Of a stretch of DNA of 64,000 nt, positions 1 through 64,000 are shown one piece after another; within the stretch, counting starts at the first letter, position 1, and every line of letters starts with the position of its first letter. Position numbers and translations under genes: made by a program. The notes beneath the pieces are model-generated. The model worked only from the letters and a program-made list of their open reading frames with translations. It made no database searches and had not been told where the DNA came from. The DNA lies in NCBI GenBank assembly GCA_977017575.1, contig CDRNVI010000039.1:124001-188000 (forward strand). Reading direction: 5' to 3'. This stretch comes from Paramoeba atlantica (Eukaryota > Protista > Discosea).

Positions 1-323
1 ATGCGAAGTCTCTTGGTGCCCGCATGTCAAAAGAGCGACTTCTAGATGCAGTTGCAAAAGCCTACGAGTGGATGTCTTCATCAAAGCAAGTAAAGGCCAC
101 AGTCGCCGCTTGGGAGAAATGTGGTATTAACACTTCGACCTTGATTGACACCAACATTAATCAAGCATGTTCACGTCGCCATGAGCTATTCAATTTCGTT
201 TCTTCTGAACCAGAGGAGGAAACCAATGATTCTGATTTATTTGAAGTGGAAGAAGAACTAGACGTTCAATCTTCGGTGGGCTTTTATTGCCCAACGGAAT
301 CTGTTTCACCCAAGACGGGCTAA
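1..323 (+). pseudogene. C-terminal remnant of a pogo/CENP-B-like DDE transposase
   Basis: LLDAVAKAYEWM...VKATVAAWEKCGI followed by an acidic tail resembles the C-terminal helix/W..CGI motif of pogo/Tigger DDE_1 transposases. The 5' part is outside the window. Confidence 0.55.
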
Positions 324-335
324 TTAACTGCGCTT

Positions 336-790
336 CTTATTGCGGTGGTTGTAAAACTACCGCTCTACACTCGATTATTGAAAAAAAAGTGAACAAAAAC
401 AGTGAAAATATAAAGAGGCACACAGTAATATAATAGAAGAAAAAAATATAAAAGGGGCTCCGGTGGTCCAAAACTGAAAAAAAAAATGAAAAAAATGGGG
501 GGTCCATGGGGGGGTCCAGGGGGGGTCATGGTCGAGAATATGTTTTCGAAAAAATTAGATTTCGAAAAAAAACCGCAGAAAGGGTAGCCGGGGTCTTGGC
601 GCGCATTTTCCACCCCCCTACCCGGGGGTGACACCCCCGCGTATCCGCAGGACGGGTCCGCCAAGTTCGGATTTTTTCGGAAAAAAAGTTTTGAAAAAAA
701 ATTCAACTTGGCGACTTGATAACCCATTTTTGACTAAAAAAGGTGAAAAAGTATTTTTCGGACCTAAAGGGGCATTTTTGTGTCGAAAAA
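336..790. repeat. Composite dispersed repeat 'A' (non-autonomous element), first copy
   Basis: Core aaaaccgcagaaagggtagccggggtcttggcgcgcattttcc...gtatccgcaggacgggtccgccaagttcgg recurs at ~570(+), ~3620(-), ~7480(-), ~7925(+), ~9730 (partial), ~11300(-) and ~12000(-), with adjoining poly-G/poly-C and A-rich blocks. Confidence 0.9.
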
Positions 791-1085
791 AAAAAAATAT
801 CCAAATCATTCCCGATTGCTCCGGATGGTCACTGGCAAGCCAGACCCTTCACAGACAGATTTGGAAGTTCCGAGGCCGACGTCCTCTACCAGTTTCCGCT
901 TTTCCGAGGCGGCACCAACGTGCTGTTGCCAACACGCTGCGTCGACGAACTGTCCGTCAACACGGCTTACTCAAGAGGTGTAAGACGGGTAAGGGAGCTG
1001 GTTCACTGAGGGGAGGGTCCGGGACGGTCCTCCGAGTACTGGGCCTAGTCGGTTATCAGCCCAGCCTCTTAGAGTGAGGCCGCCG
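790..1085. repeat. GC-rich repeat block (copies at ~790-1085, ~1625-1920, ~4430-4740)
   Basis: Near-identical ~290-bp sequence in three copies; the third has its first ~215 bp inverted. Confidence 0.85.
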
Positions 1086-1381
1086 GGAATATTGCGATGA
1101 GCGGGTTTGAACTCGCCGTCTGAGCACCATGTGCTTCAAACTTTGAATTCTTGCCACTCCGCCACCTCCGCCGTGTCGAAAGAATGGTATGGTTGGAGTC
1201 GCATTCTCTACCCAATACGTTCGGTAGGCTTCCATTCATGCCTACGAGTGAGTTCCCAAGCGCAAATGTCGGATTTAGTGCTCTGAGAGCAAAAATACGC
1301 GAAAAAGACCCCATTTTTACCCGAAATTCGGCTATTTTTGGCTATAATCTTTCCGTTTTCCAGGCTGAGTTTTCTTTTTTA

Positions 1382-1476
1382 GGCTCTTCGTTAAACGGGG
1401 CGGTAGTTTTCAACGCGAAGAGCGCAGCATGAATGACTTCTAAGTTGAAAACAACCACCGCGTTTAACGAAGAGCC
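1382..1476. mobile_element. 95-bp TA-flanked foldback/MITE (GGCTCTTCGTTAAACG...CGTTTAACGAAGAGCC)
   Basis: ~31-bp inverted arms around a ~30-bp spacer, with TA on both sides. Other copies at ~3075, ~4140, ~6927 and ~8470, and a half copy at ~10772. Confidence 0.85.
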
Positions 1477-2134
1477 TAAAAAAGAATTGAAGTTAATCTC
1501 GTTTTCTGTCGGATCAAGTCGATCACCATCGACTTGGTCAGTGGGCACCACAGCGAGGCCTGCTCACAAGCACGATGAACAGACAGCATTGCCTCAGCCT
1601 TATCATAGACTTCGGCAAAAATCCAAAAAAAAAACCCAAATCATTCCGGATTGCTCCGGATGGTCACTGGCAAGCCAGACCCTTCACAGACAGATTTGGA
1701 AGTTTCGAGGCCGACGTCCTCTACCAGTTTCCGCTTGTCCAAGGCGGCACCAACGTGATGTTGCCAACACGCTGCGTCGACGAACTGTCCGTCAACACGG
1801 CTTACTCAAGAGGTGTAAGACGGGTAAGGGAGCTGGTTCACTGAGGGGAGGGTCCGGGACGGTCCTCCGAGTACTGGGCCTAGTCGGTTCTCAGCCCAGC
1901 CCTCAGAGTGAGGCCGCCTCTTAGACTTCGGCATTCGCATCACTATAATCCCCCACTCTTTTATTGAATCCACGGTTCCGGTGTTGGTTTCCCATGTTGC
2001 GGTTAATTAACTTTTGGTAGTGGTCAATCCCCGTTTTACGAATTTCATAAACCGCTCTCCGTGATATACCATATTTTGTAGTACTTCAGGTTCCTGTAGT
2101 ACTTGAGGTTACTTTCCTGTAGTACTTCAGGTTT

Positions 2135-3071
2135 TGTAGTACTTCAGGTTCCTATTCCTAAAAAAGGCGACCTGACACAAATTTCGAACTGGCGACCAAT
2201 CTGCCTCGTCAACAGCGAGGTAAAATTAATGAACGCAATGATTCTTCGAAGAATGAGACCAGCCATTGAACCGCTTCTAAGGGATAGTCAATTCGGATTT
2301 CGCCCGGAAAGGTCCACAGCAGGAGCGCAGAAAATACTTAATGATGTGAAGATAAGGTCGTCACGCAACAAGAGGAGGGTCGCAGTTGCATTCATGGATT
2401 TTGCTAAAGCTTTTCCTTCGGTATCTTTTTATGCAATCCGTGCTGCTCTTAAAGCTTTTCACGTCGGACCAGCGATCACTAGTATGATAATGTCACTGTA
2501 TTCCAATCTAAGAGGCATAGTCCAAACACCGTACGGCAATACGGATTCTTTCCCTATTGAAACAGGAATTCTCCAGGGAGACGTTCTTGCTCCTAATTTG
2601 TTTGTGCTTGTTATTGAAAGAATTCTTCACAAAGCGACCGATAACAAACCTCCAGGGATTCTGTTGAGGAGCAGCGGGACAAAAAGTAGGGGAATTCAAG
2701 AATTTCGATTGAAGGACATTTATTACGCAGACGATATTGCTCTTCTGGCGGAGACAAAACATGAAATATCCGAAATGATAGAAGCTACGGCTAATGAAGC
2801 ACAATATGCCAATCTAAGGGTTGCTGTGGGAAAACATAAGACTGCGTGGATGGCCTTCGGGAAGGTTCCCGGGGGAACAAGAGAACTTCGGGCGGGATAA
2901 ATGGGAAAGATTACTCTCGTGGATTCCTACCGACATCTTGGTCACCTTCAAGATGTTACGGCAGCATCCCCCATCAAAGATCGACTGAGATTAACATGGG
3001 CAGCGTTTCGCAAGCTTAATGGAATCTGGGCCTCACCACTGAGTGCTGCTACGAAATAGCGCCTGTTTGAT
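2135..3071 (+). pseudogene. Non-LTR retrotransposon reverse transcriptase fragment (RTE-like), 5'-truncated copy
   Basis: PIPKKGD..NWRPICL, QFGFRP, FMDFAKAF, GILQGD, YADD motifs. The frame continues past TAA (2898) as MGKITLVDSYRHLG...WAAFRKLNGIW..ATK*RLF. Confidence 0.9.
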
Positions 3072-4739
3072 TTAGGCTCTTCGTTAAACGCGGTGGTTGC
3101 TTTCAACTTAGAAGTCACTCATGCTGCACTCTTCGCGTTGAAAACTACCACCGCGTTTAACGAAGAGACTAAAAAAGAAAACTCAGCCTGGAAAACGGAA
3201 AGATTATAGCCAAAAATAGCCGAATATCGGGTAAAAATGGGGTCATTTTTGGATATTTTTGCTCTCAGAGCACTAAATCCGACATTTGCGCGTGGCACAT
3301 CACTCGTAGGCATGAATGGAAGCCTACCGAACGTATTGGGTAGAGAATGCGACTCCAACCATACCATTCTTTCGACACAAAAATGCCCCTTTAGGTCCGA
3401 AAAATACTTTTTCACCTTTTGTGGTCAAAAATGGGTCATTTTGAGGGGCCCACCACGGTTCTAAGAAGGGATACCTTGCGAAAACGCCTGCGGAGAAACC
3501 TAGTATAGATCCCAAACTATAATTAACAATAGGGAAAAGGGTTTTGGAAAAATATCTTTTTTGTCATTTTTTTCGCCAAGTTGAATTTTTTTTCAAATTT
3601 TTTTTTCTGAAAAAATCCGAACTTGGCGGACCCGTCCTGCGGATACGGGGGGGGGTCACCCCCGGGTAGGGGGCTGGAAAATGCGCGCCAAGACCCCGGC
3701 TACCCTTTCTGCGGTTTTTTTCGAAAACTAATTTTTTCGAAAAAATTTGCTCGACCATGACCGCCTGGATCACCCCCCCTGGACCCTCCACTGGACCCCC
3801 CCCTGGACCCCCCCCTGGACCCCCCATTTTTTTCAAATTTTTGTTTCAATTTTGGACCACGGGAGCCCCCTTTTATATTTTTTTCTTCTATTATATTACT
3901 GTGTTCCTCTTAATATTTTCACTGTTTTTGTTCACAAATACGCGAAAATCACCCCATTTTCATCTCTACGCAATACGTTCCGTAGGCTTCCATTCATGCC
4001 TATGAGTGATTTCCCACGCGCAAATGTCGGATTTAGTGCTCTGAGAGCAAAAATACGCGAAAATCACCCCATTTTTACCCGAAATTCGGCTATTTTTGGC
4101 TATAATCTTTCCGTTCTTCAGGCTAAATTTTCTTTTTTAGGCTCTTCGTTAAACGCGGTGGTGGTTTTCAACTCGGAGAGCGTAGCATGAGTGACTTCTA
4201 AGTTGAAAACAACCACCGCGTTTAACGAAGAGCCTAATTGAAAAAAAAGGGAACAAATACAGTGAAAATGTAAAGAGGAACACAGTAATATAATAGAAGA
4301 AAGAAATATAAAAGGGGGCTCCGGTGGTCCAAAACTGAAAAAAAAAATTGAAAAAAATGGGGGGTCCATGGGGGGGCTCCATGGGGGTCCATGGGGGGTC
4401 CATGGGGGAGGTCCAGGGGGGGGGTCATTTCACTGAGGGGAACCTTCAGGGAACCAGCTCCCTTACCCGTCTTAAACCTCTTGGGTAAGCCGTGTTGACG
4501 TACAGTTCGTCGACGCAGCGTGTTGACAACAGCACGTTGGTGCCGCCTTGGACAAGCGGAAACTGGTAGAGGACGTCGGCCTCGGAACTTCCAAATCTGT
4601 CTGTGAAGGGTCTGGCTTGCCAGTGACCATCCAGAGCGATCCGGAATGATTTGGATTTTTTTTTGGAGGGTCCGGGAAGGTCCTCCGAGTACTGGGCCTA
4701 GTCGGTTCTCAGCCCAGCCCTCAGAGCGAGGCCGCCTCT

Positions 4740-5349
4740 TAGACTTCGGCGTTCGCATCACTATAATCCCCCACTCTTTTATTGAATCCACGGTTCCGGT
4801 GTTGGTTTCCCATGTTGCGGTTAATTCACTTTTGGTAGTGGTCAATCCCCGTTTTACGAATTTCATAAACCGCTCTCCGTGATATACCATATTTTTGTTC
4901 GATTTGCTTTACAGAACTTTGAGATCTGCGAATTTCTCGTTTCTCGAATATAGTAAGTTCAGTACGCTGTCGTTTTTCCTGAACTGTTACCGTCGGGGTG
5001 TTGTTAATAATAAGGGATGTGCGCTCCGCTACTTGCGGTTGGGGAGGGAGATTCCGAAGCCAAGTGGTCAGAGGTCCACGCATAGAGTGAACTGTGGTCG
5101 GAACTCCGTCAGTATCTGACATAAGGGTGAAAAGTACGGGAGAAAGAGAGGAACAAGTATACAAATATATATTATCTCCACACACTAAATGCACATCAGA
5201 GGCTTAAAAGCACAAAGCCCTTTGAAGAAATTGGGTAAAAATAGGCAAAACATCTGCTCTCAAAAAAACGCTCCGAAAATTCAACATGGAATTTGTGCAT
5301 ATTAAGGGGGGGGGAGGGAAGGGGGTGCATATTAAAGGGGGGGTCACAG
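4740..5349 (-). mobile_element. Left end of a pogo-like DNA transposon with N-terminal HTH remnant
   Basis: ORF 4826-5194 ends in ELTIFEKREIRR..SVKQIEQKYGISRRAVYEIRK (psq/CENP-B-type HTH). The end TA|CTGTGACCCCCCCTTTAATATGCAC at 5349 has an internally repeated TAATATGCAC. Confidence 0.65.
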
Positions 5350-5351
5350 TA

Positions 5352-6923
5352 TCAGAAGCAATGGTTCACACTGCACAAAAACTATCGAGAAAAGGAGCAG
5401 CGACACCCCAAACGCAATTAATGACAGAAACAGCGATGAAATTTAATACGGAAACAAAATCGTCTCAAACTTCAGGATTTCGCGACTTGTTTCTGCAAAG
5501 CAGAAAACCAGACCACTTCAAAGAAGTTCTAAAAAAGCACGGAACAGAAATTGAGGCACAAATTCAAAAAGAATGTTCCGAGATTGAATATGGTTTAAGG
5601 AAAAATCGGTCTAATCCGTGGCGCACGCTGCGGAGGGTTTGCGGTTCATACAGGGACACCTTTCGCATAGAGACCTCATCGACGAGAGAGACACTTCATA
5701 TTGTGAAGGATTTCTTTGCGCGTATGGGCTCCGATGATCGTGGAGATAAAAACATTACCTTCGAAGCGGTGACCTCCATTAAAATACCGATAAATGATGA
5801 TATTTTTTCCATGGAAGAGCTAGAAGATGGAATAAGCCGGCTCGCGCGCAAGGAATGGGCGCCTGGAATAGATCAAATTCCTGCGGAAGTACTTGCGATT
5901 ATCACGGAACACAAGGATCTGAGAAACGTAATGTTAAATATCATCAATGAAGTTCACCGTAAAGGAGTTTCGCCCGAGTCCTGGAAGGTAGTACTTCAGG
6001 TTCCTATTCCTAAAAAAGGCGACCTGACACAAATTTCGAACTGGCGACCAATCTGCCTCGTCAACAGCGAGGTAAAATTAATGAACGCAATGATTCTTCG
6101 AAGAATGAGACCAGCCATTGAACCGCTTCTAAGGGATAGTCAATTCGGATTTCGCCCGGAAAGGTCCACAGCAGGAGCGCAGAAAATACTTAATGATGTG
6201 AAGATAAGGTCGTCACGCAACAAGAGGAGGGTCGCAGTTGCATTCATGGATTTTGCTAAAGCTTTTCCTTCGGTATCTTTTTATGCAATCCGTGCTGCTC
6301 TTAAAGCTTTTCACGTCGGACCAGCGATCACTAGTATGATAATGTCACTGTATTCCAATCTAAGAGGCATAGTCCAAACACCGTACGGCAATACGGATTC
6401 TTTCCCTATTGAAACAGGAATTCTCCAGGGAGACGTTCTTGCTCCTAATTTGTTTGTGCTTGTTATTGAAAGAATTCTTCACAAAGCGACCGATAACAAA
6501 CCTCCAGGGATTCTGTTGAGGAGCAGCGGGACAAAAAGTAGGGGAATTCAAGAATTTCGATTGAAGGACATTTATTACGCAGACGATATTGCTCTTCTGG
6601 CGGAGACAAAACATGAAATATCCGAAATGATAGAAGCTACGGCTAATGAAGCACAATATGCCAATCTAAGGGTTGCTGTGGGAAAACATAAGACTGCGTG
6701 GATGGCCTTCGGGAAGGTTCCCGGGGGAACAAGAGAACTTCGGGCGGGATAAATGGGAAAGATTACTCTCGTGGATTCCTACCGACATCTTGGTCACCTA
6801 CAAGATGTTACGGCAGCATCCCCCATCAAAGATCGACTGAGATTAACATGGGCAGCGTTTCGCAAGCTTAATGGAATCTGGGCCTCACCACTGAGTGCTG
6901 CTACGAAATAGCGCCTGTTTGAT
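5352..6923 (+). pseudogene. Non-LTR retrotransposon RT (RTE-like), longer copy, two in-frame stops, no endonuclease domain in window
   Basis: FSMEEL..I..L...APGIDQIPAEVL, NWRPICL, QFGFRPERST, DFAKAF, QGD, YADD and the thumb motif DSYRHLG. Stops TAA 6750-6752 and TAG ~6908 are identical to those in the 2.1-3.1 kb copy. Confidence 0.92.
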
Positions 6924-8619
6924 TTAGGCTCTTCGTTAAACGCGGTGGTTGCTTTCAACTTAGAAGTCACTCATGCTGCGATCTTCGCGTTGAAAACTAC
7001 CACCGCGTTTAACGAAGAGACTAAAAAAGAAAATTTAGCCTGGAAAACGGAAAGATTATAGCCAAAAATAGCCGAATATCGGGTAAAAATGGGGTCATTT
7101 TTGGATATTTTTGCTCTCAGAGCACTAAATCCGACATTTGCGCGTGGTACATCACTCGTAGGCATGAATGGAAGCCTACCGAACGTATTGGGTAGAGAAT
7201 GCGACTCCAACCATACCATTCTTTCGACACAAAAATGCCCCTTTAGGTCCGAAAAATACTTTTTCACCTTTTGTGGTCAAAAATGGGTCATTTTGAGGGG
7301 CCCACCACGGTTCTAAGAAGGGATACCTTGCGAAAACAACTACCGAGAAAGCTAGTATAGATCCCAAACTATCAAAATACAATAGGGGAAACGATTTTGG
7401 AAAAATATTTTTTTTGCCATTTTTTTCGCCAAGTTGAACTCTTTTTCAATTCTTTTTTTCGAAAAAATTCGAACTCGGCGGACCCGTCCTGCGGATACGG
7501 GGGGGGTCACCCCCGGGTAGGGGGCTGGAAAATGCGCGCCAAGACCCCGGCTACCATTTATGCGGTTTTGTTTCGAAAAAAATTGCTCGACCATGACCCC
7601 CCCATGGACCCCCCATTTTTTTCAAATTTTTTTGTCAGTTTTGGACCACCGGAGCCCCCTTTTATATATTTTTCTTCTATTGAGGGAGATACTACTCCCT
7701 CGCTACCGTAGGTTAATTGCGGTGGTTGTAAAACTACCGTTCTACCCTCGATTATTGAAAAAAAAGTGAACAAAAACAGTGAAAATATAAAGGGGAACAC
7801 AGTAATAAAATAGAAGAAAAAAATATAAAAGGGGGCTCCGGTGGTCCAAAACTGACAAAAAAATTTGAAAAAAATGGGGGATACAGTGGGGGTCATGGTT
7901 TTTCGAAAAAATTATTTTTCGAAAAAAAACCGCAGAAAGGGTAGCCGGGGTCTTGGCGCGCATTTTCCACCCTCCTACCCGGGGTTGACCCCCCCGCGTA
8001 TCCGCAGGACGGGTCCGCCAAGTTTGGATTTTTTCGGAATTTTTTTTTTGAAAAATTCAACTTGGCGAAAAAAATGACAAAAAAGATATTTTTCCAAAAT
8101 CGTTTCCCCTATTGTATTTTGATAGTTTGGAACCTACACTAGCTTTCTCCGCAGTTGTTTTCGCAAGGTATCCCTTCTTCTAACCGTGGTGCGCCCCTCA
8201 AAATGACCCATTTTTGACCACAAAAGGTGAAAAAGTATTTTTCGGACAACAAGGGGCATTTTTGTGTCGAAAGAATGGTATGGTTGGAGTCGCATTCTCT
8301 ACCCAATACGTTTGGTAGGCTTCCATTCCTACGAGTGATTTCCCAAGCGCAAATGTCGGATTTAGTGCTCTGAGAGCAAAAATACGCGAAAATCACCCCA
8401 TTTTTACCCGATATTCGGCTATTTTTGGCTATAATCTTTCCGTTTTCCAGGCTAAATTTTCTTTTTTAGTCTCTTCGTTAAACGCGGTGGTGGTTTTCAA
8501 CTCGGAGAGCGTAGCATGAGTGACTTCTAAGTTGAAAACAACCACCGCGTTTAACGAAGAGCCTAATTGAAAAAAAAGGGAACAAAAACAGTGAAAATAT
8601 AAAGAGGAACACAGTAATA

Positions 8620-9551
8620 AACCCCCGCTCACGAAAAGTGACCCCCCTCTTTTTTTTCGTACAAATGTCCGTTTGAGCTGATTTTTGTTGCATTTTGCAG
8701 ATCTCAACACAAGGACTTTGCGCGTGAAGAAATGAGACAAAAAGAAACGAATACGCACAATTTAGAGAAGAATTACCATTTTGTCACTTTTTCGCCCTTC
8801 AATCTTATACACTCCTTAAGTCCAGAATCAAAACTTAATACTGTTTTGTCGATCACTTTTTGAGTTAAAGAAGACCATGCTTTACGTACACATCGGATAA
8901 GTGAAGGTTTGTCCGATGGCGTTTGTTCGTCTACCGCCTCTTGGAACATAGACCAGACGTTTTCTATGGGGGAAAGGTCGGGCGAGTTGGGGGGCCAGTT
9001 TCTTAGAACATCACTCATTCGATTCTCAATATACTCTTTGGAGGCACGGGCAGTATGTGCCGTTGCTCTATCCTGTTGAAATACACTATTAGGGGGAAAT
9101 CTACCTGTTTTAATGTTTCTATGTACGTCTCACTTGTAATAGATGTGTCATTGTAGATGTCTCACTTGTAATAGATGGTCACAGGACTCAAAGTGTATTC
9201 CCCACTAGATTTTTTTTCGTTCTGATATTTTTTGATTATCCTTCTAGAGACGTTAAAATCACGGGATAATTGTTTAATCGGAACACCTTCTGCCTGTCTC
9301 ATCTTCAAAAGAACCTTACCACAATCCGTAAGCCCCCTTTTGGGAGCCGATATGGTGATTTGGTCATTTTTGGAAAAAAAAGTTGAAAAACCAATTATGT
9401 TTTTGTGACTAAATTTTAAAATTTTAATATCAGCTAAAAACAGCGGGAACGTATAGATCTCGAAATTTTGAACGAAACAGTGGTATGATAACCCACCCAC
9501 GCCCCTCTGTGCTAAAAATAAGGGGGGGTCACTTATTCGTGAGCGGGGGTT
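8620..9551 (-). mobile_element. Internally deleted Tc1/mariner-type transposon (932 bp)
   Basis: ~28-bp TIRs AACCCCCGCTCACGAA(T)AAGTGACCCCCC with a TA duplication (8618-19, 9552-53). Carries WPPNSPDLSPIENVW (DDE C-terminus, 8773-9018) and an HTH remnant (VPIKQLSRDFNVSRRII, ~9200-9330). Confidence 0.9.
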
Positions 9552-9844
9552 TATAATAGAAGAAAGAAATATAAAAGGGGGCTCCGGTGGTCCAAAAAAA
9601 AAAAAAATTTGATAAAATGGGGGGTCCATGGGGGGGGTCCATGGGGGAGGTCCAGGGGGGGGTGCAGGGGGGGGTCCAGGGGGGGGTCATGGTCGAGCAA
9701 ATTTTTTCGAAAAAATTAGTTTTCGAAAAAAAACCGCAGAAAGGGTAGCCGGGGTGATTTCCCACGCGCAAATGTCGGATTTAGTGCTCTGAGAGCAAAA
9801 ATACGCGAAAATGACCCCATGTTTACCCGAAATTCGGCTAGTTT

Positions 9845-9905
9845 AGGGAGATACTACTCTTTTTAGGGAGATACTACTCTTTTATGGAGATACTACTCCC
9901 TCGCT
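9845..9905 (+). repeat. Three tandem copies of ggagatactactc preceding TA|CCGTAGGTTAATT
   Basis: Read directly. The same gagatactactccctcgctaccgtaggttaatt junction occurs at ~7686-7716. Confidence 0.8.
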
Positions 9906-10190
9906 ACCGTAGGTTAATTCGTCGTGCCCGATTTCGTGCCGATATCGTTTCAGGTGAGTTTTCGAAAAAAATGTTTACAAAGACGTATGAATCGAATTTA
10001 GTGACAAGATCACTAGTTTTTCAACAATTCCGATGGGTACCCCCTGCCCCCCCCACCTCCCCACCAGGGTGATCAAAGCAATTTCTGAAATTTTGAAAAA
10101 AAAACTAAAAATTTATGGGTGAAAGTGAAAAAATATAATTTTCCCAAATCAACTCCTAAACCGTTTTTTGAGAGTTTGGGGCCTGATATA

Positions 10191-10506
10191 CACCCCCGCC
10201 AAAAAGTATTGTAATTTATTAGTATCGACCACGAATATTTGGTCGATACTAATAAATACAATACGTTTTGTCGATTTCCACGAGTTGCTACTGGCTTCCA
10301 AAAAGTTGGACTTTGTCATATGAGATCCTTGTAAACGTATATCACGATCAAGTGGCCGCGTATATCAGAACTCATTATGTAAATTTCTGGAAAGTTCGAG
10401 AAAAAAACTAAAATTCTGGTCAAAACTCAAAAAAATGGTCGATACTAATAAATACAATACTTTTTGTGTCGGCTATTTTTGTGGACAATACTTTTTGGCG
10501 GGGGTG
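10191..10506. mobile_element. 316-bp MITE, Tc1/mariner-type
   Basis: Perfect 22-bp TIR CACCCCCGCCAAAAAGTATTGT with TA on both sides, and an internal hairpin ttattagtatcgacca..tggtcgatactaataa. Confidence 0.9.
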
Positions 10507-10830
10507 TACGTGTATACGCTTTGATTTCATTCGATAGTTCTTCACTCTGCCATGGTAATACACCTACAGAGTCCAAAATGTACCTGGAAGTGTGTGACAC
10601 GCAAGGCCGTAGAGGAAGGAGGGGGCGCAAGGCAAAAAGGCTGAAGGCGGAGCCTTCTGTTTTCCCGCGCGCAAATGTCGGATTTAGTGCTCTGAGAGCA
10701 AAAATACCCGAAAATCGGCTATTTTTGACTACACCCTTTTCCTCAGTTTTCCAGACCAATTTTTCTTTTTTAGGCTATTCGTTAAGCGGGGTGGTAGTTT
10801 TCAACGCGAAGCGCGCAGCATGAGTGACTA

Positions 10831-10943
10831 ACCCGGGGTGCGGATTAATATTTAAATTCCGATTTAAATATTAACCCGCAATATAAATATTAAAGCAAAT
10901 TTAAATATTAATCCGCATTTAAATATTATTCCGCACCCCTGGT
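10831..10943. mobile_element. 113-bp AT-rich MITE
   Basis: TIR ACC(C/A)GGGGTGCGGA(T/A)TAATATTTAAA with TA flanks and an interior of atttaaatatt repeats. It directly follows a truncated foldback. Confidence 0.8.
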
Positions 10944-11470
10944 TACACTGCGTTCACTTTTTCGAGAAAAAAAATTGAAAAAAAAATTCTCCTGAATTTG
11001 TTTTTATTGCGATCTTGAGCAAATAATATTTTTTTTTCGATTTGTTTAGTAAAATGTCGATGTCGGGAAGGCCCCTTGGGGATCGAGAAATACTTTTTCA
11101 CCCTTTTTAGTCAAAAATGGACCATTGTCGCGGGCATACCACGGCTCGAAGAAGAGATAGCTTGCGAAAACACATGCACAGAAATATAGTATAGGTCCCA
11201 AACTATCAAAATACAATAGGGGAAACGATTTTGGAAAAATTTTTTTTTGCCATTTTTTTCGCCAAGTTGAACTCTTTTTCAAATTTTTTTTCCGAAAAAA
11301 TCCGAACTTGGCGGACCCGTCCTGCGGATACGAGGCGAGGTCACCCCCGGGTAGGGGGCTGGAAAATGCGCGCCAAGACCCCGGATACCCCTTCTTCGGG
11401 TTTGTTTCGAAAAATAATTTTTTCAAAAAAAATTCTTATAGGGTATGCCCCCCCTAGAATAGAAAAAAGG

Positions 11471-11551
11471 AAACAACTACCACCTTCCCCCCTATTTAGC
11501 GGGAGTAGCGCGAGCGACCCCTGATAAATGGGGGGAAGGTGGTAGTTGTTT
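11471..11551. repeat. ~80-bp inverted repeat (aaacaactaccaccttccccc ... gggggaaggtggtagttgttt)
   Basis: Near-perfect ~27-bp arms read directly. Confidence 0.85.
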
Positions 11552-11606
11552 TGGGGAATATGAGAGGAAGAAGGAAGAGTTATATCATCAGGGATGATTT
11601 AACATA

Positions 11607-11882
11607 CCGTATGCCACCCCAGTAATAGAATCGATTTTGGATCCGAATGGCCAAATCTCTCTTACTGGGGGTATGCTTTTTTGGTGGGAAAAAACATTTT
11701 TTGTTCATGGATGCATTGATTTTCTGCCCAGACAACCCAGCAACTACGCCATTCGCTCCCGCGCAACCACCCTCACCCAGCCCAGCGACCCCACCCGCCC
11801 AAACATCCCCCCCCCCCTCCAGCCACTCTCCCGAGACAAATCTCTGTTACTGGGGGGGGTCTATTACTGGGGGGGCATACGG
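11607..11882. mobile_element. 276-bp MITE with CCGTA-type TIR (pogo-like)
   Basis: TA|CCGTATGCC(A/C)CCCCAGTAATAGA ... TCTATTACTGGGGGGGCATACGG|TA. Confidence 0.88.
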
Positions 11883-12278
11883 TATTTAAACTATCAAAAT
11901 ACAATAGGGGAAACGATTTTGAAATTTTTTTTTTTTGCCATTTTTTTCGCCAATTTGAAATTTTTTTTCAAAACTTTTTTTCCGAAAAAATCCGAACTTG
12001 GCGGACCCGTCCTGCGGATACGAGGGGGGGTCACCCCAGGGTAGGGGGATGGAAAATGCGCGCCAAGACCCCGGCTACCCCTTCTGCGCTTTTGTTTCGA
12101 AAAGTAATTTTTTTTAAAAAAAATTGTGCGGTATGCCCCCCCATGGACCCCCCAAGGGTCCGATTTTTTTTGAAATGTTTTGGACCACCTGAGCCCCTTT
12201 TATTTATTTTTCTTCTATTATATTTATTACTGTGTTTCTCTTAATATTTTCACTGTTTTTGTTCACTTTTTTGACGCG

Positions 12279-12752
12279 GGGGAGGGGCTTTACCTCGTGG
12301 TAGGTAATTTTGAAGGAAACAAGCTTTTGAAATGATTTGTTTTGGCCCTTCGAGGCGGTGCAGACCCGCTGTTTCGGGGGAGGTGCTTTACCTCGTGGCA
12401 GGTAATTTTGAAGGAAACAAGCTTTTGAAATGATTTGTTTTGGCCCTTCGAGGCGGTGCAGGCCCGCTGTTTCGGGGGAGGTGCTTTACCTCGTGGCAGG
12501 TAATTTTGAAGGAAATAAGCTTTTGAAATGATTTGTTTTGGCCCTTCGAGGCGGTGCAGACCCGCTGTTTCGGGGGAGGTGCTTTACCTCGTGGCAGGTA
12601 ATTTTGAAGGAAATAAGCTTTTGAAATCTTTTTTTTGAAGGGCGCGCCTGGCGGGCCCTTCGAGGCGGTGCAGACCCGCTGTTTCGGGGGAGGTGCTTTA
12701 CCTCGTGGCAGGTAATTTTGAAGGAAACAAGCTTTTGAAATCTTTTTTGAAG
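12279..12752. repeat. 98-bp tandem repeat, ~4.7 units (one variant 114-bp unit)
   Basis: Motif tacctcgtgg starts at 12291, 12389, 12487, 12585 and 12699. Confidence 0.95.
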
Positions 12753-12891
12753 GTTTGTAGACATTTTACATCGAATAGTGTCAATATTATATTGATTGTG
12801 GCGCCTCGTTTGCGCAAGGGGGGATACATTAAAACCAGACGTTCCCACTTATTGTACCCACCCGGTACAATAGCGAGCTACAGGTACATTA

Positions 12892-13422
12892 CACCCCTGC
12901 CAAAAAGCATTGTAATTTATTAGTATCGACCAAAAATTCGTGGTCGATACTAATAAATACAATACTTTTTGTCGATTTCCACGAGTTGCCACTTGCCTCG
13001 AAAAAGTTGCACTTTATCATATCGGATCTGTAAAGTATACTGAAGCACAAAAACAGGTCGAACTATAAGAATCCAAGTAACTATCACAAGAACTAAATAA
13101 CTGCTGGTGCGAGGGAAAAGTGTAGCACTGTCAGTTCTTGGGAACATCAAACAAAACATGGAATTAGCAATTTAATTGTTTTGATTACTCAACGCTAAAA
13201 TAGTGTGAGAGAGGAACCATTCCGAGCCTGCTCATATCTTGCCTTAGCTTTCCGCGACATTCCAAGTGTTTCTTTACGACGAGTTTCCGATCTTTCAATG
13301 GCTTCCCTGCGTGCCCCAATTTCCTGCGTTCCTCGTCAAAACTCAAAAAAATGATCGATACTAATAAATACATTACTTTTTGTGTCCGTTATTTTTGTGG
13401 AGAATACTTTCTGGCGGGGGTG
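12892..13422. mobile_element. 531-bp relative of the 10191 MITE with a different interior
   Basis: TA|CACCCCTGCCAAAAAGCATTGT ... GAATACTTTCTGGCGGGGGTG|TA, with the same internal gtatcgacca hairpin. Confidence 0.85.
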
Positions 13423-13687
13423 TAAACCGGAATGGGGTTTAATAAAAAAGTGGACTAATAATTGTACAGGGGGTTTAAAAGTTTATACTAAAATACTAGT
13501 TAGACTATGAATAAAATGAGTTTTAAAAACGGGGGGTACAGCAGGTTTGAATTCCTGGTAGTACTCCGGCGCTCCGACCTATTTCTAGTCATCCTGACTT
13601 CCAGCGACTGTCAGGCCATTGTCAGTGACTGTCAGCGACCTCCAGCGACTGTGTACATACTTTCGAGTGTAGACGTACCCCACCCCT

Positions 13688-15097
13688 TTAAGTAAAAACT
13701 TCGAAATTTGATGCTGTGCATTTGTTTCGAAGGCGCCAATCCTCAAGGGCTAAAATGAAAGAAAGATTCGGACATATTTGTGCCCTACGGGATTCTATAT
13801 GGTTCATGGCTTGTTCAAGAGTCAAGTGAAATTCATGAATAAGATATGAGAGAACAACAGCAGGAGAACGACTGATGCCGCGATGACAGTGAATAAGAAC
13901 TTTACCGCCCGATTGACGAGTGCGATTAATAAAAAAAATACTAGGAAGAAACAATCGTGTGATATCTTCCGCGTGCTTGTCTTGTATTCCAAGTTGAAGA
14001 AAAGTTATAGAATGAGAAAGGGCATTATGAATATCTTGCGTCAGTTGCCATGATTTTGCCAATATACCATCAAGTCTGTCAGGAGCAGGAAGACAAGAAT
14101 GTATATGATCATAGGAAGTGTCAATATCGTTCCTGTATGCTTCAGATGTTCCCAGCAAACGGGAAACCTCACGTGCGTCATGATGCGTGATTTGTATTTG
14201 ATCTGGAAATACCTGTGAACAAGTCAATTGCTTTCTGTTTAGATCGCGTAATGCTAAAGAAAAAGAATTATTATCACATTCTTTAGCAACATTCAGTATA
14301 TGCGTTATTCCCAATGCTTGAAGAGCTTTTAAGTTCATCGCATCTGTATATGATCCCAAAAACAAGTAGTCTAATATCCTTGAGGCTTCAAAGGAAGGAT
14401 AAGGTGCCAACAATGTTCGGGAAAGTGTTGTAGTGTGGTGTTCCGCCGAGAAAAAATCATGACATTTCTTTCTTGAGTGCTGTGCACGGACATTAAGTTC
14501 ATGCAATTTACTCTTTCTGTCTTGTAAATTTCGTTCACTCTGTTCTGAGAATTGATCACTGCGTAGAATTGTCTTTTTACCCGATTCCCCTTCTTTTGTG
14601 CAGGGTAATACGCTATCAGAATACATTGCTTCTTGGAGCGAGAACTCTTTTTCTAAAAGAATGTCTTCGTTTTGCTCAACTTTCGATAGAGGAAGAAGAG
14701 ACAAAATCGATGCCTCTGATACATTGCTATCCGAGTTGAGCAGCACAGATGAGGAAAAATATGCCTCATCTTCGTACTGATCTATGGAAGGAAAATAAAA
14801 AATTTCTGAGGTGGAAGAGCTACTAGTTTCTTCAACGCTGACAAGCATAACAGCATCTATGCAGTGATCTTCGGATGACCGGGAAAAATTTCCGATTGAC
14901 TCATCTACATGTTGCATAGGTATATGGAAAGCTTCCGCATGCGCCACATCAAGACCTAATGATAATTTCTGACAAAACGCTATTCCACCTTCCTGTTTAG
15001 ACAAAAAAAGCGGTGAAGTTACCACTTCAATAGAGCTATCTTCTGAAATAACAGAAGAAACACTGGAAAGCGAACGAGGAAAAAACTCAGACGGCAT
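13688..15097 (-). CDS. Dual-specificity protein phosphatase with Ser-rich N-terminus
   Basis: SRILDYLFLGS..D....L..LGITHILNVA, catalytic HCHRGISRS (Cx5R) and AQICPNLSF. Confidence 0.88.
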   Translation of the reverse strand: MPSEFFPRSLSSVSSVISEDSSIEVVTSPLFLSKQEGGIAFCQKLSLGLDVAHAEAFHIPMQHVDESIGNFSRSSEDHCIDAVMLVSVEETSSSSTSEIFYFPSIDQYEDEAYFSSSVLLNSDSNVSEASILSLLPLSKVEQNEDILLEKEFSLQEAMYSDSVLPCTKEGESGKKTILRSDQFSEQSERNLQDRKSKLHELNVRAQHSRKKCHDFFSAEHHTTTLSRTLLAPYPSFEASRILDYLFLGSYTDAMNLKALQALGITHILNVAKECDNNSFSLALRDLNRKQLTCSQVFPDQIQITHHDAREVSRLLGTSEAYRNDIDTSYDHIHSCLPAPDRLDGILAKSWQLTQDIHNALSHSITFLQLGIQDKHAEDITRLFLPSIFFINRTRQSGGKVLIHCHRGISRSPAVVLSYLIHEFHLTLEQAMNHIESRRAQICPNLSFILALEDWRLRNKCTASNFEVFT

Positions 15098-15148
15098 AAA
15101 AGAAGTTATGTAAAAACGTTATTCGAAGAATACGTTGCCATCAAAGTA

Positions 15149-15788
15149 CCGATCGAGCAAAAAATTTGACGTTTTTTTAATTTGGTCCTTCGAGCTCGAA
15201 AAAAAAGTCGGACCAATATTTATGTGGACCAAAATTATTGGGGCCAAATTTTTCGTGCATTGAAACAAAAAGATATATTTTCTTGGCCTCCCTCGAGGTT
15301 TGATATCGTTATTAGATTTTTCGTTTTCCAGAAAATGAAGGACCGTACTTTTAGATTGTTTTTGCTTTGTGTGCTATTCCAGTAGCTCACAATACTTGCA
15401 ACCTTTCGTGCCACACACAATTCTCAAATTGCTCTAACTTCAGCCTCACTATATGTGTTATAGTGATGACCCTACGTGCGTAGAGTAAATATCTTGATCA
15501 AAGATTTTCTGCACCCATTCAACAGACTGAGACATTACACGAAGACTAAAAAAAGAAGTGTCGATCGAAAGAAGCAAAAATTTCTAATGACGAGTTCTAA
15601 ATTTAGTAAGATTTGAAAACGACTGACAATAAAGTCAAAAAGTATTTTGGACCGCCGCGGAAGGAAAAATAATATATATATATATATATTTATATTTTCA
15701 CCCCCCAAAAATGAAGTCGGACCAAAATTCATGTGGACCAAATTTGTTGGGGCCAAATAAAAGTGGACCAAAGTTTCTGCTCGACCGG
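15149..15788. mobile_element. 640-bp MITE
   Basis: TA|CCG(A/G)TCGAGCA TIRs inserted in an aaagTActtt-like site; internal direct repeats gtcggacca..atgtggaccaaa..ttggggccaaat and a (TA)n tract. Confidence 0.8.
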
Positions 15789-15929
15789 TACTTTAAAGTA
15801 ACTATATTTATTTTTCCCTACCTTTATCTACCTTTACTTTTTTGTCAATGATCTGCACTGGAATCGTACTATTTAGTTGAAATTTTTCAATGCCTGGGCG
15901 CTCGGGTAATACAGAAAATCGAGCTAAAT

Positions 15930-17530
15930 TTGTCGTCTTATTAGCAATAAGACCTTATACTACTTACAAGGAGGTGGAGGCCGGAAAACGATTTCTGAAT
16001 GCCGGCTCTATAGTTCACCGGAAAAGCGGAAGAAGAAGAAGAAGAACACGGAGGGCTCTGCACGGCTACCCAACCGTAGCTACCAGGACGGGCGTCCAAC
16101 CCCGTTGCATCGTGTAGGCTGTGTCTCAAGCCTCCTTTGCGTAAGCAGCACGCAATTTAGCGGCTGCAATGGAGCCTGGTTCAGCTCGGCGGTTCCGGGT
16201 CGGTCCTCCAGGGGAGCGGGGTTGGGTGTGGGCCTTGAAGGCACTCCTGATCGCTTTCCCTTTGAAGTGAGGCCGCCAGGTTGCGAGTTTTGTCGATAGC
16301 GGGAATCGAACCAACAACCTGCAAGTTGTAAGGCCCACCGTCTAACAACTACGCTCGCACCCCCCAACTACGCTCGCACCCCGAAAAGCGGAACTTTGCT
16401 TGCGGAAAAGGCACTTGGATCTCATACTCTTCAGCCCTGAGCCATAGTGAAGGAGAAGAGAGTCAGAAAGCGGGAGACGGAAAATGCTGTTGAAAATGCA
16501 GCTTGACATCAAGTCCTAAACTTTTCAAATGCGTTCGAAACCATGATATACATACCCTGGACTTAGCTCCGAGTAATTTACTCGGCATGGATCAATGATG
16601 ATTAATTTACTACATTTGAATTGATCATTAAGTCATAGAAACTGATTTTTTTCCATTTCCATTTCCATTTTCGTTCTCTGTGTTTTGTGTTCCGAATCCC
16701 CCGAAGTGATGTGATGTGCATTCGTGGTAGCGCGCGGTCGAACCACGTGTTAGGGAGGATGGGCTTTATCGGTATTGCATTGACATAAAGAGGAAAATGA
16801 TCACACTCCATGATCACACTTCCATTATATCATATAATGGTCAATCCCCCCATCACAAGCAATGCCAAAGTATATGTGCGCATCAATGTCCGAACGCACT
16901 ATTTCCCAAAGTTCATCAGTCAGTCGTGCTTCATATTTATGTAGAGAATCGGAATGCGAAGGAAATGCTGAAAGAAACTCAGTTGGGGTCATATTTTCTG
17001 GCCACAACTCTGCTAAAGTGCGAACGAACCATATAAATTGAGAAGATGGCAAGCTGGACATTGCGTGAAGGCATGGTAAAACTTTGGCACAAAAGCGATC
17101 GACTTTCAAGGATGTACCAAGGGTTTCAAGGGATGTACCAAATATTTCTCTATCAACAAAAAAAGGGAGGGTGCATCAAAGGAGGTCCCCGGATCTGCCA
17201 CTGAAATACGGCCTTTACACTCGCGTCGGTGGACTAGGTAATGATTTTTGTGGCGTCCGTGCGATTCCCAAGGGCAACGCTTGCATTTGAAATGGCAAAA
17301 ACCTTCCATACCGTCCGTAACAGCATATGCGTGATCATGGGGACAACCTGCCGAACAACGCACCACGTTGAAATCGTCTTTTAGGCACTCCTTTGTCATC
17401 AGGTACCGTGGGTCAATGCTTCTGCGTTCCGCTTGAGTGGCGTTCACTGTTACTACCTCTTTCGAGTACGGTACTCAAAACGATGAGTACCGCGAGTACC
17501 GTACTCGAGTACGGTACTCAGGTACGCACG
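15930..17530 (-). pseudogene. Fragmented hAT-like transposase remnant
   Basis: Zinc-finger-like CKRCPWES..KNHYLVH (17106-17447); LP..QFIWFV..L and FGIACDG (hAT first catalytic Asp context, 16825-17109); KSFSGL....IRS (dimerisation-like, ~15950-16000); palindromic GAGTAC(G/C)GTACTC repeats at 17464-17520. Confidence 0.55.
16032..16382 (-). mobile_element. tRNA-derived SINE, 351 bp
   Basis: 5' degenerate tRNA head with B-box GGTTCGATTCC (16302-16312) and a CTTACAA loop, a GC-rich body and a 3' (TTC)5 tail. 11-bp TSD gaaaagcggaa at 16021-16031 and 16383-16393. Confidence 0.82.
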
Positions 17531-17570
17531 AAAGTATGGTAAAAATGAGAATCTATCTAATTTCTACCAA

Positions 17571-18217
17571 AAGAGTGCTGTCAACGTGCAACAGGTCAAA
17601 ACTGAGAATTGTGACGAAAATTTGCAAAAAAGTGCTTTTTTACGCGGCAATGTGCAACTGACCATTCTCAGAATTGTGACTTTTACTGTAGACGAATTAT
17701 AGGTCTATTTTACCTTGAAAGACAATCTTTCATTATTCATATCCGATGGAAAGGATCGTAAGAATAGAATCTAACGATTTGACGCAGAAACTCTCCTCCA
17801 TCCCACACGAGAACGATGATCGACATAAACGTCTTGCTGACTGTAGCGTACACCGAGCCACAGCACGCGAACGGGATCGTGATTGGGGAATTATTCAGGA
17901 TGCTCTCAAAATTCAGGATACGAAAGAAGTAACGAAAGAAGCAGCGACTCCGCAAACTATGGAGATCGCACGAGATAGTTGGAGATCTCTGGGGATCATT
18001 TTTGTGCACCCAAAGAGGCCACTTGCATACTCTCCGCTGCTAACGTTGCAACTTTTTATATTTTTTAAGAATGAGAATTATGATTTTACGTCATGAAAAA
18101 GTGCCTGTCAATGTTCAATCGACAAAATCTGAGAATAGTAACGAAAAGCGATAAAAACGCCGTTTTTTCTGTGTCAATGTACAACTCAGCATTCTGAGAA
18201 TAGTGACGTTTACTGTA
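17571..18217. repeat. Two direct copies (~17571-17690, ~18095-18217) of a transposon-end-like block ending gagaat(t/a)gtgac(t/g)tttactg|TA
   Basis: Diverged ~120-bp direct repeats, each an internal dimer. The reverse complement starts TA|CAGTAAA, like Tc1/mariner ends. Confidence 0.65.
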
Positions 18218-18237
18218 ATTACGCCCAACTTCTGCTT

Positions 18238-21200
18238 TTATGATTTTAGACTACCGGAGTGCAATAGGTCCCTTAAAAGCTGCACTGATATGCGGTGACC
18301 TACCCAAAACCAAAGTTGATCAATTGCCTGTTCAAACAAAATTTCCAAACCCGAAACTAGAGTGCAAGTTGGATGATAGGCTCGAACAAAACTAAGAAAT
18401 GGAGTTAGTGCGGAACAGCAATCGTGCTCTTTCGAACGAATAATTTGTCCAGAATATAGAATTTGAGGGGGACATGAAGCACTCTGTGTGGCAGTGTACG
18501 AAAGATCCACCGCAAGACAATTTCCGGTTTGAAACAAACTATCTGGATAAGAAACAACAGCATGACCAGGAACTGTCGAAATCACGACGGAGGCCCCGCC
18601 AGAACTTTCTTGAAAAGAACAAAGAGAAAAATAATTAATTAAATTAAAATCCAAAATCGTTAAGCTTTCTCCAAGTCCCTGTGAAGTAAACCAAGATAGA
18701 AGCTGTTTCGCACGTTTTAATGAACGGTTCAAAATAAAAATTCGGGTGCAACCAAAGTGTAGTAAAGCGTAAACAGCTGACCGAGCCGAACCGCCAGCCC
18801 CCAAAACATATCCTCGTGTTTCATGAAAGGAATTCACAGGGCAAGATGATAATTCTGAGCATCTCTGAAGATGCCAGTGCCTTAGAAAACGGAAGATTGC
18901 CACCCAATCTGTATTTTCACCGTAGAATGCATCTGCCTCATCCACTGAACCATACTTACGAGCAATCGTATTGATGCACCCAATAATTTGTGCATGTGGG
19001 CTGACATTCCGTAACATTTGAAAGGCCTTTTCCTTGTGAGGTATAGTAATGGAAGCGCCACGAAATGTAGGATCTTCCAAAAGTTGTCCCCACGCCTGAT
19101 CAAAATCAGGACAGTCCACCACGTGATAACTGTGTGGCAAACCAAGAACATGGAACGCCGTGCGATGTAATGTAGGAGAATAAGAATAAGAAATTTGGTC
19201 GCCTACAACATAAAATGTACCGGGAAGTGTCAAGCCGAGCTGTGCTCGCAGCTGATTCATCGCGTGTAGGGTGAGTTGACCAGAGGCCGCGGGAAAAGGG
19301 AGCAACTCGTGGGTGACGGGAGAAAGTATTGTGCCCAGAATGCGTGAAAGAGCCCCGCCGGAGGCAGATGATACTGCCAAAAAAGGTAGACGGTTGTGTA
19401 GAACGGAGGACAGTAATTGTTGAAAACGGTACTGATCGGAGGGACGTGACAAGCCAAGAACAATTTTAACAATGTCACAGCCTGATTGGAGCAGTGAGAA
19501 AACAACGTCGAGGATGTTGAGTTCCGAGAAGGTGATGGAGGGGTCGTGATAGGACCCGACAATGAGAGTCACAAGGGGGAAATGTTGAGGGAGGGAGTAG
19601 GACTGCGCAAGAGAAAGGATGCAGAAAGCATCACGGTTACCATCGTCGAAACGTTGAGGAGATAAAGAAGCATGCTCGATATCGACGAATTCGCAACCAT
19701 AGCGTAGAGCAAGAGAGATCAATTTGGCGTAGTGCTCCGTTGTACCAACGAACTTGCCACCTTGTTGTACTGACCGTACAGTGAATAAAAGATAAAGGTC
19801 TGGGGTAAGAAAACGCAAATATTGAATTTCCTTGGCAACATTTTGAATGCCCGTCGCGCTGTCTTCTAGCAGGTCCGCTCGCAGCTCAACAACGTCGCAT
19901 CCAGCAACCAGTCGCGGAAAATCCCTTTTTAGATGTTGCTCTGACGAAAAATTGTAAGTGGGCAACGTAAGAGATAGCATGTGGGAGCTACGTAAACACT
20001 GAGAATCCCAACGCTTCGTGCTGGAAATAAAATTCAAAAACCGTTCCAAGATATTGACATTTGATTCAATGGAGAAATCGCCTTTGCATTTTACAGACGA
20101 ATTCTCAGACTTTGAAAAACCAAGTATCAAGTACTCATAAGATGTGGCCTTACGCATTTCAGACAGTGCTTTTTCGGAAAGGTGATTAATCCCGTAATCA
20201 TCTAATACAAGAGTACTACACGATAGTTGGCGCACGGGACGTAGTACACTCTCTAAAGTTGAATCAAAAAAGGAAACATTTGATGAAGTGTCTGCTGGAC
20301 GAAAAAGAAGAGAAGACCAAAGCTCAGAATCAAAAAGAGGCGGACATAGGATTAGAGTAACATTTTGTGTGACTTTTGGATGCTGGGCTGGTAGCTTCGC
20401 TAGCTCAGACTTAAAATTCAAAAATATGTTCGGCTCATTAGTCACTAGCTTCCATGAGGATTCTGATAAATCGAGTAAATTCCATCCTTGCGTTCTGTTA
20501 AGCTCACACAGCACTCGCACACACGCGCGCAAGTTTTTTAGATCAATAGAGTTGTTGTAAGGAACAAGATGTAGAACCGTATTTTGAGGCGTGCGGAATT
20601 CAGGGACTCGGCACGTCTTCATTCCTCGTGGTTTCCCAAGTGCGTCACCCAACCCAACGAAGGAAGACGACAAGGAAGATTCAATCGCATCCGTTCCACT
20701 CGCTTTGAGCGAAAGGTGAAAAATTCGGTTCAAGTGGTCCCAAAACTCCGGATAAGTTTTTTCTACACACCATGGGTCGACTATCGTAAGTCCCCCCGGA
20801 ATCCGACAGGACAATATTGCAAATGACATTGCGATGCGGTGATCGCCGTAGCAATAGATGGGCTGAGACTGCCTCATGGAGGCAAATGACTTACTGTGAA
20901 TATCTATCCCATCGTCAGTCTCCTGCGCGTGTACGCCTAGCTTACGCAGTTCCGTGACCATCGCTTGGATACGGTTACTCTCCTTCAAACGTTGAGAGGC
21001 AATTCCTGTGATACGATGCACCAAGCTCACGAAACCCTCATCATTGGATACCACGCTCCCTCTTGTTATTCCACACAACAGCACAGCGGCGGTCATAAAC
21101 GTATCCGAGAGTGCACCCATGTCGATACAAAATCCAGTATTCGACCGCAGACCGTTACCCCCGTTCGAGGCAACCACCACTTTCCTGGCCTCCATACGCA

Positions 21201-24042
21201 CCTCACACCCGAGGGGGCGCAACACGGTGGTCGCAAAGGCCAAATCACCCTGGGTGCGGGACGCGGTCCCCAGGCCCGGAATCACCACCGTGGGGCCACA
21301 GGGGTGAAGCACAGCGAGTGCCATCCAGTAGGATGCGCTGGTCGCGTCGGGCTCGATGAAATACGTCCCGGGGCTGTGGTACGCGCTGGGGGTGGGAATC
21401 GAGTAGGAAAGGGTTTGTGTGGGAGTGTCCCATGTGGGGGTGATGTCAAAACCAAAGTCACGCATCACAGAGAGTGTCATGTTTACGTAGGGAAGGGGAG
21501 GGGGAAGGGGAAGGGGTGTGGGGCTCGGGGTGTGGGGCTGTTGTTCGTCCGTACAGTGTTGTGCGAGGGTATTAAGATTCATAGAGGAAAGGGAGGAGGA
21601 AGTGTGCTGTAAAGGGTGGGAAAGTTTGCTTGAGAATCCAAAGGCGCGCAACAGAAGTGGAGATGGGGAAGGGGTGGTGTGAGGCTGACTGCACAGAAAA
21701 GGTGACACGATAAGAAGGGAGGAAAGGTATTGTGAGGATAAAGAAACATCAATGTCAAGGGTTCTTTGTAAGGACTCCAGTCGATGTTGTAAGTCGAATG
21801 AGGGATACATGCGCAAAGGAAAGTGTAGTCGGCTAGCGTCCAGTGGTTCGTTTGTTGAAGATGAATCGTATTCACCGTCTTCTAAACAAGAAAAGCGTGC
21901 GCCTAAGTCGTGCAACACTTTAAGTAAAGGGAAAATAGGACGGCATTGATTCATTCGTTGACATCCTGTGATTTGTGTGTAGCTGTAATTTTTGTTTTGC
22001 CCTTTGCGATGTTTCGAAGATTTAGTAGTCGTAGACATATCTCTGGAACAAATCTCTTCTCTGTAATCTTCATCAGAAGCAGCAACGCCCAACTCCCAGC
22101 TACTGAAATATAACAAACAAATGGGGAGTAAAAACCGAGACACGATGCCACTGTTGCCGACATAGAGATTTAGAGAACTTGAACTCATTGCGTTCATATT
22201 AAAGTCATCGAAAGACCAATCATGAGGTGAGTGTCCTTGGACAGTAATTGTGTCATCCAAAGAGTGAAAGCGGAAAGGAAAAGTGAAGACGCGTGAACAC
22301 TGTTCGGAATCTGCGCTGTTCTTTTTATCAGATTTCGGGGTAGAATGCTGCTGTAAAAAGTGGCTCAGTTTTTTCAAAGCCTCAATCATTAATAAAGTAT
22401 CAACACTGTACAATAAGCCGTGAAGAGTACATTTCGTGCCACCGAGGAATGCAATAGCCAGTGCGCGATTACTGATCGATTTGCTTCCTGGAGGTGTGAT
22501 GTGTATTTCCTTAGGAATAATGTCTTGACCTATGCCAACGTGCCATGCAGTGCAGTTTACAGACCAAAGAATTAAATCAAGAGAGACGTACCGCGGAGAA
22601 CTTTTACAACACATTCCGAGGCGTTCGAGAAGAACTACCTTGATTTCAGAATTTTGGTTTTTCTTATCACGATACAGAAATGAAATAAAGCGACTCAGGT
22701 TAGAATCGTGTTTCTTTTCCCTGAAGCTAAATTCCTCATAGTGGTCCTCAAAAAATAGCGAACTAGGTGAAGTGATCGGAAGCCCACACGAAGTCAAGAC
22801 ATGCTGCATACGCTGAAGCAAACTAGGCTGCAAAATACCAAGTCTACGTGAGATTCGTCCCTCGGCGACAAGCCCTATACTTACTGCTTCGCCGTGGAGT
22901 AAATAATCAGGAGAAGGAACCTGATCTGAATATGAGGTGTCAGTATAAGTTGAACCTAGACAGCCAAATTTAGCATTGCTTCGGCGCTCGTAACTGGAAT
23001 GGAGAAGGTCGTACGTATATTCTAAAGCGTGGCCAACTGTGTGGCCCAAATTTAACAAACAGCGAGACCCGTTCTGAGACTCTGTGAGATCACCTTGAAT
23101 CAACAACATTTTAAGAGAAATACTTTGGAGAATAATTTCATGCCAAACTGAGTCTGGAATACGTCTTGCACTCTCTGCACTACGAAGCGAAGGTGCCAAT
23201 AACTCAACTTGATCAAAAAAAGAAGTCTTGCCACAAAGCAAGGCAGATTTCACCACTTCAGCAAATCCGTTGCGAAGCTCACGAACCGAAAGTGTCCCCA
23301 AAAATGAGATCGAAACCAACGTCAGGTGCGCGGGATAGAACGACCCAAAAAGATTTTTTCCTGCAGCGCTATTAATCGCGGTCTTCCCTCCAACCGAACT
23401 ATCAACCATACTCAGTAAACTTGTTGGGACATAAACCCAGCGCACGCCACGAAGAAACGTGGACGCCACAAACCCGACCAGGTCCCCCACAACCCCACCC
23501 CCGAGGGCGACCAACACACACTGTCGGTCACAACGCGAGGCCACCAGAAAGTCTTCTAGAGCGTCACGAACCTGTCGACATTTTGCGCCCTCTCCTGCAG
23601 GAATACAAAACGTTTGTATCGGAGAGGTGCTGCGAGCGTTAATGCATTTATCCGATTGTGGTGAAACCAAAAACTCGTTAAGATACGCCTCGAGGGATTC
23701 TGTTACGGCAGGTTGCCAGATTTCGCCCACCCTGGTGTCCGAGATGAGCACATAGGATGAGGCGTCGGAAAAAAGAGAATGGAGGGCGTTTTGTAGAGAA
23801 GAGGTCGAAAAATGGGGGCCGCAATCCGAGGATGCATTTGTGTTGGTTGTTGTATCGGAACGAGATGGAAGGCACTGAAAAAGGTTACATTTGGGGTGCG
23901 AGTGAGAGCCGTAGTGAGTTTCAAGCGTTCTAGTTATTTTCTCTTTTGTGAGATAAACAATGGAACGGGTGTCTTTTCCATGTGTTTCCAACGTTGTATC
24001 AGAGTCTACCCATTTCCATCCCTTTTCACACTCGCAAAACAT
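18238..24042 (-). CDS. ARO1: Pentafunctional AROM protein (DHQ synthase - EPSP synthase - degenerate shikimate kinase - type I DHQ dehydratase - shikimate dehydrogenase)
   Basis: ALGGGVVGDLVGF, VDSSVGGKTAIN, LNLGHTVGHALE, LLHGEAV; PGSKSISNRAL, SSQYLSSLL, RLKESNRI, DHRIAMSF, KTYPEFW; VELRADLL, FTVRS..GGKF, SYHD; SPTLH, GASITIPHKE, NTD, GAGGSARS. First ATG at 24042. Confidence 0.96.
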   Translation of the reverse strand: MFCECEKGWKWVDSDTTLETHGKDTRSIVYLTKEKITRTLETHYGSHSHPKCNLFQCLPSRSDTTTNTNASSDCGPHFSTSSLQNALHSLFSDASSYVLISDTRVGEIWQPAVTESLEAYLNEFLVSPQSDKCINARSTSPIQTFCIPAGEGAKCRQVRDALEDFLVASRCDRQCVLVALGGGVVGDLVGFVASTFLRGVRWVYVPTSLLSMVDSSVGGKTAINSAAGKNLFGSFYPAHLTLVSISFLGTLSVRELRNGFAEVVKSALLCGKTSFFDQVELLAPSLRSAESARRIPDSVWHEIILQSISLKMLLIQGDLTESQNGSRCLLNLGHTVGHALEYTYDLLHSSYERRSNAKFGCLGSTYTDTSYSDQVPSPDYLLHGEAVSIGLVAEGRISRRLGILQPSLLQRMQHVLTSCGLPITSPSSLFFEDHYEEFSFREKKHDSNLSRFISFLYRDKKNQNSEIKVVLLERLGMCCKSSPRYVSLDLILWSVNCTAWHVGIGQDIIPKEIHITPPGSKSISNRALAIAFLGGTKCTLHGLLYSVDTLLMIEALKKLSHFLQQHSTPKSDKKNSADSEQCSRVFTFPFRFHSLDDTITVQGHSPHDWSFDDFNMNAMSSSSLNLYVGNSGIVSRFLLPICLLYFSSWELGVAASDEDYREEICSRDMSTTTKSSKHRKGQNKNYSYTQITGCQRMNQCRPIFPLLKVLHDLGARFSCLEDGEYDSSSTNEPLDASRLHFPLRMYPSFDLQHRLESLQRTLDIDVSLSSQYLSSLLIVSPFLCSQPHTTPSPSPLLLRAFGFSSKLSHPLQHTSSSLSSMNLNTLAQHCTDEQQPHTPSPTPLPLPPPLPYVNMTLSVMRDFGFDITPTWDTPTQTLSYSIPTPSAYHSPGTYFIEPDATSASYWMALAVLHPCGPTVVIPGLGTASRTQGDLAFATTVLRPLGCEVRMEARKVVVASNGGNGLRSNTGFCIDMGALSDTFMTAAVLLCGITRGSVVSNDEGFVSLVHRITGIASQRLKESNRIQAMVTELRKLGVHAQETDDGIDIHSKSFASMRQSQPIYCYGDHRIAMSFAILSCRIPGGLTIVDPWCVEKTYPEFWDHLNRIFHLSLKASGTDAIESSLSSSFVGLGDALGKPRGMKTCRVPEFRTPQNTVLHLVPYNNSIDLKNLRACVRVLCELNRTQGWNLLDLSESSWKLVTNEPNIFLNFKSELAKLPAQHPKVTQNVTLILCPPLFDSELWSSLLFRPADTSSNVSFFDSTLESVLRPVRQLSCSTLVLDDYGINHLSEKALSEMRKATSYEYLILGFSKSENSSVKCKGDFSIESNVNILERFLNFISSTKRWDSQCLRSSHMLSLTLPTYNFSSEQHLKRDFPRLVAGCDVVELRADLLEDSATGIQNVAKEIQYLRFLTPDLYLLFTVRSVQQGGKFVGTTEHYAKLISLALRYGCEFVDIEHASLSPQRFDDGNRDAFCILSLAQSYSLPQHFPLVTLIVGSYHDPSITFSELNILDVVFSLLQSGCDIVKIVLGLSRPSDQYRFQQLLSSVLHNRLPFLAVSSASGGALSRILGTILSPVTHELLPFPAASGQLTLHAMNQLRAQLGLTLPGTFYVVGDQISYSYSPTLHRTAFHVLGLPHSYHVVDCPDFDQAWGQLLEDPTFRGASITIPHKEKAFQMLRNVSPHAQIIGCINTIARKYGSVDEADAFYGENTDWVAIFRFLRHWHLQRCSELSSCPVNSFHETRGYVLGAGGSARSAVYALLHFGCTRIFILNRSLKRAKQLLSWFTSQGLGESLTILDFNLINYFSLCSFQESSGGASVVISTVPGHAVVSYPDSLFQTGNCLAVDLSYTATQSASCPPQILYSGQIIRSKEHDCCSALTPFLSFVRAYHPTCTLVSGLEILFEQAIDQLWFWVGHRISVQLLRDLLHSGSLKS
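21040..21730. other. GC-skew island (C-rich left arm, GC core, G-rich right arm) inside AROM
   Basis: C/A-rich 21040-21270, GC-rich core, then G-tract-rich 21380-21730 on the + strand. Confidence 0.75.
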
Positions 24043-24379
24043 TTTCAGCAAAAATCAGTCATGAGCTCTGCAACGCGTAAATAGTTTCTAAGGAGGGAAA
24101 AAACATTTTCTATATCCAGAGGAATCATTACTTTAAAAAGTCGAAGCTATGGAGTTGTAAAACTATCAAACAAATATTGTCATGTTGCCAAAAGCCTAAA
24201 AGTAGAAAAAAACATTAAAATGTGTTGTTTAAGCCGAATGCAGATGCAAAATATTAATGATTAGCCTTTCAAAAGAAAATCAATCAAGCGAATAAAAATG
24301 AAACGATGCAAGTTCCATATTCCCGTAACCTTATTCCCGTACACTCACAAATGTAGTAAATGTGTAACTCACCAATGCA

Positions 24380-25930
24380 TTACCCGAAAATCAACCCCTT
24401 CATCCACCCCCTTTCACTACCCCCCAACCCTCACTCCTCCACCGACCTCCGCGCGAGCTGCCTCACCTTCCTCTCATACCCCCTCCGGTCCTCCCTCCAC
24501 TGCCTCGCGGCCTCCACATTCGCCGGGCTCTCCCCGTTCGGCGCATCCAGCATCGACAGCACACTGAGCAGTATGCTCCCGACGGTGTGGACCGGGGACC
24601 AGCGCTCCTTGGCGCTCTCGTACCCGAACGCCCCCTCCCCCGGGCTGTGGAGGATACTCACGCAGACCTCCCCGCTGGGGTAGATGTTGGGGTGCCACAT
24701 GGGGGTGAGGAAGACCATGGTCGGGGGGGCGTTCGGGTAGGTCCGGGGGAAGGACAGCGTGGCACGGAACAGGCCCCCGTCGTGGGGGGTGTCGTGGGGG
24801 CCGACGAGCAGGACGTCCCACAGGAAGGGGTTGGCGTCGTCCCGGAGACCGGCGGAGAGGCCGGGGAGGGGGTGGCGCTGGAGGTCACGGAGCTGGGAGA
24901 GCAGGAGGAGGGTGGCGTGACGGGTGGTGGGGTTGGGGGGGAGGGCAGGGGGAGGGGGGGTAGAGGTACGCGTAGGGGCAGAGGGGTGGGTAGGGGTAGG
25001 GGTAGAGGGGTGGGTAGGGGTAGAGGTGTGGGTACGCGTAGTGGTAGATGTGTGGGTACGAGTAGTGGTAGAGGGGTTGGTAGGGGTAGAGGTGTGGGTA
25101 CGCGTAGTGGTAGATGTGTGGGTACGAGTAGTGGTAGAGGGGTTGGTAGGGGTAGATGTGTGGGTACGCGTAGTGGTAGAGGGGTTGGTAGAGGTAGGGG
25201 TAGAGGTGTGGGTACGCGTAGTGGTAGGGGGGTTGGTAGGGGTAGATGTGTGGGTACGCGTAGTGGTAGAGGGGTTGGTAGAGGTAGGGGTAGATGTGTG
25301 GGTACGCGTAGTGGTAGGGGGGTTGGTAGGGGTAGATGGGTTGGTTGGAGTAGTGGTAGAGGTGTTGGTAGGGGTAGTGGTAGAGGGGTCGGTAGAGGTA
25401 GGGGTAGATGTGTTGGTAAGAGTAGTGGTAGAGGGGTTGGTAGAGGTAGGGGTAGATGTGTGGGTAGGAGTAGTGGTAGAGGGGTTGGTAGAGGTAGGGG
25501 TAGATGTGTTGGTAAGAGTAGTGGTAGAGGGGTTGATAGGAGTAGTGGTAGCTGAAGGGGTAGCAGTGTTAGTAGGGGCAGTTGTAGTGGGAGACGTGGT
25601 GGTAGTGGTCGGGGTAGTGGTCGACGTGTTCGTACGGTCAGTGGTAGGTGTGTTGGTACGAGTACGGGTAGCTGAAGGGGTAACGGGGTTGATAGTGATG
25701 GAAAAGGGGGTAGAGGTGTTGGTACCGGTATTGGTAGAGGTGATATTAGGGGTAGGAGTGGATGTGTTAGTACGGGTAGGGGTAGAGGTGTGGGGGAGAG
25801 AGCATTGGGGGAGGGAAGAAGGAGAAGTGGTATTGTCAGGGTGGCGGTTGGGTGAGGACGTGACAAGAGGACGTGAAGCACGGGAGCAGGTAGGAGGGTG
25901 GGGCAGGGGTGGGGTAGTCATCGCTTGGGT
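24380..25930. other. GC-skew island spanning the E2 gene
   Basis: C-tracts 24380-24680 (partly 3' UTR), switch near 24700, G-tracts with almost no C from 24900-25930. Confidence 0.85.
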
Positions 25931-26005
25931 AGAGTTTGCGTGCAGGTTGGATAGGCGTTGAGCAGAGTGGGTGTTGTTTTTTGTGGAAGTTCTTTTGCGG
26001 GGCAT
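24431..26005 (-). CDS. Ubiquitin-conjugating enzyme E2 (Ubc7/UBE2G-Cdc34 type) with long Thr/Pro-rich N-terminal repeat
   Basis: [30 protein letters not shown] (active Cys), acidic loop [21 protein letters not shown]. Confidence 0.9.
24950..25560. repeat. Degenerate coding minisatellite (~27-48-bp units; [11 protein letters not shown](ST)NPS)
   Basis: Repeated ggtagaggggttggtag...gtgtgggtacgcgtagt units. Confidence 0.9.
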
Positions 26006-26095
26006 GGGTGACTGGAAAAGACAAAAGGAAATGAAAAATGGCTAAGTGAGGAATGGCAAGAGAAGTATTTCAGATAAACTATTTTAGACGAAAAA

Positions 26096-28066
26096 TTAAT
26101 CAAGAAAAAAAATATTACAGAACGCGCACTGAGATAATGTCCCAATACGTTTGAATATTTTCATTGATTTAGTGTTGTGAGAAAGCCTGGAAACCCTTTT
26201 TGAAGATAAGATGGCATATGTTTTAGTGGAGGGGCGAAGCGTTTCCTTTGTGCGTTTTCCTTTGCGATATTTTGTGAGGCGCAGGCGTCGCATAATTCCG
26301 TTTACTTTTGCTTGGGCTTTCTGACGTAACTTTTGTACTTTTTGTTCGTAAGGTCGTCGCTCGTGTCTATCATGACATCTCCACTCTTGCGTCACAATAG
26401 GTAGTCGAGTGATTGTGGAGGATATTTTCGAATGCTTATCTTTTCTATTTATTGCTTTCCGAAAAGCGTTCATAAAAAGTGCAAAAGACGAGATCCGGAC
26501 GTGCTTAAGTGCAACCAAGTCTTTGGGACTGATCCCCGGTAGATGAGTCCGTTTTGCTTGTTGATATCTCTTGCGATGCATCTGAACTCTAGTGGAGTAT
26601 TCTTGTTTCACATCGTCAGGCAAGGATTGATATGTGTTTCGCGATCGAATAAACTTTGAGGAAGAAGGTTCCAAAACAGCTGAGAATATAGGATAAGTTC
26701 TGCGTAAAAAAAGATTGAAGCCTGTCCGTGAAAGATGACCCTGGTGTGCTTTCGCAGAGAGTAAGAGTTCGCGCACCTGCTTGCTAGATTGGACGTTAGG
26801 GCCCACTGCTTCAGTTTCCGCACATAATTCGGGTTCCATAGAAAGCAAATCGTGAGGAACAGAAAACTGATTTCGCCCGTCTAAGGATGAAGGTATTGAT
26901 AATAATGAAGTTTCCCTCTGTTTTCGACTTTCGTAGAACGTAGCATTGGAAGAGAGTTTGGTACGTATGATGGAATGGGTTACAAAATCAGCGTAACGGA
27001 CAGAAAAATGTGTCACTGATTCCACACGTTGTTTCGTGCTTCCTGGCAAGAGAAAGGCCACAGCAGCAGAAATCGAAAAATAGAGAAAAACACTCATGTT
27101 CGCTAATAACCTTCTGAATCTCAAAAGTAACTGAGAGTGAAAGTTTTGCAGACATGCGTACGAAATGGTATAAAGAAAACAGAGTGCGGAAGCCGCAAAA
27201 TGTAAGGCCCTCATTAACCAAAGCTTTAAGAACCTTTGACCTTTGGATAAAATATCTGTAGTGGTACAGGAGATTCTTCTTGCAGCGAGCGGTAGAAAGC
27301 ACCTCAAATTTCGTAAATGAAAAAAGGTGACTGCAGAACACAAAATATCAGCCATGAAAAATGTTGAGCCATTGACTATTGGAAGCGTCGTAAGACTAGC
27401 CACAGTACGATAACGTGAGGGTTGGAAAGAGGGTGCTGGAGAAGAAAATAATATAATTTTTGGAAACATGTAGCCGGGATTTATTTTTCCTCTAGAATAA
27501 TGTCTATCAAACTTGTGTGCATATTCATGAAAAGCGAATATAGAAACCTTGTGCAATGCTGGAAAACGGGCAGCATGAACACCCGTACGCCAAGGAACCG
27601 GGAGTTGTTCCAAGCGGTAAGGTTTATTTGCACGAAAGAACGAGCGTGTAAAGCACGTTTGTTGCCTAGAACTGGCACACGGAAATTTTGATAGTTGCCA
27701 AAATGTGCGATTACACTGAACAGTTTTAAGCTCAGGGTATATTTCACAATACTTGTGATCTTTGATATCGTATCGTCCTGTAGAATTCCCACATAAGTCA
27801 TGCTGAATAATTGAATAAAAGTTGATCGACGCGGAAGGAGAAGAAATAGATGCAGGCCGAAGTGTTGGTAATTTTTCCAAATCAAATTGCTTGCAAATCA
27901 GCGACGAGCAATCCAAAAAAGATTTTTTTATGGGCATGCGAAGATTTGCCTCGTGTTCCCGGATGACTCTATCCCATGATTGGAGTGCCATATTACGTGA
28001 AACGGTACCAAGGGGACAAAATGAAGAGCAAGATCTGATTTTAGGGACGCATTCACTAACTGGCAT
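26096..28066 (-). CDS. Protein with two C-terminal HMG-box-like repeats and a basic tail (true start uncertain)
   Basis: TGFNLFLR...YQSLPDDVKQEY and SSFALFM...QEWRCHDRHERRPYEQK match HMG-box spacing. Confidence 0.55.
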   Translation of the reverse strand: MPVSECVPKIRSCSSFCPLGTVSRNMALQSWDRVIREHEANLRMPIKKSFLDCSSLICKQFDLEKLPTLRPASISSPSASINFYSIIQHDLCGNSTGRYDIKDHKYCEIYPELKTVQCNRTFWQLSKFPCASSRQQTCFTRSFFRANKPYRLEQLPVPWRTGVHAARFPALHKVSIFAFHEYAHKFDRHYSRGKINPGYMFPKIILFSSPAPSFQPSRYRTVASLTTLPIVNGSTFFMADILCSAVTFFHLRNLRCFLPLAARRISCTTTDILSKGQRFLKLWLMRALHFAASALCFLYTISYACLQNFHSQLLLRFRRLLANMSVFLYFSISAAVAFLLPGSTKQRVESVTHFSVRYADFVTHSIIRTKLSSNATFYESRKQRETSLLSIPSSLDGRNQFSVPHDLLSMEPELCAETEAVGPNVQSSKQVRELLLSAKAHQGHLSRTGFNLFLRRTYPIFSAVLEPSSSKFIRSRNTYQSLPDDVKQEYSTRVQMHRKRYQQAKRTHLPGISPKDLVALKHVRISSFALFMNAFRKAINRKDKHSKISSTITRLPIVTQEWRCHDRHERRPYEQKVQKLRQKAQAKVNGIMRRLRLTKYRKGKRTKETLRPSTKTYAILSSKRVSRLSHNTKSMKIFKRIGTLSQCAFCNIFFLD

Positions 28067-28541
28067 ACCGAGTTACAAAGACTGTAGCGCTCGTATCCGA
28101 AAACTAGAAACTGTCTAAAATTCCTGCCACAAAGCTAGCATAGTATGTTTTCGTAGTTAGCTTCTAGTGAAAAGATCAACCAAAAATTGATTTTACATTT
28201 TGTTTCTAAAAAGTATAAGTCAGGCTGTTTTTATGGGGTAGTTTTTGCTACAATTTAAAACCGACATGTATTATCCTTGAAGAGTAATGAAACTTACAAT
28301 AATTTACAAGAATATGCGTTGAATATTAGTTGCATAAAAGTAAAGATTAAGGGCAACAGTGTTCCATGTGCCCGAAACCTCGTGCTTCATGGAATCCCAT
28401 CTTGCATTGAACACTCATAATAGTAGTACTATTGAATATAAATTTAATCCCCCCTGCATCAAAAAGGAACCCCCCTTATTTTTCACACGACTTATTTTTC
28501 AAACCTAGGGGGGTTTGAAGATTCACAAATACAGAGGGGGA

Positions 28542-29396
28542 CTACTGAAGATTCACAATGTTTTTCAGATTCTTAGGAATACACCCAGCATTTTTACACA
28601 GAGTAAGAGAACTAAGTGAAAGAGGAATGCTATCGTAGTCCACCTTACTCAAAAAATTGTTCCCATGAAGATAAAGAACTCGTAGACTGTCAGGAATTGG
28701 AGAGAAATCCAGTTTACCCTCGAATTTGTTTCCCTCAAGATACAACTGTTCTAGAGATTCAGAAAGCTGCGTAAACAAAACTGTTCCAGATAGCGAATTC
28801 TCCGATAGGTTGAGAAAGGAAAGCGAGGCAGGAAGTTGGGAGAGGTCAATGCTTCCATCAAACTTATTTTTACGAGCATTTAAAAGCCACAAATGAGAAG
28901 GGAGTTGAGTGAGATCGACTGCACCGTAAAAGAAGTTAGAGCTCAGGTCTAACCGTTCGAGTGAGTCTGGAAGGTTTATCCAAGGAACACTCGACCTAAA
29001 TTGATTATCGGAAAGAAAACAATGCTTTAATGTGGGAAGAAGGTTCCCCAAGGCAATTTCCACGTGTTTATCGCATCGAGAAGCACCGCGAATCGGATAA
29101 GGAATATTCCCAGTAGAGTCAGAAAAGCGAAGGCAGGTGAGCCGAATACTTGTTACTTCTCCCTTGGAATTACATTTCACGCCATCCCACTCGCATGCGG
29201 AAGTTTCTGTTTTCCATGTCGGATGAATGTAATCCTCATCCGAGATAAGAGAGAGTAGTCGGATTTCTTGTGGAATAAGCGTAGCCACAGCCTTCCCAAG
29301 CTTACGTTGTTTCTTCGGTGGAGCTAAAGAGTCGCAACAACGCGACCCAGAAAGCATTAGAGAAAGGAGGAACTCAAAAACTAACGTGAGATACAA
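28542..29396 (-). CDS. Leucine-rich repeat protein (family member 1)
   Basis: N-cap W..ETSACEWDGVKCN..G.V and 23-aa LP.sL..L.Ls.N.f.G..dl repeats. Confidence 0.9.
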   Translation of the reverse strand: MYLTLVFEFLLSLMLSGSRCCDSLAPPKKQRKLGKAVATLIPQEIRLLSLISDEDYIHPTWKTETSACEWDGVKCNSKGEVTSIRLTCLRFSDSTGNIPYPIRGASRCDKHVEIALGNLLPTLKHCFLSDNQFRSSVPWINLPDSLERLDLSSNFFYGAVDLTQLPSHLWLLNARKNKFDGSIDLSQLPASLSFLNLSENSLSGTVLFTQLSESLEQLYLEGNKFEGKLDFSPIPDSLRVLYLHGNNFLSKVDYDSIPLSLSSLTLCKNAGCIPKNLKNIVNLQ

Positions 29397-29935
29397 CTCT
29401 AAAAATCTTTCAATGGAATACGACAGTAAGACTTGGCCTCTCTTTGGTACTCATGACATGAAAAAGAAGCATCAAAAATACACCAAACAACGTGATTTGC
29501 GTCTTAATACCTGTATTATTGCCCCCCCCCCCCGTTTCAAAGAAGAGAAAAAAGTTTCAAAGCAGGAAAAAGTTGACCATAAGGCATTGTTCCATTAAGA
29601 CGAGATTAGAAAATCAATCCGCCGACCAGAAAATCCGCGCCGAAGAAAACCAACCCTCTTGGAGAACTCAGGTCGTATTGGACTAATAGTGTATTAGGTT
29701 GCACTATAAGAATTGGAATATTGTCGAGCTGAATATTGTCGAGGCTATCGCATCCTTGGGTATTACTCACTTACTCAGTAAGCGATCTTAGAGATCTCGT
29801 CTTAATTTAAGACGAGTCAAGAGAAGTTCAAATCGGAGTGCATGCACTGGTGATGCTTTCACCACTACACAAAATAGTATACAAGGCCAGAAGGTATCAA
29901 AAGTGGAATAGATAAATGCGTGCATCAGATGTAGT

Positions 29936-30364
29936 TTAAAGTAGTTTTAATGATCCTGTGATAGCATCCACCTCCACTTGAGAAGCCGGACCAATACAAA
30001 GAACTGTTTCAGAACCTGCGGGAAGTTCCGTGTGACCTGCGTCCTGGATAAGAGAATAGTTGACTCCATATGCCTTGGCAGACTGCGTAAGCTCTAGCAG
30101 TTCGTCCCTATCTTTAACTCTGAGAACGACCTTTTTTTGGCCATCGGAAAGCCAGTTGTTCAGCTTGCCAAGTAAAGATTCTTCGCGAGTCATACCTGCA
30201 GAATCAATATGGGAACATTGAAGCACCGCGGTGACTGCTGCATGAGAGCATTGAGATGCTACTTTTCCGGGACTCATTTTTAAGTCGGAGCGAACTACAA
30301 GAGCCATCTTGTGCGATTTTCCGCGAGTACCATAGTTTCGCAATAGGCGACGCAGTCTCTGCAT
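29936..30364 (-). CDS. PTH2: Peptidyl-tRNA hydrolase 2
   Basis: KMALVVRSDLKMSPGKVASQCSHAA, GQKKVVL, IQDAGHTE, TVLCIGP, VDAITGSLKLL. Confidence 0.95.
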   Translation of the reverse strand: MQRLRRLLRNYGTRGKSHKMALVVRSDLKMSPGKVASQCSHAAVTAVLQCSHIDSAGMTREESLLGKLNNWLSDGQKKVVLRVKDRDELLELTQSAKAYGVNYSLIQDAGHTELPAGSETVLCIGPASQVEVDAITGSLKLL

Positions 30365-30694
30365 ATTTTGCCATAAACTGTCAAAATAATAATAAATATA
30401 TGAAGCAAAACGTCAGAAGGTAAGTATTTCGTGAAAAAAATTCAGAATAAAATCAAACCTCCACCAAACCCTCCGCCCAGTCCGAATTTAAAAGAATTCG
30501 GAGCTGAAAGTGCTTAAATACTTTCATAAGAATTAGAGAAGAACTTATAAAGGGGGGAGGGGTCGAGGCTGTTATAAACAGGGGGATACAGTAATCCTTT
30601 TTTATAAAAGAAGATTCCGTTAAAAAATACTCTGTGTTGCGCATATTTGCGGCAGTGTAATTTAACTCTAGTGTACCCCCCTCGTTGTGTTTTA

Positions 30695-31378
30695 TTAAAC
30701 TGTGTAGGCCAAGTGAGAACCTTTAATTTCAAGACCATTCTCAGCGATTTTCAAGTAGACAAGGGAGGGAGGAAATTTGTTGAGGTCAAGCTCTCCAGTG
30801 AGATGATTGAATTGAATTTGTAAATTGCTCAACGTACCAGGTAGTGCGCCAACTTTTATATCACCTGAAAAGCGATTTCTGTATAACCACAACCACTGCA
30901 AGCCAGGAGGAAGGCGTGTCAGATCCATCTCTCCCTCCAGTCGGTTCGTATCAGCACACAGAGTTTCCACTGTCAAGGGGAACTGAGTTAAATCTAAAGA
31001 ACCGGAGAATATATTGGAATTGATCCAGAAATCACGGAGATTCGGAGGAAGCTCCTGCGGTGTGAGCTCGTGACCCAACGCATTGGATTGGAGGCGTAGA
31101 AAGACGACGCTCTGTGGGAGCCAGGACCACGTCACATTACCACTAAGTCGTTGAGAGCCCCATGAAATGCTATCAACAAGGCCTGCACGGTCCACAGAGA
31201 CGCCCAACCAAGAATCCACTGTTTGTGTGTCGTTCCATGAGAAGTGTAGATTCTGCACATGTTGAAGGAATAACGAAAGCGCTACTTCGGGAGAGAGAAG
31301 GGTGCGGCGGAATTTTTGAGGTTTTCGAGAGGATGAAACATCCGCCGAGAAAACCGGCCCAACAAAAGGGAGGAACAT
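30695..31378 (-). CDS. LRR protein (member 2)
   Basis: Same N-cap (W.....W.GV...G.V..I.W....L.G) and LP..L LRRs. Confidence 0.88.
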   Translation of the reverse strand: MFLPFVGPVFSADVSSSRKPQKFRRTLLSPEVALSLFLQHVQNLHFSWNDTQTVDSWLGVSVDRAGLVDSISWGSQRLSGNVTWSWLPQSVVFLRLQSNALGHELTPQELPPNLRDFWINSNIFSGSLDLTQFPLTVETLCADTNRLEGEMDLTRLPPGLQWLWLYRNRFSGDIKVGALPGTLSNLQIQFNHLTGELDLNKFPPSLVYLKIAENGLEIKGSHLAYTV

Positions 31379-32262
31379 AAAGGCTTATTAAATTACAGGT
31401 GGGGAGGTAGTTACGGAAATAACTATTTACGGATAAAGGATATAAAATTGACGATTTTATCCTTAAATTTTATATTTTATATTCTGCTTAATAAATTGAT
31501 CTATCTATTTAATAAATAGATTATACGCAAATAAATCCGTCATCAGATAAGATTTAAGAAGGTAATTGTCGTGCATTTTCATATGAAAGCAAGAATCTTG
31601 TTTTTGAAGTAAACGAAGAAATATCAAAAGAATAAAAATATCAAATTCTTAATCAAGTTCATTATCTCGAAAGAATATAAAGAATTTCTTTAGAATAAAC
31701 AGAGAAATTAAGGAAATGAAAAGGTTCTTTTTTATAAGGACTAATTTTGCTACGTAACTATGCAAATGTTTTTCAAGATATTCAAGAAAAATATTTCTCG
31801 GAAGGTCACGACGTAAATGAAAAATGTAAGTACGCAAAAGAAAAGCAGATAGAAACACAAAATATAATTGAATAAACCATGAAGGCCCAAAAAGTATGAA
31901 ACAAGAAACTGAAAAAAATAATATGTAGCTGCAAAAATCGGAGAAAGTGCAGCACAAGACTTCGTGTTTAGAAAACTAGGTACTGTTTACTACTATGAAT
32001 CTGTACTAAAAGAGTATAGCAAGGACTAAAGAATGGAACAACAAAATGAATGACTCCAATTTCAAAGGAAAAATCATTTTTCAATAAACTGTGTTTATTG
32101 CTAATAAAGTGTTTATAAGTCTGTTTAAAGTAACATTAAGAATCTAACAACAAAATCCAAAACCATAAGCTACAACATCTTAAGCCTACTTTGTGGCATT
32201 TCTTAACCTATCTTTCCGTACAAAAATCTGTTACCTCTTAACTAGTAACCTTTGAACAGTGG

Positions 32263-33426
32263 CTAAACAATAACCTTACGCTCAAAAGCCAACAATAGAT
32301 CTTCGTTGGGTTTCTGTGGGAGCATTTGTGTACGCTCATGCATCTTGCGCGCCGGAATCAAAAACCCAGAAAAGAAATTGTTTGAGACGTTCACCTCTGT
32401 TTCCTCACTGTATGCCGTCAAACGGACATCGCCGTAGAATTTGTTGTGGCTGAGGTCCAACTTGACGAGAGTTGCCTCTGCTGAAGACATCAATGGCTCC
32501 CCACTGAGTTGATTCTGGCTGAGATCGAGTTCCCGCAGGGAGGATGGAAGATTTGCTACGTTTACTACACCCTCAAAACGGTTGTCGCTTGCATTAAACA
32601 CTTTCAAACATTGAGGAATCAGGATAGTGGTGCTTTCTGTGTCGCGAGACTCTAGGCTAGTTGCGCAGTTACCGGATAATTCTACACAACAACCCGATTT
32701 CACATTGAATACGAATCGATGGGAGAGCTGCGTAAGGTTGAGAGATCCGCTGAGCCGATTGGAGAACAGTAAAAGTGTTGTAAGTCGACAGGGAAGGCGA
32801 TGCAAGGCGACTTCTCCCTCAAACGCGTTACTGCTGACGTCGAGTTCCTCCAAGTTTTGCGGCAAAGCCTTCAAGTCCAGAGGTCCACTCAGTCGGTTGT
32901 TCGAAACGTTTAACGTGATGAGTTGGTTTGGAAGGCTTGAGACGGGGAGAAATCCAGTAAACTTGTTGTGGCTGAGATTGGCATACTTTAAGTTTGGAGC
33001 GCAAGAGAAGAAATCAACACTTCCGGAGAACTCGTTGTTGGAGACGTCCAGTCGAGTGAGGGTGGATAGATGGGGAAGGGTTATGCTACCGGAAAGACTA
33101 TTGTTTCCGAGATTCATGATGGCCGTGGTACGAGGCAACGCATCCCAGTGAGGTGGTCCGGAAAGCAGGAATGTAGAACCGTTGTCTGAAGCACGATGCC
33201 AATTGAGAATCACAGATTCACTGCGTACATCCACTTTGGTAAAATTGCTTCGTGAGTGTATTGGAGAATCCAACTCGGAGGTGTCCCCGTCCTGAGTTAG
33301 ACGCAACGATGAAGTGAATTGTTCGACCGAATTTGTAAGATGTTCACGAATTCGAGAATCTGAATCGGATGCGCTGTCACTCGTAGACATGGAGAACGTA
33401 GAAAAATGCTGTAGTGTAAATATCAA
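32263..33426 (-). CDS. LRR protein (member 3, longer, divergent N-cap)
   Basis: About nine LxxLxLSxNxFxG repeats with one non-LRR insertion. Confidence 0.88.
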   Translation of the reverse strand: MIFTLQHFSTFSMSTSDSASDSDSRIREHLTNSVEQFTSSLRLTQDGDTSELDSPIHSRSNFTKVDVRSESVILNWHRASDNGSTFLLSGPPHWDALPRTTAIMNLGNNSLSGSITLPHLSTLTRLDVSNNEFSGSVDFFSCAPNLKYANLSHNKFTGFLPVSSLPNQLITLNVSNNRLSGPLDLKALPQNLEELDVSSNAFEGEVALHRLPCRLTTLLLFSNRLSGSLNLTQLSHRFVFNVKSGCCVELSGNCATSLESRDTESTTILIPQCLKVFNASDNRFEGVVNVANLPSSLRELDLSQNQLSGEPLMSSAEATLVKLDLSHNKFYGDVRLTAYSEETEVNVSNNFFSGFLIPARKMHERTQMLPQKPNEDLLLAFERKVIV

Positions 33427-33552
33427 AACTCAAAAGCTGAAGAACATTTACCCACAACCGCTAATACCAGTACACCACAAATATTGCTTACTATAGTTCC
33501 AGGAGGAGAAATAATAATATTTGTTATAATATCTGTTGCCCAGGCAACATAC

Positions 33553-33634
33553 TACTGTTACCCCCTATACTTATCCCCTTCGTTTTAGGTCAAAGGCCAT
33601 AGTTTTAGGATAAGTAAGGGGGAGTGTAACGGTA
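33553..33634. repeat. Degenerate ~80-bp inverted-repeat element
   Basis: tactgttaccccctatacttatcc versus ggataagtaagggggagtgtaacggta. Confidence 0.5.
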
Positions 33635-33964
33635 TTCTTACCAATAAATATCTGTTTTGTGCAAGATAACGTTAAAAAAAGATATTTTCACATCGAACCG
33701 GCAATGGTAACTTTCAAAGAAAAGAAGCAAATGACGCAAACATAAATGAATCCTGGAAGCATTGAAAAATGCTCCGTGGACCAATCTTAAATGCCTACTA
33801 CACTACAGCCCAAAAACAATACGTACTTCGAATTTAAAAATTCGAATAGAAATCAGAATCATTTACCACTATAAACAATCGCAGGGAAAAAATGAAACCA
33901 AAAACACTGAGTTTCTTTTGATTCGCATTGTTCGACAAGGAACGGGTTGTCGTCGAGTGCTCGA

Positions 33965-34708
33965 TCAGTCCTCCAATGTCTTCACGACCACACATTGTTT
34001 CACAATTCTGGTCCCCTCAATGCTGACCGAAGTCAAAGTTTTTGGAAGTAGATCCTCCCAGAGCTCCCCAGAGAGCTCCTTGTTGAAATTCAGATGAAGC
34101 TGCTGCAAATACGGCGGCAGAGAGCCAAGATTCACCTCCCCACTCAACCGATTAGCGCTCAAATCCAACCACCGCAGCGTCACCGGTAGCGCCGCCAAAT
34201 CCGGCGTCCCCACAAACAAATTATCCCCAATCACAAGACTACGCAGTCCCGGCGGCAACCTCCCCGTCTCCACGCCCCCCGTAATGTAGTTAAACCGGTA
34301 CTCCCCCTCGACCACCACCATGGCGAGATCCACATACAACGTCGAGGAGGGGAGAAAGGCCCACTGGAGAGGCCCCCTTAACCCCAGCCCCTCCCACAGC
34401 AGCGAGCTCACCCCCCCGTCCCCCCCACACCCTACGCGGTACCACGCACACGCCGGGGTGTGGGTCGACCAGCTGGGGTAGACGTGGGAGAGACGGGAGA
34501 CGAGACGGGCGAGTTGGTACTCCGCGGGGATCCCGACCCCCTGGACTTTGGAGGGGCCGCGTTTGCGTTTACGAGAGGAGGAGGTGGTGGTGGTAGAGGA
34601 AGAAGAGGAAGAGGAAGAGGAAGAAGAAGAGGAAGCGGGTTCGGTGAAACGACACCTGGGGGAGAGAAGGGGGGAGAGGAAGAGGAGGGGGAGAGCGAGG
34701 TGAAACAT
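33965..34708 (-). CDS. LRR protein (member 4, GC-rich, poly-Ser/Thr insert)
   Basis: YPSWSTHTPACAWYRVGC, LP.gL..L...dN.f.G repeats. Confidence 0.88.
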   Translation of the reverse strand: MFHLALPLLFLSPLLSPRCRFTEPASSSSSSSSSSSSSTTTTSSSRKRKRGPSKVQGVGIPAEYQLARLVSRLSHVYPSWSTHTPACAWYRVGCGGDGGVSSLLWEGLGLRGPLQWAFLPSSTLYVDLAMVVVEGEYRFNYITGGVETGRLPPGLRSLVIGDNLFVGTPDLAALPVTLRWLDLSANRLSGEVNLGSLPPYLQQLHLNFNKELSGELWEDLLPKTLTSVSIEGTRIVKQCVVVKTLED

Positions 34709-34780
34709 GGGGGGGGGGAGAAAAGCGTGGGAGAGGGAGGGAGGAGGGTAGGAAAGAAAAGGAGTGGCTAATGGGAGGTA
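34050..34780. other. GC-skew island over LRR member 4
   Basis: C-rich 34050-34450, switch ~34460, G/A-rich 34470-34780 running past the ATG. Confidence 0.85.
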
Positions 34781-35094
34781 TATATAAGAAAGGTGTTGAA
34801 ATGGAGGTAGGTATCATACCGTGTACGGGAAAAGTTTTCATTATTGATTGGGCACAGATCAAGTTTAATATTGTTACTGTGTCACCACTCACTTTGCAAA
34901 ATTTTATGAAACTTTCGGGATGAAGCTCTCTTCCTTATAAAAGGGGGACTGTTCGGTGTCTGTTGGGACCTGGGGCGTTGGTAATACACCTGAAGTTTTA
35001 GTAAATGAGCCCCTTTTAATTGTTATTCAGACGAAGTATAAATTTAGTTTTTTAATTGAAATTTAATAAAGCAACAAAAAAAAAGATTAAGCTG

Positions 35095-35802
35095 CTATTT
35101 GTTTGGCGCGCGGTGTACCTGAGGAACTTTGGGTATGTCTGGCATTTCGACAAACAATGGAACTTCATTTAATGAGGTTACTAGCGTGTTTCTTAAGTCT
35201 ATTTCTTGAACAGAAGCAGGCAAGAAAGAAAAATCAGCCGTCCCACCAAACATGTTTTCACTCAACCGAAGAATTTGTATTTCTGCTGGGAGCTTGGTGA
35301 AATCAAGAAGACCGGAGAGCATATTTTGCGCAGTGTTAAGGCGGAGAAGAGCCGTGGGAAGACTCGTAAGATATAATGCTCCAACAAAGCTACACGCAAA
35401 TAGCCCAATTTCCTCCACACACTGTGGAAAAGAGCCAAGATCCACAGTGCCGCCTAGTTCAAAGTTGCAACCAAGATTAAGCTTTCGGACGGAATAGGGG
35501 AGTGTCCCCCATTCCACAACGCCTGAGATTCCCATATTCCCCCAAAGAACTTGGTCTACTCGACCATTTGCATCGCAATATACATCCTTCCATTCACATG
35601 CAGGTGTAGTTATTACCCAAGAAGGGTGCACGTTCTCCATACCTTTTATGAAGCGGACCAGATCGTACTCTTGTGGGAGATTTCCAAGGACGCGACTTGG
35701 CGGGGCGTTATGACGCTCATCCGAGCTGGGAAAAAGAAGGAACATTATCACAACAGAATGTACTACATGACAAATATGTTGTAGAATGCTATGAACTGGC
35801 AT
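35095..35802 (-). CDS. LRR protein (member 5)
   Basis: HPSWVITTPACEWKDVYC, LP..l..L.l..N.l.G repeats. Confidence 0.88.
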   Translation of the reverse strand: MPVHSILQHICHVVHSVVIMFLLFPSSDERHNAPPSRVLGNLPQEYDLVRFIKGMENVHPSWVITTPACEWKDVYCDANGRVDQVLWGNMGISGVVEWGTLPYSVRKLNLGCNFELGGTVDLGSFPQCVEEIGLFACSFVGALYLTSLPTALLRLNTAQNMLSGLLDFTKLPAEIQILRLSENMFGGTADFSFLPASVQEIDLRNTLVTSLNEVPLFVEMPDIPKVPQVHRAPNK

Positions 35803-35902
35803 ACTGCCACTTAAGATCGTAGTATTAAAGAAATGTCCAACCCAATATTACGAAAAAAGCAGGAAATACAAAATTTATAGTATTCTAAAAAACCCCACTT
35901 TA

Positions 35903-36760
35903 TTAAATAGTAATACAAGGCGAAAGAGGCATAGGAAATGTCAAAGTATATTTATTGTTTTCAAGGTTAACGGCGCGAAGGGATGGTGGAAAAGCGACCA
36001 AGTCCACGGTCCCAACAAAACAATTTCCCCCAAGAAACACATCTTTCAAAGATTTCGGCAAGTTTCTGAGGGTGATGTCGCCTTCCAATGCGTTGTCTGA
36101 CAAGTACAGCGCAGTCAAATTGCGCGGAAGGCGTGTCAAATCGATGGTTCCCTCAAAACAATTACGTTGTAAATATAGCTGCTGCAAAGAATCCGGAAGT
36201 AGAGTCAAATCCAATTTTCCCGTAAGCTTGTTTTTCGTTAAGGAAATGATTCTTATTTGTTGTGGAAGCTTCGTAAGATCAAGTGGCCCACTGAAACGGT
36301 TCTGTGCGGACCAAATCTCATCCAAAACAGATGGAAGAGAAGTCGCATCAAAAAATCCACTAAAGTTATTATACTCAATATCTATATAAGAAAGCTGTGA
36401 AGAGAAATGCAGCGTTGGTACAGATCCTGTAAGATTGTTTCGACCGACTCTCAGTGTGGTCAAGGTTGATGGTAAATATTCCCATGCAAGATGTCCTTGC
36501 AGATCACGATAGGTCCAGCTGATTCGTTTTATTTTCTGTTCTCCGTCGCACCAAACTCCGTACCACGTGCATGCAGAACTGTCATTAAACATGTTACTAC
36601 TCTTCGCGTGGACGTTTGAAACGAAACAACACATTTCCATATCCTGTGAAAGTAGAGCGCCTCGAACCTTTCCGCGACATGAAGAGGTGACAATGCCCTT
36701 GTCGTCTTTTGCACATAAATTGTGCACCAAAATACCGAATAAAAAAATAAACATCATCAT
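35903..36760 (-). CDS. LRR protein (member 6)
   Basis: Hydrophobic N-terminus, SACTWYGVWC cap, about seven LRRs. Confidence 0.9.
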   Translation of the reverse strand: MMMFIFLFGILVHNLCAKDDKGIVTSSCRGKVRGALLSQDMEMCCFVSNVHAKSSNMFNDSSACTWYGVWCDGEQKIKRISWTYRDLQGHLAWEYLPSTLTTLRVGRNNLTGSVPTLHFSSQLSYIDIEYNNFSGFFDATSLPSVLDEIWSAQNRFSGPLDLTKLPQQIRIISLTKNKLTGKLDLTLLPDSLQQLYLQRNCFEGTIDLTRLPRNLTALYLSDNALEGDITLRNLPKSLKDVFLGGNCFVGTVDLVAFPPSLRAVNLENNKYTLTFPMPLSPCITI

Positions 36761-37187
36761 GCAATGTATAATCTAATAGAAAATCCACGATTTAGCATCC
36801 TAGAAGTATACGTGTACGTGACAAAAAATTTATTTATTCAGGAGTCAATAAACAAGTGATTTAGACGTCTACTTTTCAATATACAGGACAGACTTCTCTC
36901 CCTTCTCTACAGGACAGGCGAGATATCAATAGCAGCAAGCGTGGAAATTCTCACGAAATAGAAATAGTGCTTCTGTGTTTCATTTTTTGCAATAATATTT
37001 CATTCGCCTAATAAAGTTACGAAAAAATATTTAATTCGTTTTTTTCCATCTCAAGTAGTCAAGTAGCAAGAAACTATGTAGAAAAAGAAAAATCAAGTTA
37101 AATGATAAAGGTCAAAAAGTCAAGACGTACATGCATGTAATGCACAGTTCAAAAAGTATAAATGAAGATCTAATGGAAATTCAGGTT

Positions 37188-37937
37188 CTATTCATTGCAG
37201 AGCACCATTTTCGAATTCGGCTTCCAAGGCATGAAACATGAAGCATATTTTGGCAAAGGCTTCGGATAGTTCACCACAGAAAACGAAACTTTGGATTTTA
37301 GTGACTTTAATTTGGAAAAAGCCGGATCAATACTCAATGTTTCCTTTGAAGAGCATGATTCAGAGGGTGTAGAATACATGGGGGATGCGCAATATCGTGA
37401 AGAAAGTATCGCAGTACCACTAGTTTCCTTATTTAGATAAGTGGAATCCTTCTGAAGACAGCGGTCAGTATTCTTTCCGGGACATTTTCGCGCTTCTGTA
37501 AAGTGCGAGCCTAGACAGTGGTTTGCTCTGGGACCACATTCTAATTGAGAACTTCTTTTTTGTCGTACATGTCGATGTGACGCGTTCTGTCGTTCATATC
37601 GAGTCTGAAATGAAAAAATTACTTCTTCAGAAGACGCAAATGAAGGATTTACTACGTGGTTCCTTTGTCTAGTACGAATATGTGTGCGTAGAAGGTCATA
37701 TGACTCTCTCAAGCGAATAAAGCACGTCACATCCCCACCAGGGACATCTGGATGAAGTTTAAGAGCTTGATTACAAAAGGCACGCCGTAAAGTATTTTCA
37801 CTAAGGAACCGGAAGGATGACTCGCAGCTAAGAGCATGAATAGGGATGCGTGTTTCAAGGTGCAGAACCCGCAATGCATCAGTCAATGGGCTCGATCGAG
37901 GAAAATCTTTTAGAAGAGTTGAAGGCATGAAAAACAC
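37188..37937 (-). CDS. J-domain (DnaJ-like) protein
   Basis: LRRAF...ALKLHPDVPGGD...F.RLRESYDLL (HPD motif). Confidence 0.7.
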   Translation of the reverse strand: MFFMPSTLLKDFPRSSPLTDALRVLHLETRIPIHALSCESSFRFLSENTLRRAFCNQALKLHPDVPGGDVTCFIRLRESYDLLRTHIRTRQRNHVVNPSFASSEEVIFSFQTRYERQNASHRHVRQKRSSQLECGPRANHCLGSHFTEARKCPGKNTDRCLQKDSTYLNKETSGTAILSSRYCASPMYSTPSESCSSKETLSIDPAFSKLKSLKSKVSFSVVNYPKPLPKYASCFMPWKPNSKMVLCNE

Positions 37938-38173
37938 GATTCATAAAAGATACAAAGAGAAATACGTAAAAAAATAGACAGTCACCAAGCCACCTATATG
38001 TGTCACTAAGGTAGTGAGAAGATGTTTCACAATTTTATTTCAACAGTGAAACATTATTCAACCATAAGGAGGATTGTTAAACGCACATCATACCACCAAT
38101 TTCAGGTTGCGGCATCCAAAGGATATCCTATGCAACCAACCTTGGTTCGATGCAAATAAGCATCCTATGGGTA

Positions 38174-38659
38174 TTAGATAAATTTTGTTGCGTGACTATC
38201 CATCAAAAGCCCAAGTATTAAACCATAAAGCCCAAGCGCCTCTGAAAAAATCAACATCAAAATCATTGGCGTAAAAATACGATCCTGCTCAATAAACGTA
38301 CGCGCACAACTATCCCCCACAATCCCAATCGTATATCCTGCCGCCAACGAGGAGAGCCCCACCGCAATCCCCGCACCCAAATGCATACACCCGGCAGGTA
38401 TCGAATACCTCCCCACCGGGGTGATGTGGTTTTGTATAATCACGGCCGCAATCAGGCCGTAGATCGAGAGGATCCCTGCCATCACGATCGGGACGAATCC
38501 CTTCATCATCCCACTCTTCCGGCCCACACCGAGACGCGCCACGCTGACCCCTGCCTTGGCCGTGCCATAGGCCGCGCCCACGTTGGAGAGCGACATGGCG
38601 AAGGTAACCCCGAGGTGACCGAGAAGTACAGCCACGGGGGAGTGCGCGGGATGAGACAT
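38174..38659 (-). CDS. V-type H+-ATPase proteolipid subunit (c/c'), 161 aa
   Basis: GAAYGTAKAG, PIVMAGILSIYGL, GYTIGIVGD, MILMLIFSEALGLYGLI. Likely ATG at 38659. Confidence 0.95.
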   Translation of the reverse strand: MSHPAHSPVAVLLGHLGVTFAMSLSNVGAAYGTAKAGVSVARLGVGRKSGMMKGFVPIVMAGILSIYGLIAAVIIQNHITPVGRYSIPAGCMHLGAGIAVGLSSLAAGYTIGIVGDSCARTFIEQDRIFTPMILMLIFSEALGLYGLILGLLMDSHATKFI

Positions 38660-38830
38660 GGGGATGAGGGAGAAGAAGAAAGGATCTAAATTATTATTAC
38701 AATTATTATTATTATTATTATGTGCATGTTTTGTTTTGTCGGTTTTTTGTTGTGAAATTAAAAAAAAAAGATGAGGTGTGTGAGGTGTTGGAAGGGGATG
38801 TAGGTTGAAGAAAAGTGGAAACAAGGCGGG
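38220..38830. other. GC-skew island over the V-ATPase c gene
   Basis: C-rich 38220-38420, GC core to ~38640, G-rich 5' flank interrupted by a (TTA)n tract. Confidence 0.65.
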
Positions 38831-39051
38831 GTAAATTTTTTGTATTCCAGATTTTGAGTGAGCTATCCAATCCGGATTGTACAAACGGCTATACCTATAG
38901 TGTGGCTTTAGTGGAAAAAAGGGATTGGAAGGATATTGAGGAAGTGAAAGAATAAGGGGTACATCCTTACCATTCAGTAATGTCCAGAGAAATAACTCAA
39001 GACACGATCCGTTATAAAAAAATGTGAAGAAAGTGCCGCGCTAACGTTGTG

Positions 39052-40140
39052 TCAGGAGAGTTTTAAGGAAGAAAGCAAACGTGAGCCCAAATCGTATACC
39101 TGAGCCGTTTTCTTAACCACATCTGGCCTACTGGATTTCGAATTTTCTTCTTGTACGTGCTCTACGAAGCCTAAAACAGTTGTTTCAACCGACTCCATGA
39201 ATTGAGGATGCTTTGAGGCGACAATCGGTTGCCCGTTGCCGTCTTCCTCTATAAGATAGGTGGGATCACTGAGAATATAATCTACGTAGGATCGATACAA
39301 ATGTTGAAAGGCGTCTAATCTCGGCGAAGCTTTACCTGTAGGTATTACGCGAAGCCAATCACCCGCTAAACTACTTAGTGAAGAATTTCGGGAAACACTA
39401 ATCGGCTTTCGAGAGGAAGAAAAAGAAAACCGACCTTGAAGGTGCTTGCTATTTATAGATTTTGTTGTGCCCAGTACGATTCTGAGGGGAGTATCACACT
39501 GAAAACAGTAAAGGTAAAGATTTTGTAAAGAAATGCAACGCGGATTTAAAGAATTGTAAGTCCCCTTATCGGACTCTGTGGATAACAGAGCTAAATAAGT
39601 GTGTAGAGCACTTGCACAAAACAAAATACGATTTAACTGAGATGAATTTACCTCATTGGAAACCGTCATGTGCTGAACCACGTGGTCGGTTGAAAACTGT
39701 GTAGGTTGCCTTCCAGTTGTGAGGTGAGTAGACACATTAGCAGTACTCAGGGTACTGTACTGCTGATGGAAGATAAGATGTCCTGCGTTGTTTAGAAACC
39801 ACAAAAAAAGAATTGTTGGGGCCATGTCGCGCTCAGTCTCTCCATATACAGAGGTAAATACAGTTTGAAGTTCATTTAATATGGATTCCTTCTGTGAAGA
39901 GGAGTGACAAGAGTGAGTGTTCGGTGAAGATAACGCAGAGGCGTCATTATGTGTTGCGTTTGATCGTGATCGGTTATCGTTGGAAGAAATGGTTGATGTT
40001 TGTTGAACAAACTCCGTGGAAACATGAGGGTACTCACTTTTCACTTTTTGTGAGCAATTGGATGAACCAAGGAAAGAAAAAAGGTCGTCCAAGGATTGGC
40101 TTGGTGCGTGATTCATTAGAGACACAAAACGGAGTTTCAT
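39052..40140 (-). CDS. TRAPP complex sybindin-family subunit (Trs23/TRAPPC4-like)
   Basis: FLNNAGHLIF, LYCFQCDT.LRIVL.T, LYRSYVDYILSDPTY...QPI longin-like motifs. Confidence 0.7.
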   Translation of the reverse strand: MKLRFVSLMNHAPSQSLDDLFSFLGSSNCSQKVKSEYPHVSTEFVQQTSTISSNDNRSRSNATHNDASALSSPNTHSCHSSSQKESILNELQTVFTSVYGETERDMAPTILFLWFLNNAGHLIFHQQYSTLSTANVSTHLTTGRQPTQFSTDHVVQHMTVSNEVNSSQLNRILFCASALHTYLALLSTESDKGTYNSLNPRCISLQNLYLYCFQCDTPLRIVLGTTKSINSKHLQGRFSFSSSRKPISVSRNSSLSSLAGDWLRVIPTGKASPRLDAFQHLYRSYVDYILSDPTYLIEEDGNGQPIVASKHPQFMESVETTVLGFVEHVQEENSKSSRPDVVKKTAQVYDLGSRLLSSLKLS

Positions 40141-40404
40141 AAAACCGTATCACGAACGCCGACGTGCATACTCATTGTAATACACTTCATGTATTCAGAA
40201 GTACGTACAGAAAATTAGAACGGAAAACTTAGGACCCTTGAAAAGGATAAAAATTGCTTTATGATGTGCCCTTTATTCTATATTATTTAAATGCATAACG
40301 TATTTTCGTATAAGAGGAGATTGCTATACCAGAATAAATGTACAGTCAGTGAAATTTCAAAGCGAATATTTCAAGAGAACGTTGCATTACTCCATAGCTA
40401 CGGA

Positions 40405-41343
40405 CTACATACTAAAAGGCAGTATGATATCCTGAATAACCGCCCCACATTCAGGCACCGGGCATTGCGTCACCGCTTCGGCACACTTTCTACACAAAAC
40501 TTGATGTTTGCAAGGATAACAAATGACTTCACAAGGTTGACTCTCACACATACGACACCTTGCTTTCTGTTTAAGCGCGTTTCGAACGAGTTCTAAAAAC
40601 GATAACACCTTAGCTTGCAACGAATGAAGCTCATCAGGATGTAAACCCGGGAGCTCCCGTAGCGTCGGCAGCAACTCATGTGTCTCACGAAACTGCTGCA
40701 TAAGATGTTCCCGTAACCCCTCTATGTCGGTACTCCCCTCCAAGCCCTCCACCCCTACTCCCCCCTCTCTAGGGCTTCCCTGGAGGTACCCCGCGCCCTC
40801 CTCCCTCCCCCCAGCTCTCCCCTCCACACCACACTTCCGCAGCTGCGCCCGTAGCAGCCCCGCCCGTATGGCGATCTGCGAGGGGGTGAGCACCAGACTC
40901 CCGCTCTGGGCCATGTGCCCCATCCAGGCGTCGTACTCGGTGTCGCGGATCGGGCTGTTGGAGATGGAGTTCAGCTGGACGCGGTTCCCCAGCGGCGTCG
41001 TGTGCACACTCTCCGGGAGCTCAATCAGGAAGTGGATCTCCGTGAGGCGCTGGTCCCAGGTGAACCCGCTGTACGGGGGGCCGCGACGCACACCGCGTAG
41101 CACCGCGAGGTGGTAGTCGTTGGTTTGGGGGGGAGGGGGGGAGGGCTCGGGGGGGGTGGGATCGTGGGTCAGCGCGGAAGGGGGACGGATCTCGAGAAGG
41201 ACACGGACGAAGCAACCGTCACAGAGCTCGGTGAGTTCGGACTCGGGGAGGGTAAGGAGACGAACCAGGGTGGTGCGGAGGAGTTGTAGGGTGCTAAGGT
41301 CCTCTTTGGTGGGTAACGGGGTGCCGTCGTGGGTGTGATGCAT
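40405..41343 (-). CDS. Plus-3 domain + C-terminal C3HC4 RING protein
   Basis: LSTLQLLRTTL..L......L....GCFVRV, LNSISNSPI...EY..W; CRMC..PC.H..LC..C....CPV.EC. Confidence 0.8.
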   Translation of the reverse strand: MHHTHDGTPLPTKEDLSTLQLLRTTLVRLLTLPESELTELCDGCFVRVLLEIRPPSALTHDPTPPEPSPPPPQTNDYHLAVLRGVRRGPPYSGFTWDQRLTEIHFLIELPESVHTTPLGNRVQLNSISNSPIRDTEYDAWMGHMAQSGSLVLTPSQIAIRAGLLRAQLRKCGVEGRAGGREEGAGYLQGSPREGGVGVEGLEGSTDIEGLREHLMQQFRETHELLPTLRELPGLHPDELHSLQAKVLSFLELVRNALKQKARCRMCESQPCEVICYPCKHQVLCRKCAEAVTQCPVPECGAVIQDIILPFSM

Positions 41344-41370
41344 GGGAAAGGGGGGAGGGGAGATGAAAGG
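40700..41370. other. GC-skew island over the Plus3-RING gene
   Basis: C-tracts 40700-40870, GC core, G-tracts 41110-41370 extending into the 5' flank. Confidence 0.85.
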
Positions 41371-41683
41371 GTAAATGAAAAAAAGTGCTAAAAATAAAGA
41401 GTTCTAGTTGTTTGGGATGACTAGAAGGTTTTGTTTTTAGAAAGCAAATTAACAATGCATCAAGCCATCGGATTGCTGTGAGAAACATGCTGAAAATAGA
41501 TGGAGCGAGAATTAGGTGCTTCTTTTAGCGCGATCGTCTTCAACATGGAAATCAACACTACGGTGGGCTTCGAGCTAAAAACTACTTCCCAGTTTCACAA
41601 AGAAAATATCCTTGTTTTTGAGAGGAGTCCAAATAAAAGTATGGAATCGTGAGATCGTTGCTCTAAGTGTCCTTGAGTTGTTA

Positions 41684-42514
41684 TCATACGCCAACATTGC
41701 GGCATGGATAGACGAACTTCAGGACAGTGTAGCGCTCACCACTGAAACGACTAAGAACCACGGAACTTGATAATCCATAAGCGGAAAATTTGATCCGAAC
41801 GTTCTCAGGATCGTTCGCTTCTACAAGTAACAAATACATTACGCCGTGTGGATGTAGGAGTGATATCACGTAGGGTGCCATTTTAAAAAGTTGATGCACA
41901 CCTCCAGGACCCCCCGCACAGGCGCGATCGATTCCGTATCCTGCGACCTCGTCAAGCGTAGTGGGAACGTACGGAGGATTCCATAGGATCACATGAAACA
42001 GCGATGCCCACCGTTGTAACGCCGATGTGGTCAAATCAGCTCGGACAATAGAACACGAGAAATCTTTAGGCCCTCGCGTTGAATTGAAACCGTCTTTTGA
42101 CAGTGTAAGAGGATTTGTTCCAAGTACTGAATTGCTCGTACAAGAAAGATTTTTGACAGGTGTGTTATCTAACGATGCTGTCGTACGGAGTTCAGAAGAG
42201 ATCTGCGTTATGACGTGAGAAAGCGTTTGTTGCGTGGCTCGTGCGGCATCCATATTGATATCGGCACAAAGAACATGAAACACATTCGGCGTTCTTATCG
42301 TATTTTTCTTACTTTGATGATTAAGTATTTGCAAAAGATGGGCAGACAGAATGCCGGACCCTGAACCGACATCAAGCACCATACGAGGACAAAGATTTTC
42401 AAGAAAAAAAAAGTCTGACTCCAACGCATCCATCAAACAGAATGAATCGCTATCAGGTTCGTAAACATCTCGAAATATATGTGGCTTAAGGTGGGATAAA
42501 TTCGGTTGAAACAT
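41684..42514 (-). CDS. N6AMT1: HemK2/N6AMT1 (Mtq2) class I methyltransferase
   Basis: VYEPDSDSFCLMDAL, LDVGSGSG, DIN, NPPYVPT, AGGPGG. Confidence 0.9.
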   Translation of the reverse strand: MFQPNLSHLKPHIFRDVYEPDSDSFCLMDALESDFFFLENLCPRMVLDVGSGSGILSAHLLQILNHQSKKNTIRTPNVFHVLCADINMDAARATQQTLSHVITQISSELRTTASLDNTPVKNLSCTSNSVLGTNPLTLSKDGFNSTRGPKDFSCSIVRADLTTSALQRWASLFHVILWNPPYVPTTLDEVAGYGIDRACAGGPGGVHQLFKMAPYVISLLHPHGVMYLLLVEANDPENVRIKFSAYGLSSSVVLSRFSGERYTVLKFVYPCRNVGV

Positions 42515-43154
42515 GTTTGGTGAAAATGCAAGGATGAAGAGGTACCGATATCAGAAAGGGTGATGAGAGCAACCAGTAGAGTACATTTAATTCTCTACGA
42601 AAAAGAAATTTTCGAAAATGAAAAATAAAGAAATGTAATATTCCGGGATTAGCCGCTTTCCGGGTTATTGTGACCCCCCCGGCACAATAAGCTATAGGCA
42701 GCTATAGGCACAATAATATAACATATTATTGTAGACATAGATAAATATGTAACATAAGTATGTAACATATTGTAGACATCATAAATAGGGTAAAAAAAAT
42801 TGGAAATGAATCTATAAAAATCTGTGAAAATTGAATCGAGACGTTTTCGTCCTATACACAATGCAAAAAAAACGAATGTACATGAAAACCCACCCATAAA
42901 CCATTCACTAAAATTATCGTCTTGCAAATTTTATTTTCTTAGAGTAATACGGTACAATAGCCTCGCCTTTTTCCAAGTGAACCTACAGTATAAGGGAAGG
43001 TGATAATGGAGGAGCCTCAGTTACAAAAAAAGTTAGCCTCAGTTACTACAAAAAAAGACCCTATAGAGAGGGGGTCAAACCTACATGTGTATTGTATTAT
43101 AAACAGAGGGGGTACATTATGATTCGTAATTGAAATATAGAAATTTCAGTCGGC

Positions 43155-43961
43155 TTATCGTTGGGAATACCCTCTTCGCTTTTCCATGACACCGTGTTCC
43201 AGGATTCGAACGCAAGAAGGAATTTGACTTCTCTCATTTTTCTCGACCTCTATCAAATTGTGCGACAAGTCCAAAAGCCAAAGGCTGAGTGGAAGTTTCT
43301 TCATATTAGGAAATCCGGAAAATTCGTTTCTTGCCAAATCTAGATAAGCAAGGGGAGGATGTAGCAAGGTGAGGTCTAGTTCCCCGGAAAGTGCATTTGA
43401 TGAGAGGTTCAACGTTTTTAATGAGGCAGGAAGTGAACTAAGATCAATTTTTCCGACAAGCAAATTTTTATTTAACTCCATTGTGTGCATGTATGCAGGA
43501 AGTTGTGACAGATCTACGGCACCTGAGAATTCATTAGCTGAGAGATGGAGAGATTGTAGGTCATCATGAAGCAAAGACAGTGCAAGAGTACCATTCAGCA
43601 AGTTTTGAAACATGCGCAGCACCGCAACACGTTTCGGGAGATAGCGCAGATCGATAGTGCCCTGTAACTCTTTATTTTCAAAATCAAGATAAAGGGCACC
43701 ATCGTCATCATGAAAAACATTATCCCAGTATGCAATCGGAATATCCGCTTTCCATGATGGGCTCTTGCCATTGATGTTCCGAAGAAACATTTCTAGCTCA
43801 ACTTCAAGTGGAAGGTTTGCTTGACTTACACGCCCTCTCCTTTCAGAGCGGTCGGAGTCGTCCGCGGACCAAAGAAAAAATAAAGAATAATTATGTCCCG
43901 AAGAAACCATCAACAGAGTTCCTTTGAACAGAAACGTAAGAAGCATCAACATAGAATACAA
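43155..43961 (-). CDS. LRR protein (member 7)
   Basis: SPSWKADIPIAYWDNV cap and about six LRRs. Confidence 0.9.
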   Translation of the reverse strand: MYSMLMLLTFLFKGTLLMVSSGHNYSLFFLWSADDSDRSERRGRVSQANLPLEVELEMFLRNINGKSPSWKADIPIAYWDNVFHDDDGALYLDFENKELQGTIDLRYLPKRVAVLRMFQNLLNGTLALSLLHDDLQSLHLSANEFSGAVDLSQLPAYMHTMELNKNLLVGKIDLSSLPASLKTLNLSSNALSGELDLTLLHPPLAYLDLARNEFSGFPNMKKLPLSLWLLDLSHNLIEVEKNERSQIPSCVRILEHGVMEKRRGYSQR

Positions 43962-44221
43962 AGGTAAAAGAAATTTACTCCTCCAAGGAGTTTAAGAAAG
44001 TAAAGAATGAAACTAAAGAATTACATTTCCCAATACAACACGGAGGACTTTTTTCATTCATGACTTTCAAAAATCTCGGAAAACCATCATGATGTAGAAA
44101 ATCACTAATTAACTTGGGATGTGCATGTCTCAAGGGAAAAATTAACTTTTTTTTGAAAACCCATTTGTTCACCTAATTAGTACCATTCTTCATTAGCGCT
44201 TCGACGGTGGCATGGAGCATA

Positions 44222-44551
44222 CTCCCCCTGTCATTAATAATGATAATGATAATCCTCAAGAATGATAATTTGTTTGAGATTATCATTATCATTATTAATA
44301 GCAGGGGGAGTACATCGTTTTCGACAAAAAAACATGATTTTCAGGCCAAAAATGTGAAATTTTAACCCGTTTTTGGACCGTTTTTGAAACCTTACCCGTA
44401 GATTTTTTGTTCAAAAAACGTTTTTTTTAAGGCACAATTTTTTTTCTAAGGAAATCCTGCGTGCATGAAAATAAGTTGATAATTTTTTAAGAGTCTTCAC
44501 CACATAGAATAATTATTTTTTCAAGATTATCATTATTAATGACAGGGGGAG
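44222..44551. mobile_element. Stowaway/mariner-like MITE with three TIR copies (inner 44222-44310, outer to 44551)
   Basis: TA|CTCCCCCTGTCATTAATAATGATAAT ... ATTATCATTATTAAT(AG/GA)CAGGGGGAG|TA at 44310 and 44551. Confidence 0.85.
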
Positions 44552-44697
44552 TATTGAAAAAAAAATCGTAAAAATATATTGCTAATGAAGGACCAAATTT
44601 CCGAGAAATCGTATAAACTAAATTTATAATCATAAGAAATGTATACGTACATTCCTTATACGTACAATGTATACGTACAATCCTTTGAGTGGGTCTT

Positions 44698-45381
44698 TCA
44701 CGGCATTACTTTAATTTTCGTATTTGACACATCAACACCGGGTATGTGACCCGTTTTCTGAAGTTTGAACGGTAGTTGAGACATGTAAATCGTTCCTTCA
44801 AGCTCTTGATTGTCCATCAAATATAAATACGTAAACTTCGGGTTCAAGTCACCGAGAAAAAGTTCTCCACTTAATAAATTTACCGAGGCAAACAATGCCA
44901 TGAGAGTATCAGGAGAACTTCTGAGATCTATGGGTCCAGTGAACCTGTTACGAGATAGGATCATTGATTCAAGCTTGGGAGGTAACAGGTCAAAATGAAT
45001 CTTACCGCTCAAACTATTTTCTTGAAAATCCAACGCCAACGTCGATTTAGGCATATGTTCCCAAAGCAAAGTTCCTGAGAGATTAATTGATTTCCATGCA
45101 AGCTTCTCAACTCTATTCAAATCATTACAACTTACCCCACGCCACAAAGAAAGTGAATTTTCAACTTTCCATGAAACATGCTGATTCGTCACATTACTAA
45201 TAAGACGCTCCAGGTCATATTGCTGTGGCATTTCCGCGTTTCTTACCTTAGAGGGACGAGGCGCAGAAACGCTAGAGTCGGCAGTGTGAACCAATGCACG
45301 TAAACACATCATAGTGAAATACAGATTCAGAAGATATACAGCAGTAGCTATAGTGAACTGATATGCTGTGATATTACTCAA
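44698..45381 (-). CDS. LRR protein (member 8)
   Basis: HVSWK.....LWRGVSC cap and LRRs. Confidence 0.88.
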   Translation of the reverse strand: MSNITAYQFTIATAVYLLNLYFTMMCLRALVHTADSSVSAPRPSKVRNAEMPQQYDLERLISNVTNQHVSWKVENSLSLWRGVSCNDLNRVEKLAWKSINLSGTLLWEHMPKSTLALDFQENSLSGKIHFDLLPPKLESMILSRNRFTGPIDLRSSPDTLMALFASVNLLSGELFLGDLNPKFTYLYLMDNQELEGTIYMSQLPFKLQKTGHIPGVDVSNTKIKVMP

Positions 45382-45546
45382 TGTAGATACTACAAATATG
45401 CCACGGAAAAAAAATAATGTACTTCAAAAACAATTAAGATCCACAAAGTCATTTACTATCAGGTGATGCAACTTCCTCTGTTGTCACAAAGTTTATGATC
45501 TTCATACTTCTAAAGAGTCTATAGAGGTAAACGTTGTGTTTATCTT

Positions 45547-47295
45547 TTAAACGTCGTCATTTACTGTATCCGACGATAGTCGCTGATATGCAAGACTGCT
45601 CGACAATAGTTTAGAAGGGGAACCCTCCGACTCTATAATGCCTCGTGAAAGAACGTAAATGTAATCTGCGGATCGGAGAAACTGCAACTGATGGGTAATG
45701 ATTATTACTGTGCGTCCTTCTTGGACAAAAGAGTCCACAGAGTCAAAAATAATAGCAGCGGCGGCCGCATCGAGACCCTTAGTTGGTTCATCTAGTACAA
45801 TAATTGGTGCATCCGACAAAAAAGTGCGAGCAAGAGCAAATCTTTGAATTTGTCCGCCACTTAATGGCGTTTCGCCTTCACATTGAAACGACGTGTGAAG
45901 TCCTTGTGGTAGCGCCTCTATTACGTCGTCTAATGCAGCTCTGGATGCAGCTTGAAGGATTCTCTTTTCGGAGACTGAAGGGGAAGAACCATATGCAATA
46001 TTTTCCCATAGAGTACCATCCAGGAGTCCGGCATCTTGTTCACATAGAGCTATATCTACACGGCGCGAAACGGTGCCAGCCGTTGGTAAAAGGAGCGACG
46101 TCATCAATCGCGCAAGTGTAGTTTTCCCTTGTCCACTATAACCCACGATGCCATAAAGTTTACCAGGATAAAATGTCATGGAGACGTCACGTGGACCGTA
46201 CATGTAAGTAACTCCTTGAAGGGTAAGGTACGGAAGTTCAGAAACTATCCGTTCCTCCGTTATGTGATCTGATTTCTCCGTCGTATCAGCCATACGTTTC
46301 CCTACGATCGATAATGACGAATCCAAGGTATGCTCGTCAAGGTATTGAAGCAATCCTTCTGTGGAACCCATTGCAATCCTTACTTTGTTTATTTCTCGGG
46401 ACAAGTCGCCTGCGTGATCCAACCATCGTTTGGCGTAAAAGAAAAATAGCAAAATATCTCCCGTGGTTAGTACTCCTAAGTCTTTATAGTGGCGACCGGC
46501 GGCTACAAGCAAGACATACAGAATATTGTTAAAACCAAAATTTGCAGCGCTACTGCTGTGTAGTTTCCAATCCATCTCCGCAGCAGAATGCCGAAGCATA
46601 GTTAGACATGATTTTAACTGCGTGTCTACGGAACATTGCAATGAAAAAAGTCGAATGGTTGATTGCTTGGAAACTGCGTGGGCAAGCTTCTTATTTATTA
46701 TGGCCTGCATGCGTTGTACATTCCGACTTTTAACTGAAAAGTCAGTGCCGAAAAAACCAGATGCCCATCGGTTCAGCACCGCGAAGACAACAAGAAGAAA
46801 AGATAATTGAGGAGAGATAGAAAGTAAACCCAATGTGAAGGCAACAAGAAACACAACACTCTGATAGAAATCAGTAAGGAAGCCAGTAAAGCACTCCCTG
46901 ACATGTTGGGCTCCTTGAGTGATGTTAGATGCGAAAATTTCGGGAGACACCTCAATAACATCTTTAAATGAGCGGTCGTTTAGCGTTTTCAACGATGCTT
47001 CGCAAAGATGGCTCTCAAGTCGGCGCGCCCCCACAGCCGAAGTATAGTGGCCGAAGCAGGAAACAATGTGATAGATAAGAAATAAAAAACACATTGTTCC
47101 TACGTGTGCTGTTGGATCTATTGACTCACGCTCCGAAAGATCACGCAAGAGAAGAGGTAACGAAATGTTTATGACAGCTCCAACGGTTATGCAAAACAAA
47201 GACAGGAGCGCAGCACCACGGTGGAGATATACATATGGTCGTAATTTGGAGTATGCGCTCCACAACTGTTTCCATTGGTCGGGAAAATTCAGCAT
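45547..47295 (-). CDS. ABC half-transporter (ABCB-like, TMD-NBD)
   Basis: Hydrophobic N-terminal half; GYSGQGKTT, LSGGQIQR, IIVLDEPT.GLD, IITHQL. Confidence 0.92.
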   Translation of the reverse strand: MLNFPDQWKQLWSAYSKLRPYVYLHRGAALLSLFCITVGAVINISLPLLLRDLSERESIDPTAHVGTMCFLFLIYHIVSCFGHYTSAVGARRLESHLCEASLKTLNDRSFKDVIEVSPEIFASNITQGAQHVRECFTGFLTDFYQSVVFLVAFTLGLLSISPQLSFLLVVFAVLNRWASGFFGTDFSVKSRNVQRMQAIINKKLAHAVSKQSTIRLFSLQCSVDTQLKSCLTMLRHSAAEMDWKLHSSSAANFGFNNILYVLLVAAGRHYKDLGVLTTGDILLFFFYAKRWLDHAGDLSREINKVRIAMGSTEGLLQYLDEHTLDSSLSIVGKRMADTTEKSDHITEERIVSELPYLTLQGVTYMYGPRDVSMTFYPGKLYGIVGYSGQGKTTLARLMTSLLLPTAGTVSRRVDIALCEQDAGLLDGTLWENIAYGSSPSVSEKRILQAASRAALDDVIEALPQGLHTSFQCEGETPLSGGQIQRFALARTFLSDAPIIVLDEPTKGLDAAAAAIIFDSVDSFVQEGRTVIIITHQLQFLRSADYIYVLSRGIIESEGSPSKLLSSSLAYQRLSSDTVNDDV

Positions 47296-47740
47296 GATTT
47301 TACCATTGATAAGGTATTAAATAAAAGAAAAAAAATCATAGACATTTAGATACAAGTATAAGAAATCATACAGTGCAGAAGGAGAAAGAAACATGAGATC
47401 GGGAATTGGGTGCGGGGAGATACAAACATTTTGTAGTTGTATGCAGTGTTGATGTACAGTGTAATATGCAGTATAGTAGTGTTGATTTACAACAATATTG
47501 ACGTTACTAAATAGTTTATAGGGGAAAACACGAGTAGATGCTATTGTAATGATGGCCAACGAACTCATCATGTACGAAACCATACATCGTTCTAATGAAA
47601 GAAATGGAAATCGACAAAGTGATAAGGTCTTTCCAAAAGAGCCGTTTTATCCTGGTATAGGATGAAGATGAAACGTATAGGCAAGTGTTGAAATAGTTGT
47701 AGAGAAATGATGCTGAAAAAATAAATCGTACTGCACTACG

Positions 47741-48310
47741 CTATTTCTTAGGATGCACTACAATTTGAGTATCTTTAGTGCACCATGAGTCCACCGAGCA
47801 AGGCAGGGTGGCCAAGAAAAGATCTCCCATAAGTTCGTAGTTAAAAGAAACATCAATGTAGCACAAATGAGGAGGAAGGGACAAAAAATTCACCTCACCA
47901 GAAAAATTATTATGCGCAAGGCTGACGGATAAAAGACTTTCTGGAAAATCCTCAACAACAACACGACCCGTTAATTTGTTCCTTATTAGCCACAACTCCT
48001 GGAGAGATCGGGGCAAATAACGAAATACGACTTCTCCGGAGATTTCATTTCTACATAGGTAAATCCGTATGACTGACGCAGGTATATGTTCCCATTGAAA
48101 GCTGCCACGAAGATCATGTGCATTCCATTGAAGAGACAACACTTGACCATCCTCAGTGCAATCAACTCCAGCCCACTGACGTATAGGGGTATCACTGTGC
48201 CAAGAAGGAAGAGGATTTTCCACTTTTTGAAGGAATAAATATAAACTGCGCTCTGGCGGCATTTGAATGCCGCGTATCTTGCCGAGTCTTGTAGTTGTCG
48301 AGTTCTCCAT
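47741..48310 (-). CDS. LRR protein (member 9, no hydrophobic leader)
   Basis: LPSWHSDTPIRQWAGVDC cap and four LRRs. Confidence 0.88.
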   Translation of the reverse strand: MENSTTTRLGKIRGIQMPPERSLYLFLQKVENPLPSWHSDTPIRQWAGVDCTEDGQVLSLQWNAHDLRGSFQWEHIPASVIRIYLCRNEISGEVVFRYLPRSLQELWLIRNKLTGRVVVEDFPESLLSVSLAHNNFSGEVNFLSLPPHLCYIDVSFNYELMGDLFLATLPCSVDSWCTKDTQIVVHPKK

Positions 48311-48657
48311 TGTAAAGAAAAACGAGAAGGATTTTCACCAAATTGTACATTTTAGGATATTCAAAAAATTGTACGTCGCCTTCCATAGAAGTTTTGCGCT
48401 TAGAACAATAAAGAAAGGGAACCGAAGATCAAATAAATAACAAGGTGGATCACCAGGGTACGATTATTCGGAATTGAATCTGTAAAACAAAAAGATTGAA
48501 AGAACAGTTTAATAGTGACGAAACGTCATTTTGTGTGGCACTCAGGACCCAGTCATTTACGAGAATTATTCGGGTGAATGCGTAACACCCTTAAACAAAA
48601 ACACGCAGTACAATATGACCAAGATCAAATGGCGTTTATGTTCTTCCAAGTTTATGA

Positions 48658-51600
48658 CTAACTAGAAAGGCAAGAATTTAATCGGCCGTGCCTCGTAGTT
48701 GGGTGCAGCTGGCGCGAAACATACACCATGAGCATACCAGAAAGAAGAATGCGGGCAACATTGTGAGGATGTGGATCACACAATGAAAAAAGGAATTGGA
48801 CGAAAGAAAGTGTCCATGCCGTTTTTACAGTCTGCTTTTCTTTACGTTTTGCTAACCACACCTCATCAGGGGTCCTTCGATTTTCTAAGCTACTTAAATT
48901 AGAAAAAAAAGAAGAAAAAAATTCAAAAGATAAGAATGTCCACGATCCCTGTAAGGGAACCTCCCTAGAGCTATTATCTTCAGAATATCGTACGTCATAC
49001 TCTTTTTGGCCTAACAACTCGTGTTCAAGAGAAAAGTTTAAGCCGCTTTGCAAGCGACGAGGCGTGCTACGATATTGAACCTCATTTTTGTATTGAATAT
49101 CGGCGTCACGTCTTGAAAAACACATCGATGTCCCATCTACCGTGTCCTCCACATCCTGGGCGTCCTTTACCGGACAGCGTACATCTTCTTCCATAAAAGA
49201 AGCGACCCCATCGTTTGCGCATTCGACGCTTACCTCCTCAGAAACAATCAACCATGGAGTGACGACCATTGTGTCGTGTCCTCGTACCCTTGCGTTGCCC
49301 ATAAAGGTGACAACCCCTTGGCTGTACACCACAGCACCCGGGTGTGGCGACATGTTATCATTGAATATCCCGCTGTCTACCCCTAGAAGCGTGTGATGAT
49401 CGGGTGTGTACAGTGCCCCTCCATGGCGCAAGGCAGTGTTTCCATCCACATGGGCTCCCGCGAGCGACAACGAGGCACTTGCCATGCTGGAGTAGGCCAT
49501 GCCCCCGCCACAACGCGTGCCCTCGTTACGGAGAAGCGAGCAGTCATGTAAGTGTCCATGGACGTTGTTGAGTAACATGCCCCCGGATTCACCACGATTG
49601 GCCTCGAACCGCATGTGGCTCGCGTGGAGATAGAGTACGGCATGCGGACAGTGCTGCACGTGTAGGAGAAGCCCACCAACGTGTTGTGGCATGGGAAGAG
49701 AGATGTCGGTGTCAGAGTGCCTTTCCTGGTTTTCAGTGTCGTGTTTGTTGTGAGAAAGTTGCGTTATCTGGTTTGTATTGTGAGGTACAAAGGTTTTACT
49801 CCGCCTTAACGGACGCGGTACAGCAAGGTTACGCAAAAAGAAAAGGTTGTGAAGTTCGTTTGTGTATCTAAACCCTTGAGGAGGTATTTGCTGTATAATC
49901 CCAAGACCTCCAAAAAGGTAACATGGTGGATGCTGTAACTGACTTCTTTCAGAGACTATTGAAGTGTTCGGTAGCGAGATGAGATTATCATATTCGCATT
50001 CATTTGATTCGAAAATAGAGTCTGAAAGATACAGTTGCGGTTGCTGCCACGAAGGCTCCAGCATGAAACTTGGCGTTCGTGGTATAAGACGTGGCGAACA
50101 ACGCACAATAGCATGCGTTAACAAATCCGCGTTCGCGTTTGCCTGAATAGATAGATCTTGAACGTGTGTTTTGTGTCGTAACTCCCATGAGGATGCCTCT
50201 ACAGGATGAAGTACGCCTGTTTGCGAACTACACATCAATACAGAAGAAAATATCAAGTTTTGAGAATTGAATTCTCCGACACACCAACGTCGTTCGGTTA
50301 TGTCGTAGAAAATGCTCAAACGAAAGAAATTTTGTAATTCTGCTTCATCAAGTACGAAAACCTTTCTACGCGCAAACACTGTTCCGTGGTCTACGTATAC
50401 GCCATTCACATGGGATGAATTCTGCGGTAGATTACGTATTTCTACCGAACTACACGAGATTTTCCCCGTGGCTCTTAGTATTACATTCGAGTACATAGCG
50501 TTTACGTCCGTGCTATTGTTTTGAGACAATAGAGACAAAGTGTCCGTGCTGAGAAGGACGCCTGATTTTGTCTCGCGTGAAGCAGCTTGCGTTTGCTTAC
50601 AAGTAGCAGGGAAATGACTGAAAAATAGTAAGTTGGCGTTTTCCAATGAAGTGTGATCTATATGAAGTTGAGACAAGACAGAATGCCGTATTCTAAAAGA
50701 TTCTTCTTGCTGATAAAAACGTGCATGAGCATCGTAGAACGGTGCGGGAGCTTTGGTATACAATCCAAAAGGAATTGGTTGTGTAGTATTACGTGATAAA
50801 AAATCATTAGCTGACCGATCAGAAAGGAACTGCAGATCCTCCAATGAGATTTCGGAACACCCATCAATGCAGGAAATGGAAATCATCTGGTCACCCTTTT
50901 TCCATTTACGTTGAGAGGAATCCCAATAGCTCCACATGCCATGCCATTGGGTGGGGTCTGGCATACGACAGGGAAGCGACCGAATTATTTTTTCACACGT
51001 TTTATCGCTCATCGTAAGCTGGGAATTCCATGGATTTGTGGGAGATACAATCCATTCTTGAGACCCGTAGCAAAAATAAAGATAGAATTCAGCCCCTTTG
51101 TCGTGTTGCACACCGCTACTATGTGTCGTTGTCGCGTGGCTTTTATAGTACACAGGGTAGCCATTCCACTGGTTCTTCCTACGGACGTATACACCTTCAC
51201 AAGAGAGTAATGGATACTCACCGAAAGTTCTTTGCGAAATACTGAGACCGTATATGGAAACCTGAAGAGCTTTACATGCACTTTCCACTTCATAGTGATG
51301 CAACCCCATTTGAGGTAACTTTTCTTCTTTCCAACTTTCGGTATCAAGGTAGCGCCAATTTGAAAGGTTGCATGTTAAGGGGTGGGCGGACAAAGTTGTG
51401 CTTCCTGATATAGCTTTGCCACAGACTCGAGGACGACTTGGGTTCCTCTTGTCCAGAAGTTCTTCTAGTGCGGTATGGGGAAAAGGTTCGTAGAGTCCCT
51501 CAGATTCAGATGTTACCTCTTGATTTGCGCGATCCTGAACAAATACTTCTGGAATAGCATAACTGCGAACTTGTGTTATTCCTTTTTGGGAAACATCGGC

Positions 51601-53292
51601 GGGATACTGTGCATTACTGATAGGATCCTCGCTGGTCACAATCCACTCTCCAGAACCCAAGCAAAAATAAATATAATCTCGCTGCGATTCCAAATCTCGA
51701 TAAAATACGGAACGACCCGCAACAGTCAAATTAGGATGGTGTAAATACATTCCCGCGTAGCTTCGGAGTCGAGTAGGAAGAGACGTAAGATGTAAGGAGG
51801 ACACATCCGCTTGATCTGCGCAAAATATAGTTAATGGAAATTGCAAATAGGAAGGATCTACTTCCATCTCGGGGATTTCATCCTCCAACAGGTACCAACG
51901 TGATACAGAAAGAAGGCCTTCTTCTGATGAACCAGTAGGAGCGCTAACGACAACACCTCCACAGTGCGGTAGGTCCTGAAAAGCATTTTGAAAGAGAACT
52001 CGCTCGGGTGCGAAGACCCATCGCCCCGTCGATACACAGTAAAAAAACTGATGACCAGAGAACCCATCAACATATCCCACCGGAGTGGGCACTTGAGAAT
52101 AACGTAGAAAAGTACGATTCAGTGAGCAAGTCCCAGAGTTCAGCTGTGCACCAATGTTTAGTTCCTCAGTCTGTGTGGCGCTCAATAGGTAGTACCCGTT
52201 AATATTTTTTAAGTTTGGTGAAAAGCCACGAACTTCTAGACTCCGACATTGAGTGTTGCCCAACTTGAGAGGTGACCCAAGGGACGCTCGATGGGGAAGT
52301 TTTTCAGTGCTAATTTTTTCACGTTCATCAAGCTGTACTATGCCCATTCCTCCAGATGAGTACTGAGATGTTACATCGTCATTATTTTGTTGTATTTTTC
52401 CGAGTACAACATTGCCAACAAAATTTACGTTTTCCAACTTCGATGTGCGATACGAACGAAAACGATATTGAATGAGAAGTGCTCCAGCCGCGCGGATCAT
52501 ATCTGAAACTGCGTTATTGTCATCTGTGACCTCCTCAGTGGCGTACGCGGAGCAATGTGTGAAGAATAAATCAGATAATACGTGAGAACATCGAATATCG
52601 AAATCACTTTCCATTCGTACCAATATACCACCGGCATACTGCGCACGACCTTCTGCTATAGACAAATTGCTCAGTGAAACATACACATTATCAAACAAGA
52701 ACGCTCTACCCTTTTGCGCACACTCAAAACGAACCTCCTTGCTTGAGGTTCCAATAATACGTAAAGGTTTCGTGATATGATGTCCATGCAAAGGACAGTC
52801 ATATGTACCCGGATGTAGAATAATTGTGGAACCCGAAGGAACGAAATCGAGGACGTATGACAATGAGCGGCAACTAGTCGGCTGTCTAGAGCCTGATGTA
52901 TTATTATTGAACTTCACATGCGTCCCACACATTGGCACGTCAGCACCCAGCACCGGATCCACATGAAAAGTTCCTAAGGCAAACGGGTCAATCGCAGGCC
53001 AGAGGTTCGGACAGGTCGAAGGTGTGTTTCCGGAAAAGAAATGAGAGGGAGCAGATCGAGAATTTGAAGAATCTGAACAAGTCGCGAAACTCATCTTTTG
53101 TTGACTATCAAGAAAGGATGAGACGGAAGAAAATGCCACGCTTATACCAAATGACTGTCGAAGTCGGCCACCCGTGTGTCCAACCCTTCGCCATGGGATA
53201 AGTGACAAACAAAGGATTACGTGGAAAAGCATAAGTGAGCACAAAGACCTGGGCCGATTGAGGCAGAACATGACTTTCCTTGTGAATATCAA
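48658..53292 (-). CDS. Large predicted surface/secreted protein: pectin-lyase-like beta-helix interrupted by repeated ~100-aa modules
   Basis: SGSTIILHPGTY..ITKPL.IIG...FEC..KGRAF, GG(A/G)L/M and FxxN repeats; 4-5 copies of G.Y.....G..vy......yf....eW. Confidence 0.75.
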   Translation of the reverse strand: MIFTRKVMFCLNRPRSLCSLMLFHVILCLSLIPWRRVGHTGGRLRQSFGISVAFSSVSSFLDSQQKMSFATCSDSSNSRSAPSHFFSGNTPSTCPNLWPAIDPFALGTFHVDPVLGADVPMCGTHVKFNNNTSGSRQPTSCRSLSYVLDFVPSGSTIILHPGTYDCPLHGHHITKPLRIIGTSSKEVRFECAQKGRAFLFDNVYVSLSNLSIAEGRAQYAGGILVRMESDFDIRCSHVLSDLFFTHCSAYATEEVTDDNNAVSDMIRAAGALLIQYRFRSYRTSKLENVNFVGNVVLGKIQQNNDDVTSQYSSGGMGIVQLDEREKISTEKLPHRASLGSPLKLGNTQCRSLEVRGFSPNLKNINGYYLLSATQTEELNIGAQLNSGTCSLNRTFLRYSQVPTPVGYVDGFSGHQFFYCVSTGRWVFAPERVLFQNAFQDLPHCGGVVVSAPTGSSEEGLLSVSRWYLLEDEIPEMEVDPSYLQFPLTIFCADQADVSSLHLTSLPTRLRSYAGMYLHHPNLTVAGRSVFYRDLESQRDYIYFCLGSGEWIVTSEDPISNAQYPADVSQKGITQVRSYAIPEVFVQDRANQEVTSESEGLYEPFPHTALEELLDKRNPSRPRVCGKAISGSTTLSAHPLTCNLSNWRYLDTESWKEEKLPQMGLHHYEVESACKALQVSIYGLSISQRTFGEYPLLSCEGVYVRRKNQWNGYPVYYKSHATTTHSSGVQHDKGAEFYLYFCYGSQEWIVSPTNPWNSQLTMSDKTCEKIIRSLPCRMPDPTQWHGMWSYWDSSQRKWKKGDQMISISCIDGCSEISLEDLQFLSDRSANDFLSRNTTQPIPFGLYTKAPAPFYDAHARFYQQEESFRIRHSVLSQLHIDHTSLENANLLFFSHFPATCKQTQAASRETKSGVLLSTDTLSLLSQNNSTDVNAMYSNVILRATGKISCSSVEIRNLPQNSSHVNGVYVDHGTVFARRKVFVLDEAELQNFFRLSIFYDITERRWCVGEFNSQNLIFSSVLMCSSQTGVLHPVEASSWELRHKTHVQDLSIQANANADLLTHAIVRCSPRLIPRTPSFMLEPSWQQPQLYLSDSIFESNECEYDNLISLPNTSIVSERSQLQHPPCYLFGGLGIIQQIPPQGFRYTNELHNLFFLRNLAVPRPLRRSKTFVPHNTNQITQLSHNKHDTENQERHSDTDISLPMPQHVGGLLLHVQHCPHAVLYLHASHMRFEANRGESGGMLLNNVHGHLHDCSLLRNEGTRCGGGMAYSSMASASLSLAGAHVDGNTALRHGGALYTPDHHTLLGVDSGIFNDNMSPHPGAVVYSQGVVTFMGNARVRGHDTMVVTPWLIVSEEVSVECANDGVASFMEEDVRCPVKDAQDVEDTVDGTSMCFSRRDADIQYKNEVQYRSTPRRLQSGLNFSLEHELLGQKEYDVRYSEDNSSREVPLQGSWTFLSFEFFSSFFSNLSSLENRRTPDEVWLAKRKEKQTVKTAWTLSFVQFLFSLCDPHPHNVARILLSGMLMVYVSRQLHPTTRHGRLNSCLSS

Positions 53293-53542
53293 TAAAAAAT
53301 CTTTGTTTGACCAATATTCGTATATTTTAGTATGAAATTAAGTATGGCTTATCAAGGATACTAATAGACATACCGGATATGTCTTTGATTTTTTTAAAAA
53401 CATACCGGGTATTGTCTTTGTCCTAGATGATTTTGAATTACGAAGGTGTCTAAAGTAGCGCTGCGTACACAGGAGTATTTTCAATAATTTTATTTCCTTT
53501 CGCAATTTTGCACATTAAGTGCCAAAGGCAAATCTTAACCTT

Positions 53543-54376
53543 TTAGTAAGTTAGTTTGTCATCTTTTTCAATTCCAATTTTAGAAAGGAATACGTTTTGC
53601 GGCCTGAACTCTGGCGAGTAGCCAGAAAAAGCATTTTTCCGCAGATCGACGCGCACATCTGGCTTACACATGAGCTCTGTGAGGTCTACATTACCAGAAA
53701 GTTGATTTTCTGACAAATTTATAAAGCACACCACTCGAGGAAGATGAGCGAGCTCGATATTCCCATAAAATTTGTTAGTACATAAGTTGAGTTGCCCCAG
53801 AACTGGAGGAAGCGACGTTAAATCGAGTGTTCCGGAAAGAGAATTTCGGGAAGCCCAGAATAATGTGTGACCCTCTGGAAGCGCAGCAAGATCAATCCCA
53901 TGCGTGAACCGATTATAGCTCCCACGCAGACTTCGTAAAGAAGGAGGAAAAAAAGGAATTTCCAAGCTACCTGAAAGATTGTTGTACGAGACACAAAGCG
54001 TTTCAAGCGACTGCGGTATGTACGCCCAACTAATATTTCCAGTCAGAAACAAACCATCCCATTCAATGGAGGTAATCTGATGAGCAGAATTGCAGTATAT
54101 CCCTTGCCAAGCACATATGGAAGCAGCTTTCGACTTTCCCCACCACTGACGCGAGGGTAATCTCCAGTTAGAAGGGGCATTGCGAATGTTGGCAACAAAA
54201 TTCTCTAGTTGGCCCTCTGCTGACAATAAAAAAGGACGAACCTTTCCACGACGACTCACAGAAAGTGCACTTGAGTTCATTAGGACACATAGAACCAACA
54301 GAAGAAAACAAGTAAATCCACTAAAAAATTTTGAAAAAAGTTTGGAGAGGTCTTTTCTCGTTCCTTGACATTTCAT
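53543..54376 (-). CDS. LRR protein (member 10)
   Basis: Hydrophobic leader, SICAWQGIYC cap, about five LRRs. Confidence 0.9.
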   Translation of the reverse strand: MKCQGTRKDLSKLFSKFFSGFTCFLLLVLCVLMNSSALSVSRRGKVRPFLLSAEGQLENFVANIRNAPSNWRLPSRQWWGKSKAASICAWQGIYCNSAHQITSIEWDGLFLTGNISWAYIPQSLETLCVSYNNLSGSLEIPFFPPSLRSLRGSYNRFTHGIDLAALPEGHTLFWASRNSLSGTLDLTSLPPVLGQLNLCTNKFYGNIELAHLPRVVCFINLSENQLSGNVDLTELMCKPDVRVDLRKNAFSGYSPEFRPQNVFLSKIGIEKDDKLTY

Positions 54377-54432
54377 TATAGTTTCATTATCGATAAGAAG
54401 AATTATTAGTATTTAAGAAAAAATATCCCATA

Positions 54433-55209
54433 TCAAAATCCAGGTGATGGACGTTTGCGTGGGTGGAGGATCCATTTGCACATGCGCAGACGAAATTCTA
54501 AGTCACCTATGTTCTTTTCCTGCAAATCAATTAGACGGAGTGCGCACTCGTTCGCTGTTTTCCGTTTGTAGTCTTCGTATGAGGACGTATGAGCTTCTTG
54601 CGGGGGCAGTACTCCTGCAGATGGCTTTGATACAGAAATATAGTTTGAAGTTTCACCTCCCTCTGGAAGCACTTCCCCCGGTGTACCTACAGAGACATCA
54701 GGCTCGGATTCTGTGGAAACGTTTTTACCAATCAGGTCTTCTGATGATTTTTTAGATCGCTCTGCTGCAAGTTTTGCAAGCCCTTGAAGTAATTTGCTTC
54801 CGACCGTTTTCGTACCGGGGACGGAAGCGTTCGGTGGCATCTCAAAGCCCGGCGGATTTGTAGAACGAGCATTATCGCCCAGGGAAGGCGCTGGGGAGGG
54901 TATATGGATAATATTCTCCCTGGCCTTCATGTTCGAAGAATTGACATCAGATTCTTTCGACTCAATAAGATCACCAGATTTCAACGACTTGTCAGAAAGA
55001 TTTGGCTCAGCTGCAACTTCTAAATCTTTCACTTTTGGAGGAGCCGACTGCGAACTGGGCTCCGATGTCTGGGTAGCACGTTCAGGAAGAGGTGCTTTAT
55101 GCTCGTTCAATGACGTGGTATTGTCCATTTCAGGTACCGGGTGCAAAGCATCCGTGCCATTTATAGATGAGACGCTTGATTCCCCGGAATTGAAGGTTTC
55201 CATGCTCAT
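54433..55209 (-). CDS. Hypothetical Ser/Pro/Glu-rich protein
   Basis: 258-codon ATG ORF on the cluster strand; no recognised motif. Confidence 0.6.
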   Translation of the reverse strand: MSMETFNSGESSVSSINGTDALHPVPEMDNTTSLNEHKAPLPERATQTSEPSSQSAPPKVKDLEVAAEPNLSDKSLKSGDLIESKESDVNSSNMKARENIIHIPSPAPSLGDNARSTNPPGFEMPPNASVPGTKTVGSKLLQGLAKLAAERSKKSSEDLIGKNVSTESEPDVSVGTPGEVLPEGGETSNYISVSKPSAGVLPPQEAHTSSYEDYKRKTANECALRLIDLQEKNIGDLEFRLRMCKWILHPRKRPSPGF

Positions 55210-55519
55210 TCGAGTCAGAACATTGATAAATGGAACAATAAAAAGAAAAAAAACTACAAGCCCTTTAGGAAATAAAACTAGAATACTGGCTGTCCACCTA
55301 AAATGATAAAATTAACAGTAAGCAAACTTACTTTCTACCTTAAGCGCAATTCTCTTCTTAAGGTTATGTTACGAAAAGGGTGTCGAAAAACACGCCATCT
55401 AAGGCCCAACTATCATCTAGCCCTGTGTGCCGTCAACCAGCCTTCACGGCCAACACAGCGATATGCGTGATGATTGCATGTCTAATTTGTATTATTCTAC
55501 TCAAGAACGGACAAAAGAC

Positions 55520-56860
55520 TCATGACGACGGGTGTGTCCCCTCTCCATGAGAAGGAGAGAACTGCAGCGCCGCGGGACACCTCGCCGTACAAAACTCCAC
55601 CAGCTGCAACCGAAACCCCACATTCTCTAAAATATAATCCGACCCGTTACTCCCCCGTACCCACCGGCACGCCGTCACTAAATCCACCCCACACCGCTCC
55701 ACCAGATACGCCACACACAGAATCGCACTCCGGTTCACCCCTCCAAGACAATGCACCAGCACCACCCCAGGATTCCCCCCCTCCCCCCCCTCCCCCCCTC
55801 CCCCCGCCCTGACCTCATCCACCAACCCCGCAAACCCGTCGTAGTGGTACACCAGGATCGGGTACTCCCCGTCATCCAGCGTGTGCACCCCACGGTAGGC
55901 GATCCCCAGCGCGGGGTACACCGCGCGGCCCCCGAGCGCGCTGGTGTCCCCCGCGGCGACATTCACCACGTGGGAGATGCCGTGCGCGGTGAGCTGCGCC
56001 CCACACAGCGCAGCCTCCTCCCCGCTGAGGCACAGGAACGGGGTGACGGGGCGGATCACCGGGGGGCGCAGGGTGCGGCGCAGGGCGGAGCCCACGTCGA
56101 GCTCCGCGGCCAGGCGACGGACCAGGTCGCCGTGCTGCCGGGTGAGGGGGACGGGGGTGACGCAGGAGAAGAGGGCGTGGTCGGGGGGAGTCGCGGTGGT
56201 GGTGGTCGCGGTGGTGGTGGGGTAGACCGGGGGACGGGGGTGAGACACGGGGGTCGCGTGGAGGGGGGGGTGGCCGTGGGGGTAGAGCGTGGAGGGGGTA
56301 GGGGTGGGGAGGGGGTAGGGGGTTGTGGTGGTGGTGGTGGTGGTCGTAGAGGTTGTGTGGGGATGAGGGAGTACTGTGGTGTGGGGGTTGTTGGTGTGAG
56401 TTGTGGGGGTGGGGGAGGTGGGGGCGTGGAGGTTGTGGAGGAAGGGAGGGGAGAGGTCGGTGGTGGTGGTGGGGGGTAGGGAATGGGAAGGGAGAGTAAG
56501 GTGTGTGGAACGGTCGGGTAGGGGGGAGTGGTAGGGGGAGAGGGAGGAGGAGGAGGAGGAGGTGGGGATTTCGGAGGGAAAGGTGTCGAGTCGGGTTGGG
56601 GGGAGACTTGGGAGAGAGGTGGAGGAGAGGGATCGTAGAGGGTGGCAGGGGGTGGGGGGTACGGCGAGGGGGGAGGAGGTAAAGGAGGGACGAGGGCCGA
56701 AAGGGGTGCTACCGTCGTGATGTTCCGGAGAGCCGTCGGCCATCTCACACAAGGCGGCCATCTCACACATAGGGGTGTGGGAAAGGGAGTCGAGAGGGAA
56801 GTCTTGGTTCACGTTGCGTGCTTGCAGGGGAATGCGATGTAGGGGTGAAATGTCGTCCAT
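55520..56860 (-). CDS. Dual-specificity phosphatase with Pro/Thr-rich N-terminus
   Basis: VTPFLCLSG, GISHVVNVA, LDDG, VHCLGGVNRSA (Cx5R), ILENVGF. First in-frame ATG at 56860; the frame is open to 57067. Confidence 0.88.
   Translation of the reverse strand: MDDISPLHRIPLQARNVNQDFPLDSLSHTPMCEMAALCEMADGSPEHHDGSTPFGPRPSFTSSPLAVPPTPCHPLRSLSSTSLPSLPPTRLDTFPSEIPTSSSSSSLSPYHSPLPDRSTHLTLPSHSLPPTTTTDLSPPFLHNLHAPTSPTPTTHTNNPHTTVLPHPHTTSTTTTTTTTTPYPLPTPTPSTLYPHGHPPLHATPVSHPRPPVYPTTTATTTTATPPDHALFSCVTPVPLTRQHGDLVRRLAAELDVGSALRRTLRPPVIRPVTPFLCLSGEEAALCGAQLTAHGISHVVNVAAGDTSALGGRAVYPALGIAYRGVHTLDDGEYPILVYHYDGFAGLVDEVRAGGGGEGGEGGNPGVVLVHCLGGVNRSAILCVAYLVERCGVDLVTACRWVRGSNGSDYILENVGFRLQLVEFCTARCPAALQFSPSHGEGTHPSS
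55560..56800. other. GC-skew island over the second DSP
   Basis: C homopolymer tracts 55560-55850, GC core 55850-56150, G-tracts 56150-56800. Confidence 0.88.
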
Positions 56861-57261
56861 GACGTGGTGAGGAAAGTTACCACATGCGTGTTGGGTGGTG
56901 AGAGATAAGCATAGCGCAAGGAGTACGAAATATGAAAAGGAATCTTTACAGTTGGTTCTAAAAAAGAAGCTAAGTAGGTCGCGCACAAGATCTACACGTT
57001 GCAATTTGCGATCTCTTAAGATAATGTTTTCGCAAAAAATATTGAGAAAAATGACTTGTGTATGCAACCCATTTATGAAATCACATGTTTTTCGCCCTAA
57101 TCTATATTTATGTTTTAGTTGGACTAAAATGTTGAAGCAAATAGCAATCTACGTACAGTGAAAGACGCAATGGAATACAAATATTTACTCATGTCGTATT
57201 ATTTCGTATAAAACAGCTCTGCAAGTTCCTTTGAAACGCATTCGCTTCTATTCTGACTTCT

Positions 57262-60200
57262 CTAAGCCATAATCATTTTCTCTCGAATAGTGGCATGAAG
57301 AAGACATAGAAAATCCACATAAGAAGTCTCTCCACAGTTGCGATCTTCCACCATGCGTTGCCACCACAAGGACTCCAGCGAATCTACACCCTCCCGGATT
57401 AACTCTAATCGGGGCAATATGTTACCACGGGTGGCTCGGATTTCATTCCACGCGGCACGAAGCCGAGGATTCACCTCCTCGCGAAGCATCCATGCGTCGG
57501 TAATTGTCTCTGAGGAGGGAAGCACCGAAATTCCAAACAGCTGTTGTAAACATTCCGATGTGACCTGATTTCCCACCCACAAATAGGTCTTCCCAAACGC
57601 CAAGTCGTCACACAGATAAACCCCATCGCTGCGAATTCGCTCCGCGTAGAGTTGCGTCCACGGGGGCATGACACAGTTCGCAAAAGGGGAAGGTGGTACG
57701 GAATTGTCCGCAAAGTCGGGAGAGGATAGCAGCGGAAACGTGCCTACGGAGGGAGTGCTCAACAAATTCGTCAAGTCGTACGTTCGAGGATAGAGGTAGA
57801 GAAGAAGCTGGGAGGGAGGAAGAGCGAGAAGTCGGTGTAAATCGCGTGCACGGTCGTCCACTCGCACATCTGTTTGTGAAGGTTGCCGAAGAGCAAAGGT
57901 TTTCAAACTAAGGTATAGAAAGAGGGGAAGAAGTTTTAGATTTTCCGGGAGGATGAGCTGCCCGGCGTGCTGACTGGAGGAACAATAACGGCGGTAGGAA
58001 AATAACATCTCCGTCACTTGCTGATTCATAGCCTCTCGTGCCTTTGTTAGACCCTTTGCAACTACGGCTCGCAGGGAGCGGTGAAGGTAACATGCCAAGG
58101 TGGCCTCCAAGTCACACCCTTTAAACAGCTCAGGAATTTGTGCCACGACGGGGACGCGAAGAGAATGCACGCGCAGCCGCCGGTCCCCTCGCGGTGTGGT
58201 GTAAAGCAGCGCGGCTTGAAGGTACCACTCTGTTGGCGACTCAAGGCGTCCCTCGTGCTCGAATTCAACAAGAAAACTTTGGTTCGGATACAGCGCCGCG
58301 AGGTCCATGTCTTTGGCGTCCTGGGAGAGGTAGTGTCCACTGTAGCTTGCCACACGGGTCCCGTTGGACACTCGTACGCGTAGGATCGCACCATGCGCCG
58401 AGGGCTGGGCAAGTATTTCAGTAAGTTCATGCTTCAATCGTGAGCTATCTCGACTGGGAACGAAGTGCGACATTTCCAAAATGTTACCAGAGGAGAGATG
58501 AGAGAGTTGGGACAGTGTGGGAAGTTCCACAAAGCTTGACGAAAAATTGATCCAGTCGAAGGATATTTGCCGTTTTGCAGCTTCTGTCGCAATGGTGGTC
58601 CAAAAACCTTCACGAGGAAGGAAGGCCTCGCGATCATTATTAACACCGATGAGTTTGTTTTCTTCCCGAGGTGTCAGGGCACCAAGTCCAGTGTTACATC
58701 CCTGAGTAGTGGAAACGATTACCCGACCTCCTGTGTCATGCAATATGAGTTGTGCACATCGCACTGCTGCGCCCAGAGCAGAACCCCGTTCAGTACAGTG
58801 AGCGGCATAGACTGGTAAATCTTGAACAAAACGAAGTGCCACGTCAATTTCACGCTCCAATGAGAGCCAACAAAGCTGATTGAACGGAAGAGGGACAAAC
58901 GGGTTGTCTGGCTCATTCATGCAAACTTGCGCCGCACGTCGGGACGTGGCATCAGTTCGCATGACTCGAAAGTCATAGAAATGAACGCTCGATGCGAATG
59001 TGACAAACCCCACATAAACCTCCGGACTGGTTTGCGCCGCCACACGAAGCGCCTGTGTCAATGCCTCAACCATTGCGCCAAGATACCCGGACGTTGCATC
59101 ACCCACCCCACACGAAATATCCAACACAAACACCACATGAAGCGGGTAGGTCGCCGCCGGGGCCGTCTTCCCCACTCCCACCACCCCCTCACTCTGCCCA
59201 CGCCGCAGGGCATAATCCGACAACCCCTCGACATTATACTCCACACTCCCGACCGTGATCTCGGCCCGGGTGCCGTAGTCCATCCGTCGCCCCGTCGCGG
59301 GGTCCAGCCCGCACCCATACCCTTGCGGGACCTCGTTGTCAATGCGACAGTACGTGCACCCCCACCTCCGGCCTTGCTCGGTGAACGTGCTGTGGCAGGA
59401 GACGTAGGCCCGGCAGCGTCGGCAGCGCACGGGGCCGTGCCCGGGGACCGGGAGCACGACGGGCACGGGGCCCTCTCCGGGGCCCGGGGGTGCCAGCGGG
59501 GTGAGTACGGCAGCCCAGGGGAGCTGGGCGCCCTCGAGGACTTTGCGCTCGAGCGGGGCGCGGTAGCAGGAGAGGCGCACGTAGCGGGGGCTGGCGTTGC
59601 CGTCGTCCTGGGTGAGGGAGGAGGAGCCGGCAGGGGGGGGGAGGGTGTCGGCGGCGGCGGTGCGGTAGAACGCACGGGTGCCGTTGCTGGGGAGGAGGTC
59701 CCGGGAGGGGTTGGGGACTTGGGTGGGGTCGATACGGCGGGAGGTGGAGGGGGGGCGGGAGGTGGGGGAGGTGGGGAGGGCAGAGGTGGAAGAAGGAGAA
59801 GAGGAGGGAAGGGGGGCGTTGGGGGGAAGGGAGGACAGGATCTCGGGGGGGTATTGTGGGGTTGGGGGATTGGGGTAGGGTTGATGGGTTGTGGGGTGGG
59901 GTTGGGGGATCGGGGTGTCGGGCTGGTGGGAAGGTGGCATGGGGTGGGGTGGGTGTGCGGTGATGGAGGGAGTGGGTTGGGACAAATTAGAGAAGGACGG
60001 GGTGTTCGTTGAGGCTGAGATTTGCGGTGGTGCGCTGAAATGTGTACCTGTTGGAGCAGACGTCTGCCACGAGGGTGTAGTCTGTGGCAGATCGACTTGT
60101 GGGGTTGCTTGGAACGGAGCAGATGCGGGCGTAAGATTTTGGGGTGTGGTGAGACCTGACGCGCCACCGGGAGAGGCGATTTGGTGCACAGGAGGGTGTG

Positions 60201-62466
60201 TAATATTGGGATACCCAACATGTGCGATGCTGGGATAGGTTGATTCACGTTCCATTGTGTGCCTGGAGAGTGTATTCGCCACTTGGTGAGATTGATTATT
60301 CAGGTAGGACGTGCTTTCCAGCGGAGATGCCACAGGGGTATTTGCCAAAGAGTTATGCGTAGAGGAACCAATTTTCGAGCTAGGCTGTGATGTGCTCACT
60401 GGGGTAGTCGAGAACGTTTGAACAGGAAGTGTCATAGGCTTGGATGTCACGTTCAATGGAGTTGTATTTTGTTGAGAGGTTGGTAATGCTGCAAATGTGG
60501 GATTCAAAGTTTGGAAGATATCCTGAGATCCCGAAGCGCCCGTGTGGTTCTGAAACTCAGTTCCTACAGGTCCTTGAGCCCTTTTCTCCGGTTCGTCCGA
60601 TGATAATGCATCTCGGACACGATCAGGAGTGGAGGACGTACGCGCCGCTAAGTATGCAGTGGAAGCGTCTTCTGACGATTTCATGGTGGATGAGGGAGCG
60701 TCTGCTCTTTCAGGACTATTAATTACATTTTTTGAGCCGGACAAAAAATCACTCAATCGAGCTTCGGCACCGGAAGTTACCAATGAACCGTTCTCCAACT
60801 TGGATTTATCGACACCTGGGATACTATAAAGAGAAGACAGTGGGGTTGTGCTTGACGCATCCTTTGTCTTAGGCGCGAAATCATCCGACCAAAATTCAGC
60901 TGAAGTTTCAGAACTCCTTTTATTTATCGTGGGGTCACCAGGGGACACATCATTGTCACGAATTGTACTGGAAATGGAGGCTGTGTGATCGAAACTTAAT
61001 GGAGGCACAATACTGGGTGACTGATCAGATTTTGAAACCAAAGGTAAGGAATTAGGCCCAACAGAAGCCATGCCATCTCCAGAAGCTTTCGGTGACTCTC
61101 CTATGCTATGTTTCTGTGGGTCAGGAGGTCTATGCAATTGGTGACTACGGATAGCAGAAGGCCCTGCGGACAAGGAAGCGGATTCAGAAGCAAAGAAAAG
61201 ATGATCCATCTTATTTTTATTGGGTGACTCGATTATCTTTGACTTGGGTTCCACGAAGTGTGCCGTTTCGTGTTTCGGAAATTCAGCCGCAGAAGTGGGG
61301 GCCTTAAAAACTAAATCTGGCGCTGATTCAAACGACGTGTCAGGAGTTCTTCCCGATTGGAGTGCTTTGGTCGTTGAATCCACTTGTCGAGTACTGGGTA
61401 CTTTCGGAGAAAGTTGGACGTCACCAAACAAGTGTTCAATGCCCGTAGATGGTGCCTGGGGCTGGGTTATAGGCTTTGAATAGGAAGAAAGAGTCGAAAA
61501 GGGATCTTGAGACGGTGCCAGTTTTTGAACTGTAGTTTCAGGTACCCCAATGTTCGTACGTACCGTTGGTTGTGGAGGGACTGTAGAGACGGATGGCTGT
61601 GAAGCAAAGCCAGCAGTATTGGGCTGTGCTTGCTGAACGAAAGTGTGTCCCGGAGCTGGTGGCGCGACATTTGGGGTAGAATATCCCGAAGACGGTACAG
61701 GAGTTATGGAAGCCATCGCAGTAGGATACGTTGTCCCGGAGGGATAGGAAAACAAACCTGTCGATTGTGCGATTGATGGTTGAGCCAAGACTTCCCCAGA
61801 AGGGCGTGCGACGCCCCCAGGGGTAGCAACAGGCTGGGAAATAGACGTCGGTTGTGGTGCGCTTTCTCCGAAATACTGTGTAGCCTCCACAGTTCGAGCC
61901 ATCGATGGTTGCATCGGTGTAGGATAGGGCTGTTGTAAGTTATTCGCCGCAGAAGGAGCGGATATGGATCCCGGAAAAGTGGCAGTCGGCCCAGGCGGAG
62001 GCGGAGACAGATTCGAACCGGAACATTGCGATAGGTTTGGAAAAGCAGCCCTTGCCTGAGTAGGTAAATTCGGCAATGAGGGCTGTGGTATGGATTGCGT
62101 CAGGCCAGCGGGAGGATGCACTCCGAGGGAAGGATTTTGTGGTGGAAACGGCTTGGTGGTTTGAGCCATGAGAAGGGGTGCGTGCGACGGCGCAAGCGAC
62201 CCAGGGATGGAGGACTGGTAGGTAGCCGGGTTATTTTGTGAAAGCGAGGGATCATGCATTCCATATGAGGGAGGCGTGGGAGCCACATGGTATGGGACGG
62301 TCCCGGTCGGGTAGGAAGGCAAGGCTGCGTGCACAGGTTGATAGGCGTATGTAGAAGGATGCTGTTCCTGTGGAGGTGATTGCTGTGTCCGTAGAGAAGG
62401 ATCATTGGTCTGACCAGACGGAGAAGGCAATGGATTGGATGGGTACGGGTAAGGATAAGGATTCAT
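57262..62466 (-). CDS. SEC24: COPII coat subunit Sec24 (C/D-like) with very long Pro/Ser-rich N-terminus
   Basis: RIDPTQVPNP, zinc finger PVRCRRCRAYV..WGCTYC, trunk VFVLDIS, LPENLKLLPL, gelsolin-like C-terminus SYVDFLCLLH. Confidence 0.95.
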   Translation of the reverse strand: MNPYPYPYPSNPLPSPSGQTNDPSLRTQQSPPQEQHPSTYAYQPVHAALPSYPTGTVPYHVAPTPPSYGMHDPSLSQNNPATYQSSIPGSLAPSHAPLLMAQTTKPFPPQNPSLGVHPPAGLTQSIPQPSLPNLPTQARAAFPNLSQCSGSNLSPPPPGPTATFPGSISAPSAANNLQQPYPTPMQPSMARTVEATQYFGESAPQPTSISQPVATPGGVARPSGEVLAQPSIAQSTGLFSYPSGTTYPTAMASITPVPSSGYSTPNVAPPAPGHTFVQQAQPNTAGFASQPSVSTVPPQPTVRTNIGVPETTVQKLAPSQDPFSTLSSYSKPITQPQAPSTGIEHLFGDVQLSPKVPSTRQVDSTTKALQSGRTPDTSFESAPDLVFKAPTSAAEFPKHETAHFVEPKSKIIESPNKNKMDHLFFASESASLSAGPSAIRSHQLHRPPDPQKHSIGESPKASGDGMASVGPNSLPLVSKSDQSPSIVPPLSFDHTASISSTIRDNDVSPGDPTINKRSSETSAEFWSDDFAPKTKDASSTTPLSSLYSIPGVDKSKLENGSLVTSGAEARLSDFLSGSKNVINSPERADAPSSTMKSSEDASTAYLAARTSSTPDRVRDALSSDEPEKRAQGPVGTEFQNHTGASGSQDIFQTLNPTFAALPTSQQNTTPLNVTSKPMTLPVQTFSTTPVSTSQPSSKIGSSTHNSLANTPVASPLESTSYLNNQSHQVANTLSRHTMERESTYPSIAHVGYPNITHPPVHQIASPGGASGLTTPQNLTPASAPFQATPQVDLPQTTPSWQTSAPTGTHFSAPPQISASTNTPSFSNLSQPTPSITAHPPHPMPPSHQPDTPIPQPHPTTHQPYPNPPTPQYPPEILSSLPPNAPLPSSSPSSTSALPTSPTSRPPSTSRRIDPTQVPNPSRDLLPSNGTRAFYRTAAADTLPPPAGSSSLTQDDGNASPRYVRLSCYRAPLERKVLEGAQLPWAAVLTPLAPPGPGEGPVPVVLPVPGHGPVRCRRCRAYVSCHSTFTEQGRRWGCTYCRIDNEVPQGYGCGLDPATGRRMDYGTRAEITVGSVEYNVEGLSDYALRRGQSEGVVGVGKTAPAATYPLHVVFVLDISCGVGDATSGYLGAMVEALTQALRVAAQTSPEVYVGFVTFASSVHFYDFRVMRTDATSRRAAQVCMNEPDNPFVPLPFNQLCWLSLEREIDVALRFVQDLPVYAAHCTERGSALGAAVRCAQLILHDTGGRVIVSTTQGCNTGLGALTPREENKLIGVNNDREAFLPREGFWTTIATEAAKRQISFDWINFSSSFVELPTLSQLSHLSSGNILEMSHFVPSRDSSRLKHELTEILAQPSAHGAILRVRVSNGTRVASYSGHYLSQDAKDMDLAALYPNQSFLVEFEHEGRLESPTEWYLQAALLYTTPRGDRRLRVHSLRVPVVAQIPELFKGCDLEATLACYLHRSLRAVVAKGLTKAREAMNQQVTEMLFSYRRYCSSSQHAGQLILPENLKLLPLFLYLSLKTFALRQPSQTDVRVDDRARDLHRLLALPPSQLLLYLYPRTYDLTNLLSTPSVGTFPLLSSPDFADNSVPPSPFANCVMPPWTQLYAERIRSDGVYLCDDLAFGKTYLWVGNQVTSECLQQLFGISVLPSSETITDAWMLREEVNPRLRAAWNEIRATRGNILPRLELIREGVDSLESLWWQRMVEDRNCGETSYVDFLCLLHATIREKMIMA
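59000..60000. other. GC-skew island inside SEC24
   Basis: C/A-rich 59000-59330, GC core to ~59600, G-tracts 59600-60000. Confidence 0.85.
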
Positions 62467-62822
62467 TGTGAGAGGATGTGCTCAAGAAGAAAAGATTGCA
62501 GTTGCTTTCAAAAATTAGAAAAGAAAATTAGTTTTATACAAACATGAAAACACTTCAGGTTTTCGTTTGCACCATGTTTCGTAATGTTATGCTAACATAC
62601 TTGTAGAAGCAAAACCAGCTTGACCAGTCATTAAATTAATTCACTCATACGTGTGTAAATGAAACGAATGACTTTTTTTGTCATACCCTGACGCAGATTA
62701 TTTCGCCCCTTGTGGCTGGGCCACCAGCCCTGCACGACGGCCTTACATTTTATGATTATCTGCGCGCTTACAAAAAGACTTTTACAAAAATTGATTCCAA
62801 TAATTCCAAGTGTTAACTTGTG

Positions 62823-64000
62823 CTATTTATCAAGATTTGCAGCGATATCAAAAAGCTTGGACCTTTTAACTGCTTTAGCTTTCTCACCGGTTTCAACGGA
62901 TATGCAAGGCCCACTTCCCGGTTTTGGATGCGGACTTATTGTCACTTCTCTGTAGTGAGGATGAGAGGTAAGAAATAACTCAACTTCCTCTTGATACTCC
63001 TTTCCAAGATTGACGGTTGGCTCAAATAAGTTACGCTGTGTTGAAATATCTCGTACTCTAATGTTTGAGATCCGTTCAAGCGCTTCAGAGAGGCCAACAA
63101 AAACTACAGGGTGGTTCTCGACTTGTAAACAACTTTGTAGAGACCCAAAAGCGATATGAATGTCATTGAGTACTCCTACAAATTGTGCGTTTGCATCTCT
63201 TGCGCATGCTAAGCTATCTTGATCATTTTGGGATTTCAGGCAGGTGAAAAGGAAAAGCTGAACAGAAACATAATTCCGAAGCTCAATAACAAAATTCGCT
63301 TCAAGTACTCTCCATAATTCTGGCATATGGTGCTGCACTCTTGTGTATATTTTCAAGGTTTCCTTTTCGGAAAGTGAAGAGGTGATACGACGAAGTAAAC
63401 GATCTGCTGTCTTAGCGATATCATCGGAAGTTTCTGGATAACGTCCGGAACCTTTGACTTCCTCTGCACTATCAGAAAAACCATTTGGCAATTCCGAATC
63501 AGCATCTCCCATTGAGAGTATTTTCGAAAGAAGTGTGGGGAATGCATCACTTCGAGAAAGATGCAATAGGTAGGATAAACCAACTAGAAAACGAAGAAGG
63601 CGCTGCAGGCGAATACGTATGTACCCAATCACTGAGGCCAATAATTGCATAGATTCCAGAGAATGAATTTCAACTGGAATGGCAAGACCTAACAGTTGAA
63701 CCAACTGTATCCACGTGTCAGTACTGGGCAAAAAGTAAGAATTAGCGAACGCAGCGCTTGTACTTTGAGATGGATTCGTAGAGTGATCAGCTAATGCAAA
63801 ATAAGAGCACATGTGATTTGCGAGAGTTATTCCCCACACTGGAAAATGAGTCAAAGATTCCCAAGATTCCTTTTGATCTAGCAATATGAATCTCGAAGTG
63901 TGTAACTCCTCTTCAATAGTGTCTTTACAATAGTGTATGGAATCTTGAAGCTGCGTGGCCTGTCGTTGCAAGAAAATAAAGAATTGATGAAACCGCTTAT
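62823..64000 (-). CDS. Hypothetical protein, 5' end outside window
   Basis: The frame of ORF 62823-63971 has no stop between 63971 and the window edge; no recognised motif. Confidence 0.65.
   Translation of the reverse strand, partial: KRFHQFFIFLQRQATQLQDSIHYCKDTIEEELHTSRFILLDQKESWESLTHFPVWGITLANHMCSYFALADHSTNPSQSTSAAFANSYFLPSTDTWIQLVQLLGLAIPVEIHSLESMQLLASVIGYIRIRLQRLLRFLVGLSYLLHLSRSDAFPTLLSKILSMGDADSELPNGFSDSAEEVKGSGRYPETSDDIAKTADRLLRRITSSLSEKETLKIYTRVQHHMPELWRVLEANFVIELRNYVSVQLFLFTCLKSQNDQDSLACARDANAQFVGVLNDIHIAFGSLQSCLQVENHPVVFVGLSEALERISNIRVRDISTQRNLFEPTVNLGKEYQEEVELFLTSHPHYREVTISPHPKPGSGPCISVETGEKAKAVKRSKLFDIAANLDK

What the first reader, a model, noticed from the sequence alone, without database searches (positions are those of the whole stretch)
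21040..60000. Recurring dyad-symmetric GC-skew islands that override coding sequence
Seen: at ~21.3, 24.7, 34.5, 38.5, 41.0, 56.0 and 59.4 kb (weaker at ~23.6 and ~49.5 kb) the + strand runs C-tract arm, then a very GC-rich core, then a G-tract arm nearly devoid of C, over 0.6-1.5 kb. Polarity is always the same, so both strands read C-rich then G-rich. The islands ignore gene boundaries (arms enter UTRs at 24380-24430, 34710-34780 and 41344-41370), sit in unrelated genes, and force Pro/Thr/Ser/His tracts from one arm and Gly/Glu/Val tracts from the other. Known: a C-to-G skew switch is the signature of bidirectional replication origins and of divergent, R-loop/G4-forming promoters, and G-tracts mark Pol II start regions in trypanosomes. 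Inferred: a genome-wide, intragenic, DNA-level element spaced every few kb (origin, internal initiation site or recombination hotspot) that is reshaping the proteome. This is the best candidate here for an undescribed system.
Basis: partly seen in the sequence, partly recalled or inferred. Interest (0 to 1): 0.85.

Follow-up and report, generated by a model that had tools for sequence, protein, structure and literature searches.

The report
C-to-G skew-flip GC islands in genes
Inside about a third of the genes in this Perkinsela-like kinetoplastid, patches of about 1 kb have had nearly every freely changeable base turned to C before a sharp midpoint and to G after it, a DNA-level bias strong enough to rewrite proteins whose cause is still open.

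Summary
With a two-sided test, the window has 8 strong C-to-G flips (21.25, 23.6, 24.66, 34.46, 38.55, 40.94, 56.02, 59.38 kb) and no G-to-C flip. A second locus of the same genome adds 2 more against 0. The 49.5 kb site is weak.

The effect is at the DNA level. Third-position GC reaches 0.92-0.97 at the core. At four-fold sites C rises to 0.5-0.64 upstream and G to 0.53-0.62 downstream, against a background of about 0.2, and all other bases fall. The arms run 60-130 nt into non-coding flanks. One LRR gene is rewritten while nine paralogues are not.

The islands share no sequence, motif or inverted repeat, and there is no CpG depletion anywhere. G always accumulates on the strand running 5'->3' away from the flip. 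That fits outward transcription or classic origin skew. It is opposite to the damage asymmetry at human break hot spots and to the G4 layout of T. brucei origins. Both arms lie within one gene, not across spacers.

I favour a transcription/R-loop-linked substitution bias (about 0.4). Recombination with biased conversion is second. No RNA evidence could be had.

The scan has reported this phenomenon repeatedly on other DNA of this genome, and I found no paper describing it.

The parts
21000..21800 (.). Island inside AROM (EPSP-synthase domain), about 2.8 kb from the start codon. Flip at 21210-21251.
   Evidence: + strand skew runs from -0.35 to +0.69, GC reaches 0.70, sense C3 is 0.50 then G3 0.40. 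Pfam match.
23300..24000 (.). Weaker island at the 5' end of AROM. Flip at about 23600.
   Evidence: -0.16/+0.16; C3 0.38, then G3 0.34.
24350..26050 (.). Island covering the whole ubiquitin-conjugating-enzyme gene, from its Thr/Pro-rich repeat extension to 80 nt past the stop codon. Flip at 24658-24673, inside the UQ_con domain.
   Evidence: GC3 0.92-0.97 in the domain; third-position skew runs from -1.0 to +0.27; the 3' flank has C 0.49 and G 0.03 on the + strand.
34000..34840 (.). Island covering one LRR-family gene (33965-34708) plus about 130 nt upstream. Flip at 34455.
   Evidence: Paralogue control: at identical residues, this gene has G/C where the paralogue has A/T 21-32 times, against 4-8 times the reverse, in each of nine comparisons.
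38200..38960 (.). Island over the V-ATPase c subunit gene (coding sequence 38174-38659) and its 5' leader. Flip at 38553-38581.
40500..41411 (.). Island covering the Plus-3/RING gene (40405-41343) plus about 70 nt upstream. Flip at 40865-40939.
   Evidence: GC3 reaches 0.95; third-position skew runs from -0.59 to +0.78.
49250..49850 (.). Weak candidate island in the 1544-aa gene. Flip at about 49530.
   Evidence: -0.07/+0.13; C3 0.40, G3 0.28. Below my threshold.
55450..57000 (.). Island covering the dual-specificity phosphatase gene (55520-57067). Flip at 56024.
   Evidence: GC3 0.92-0.95; third-position skew runs from -1.0 to +0.85.
59016..60216 (.). Island deep inside Sec24, 2.25-3.45 kb from the start codon. 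Flip at 59380, inside the zinc finger.
   Evidence: C3 reaches 0.88, then G3 0.58. In the island the share of Gly/Ala/Arg/Pro residues is 0.49 against 0.28 in orthologues at the same alignment columns.
60400..62466 (-). Not an island. This is the Pro/Gln/Ser-rich N-terminus of Sec24, whose strand skew comes from codon positions 1 and 2 only.
   Evidence: C3 and G3 are both about 0.2 throughout.

Best explanation
The islands are footprints of a directional substitution bias that acts on DNA, not on protein. In patches of 0.7-1.7 kb confined to single genes, changeable sites have been driven to C upstream and to G downstream of a sharp flip point on the sense strand. Put another way, G has accumulated on whichever strand runs 5'->3' away from the flip point, and all three other bases have been lost from it.

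The most likely driver is transcription-linked. The outward-running strand is the non-template strand for RNA synthesis leaving the flip point. If that strand is exposed in transcription bubbles or R-loops, and lesions on it are fixed as G, the observed 'any base to G' pattern follows. One possible route is bypass of abasic sites by insertion of C opposite them; another is strand-biased repair. G-runs in turn favour R-loops and G-quadruplexes, so the process could reinforce itself. That would explain why it is extreme in some genes and absent in their neighbours.

Shown here: the DNA-level nature of the effect, the fixed polarity, the any-base-to-G signature, the pairing of both arms within one gene, the protein rewriting, and the absence of any shared sequence.

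Inferred: the link to transcription and R-loops, the enzymology, and the self-reinforcement.
For: Synonymous and non-coding sites carry the signal.

Four-fold sites: background is A 0.25, C 0.20, G 0.18, T 0.36. The upstream arm has C 0.5-0.64 and G 0.06-0.16. The downstream arm has G 0.53-0.62, with C falling to 0.10. A and T fall in both arms.

Polarity is 8:0 in the window and 2:0 in an independent locus of the same genome, L007.

The geometry matches G/T-rich coding strands at T. brucei transcription start regions (PMC5579346).

All 18 potential G4 motifs on the + strand in 18-64 kb lie 65-1238 nt to the right of a flip. All 5 on the - strand lie 44-259 nt to the left.

The four genes with a strong 5' C arm all have a strong 3' G arm, and only one of the other 20 genes does. 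Arms do not pair across intergenic spacers.

There is no island in 18 kb of transposon-rich DNA.

In three loci from other assemblies that carry the same LRR family, third-position skew rises from the first to the last third of genes on both strands. The mean rise is +0.14, it is positive in 28 of 40 genes (Wilcoxon p = 0.0017), and it correlates with GC3 (rho 0.47). This resembles the gene-linked skew described in fungi (PMC3315797).
Against: There are no RNA data. The only candidate RNA run gave four short contigs, none over an island.

The C arm requires antisense transcription, or a second mutational regime, inside a co-directional gene array.

T is not enriched on the outward strand (A 0.20, T 0.22), unlike T. 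brucei GT-rich promoters.

Seventeen island-free genes in the same array show no 5'-C to 3'-G trend.

Two islands lie 2-3 kb inside long genes.

GC3 of 0.95 is more typical of biased gene conversion.

Confinement to single genes is not significant by random placement in this window alone (P = 0.13).
Confidence: 0.4

Rival explanations
1. The islands are recombination (double-strand-break) hot spots. GC-biased gene conversion builds the GC-rich core, and strand-specific repair synthesis running outward from the break gives the C/G asymmetry.
For: The GC3 peaks of 0.92-0.97 are about 1 kb wide, and residues shift towards Gly/Ala/Arg/Pro in a conserved domain. The strands re-synthesised after a break run 5'->3' away from it, which is the G-rich geometry (inference). 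An allelic contig shows 18 differences in 1550 nt of the two AROM islands, against 14 in 4260 nt of the rest of that gene. Perkinsela keeps Spo11, DMC1 and HOP1 (PMC5601477).
Against: Biased conversion alone is symmetric between strands. At human hot spots the single-stranded side (forward strand, left of the break) carries C>N and A>N changes, including C>G and A>G (PMC7615360). Over time that would make the left arm G-rich, which is opposite to what is seen. Differences between strains are not enriched in the islands at 54.5-60.4 kb or at 30.7-46.8 kb. Both arms lie within one gene.
Confidence: 0.22
2. The islands are selected functional elements, such as internal bidirectional promoters or G4/R-loop landmarks, and are kept by selection rather than left as a passive footprint.
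For: The potential G4 motifs are strictly oriented. Runs of four or more G exceed phase-preserving shuffles (165 against 123 +/- 8). In T. brucei, G/T-rich elements suffice to drive directional transcription and H2A.Z deposition (PMC5579346).
Against: There is no shared motif at the flip. Amplitudes form a continuum from weak to extreme. The islands sit inside conserved catalytic and zinc-finger domains, at a cost to the protein. T is not enriched. Runs of six or more G are not in excess.
Confidence: 0.15
3. The islands are replication initiation zones whose two forks leave leading/lagging-strand skew.
For: A switch from negative to positive GC skew is the classic signature of an origin in E. 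coli and at human origins (PMC2817419).
Against: The skew decays within 0.3-0.8 kb instead of spanning a replicon. T. brucei origins mapped by stranded nascent-strand sequencing are mostly intergenic, with + strand G4 upstream and - strand G4 downstream (PMC13179062). That is opposite. Arms pair within genes, not across spacers. There is none in 18 kb of non-genic DNA.
Confidence: 0.08
4. The pattern reflects selection on protein composition or on codon usage.
For: The arms encode Pro/Thr/Ser/His and Gly/Val/Ala/Glu tracts. The skew at 60.4-62.5 kb really is a protein-level effect.
Against: Four-fold sites and UTR flanks carry the strongest signal. The preferred synonymous base switches from C to G in mid-gene. 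Nine paralogues of the rewritten LRR gene are unaffected.
Confidence: 0.02

Closest known systems
[quoted passage not shown]
   Same: The sense strand is C-biased early and G-biased late in the gene. The bias affects four-fold sites and amino-acid usage, extends into the flanks, and leaves A and T little involved. Only a fraction of genes are clearly affected.
   Different: Here the third-position skew reaches -1.0 and +0.85, and it is coupled to GC3 of 0.95. The effect is confined to discrete patches of about 1 kb that can lie deep inside long genes. It is absent from neighbouring genes. The organism is a kinetoplastid whose genes lie in co-directional arrays.
Mammalian bidirectional CpG-island promoters with GC skew and R-loops
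   Same: A GC-rich core with the skew switching from C-rich to G-rich across it, and G-rich non-template strands pointing outward (established knowledge).
   Different: There is no CpG depletion of the background, so these are not islands spared from methylation (CpG observed/expected 0.89 in cores against 0.97 in background). They lie in coding sequence, and no start sites are known.
GT-rich dispersed promoters of T. brucei transcription start regions (PMC5579346)
   Same: Kinetoplastid lineage, G-runs on the strand that points in the direction of transcription, and no defined motif.
   Different: Those regions are broader than 1 kb, T-rich as well as G-rich, and lie at the starts of polycistronic units. 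The islands here are G-only, GC-rich and inside genes.
GC-biased gene conversion hot spots, for example runaway GC evolution in gerbils (PMC7403616)
   Same: Local, extreme GC3 with conserved proteins pushed towards residues encoded by GC-rich codons.
   Different: That process is not known to separate C and G onto opposite sides of a midpoint.

Membership tests
Fungal-type 5'-C / 3'-G gene skew | Sense strand C-biased at the 5' end and G-biased at the 3' end of the gene | tested here: met
   Met in the five short island genes. Not applicable to the three islands inside long genes.
Fungal-type 5'-C / 3'-G gene skew | Seen at four-fold sites and extending into the flanks | tested here: met
Fungal-type 5'-C / 3'-G gene skew | An average property of genes, strongest at the gene ends | tested here: not met
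   The 17 island-free genes show a mean change of -0.02 (p = 0.85). The internal islands peak next to the flip and decay outward. A weak average gradient does exist in loci from related assemblies.
CpG-island bidirectional promoter | GC-rich core with a C-to-G skew switch | tested here: met
CpG-island bidirectional promoter | CpG preserved against a CpG-depleted background | tested here: not met
   CpG observed/expected is 0.89 in cores, 0.97 in genic background and 1.02 in transposon-rich DNA.
CpG-island bidirectional promoter | Transcription starts at the centre | not testable with these tools
   No usable RNA reads.
T. brucei GT-rich start-region promoter | G- and T-rich runs on the coding strand | tested here: inconclusive
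   The outward strand has G at 0.40 but T at only 0.22 against A at 0.20. T is depleted at four-fold sites.
T. brucei GT-rich start-region promoter | Lies at the start of a polycistronic unit or at a strand switch | tested here: not met
   All eight islands lie inside genes of one co-directional array.
Replication origin (compositional) | Skew switches from negative to positive at the origin | tested here: met
   PMC2817419.
Replication origin (compositional) | Skew persists across the replicon | tested here: not met
   The skew is back to background within 0.3-0.8 kb.
T. brucei nascent-strand origin topology | Intergenic, with + strand G4 upstream and - strand G4 downstream of the centre | tested here: not met
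   The islands are intragenic and the G4 motifs have the opposite orientation (against PMC13179062).
Biased-gene-conversion recombination hot spot | Local GC3 peak 1-2 kb wide | tested here: met
Biased-gene-conversion recombination hot spot | Raised recombination, or A/T-to-G/C fixation bias in polymorphism | not testable with these tools
   Only unpolarised allelic differences were available, and they give mixed signals.
Mobile element or dispersed repeat | Copies share sequence or terminal repeats | tested here: not met
   Comparing islands with each other by blastn finds only the tandem repeat within the UBC gene and trivial low-complexity matches. There is no alignment between the two arms of any island.

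The most novel reading that the evidence does not exclude
The flip points are this organism's dispersed initiation zones, sites of bidirectional RNA polymerase II entry and R-loop formation embedded in coding sequence. A self-reinforcing loop between R-loops and mutation writes them into the genome. If so, the zones can be mapped from sequence alone, and the loop rewrites conserved proteins in a lineage thought to transcribe genes only as long polycistrons.
Probability: 0.2. Interest if true: 0.8.

Novelty: new variant of a known kind. Interest (0 to 1): 0.6.

Why it matters
If the bias is tied to transcription or R-loops, it would show gene-level events in a lineage thought to transcribe genes only in long polycistronic units. 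It would also give a natural example of mutation overriding selection on conserved domains. Here the flip points sit inside a Sec24 zinc finger, a ubiquitin-conjugating (E2) catalytic domain and an EPSP-synthase domain.

Whatever the cause, the sharp flip points are sequence-readable markers of where some two-sided DNA process starts.

There is also a practical side. The islands break gene callers and create long spurious antisense ORFs. They also distort composition-based and substitution-rate analyses of these proteins.

Tried and rejected
- RNA evidence. Two run searches and one read-laying run gave only assembled contigs. The one possible RNA run placed four pieces of 166-251 nt, none on an island, so RNA starts, strand and level cannot be read.
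- Sister-species comparison to polarise substitutions. The best Sec24 relatives are trypanosomatids at 36% identity. The next AROM relative is at 32%. No close species is in the databases.
- Transcript contigs for island genes. There is no record for Sec24, and only genomic contigs for the V-ATPase c and LRR genes. The one JGI contig found, for another LRR gene, is colinear with the genome and has no spliced leader.
- The Perkinsela spliced-leader sequence from PMC5601477 is not present in the window.
- Motif at the flip points: none beyond C- and G-runs.
- Arms as true inverted repeats or hairpins: none.
- CpG-island logic: rejected.
- Intergenic-origin reading, in which the 3' G arm of one gene would pair with the 5' C arm of the next: rejected.
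- Random-placement test of confinement to one gene: not significant in this window (P = 0.13).
- I considered polarising changes within the Thr/Pro tandem repeat of the UBC gene. I dropped it because the repeat hierarchy is irregular and the sample is small.
Full report
SETTING. The window is about 45% GC. Bases 1-18 kb are transposon-rich. From 18 to 64 kb, 24 intronless genes lie on the minus strand. Pfam confirms unrelated functions for the island-bearing genes: pentafunctional AROM, a ubiquitin-conjugating enzyme, an LRR-family protein, V-ATPase subunit c, a Plus-3/RING protein, a dual-specificity phosphatase and Sec24. The Sec24 domain is closest to trypanosomatid proteins at 36% identity. 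The LRR family hits a Perkinsela sp. protein. The organism is therefore a deep kinetoplastid of the Perkinsela lineage. No close sister species is in the databases.

I required an excess of C on the left and of G on the right of at least 0.12 per base over 250 nt. This gives eight C-to-G flips (21251, 23619, 24658, 34455, 38553, 40939, 56024, 59380) and no G-to-C flip. Block shuffles give both polarities equally. A second locus of the same assembly (L007, 20.8 kb) adds two C-to-G flips and none of the other kind, making 10 against 0. The site at 49.5 kb is weak. The same islands appear in an independent assembly and in contigs of public runs, so they are not assembly errors.

IT ACTS ON DNA, NOT ON PROTEIN. 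Along the UBC, phosphatase, RING and LRR genes, third-position GC reaches 0.92-0.97 at the core. Third-position skew on the sense strand runs from -1.0 to about +0.8.

I pooled four-fold sites over the eight islands. Background there is A 0.25, C 0.20, G 0.18, T 0.36. The upstream arm has C at 0.5-0.64 and G at 0.06-0.16. The downstream arm has G at 0.53-0.62, with C falling to 0.10. A and T fall in both arms. The change is therefore 'any base to G' on the strand that runs 5'->3' away from the flip. The GC-rich core is simply where the two gradients overlap.

The arms continue 60-130 nt into non-coding flanks. Of ten LRR paralogues in the window, only one is rewritten. At identical residues it has G/C where a paralogue has A/T 21-32 times, against 4-8 times the reverse. 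The dominant third base is C in codons 41-80 and G in codons 121-200.

Proteins are affected. Pro, Thr and His are enriched in the C arm, and Gly, Val, Ala and Glu in the G arm. In the conserved part of Sec24, the share of Gly/Ala/Arg/Pro residues is 0.49 against 0.28 in orthologues at the same alignment columns, and it returns to parity outside the island. By contrast, the skew at 60.4-62.5 kb comes from codon positions 1 and 2 only, so it is not an island.

WHAT THE ISLANDS ARE NOT. They share no sequence with one another. Their arms are not inverted repeats. No motif marks the flip. CpG observed/expected is 0.9-1.0 everywhere, so they are not islands spared from methylation. G-runs are only modestly more clustered than phase-preserving shuffles predict.

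GEOMETRY AS A DISCRIMINATOR. The G-rich strands run 5'->3' away from the flip. That strand is the non-template strand for outward transcription. It is also the lagging-strand template of a bidirectional origin, and the strand re-synthesised after a break.

- The polarity matches the G/T-rich coding strands of T. brucei start regions (PMC5579346) and the classic origin skew switch (PMC2817419).
- It is opposite to the single-strand damage pattern at human break hot spots. There the forward strand to the left of the break is the exposed one and carries C>N and A>N changes, including C>G and A>G (PMC7615360).
- It is also opposite to T. brucei origins mapped by stranded nascent-strand sequencing. 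Those are mostly intergenic, with + strand G4 upstream and - strand G4 downstream of the centre (PMC13179062). Here all 18 potential G4 motifs on the + strand lie to the right of a flip, and all five on the - strand lie to the left.
- The skew is gone within 0.3-0.8 kb, which is not the scale of a replicon.

RELATION TO GENES. Five islands cover a whole short gene and end within about 30-300 nt of its coding ends. Two sit at a gene's 5' end (AROM, and the first island of L007). One sits at a 3' end (the second island of L007). Two lie 2-3 kb inside long genes.

The four genes with a strong 5' C arm all have a strong 3' G arm, while only one of the other 20 genes does. Arms never pair across an intergenic spacer. 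That argues against a centre located in the spacers. Random placement alone would leave all eight islands inside single genes 13% of the time, so confinement to genes is suggestive here, not proven. Island-free genes in the same array show no gradient.

In three loci from other assemblies that carry the same LRR family, there are no extreme islands. There is, however, a significant gene-scale rise of third-position skew from the first to the last third, on both strands, and it correlates with GC3. This is the pattern described in unicellular fungi (PMC3315797). What is seen in this window looks like an extreme, patchy version of it.

POLYMORPHISM. An allelic contig (98.6% identical) has 18 differences in 1550 nt of the two AROM islands, against 14 in 4260 nt of the rest of that gene. 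No such excess is seen at 54.5-60.4 kb or at 30.7-46.8 kb. None of these differences can be polarised.

VERDICT. The bias is strand-asymmetric, GC-enriching and tied to genes, and it works outward from a point. I rank the causes as follows:
- a transcription/R-loop-linked cause, about 0.4;
- recombination with biased conversion and strand-specific repair synthesis, about 0.2;
- a selected promoter or G4 landmark, about 0.15;
- replication initiation, about 0.1 or less.

The mechanism remains an inference until RNA, hybrid, replication or recombination maps exist.

Several earlier follow-ups in this scan reached the same observation on other parts of this genome. Neither they nor my searches found it described.

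Noticed in passing
window 24965-25551: The N-terminal extension of the ubiquitin-conjugating enzyme is a hierarchical tandem repeat (periods 18, 24, 42, 66 and 90) encoding Thr/Pro/Ser-rich units. It lies wholly within the island's C arm, so repeat expansion has lengthened both the arm and the gene.
   Followed up: partly
window 24587-25961, 55751-56479, 58927-60012 (+ strand): The GC-rich islands create long, spurious antisense ORFs of 240-360 aa. They also break automatic gene calls: in the ENA assembly the 312-aa RING gene is called as only 140 aa.
   Followed up: partly
L005 against window 17940-27512; L001 against window 30722-46760: The ENA assembly holds a second contig of the AROM/UBC region, about 1.4% diverged, which is probably the other allele. 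The other overlapping contig is identical to the window except for a cluster of differences confined to 31.7-34.3 kb.
   Followed up: partly
Their median GC3 is higher (0.47-0.55), and they show only a mild gene-scale C-to-G gradient on both strands, with no extreme islands in 63 kb.
   Followed up: partly
window 28542-54376: Ten paralogous genes of 190-390 aa encode leucine-rich-repeat proteins with a conserved N-terminal Cys...Trp...Cys motif. They are interspersed with housekeeping genes in one co-directional array.
   Followed up: no
window 18238-24051: A fungal-type pentafunctional AROM gene lies in a kinetoplastid-like gene array.
   Followed up: no
window 34709-34772 and 41344-41411: Immediately upstream of two island genes, the sense strand is an almost pure C/T tract. 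One has ten C's directly before the ATG. These may double as the polypyrimidine tract for trans-splicing, so the 5' flank 'arm' is confounded with that signal.
   Followed up: no

Follow-up and report, generated by a model that had tools for sequence, protein, structure and literature searches.

We consider it probable that the AROM gene described here is a working gene from a kinetoplastid protist, that the third domain of its product, the shikimate kinase, has degenerated to an orphan sequence of ∼255 residues, and that the kinase step is performed in trans. AROM is encoded on the minus strand of the window, by which we mean the whole 64,000-nucleotide stretch of DNA that was analyzed. Its open reading frame (18238–24051) starts with a TTG at 24051 and has its first ATG at 24042. 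There are no introns, and the frame runs unbroken through the stretch at the kinase position into both adjoining domains. Pfam recognizes DHQ_synthase, DHQS_C, EPSP_synthase, DHquinase_I, Shikimate_dh_N, and Shikimate_DH in AROM order, and E-values for the four domains recognized range from 1e-61 to 1e-19. The gene and the parts of its product are arranged as follows.

18238–24042, minus strand: AROM gene, a single uninterrupted open reading frame of 1934 aa from the first ATG
22603–23619, minus strand: 3-dehydroquinate synthase domain (Pfam PF01761 and PF24621; 6HQV residues 81–460)
20740–22491, minus strand: EPSP synthase domain (Pfam PF00275, E = 1.6e-61; 6HQV residues 601–849)
19981–20739, minus strand: kinase-position stretch (aa 1105–1357, 253 aa), an orphan sequence with no family match
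19249–19980, minus strand: type I 3-dehydroquinase domain (Pfam PF01487, E = 1.5e-36)
18241–19218, minus strand: shikimate dehydrogenase domain (Pfam PF08501 and PF01488; TIGR01809)

The domain order is that of ARO1-type proteins, both in the succession of Pfam matches and in the alignment to 6HQV, which is colinear, and the kinase position is filled by sequence of similar length. The 3-dehydroquinate (DHQ) synthase domain contains the motifs GGGVVGD, GGKTAIN, GFAEVVK, NLGHTVGHALE, and HGEAVSIG. The EPSP synthase domain spans PGSKSISNR to EKTYPEFW and includes long low-complexity inserts; the conserved threonine of its GNAGT loop is replaced by isoleucine. Both catalytic residues of the dehydroquinase, the histidine in GSYHD and the lysine in DIVKIV, are kept, and the shikimate dehydrogenase has SYSPTLH, ITIPHKE, GENTDW, GAGGSARSA, and NRS. 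When columns conserved in at least 95% of the 59 other AROMs retrieved are counted, 21/22 are kept in DHQ synthase, 69/82 in EPSP synthase (with 13 changed, the most among these four domains), 11/13 in the dehydroquinase, and 22/24 in shikimate dehydrogenase, compared with 5/17 in the kinase region. These counts support the view that all four domains look intact, in agreement with the first-pass annotation, which had credited them with their catalytic motifs. Comparison with an independent assembly (L001) reveals 17 synonymous and 14 non-synonymous differences in AROM, with a pN/pS of 0.25; the gene is real and under purifying selection.

The genes adjoining AROM share its orientation, are intronless, and are of kinetoplastid type. 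For the Sec24C-like neighbor, trypanosomatids give the best named matches. AROM itself falls on a long branch in a quick tree, adjoining another long-branch sequence, a placement that carries no information on its relatives.

The first-pass annotation had described a spacer of kinase size between EPSP synthase and the dehydratase, and such a spacer is present, comprising 253 aa bounded by EKTYPEFW (aa 1097–1104) and MLSLTLP (aa 1358–1364). The anchored interval around the kinase position measures 326 aa, compared with ∼290 aa in other AROMs. In the HMMER alignment of AROM to 6HQV, residues 850–1036, the kinase domain, are without a counterpart, and the alignment resumes at residue 1037. Family searches with the stretch (interval 19957–20730, minus strand; threshold E ≤ 10) yield no Pfam and no NCBIfam match even at this threshold, and SKI (PF01202) is absent from the Pfam matches of both the whole AROM and the stretch alone. 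An exhaustive phmmer search of 1.84 billion (1.84e9) representative proteins returns the organism's own copy, P0001, and nothing else; phmmer against the PDB returns no match. A word search, together with the exhaustive search, for closer AROM relatives sharing the dead kinase domain likewise gave only P0001, which is from the same organism.

The loss extends to every motif expected of the kinase. The Walker A pattern [GA]xxxxGK[ST] occurs nowhere in the whole AROM protein, and GMRxxGK[ST], which is present in 59 of 59 other AROMs retrieved, is absent from this AROM and from its 99% copy P0001. Alignment to other AROMs places PPL where the shikimate-binding GGG motif should be. The conserved arginine (three columns), aspartate, lysine, and glutamate columns of shikimate kinase are all changed, and in the anchored alignment the glycine preceding the P-loop lysine is replaced. 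This bears out the earlier statement that the protein has neither the Walker A nor the GGG motif of a kinase. Four sites within the stretch deserve separate mention.

20614–20637, minus strand: GKPRGMKT, candidate P-loop relic in the anchored alignment, with Lys-Thr kept and the glycines lost
20539–20577, minus strand: VLHLVPYNNSIDL, the P-loop position of the first-pass annotation; in the predicted domain it forms the first strand, ahead of a long helix
20329–20355, minus strand: LILCPPLFD, in place of strand 3 and the GGG motif (xxxCGGGIVE in other AROMs)
20026–20043, minus strand: RFLNFI, the kinase domain's final helix, still present, covered by 11 columns in hhalign and lying where the 6HQV alignment resumes (residue 1037)

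LILCPPLFD is placed identically by all three alignments. The register of the P-loop, in contrast, is ambiguous, with two or three equally weak alternatives, none of which restores a kinase motif. The position preferred by the first-pass annotation, VLHLVPYNNSIDLK, survives as one of these registers; however, the anchored alignment favors GKPRGMKT. Considered together, these comparisons support an AROM without any recognizable shikimate-kinase feature. The stretch can probably no longer bind ATP or shikimate, and AROM appears to have lost its shikimate-kinase activity.

Since the kinase features are lost and the other four domains are intact, AROM would be at most tetrafunctional, and the earlier description of the protein as a tetrafunctional AROM fits these data, including the purifying selection. 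In the model that we favor, DHQ synthase, dehydroquinase, and shikimate dehydrogenase would lead to shikimate, and the EPSP synthase of the same protein would consume shikimate 3-phosphate. Shikimate would thus be released from AROM for phosphorylation in trans and then come back. Supply of the kinase in trans is a sound inference from this arrangement, and the likeliest supplier would be a stand-alone kinase of the same organism, by analogy with Candida albicans Aro1, which relies on Dqd1. The stretch itself most likely persists because the frame must remain open for the two downstream domains, and it may also serve as an inter-domain spacer. Gluconokinase belongs to the same fold family as shikimate kinase. 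No stand-alone shikimate kinase was found in any of the six frames of the window or of L001, nor by a search with the kinase-domain profile.

The absence of the kinase could also mark the beginning of the end of the pathway. AROM would then be in the course of being lost from a reduced symbiont, the kinase having gone first with no replacement supplied, and the remaining activities would be idle or would run only as far as shikimate or dehydroshikimate. AROM is reported to be missing from the related Perkinsela sp. CCAP 1560/4 (Butenko 2020, Table S3, PMC7052976), and the changes in EPSP synthase, at 13/82 conserved columns including the Thr to Ile replacement in the GNAGT loop, would be in keeping with incipient loss. 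We nevertheless regard such decay as unlikely. The stretch has diverged beyond detection, which needs far more time than that over which neutral decay would leave the four other domains 85–95% intact at invariant columns, and pN/pS is 0.25 across a gene whose frame is open for 1934 codons.

A second possibility involving symbiosis, the split-pathway dependency raised in the first-pass annotation, is that the pathway is divided between two partners. The kinetoplastid would be a Perkinsela-like endosymbiont exporting shikimate and receiving either shikimate 3-phosphate or a host-made kinase. Such an endosymbiont would carry six of the seven shikimate-pathway steps, with the kinase coming from the amoeba host or from an imported, host-derived protein, and the dead kinase domain would be the point of metabolic lock-in of the symbiosis. 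The kinase domain is dead, yet EPSP synthase, which needs shikimate 3-phosphate, is conserved, and there is no kinase gene within the 64-kb window; both observations are compatible with a division of this kind. We hold it, and the host-supplied kinase that it entails, to be distinctly improbable. Shikimate 3-phosphate is a charged intermediate for which no transporter is known, and we count this against the exchange. Furthermore, AROM, DAHP synthase, and chorismate synthase are all reported to be absent from the published Perkinsela genome (Butenko 2020, Table S3, PMC7052976), so that the known outcome in an endosymbiont is full loss rather than sharing.

Our preferred reading, a working AROM complemented in trans, implies that the stretch descends from a kinase domain, and here sequence comparison is of little help. 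Local hhalign of the stretch against a shikimate-kinase profile aligns 11 columns with a probability of 1%, the score of the stretch with the shikimate-kinase HMM is equaled or exceeded by 72 of 2000 shuffled sequences, and global hhalign against shikimate kinase, run with 300 shuffles, gives no signal. As all three are nil, homology to the kinase is not claimable from sequence; RFLNFI is the sole segment of the stretch with detectable similarity to shikimate kinase. A single-sequence AlphaFold model (pLDDT 38.6) is too poor for use, and a model built with an alignment of AROM kinase domains reaches a pLDDT of 54.7. The stretch is predicted to have an α/β order of secondary structure, with the part that holds GKPRGMKT predicted to be disordered (pLDDT 23–39). 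Foldseek returns no significant match for the model in the PDB. In VIA-align the top seven rows are shikimate kinases, at Z-scores of 5.4–4.4 compared with 4.3 for unrelated folds, although the input alignment biases the model toward this fold. Position, size, the RFLNFI helix, and this weak, alignment-biased structural match hint at kinase ancestry, and the stretch might still retain a kinase fold. The pseudokinase scaffold proposed in the first-pass annotation accordingly fares unevenly: shikimate kinases are the top matches of a low-confidence, biased model (Z 5.4–4.4), which lends it slight backing, but sequence similarity is statistically nil.

A search of a language-model atlas gave recognition below threshold, with clusters of leucine-rich repeats that we took to be an effect of composition.

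Some of the same features might instead be taken to indicate a non-canonical kinase that has become unrecognizable, for example with GKPRGMKT as a deviant P-loop, in which case the protein would still be pentafunctional. Its size is near that of a kinase domain (326 aa compared with ∼290 aa for the anchored interval), an α/β order is predicted, the seven best structural rows are shikimate kinases, and Lys-Thr is kept in one register. However, the P-loop glycine, the GGG motif, the conserved aspartate, and three arginine columns are all replaced, no significant recognition comes from profile, language-model, or structure searches, and the candidate P-loop lies in a part predicted to be disordered, with a pLDDT of 23–39. 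We think an active kinase of this kind very unlikely.

That an assembly frameshift, an unrecognized intron, or a chimeric contig masks a normal kinase domain is least likely of all and largely refuted, since L001 (an ENA assembly, 99.4% identical), although it has homopolymer errors of a single base in other parts of the gene, has no indels and only 4 substitutions in the stretch, the other two frames contain many stops and neither GK[ST] nor GGG, the frame passes without a break into the domains on either side, and the neighboring genes are intronless, as in kinetoplastids; the compensating frameshifts that the first-pass annotation had envisaged as hiding a P-loop are contradicted by the same observations.

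AROM is a textbook multi-enzyme fusion, and detection of its gene is commonly taken to mean that steps 2 to 6 of the pathway are present. If the working AROM with its kinase step in trans is as we describe it, finding an AROM gene does not assure all five activities, and metabolic reconstructions of prokinetoplastids (e.g., PMC7052976) may need a check at the level of domains. The case also bears on why AROM domains are retained, whether for channeling and scaffolding or through mere linkage. Should the organism be an endosymbiont, the supplier of the kinase, self or host, would be a point of metabolic integration.

Prokinetoplastids are stated to have all genes of the shikimate pathway (Butenko 2020, PMC7052976), with DAHP synthase and chorismate synthase as enzymes separate from their AROMs (PMC7052976, supplementary text and Table S3). 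The present AROM belongs to the same phylum-level lineage and shares with them its domain order and an identity of ∼30% to the AROMs of other eukaryotes (PMC7052976). In contrast, the prokinetoplastid proteins, which we compare by their description, are said to include a shikimate-kinase domain and to carry out steps 2 to 6 (PMC7052976). A four-function arrangement has been attributed to Acanthamoeba (Henriquez et al., 2015, as cited in PMC6029752 and PMC4758236). According to these citations it, too, is a protist AROM that deviates from the five-function pattern, but the case as cited is a rearranged domain fusion, whereas here one domain would have decayed in place.

Inactive kinase-like domains are also found in the fungal repressors QutR/QA-1S, GaaX, and TanX, which derive from the kinase-dehydroquinase-dehydrogenase module of AROM (PMC10512348). 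As in the GaaX paralogs, whose kinase-like domain is not recognized by Pfam (PMC10512348), family profiles fail on the stretch described here. The QutR/GaaX-type proteins, however, are separate three-domain regulators in which all domains are thought to be inactive (PMC10512348), whereas none of the five positions is missing from the present protein, in which the catalytic residues of four domains persist.

The closest parallel is Candida albicans Aro1, in which the dehydroquinase domain is dead and is complemented by Dqd1, a stand-alone type II dehydroquinase (Stogios et al., 2022, PMC9074039). In both proteins, one AROM domain is without its catalytic residues, the other four are intact, and the polypeptide retains the dead domain. 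The four intact domains of Aro1 are essential (PMC9074039). The dehydroquinase of Aro1 is nonetheless recognizable and folded, with few active-site substitutions, and both its inactivity and its replacement were demonstrated experimentally (PMC9074039). Here, in contrast, it is the kinase that is affected, it has degenerated past sequence recognition, and the inactivity and the replacement enzyme are proposed from the sequence. After that of Candida, the protein would represent a second type of AROM with a dead domain on record, in a different domain and with far deeper decay.

The AROM reading frame lies on the minus strand and encodes 1934 residues from its first ATG, at position 24042. Pfam finds in it, in order, DHQ_synthase/DHQS_C, EPSP_synthase, DHquinase_I, Shikimate_dh_N and Shikimate_DH, and NCBIfam is concordant (aroB, aroA, aroD and an AROM-type shikimate dehydrogenase). 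The shikimate kinase family SKI (PF01202) is absent from the whole protein in Pfam. Residues of this protein are numbered from a TTG at 24051.

18238–24051, minus strand: AROM open reading frame, enclosing the interval 20050–20620 that the first-pass annotation had read as a dead shikimate kinase domain
Residues 148–348, plus a second stretch further on, minus strand: DHQ_synthase and DHQS_C (Pfam)
Ending at residue 1107, minus strand: EPSP_synthase (Pfam)
Residues 1381–1601, minus strand: DHquinase_I (Pfam)
Residues 1615–1696, minus strand: Shikimate_dh_N (Pfam)
Residue 1739 onward, minus strand: Shikimate_DH (Pfam)

Motifs tied to catalysis were located in all four enzymes: the NAD and metal motifs of the DHQ synthase; PGSKSISNR, KESNR and DHRIAMSF of the EPSP synthase; the His–Lys dyad of the dehydroquinase (in GSYHD and DIVKIV); and SxSP, the lysine of ITIPHKE, NTD and GAGGSA of the dehydrogenase. 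Where 95% or more of 59 other AROMs agree on a column, the DHQ synthase retains 21/22, the EPSP synthase 69/82, the dehydroquinase 11/13 and the dehydrogenase 22/24 of these columns, and the kinase region only 5/17. The EPSP synthase loop GNSGIVSRF (22132–22158, minus strand; residues 632–640) has isoleucine for the threonine of GNAGTA, itself present in at least 95% of the 59 AROMs. This site corresponds to E. coli Thr97, one of two residues altered in glyphosate-insensitive EPSP synthases, and the change might therefore affect binding of PEP or glyphosate. The ∼140 residues preceding the DHQ synthase domain (23620–24042, minus strand) match no family; they may be a targeting extension, or the first ATG may not be the true start. 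The C terminus, …SLKS, is not a PTS1-type signal.

The stretch in the kinase position, between EKTYPEFW and MLSLTLP (searched as 19957–20730, minus strand), has no Pfam or NCBIfam match even at E ≤ 10 and no sequence match in the PDB, and [GA]xxxxGK[ST] is absent throughout the protein. All 59 other AROMs from the homology search have GMRxxGK[ST] and a precomputed PF01202 match; the sole relative without a Walker A motif is P0001, a 99% identical AROM from the ENA assembly of the same organism. P0001 was also the only protein returned by an exhaustive phmmer search of 1.84 billion representative proteins with the stretch. HMMER alignment to the Chaetomium AROM structure (6HQV) covers chain residues 81–285, 291–460, 601–849 and 1037–1466, skipping residues 850–1036, which form the kinase domain. 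The missing family match and motif, the few conserved columns and the skipped residues bear out the proposed loss of the P-loop, and with four motif-bearing domains the tetrafunctional reading is sound.

An artefact was rejected as the source of the missing domain: the two alternative frames of the stretch contain many stops, with no GK[ST] and no GGG, and L001, a contig of the independent assembly (ENA ERZ24900291) whose AROM gene is 99.4% identical, has zero indels and only four substitutions there, ruling out the compensating frameshift named in the first-pass annotation as able to hide a P-loop. The two versions of the gene differ at 17 synonymous and 14 non-synonymous sites, and the resulting pN/pS of 0.25 argues that purifying selection acts on the AROM gene as a whole; the stretch by itself, with 2 and 2 differences, offers too little for a separate estimate. 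In the dehydrogenase part of L001, homopolymers are lengthened by one base at three sites, equivalent to window positions 18856, 18657 and 18504. These insertions cut its gene call to 1636 residues and most probably reflect long-read errors, not a broken allele.

Kinase homology of the stretch cannot be shown by sequence. Local hhalign, with a profile built from 21 AROM kinase domains, aligned 11 columns only, at RFLNFI; global hhalign did not rise above shuffles, the HMM score was equalled by 72 of 2000 shuffles, and a language-model search did not recognize the stretch. The register is ambiguous. One alignment agrees with the first-pass annotation, setting VLHLV-PYNNSIDL against strand 1 plus the P-loop and GWNLLDLS against the xFIDLD strand. 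When the domains on either side serve as anchors, GKPRGMKT falls on the P-loop instead, and the GWxxFRxxE helix is matched by TQGWNLLDLSE. In every alignment LILCPPLFD occupies the position of xxxCGGGIVE of other AROMs and RFLNFI is the last kinase-domain helix. On indirect grounds the stretch is nonetheless likely to be a degenerate kinase remnant, because it lies between EPSP synthase and dehydroquinase, is of suitable size (the anchored interval containing it has 326 residues, against ∼290 in other AROMs), retains this last helix, is predicted to have elements in α/β order, and gave seven best rows, all shikimate kinases, in a structural search of 48,161 chains, a weak result (Z only 5.4–4.4, against 4.3 for the unrelated folds next below). 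The model used (mean pLDDT 54.7, first third disordered) was built on an alignment of real kinase domains and is biased to their fold, and Foldseek returned no significant match. Retention of the kinase fold is thus unproven, and "pseudokinase scaffold" exceeds the evidence.

Since the four surviving domains carry their catalytic motifs, the enzyme would carry DAHP as far as shikimate and turn shikimate 3-phosphate into EPSP, without linking the two. A conserved EPSP synthase is sensible only where shikimate 3-phosphate is available, so kinase activity would have to be supplied from outside the protein. Neither the window nor L001 contains a stand-alone shikimate kinase gene, and a profile search for stand-alone kinases gave no protein matching such a gene of this genome. 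A stand-alone protein of this fold that ends in SKL could, in a kinetoplastid, also be a gluconokinase. The putative split pathway, with its reliance on a partner, is the less probable of the in-trans options. The best match to the AROM kinase-domain profile is a stand-alone 212-residue protein from a JGI metagenome (P0181; E 2.7e-55) with an AROM-like P-loop, IGMKGAGKT; free-standing AROM-type kinase modules, or split-AROM fragments, therefore occur in environmental eukaryotes.

The gene lies within a run of co-oriented, intronless genes (E2 enzyme, HMG-box protein, ABC transporter, Sec24C-like protein and dual-specificity phosphatases).

57262–62466, minus strand: Sec24C-like gene, 1734 residues, with Sec23/24 domains from ∼residue 1010
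5286–6752, plus strand: reverse-transcriptase open reading frame (RVT_1, E 3e-29), upstream of the run

This gene organization, together with the Sec24C-like gene, whose top named matches are trypanosomatid Sec24C (37–41% identity), indicates that the genome carrying this AROM is, as judged from sequence, that of a deep-branching kinetoplastid. The ∼1000-residue N-terminal extension of the Sec24C-like protein has no Pfam match; trypanosomatid Sec24C has ∼970–1050 residues. GC-rich blocks (0.55–0.60) at 24001–26000 and 56001–60000, with strongly positive plus-strand GC skew (up to 0.43), overlap the minus-strand E2 enzyme, phosphatase and Sec24C-like genes.

AROM is reported from diplonemids and euglenids and from two free-living prokinetoplastids, PhF-6 and PhM-4, where it is described with its kinase domain and counted as steps 2 to 6; none is reported for Perkinsela sp. 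CCAP 1560/4 (Butenko et al., 2020, PMC7052976). Our literature search found no account of an AROM whose kinase domain has degenerated. A four-function arrangement is cited for Acanthamoeba (PMC6029752, PMC4758236). Fungal QutR/GaaX-type repressors contain inactive, sometimes unrecognizable AROM-derived kinase-like domains (PMC10512348), but these are separate regulatory proteins. The nearest known case is Candida albicans Aro1, in which the dehydroquinase domain is catalytically dead and deletable without growth defect, a stand-alone type II enzyme, Dqd1, having taken over its function; among Candida species, DQD1 tends to be present where the catalytic dyad has been lost (PMC9074039). In contrast to Aro1, the domain affected here is the kinase, and its decay is far deeper.
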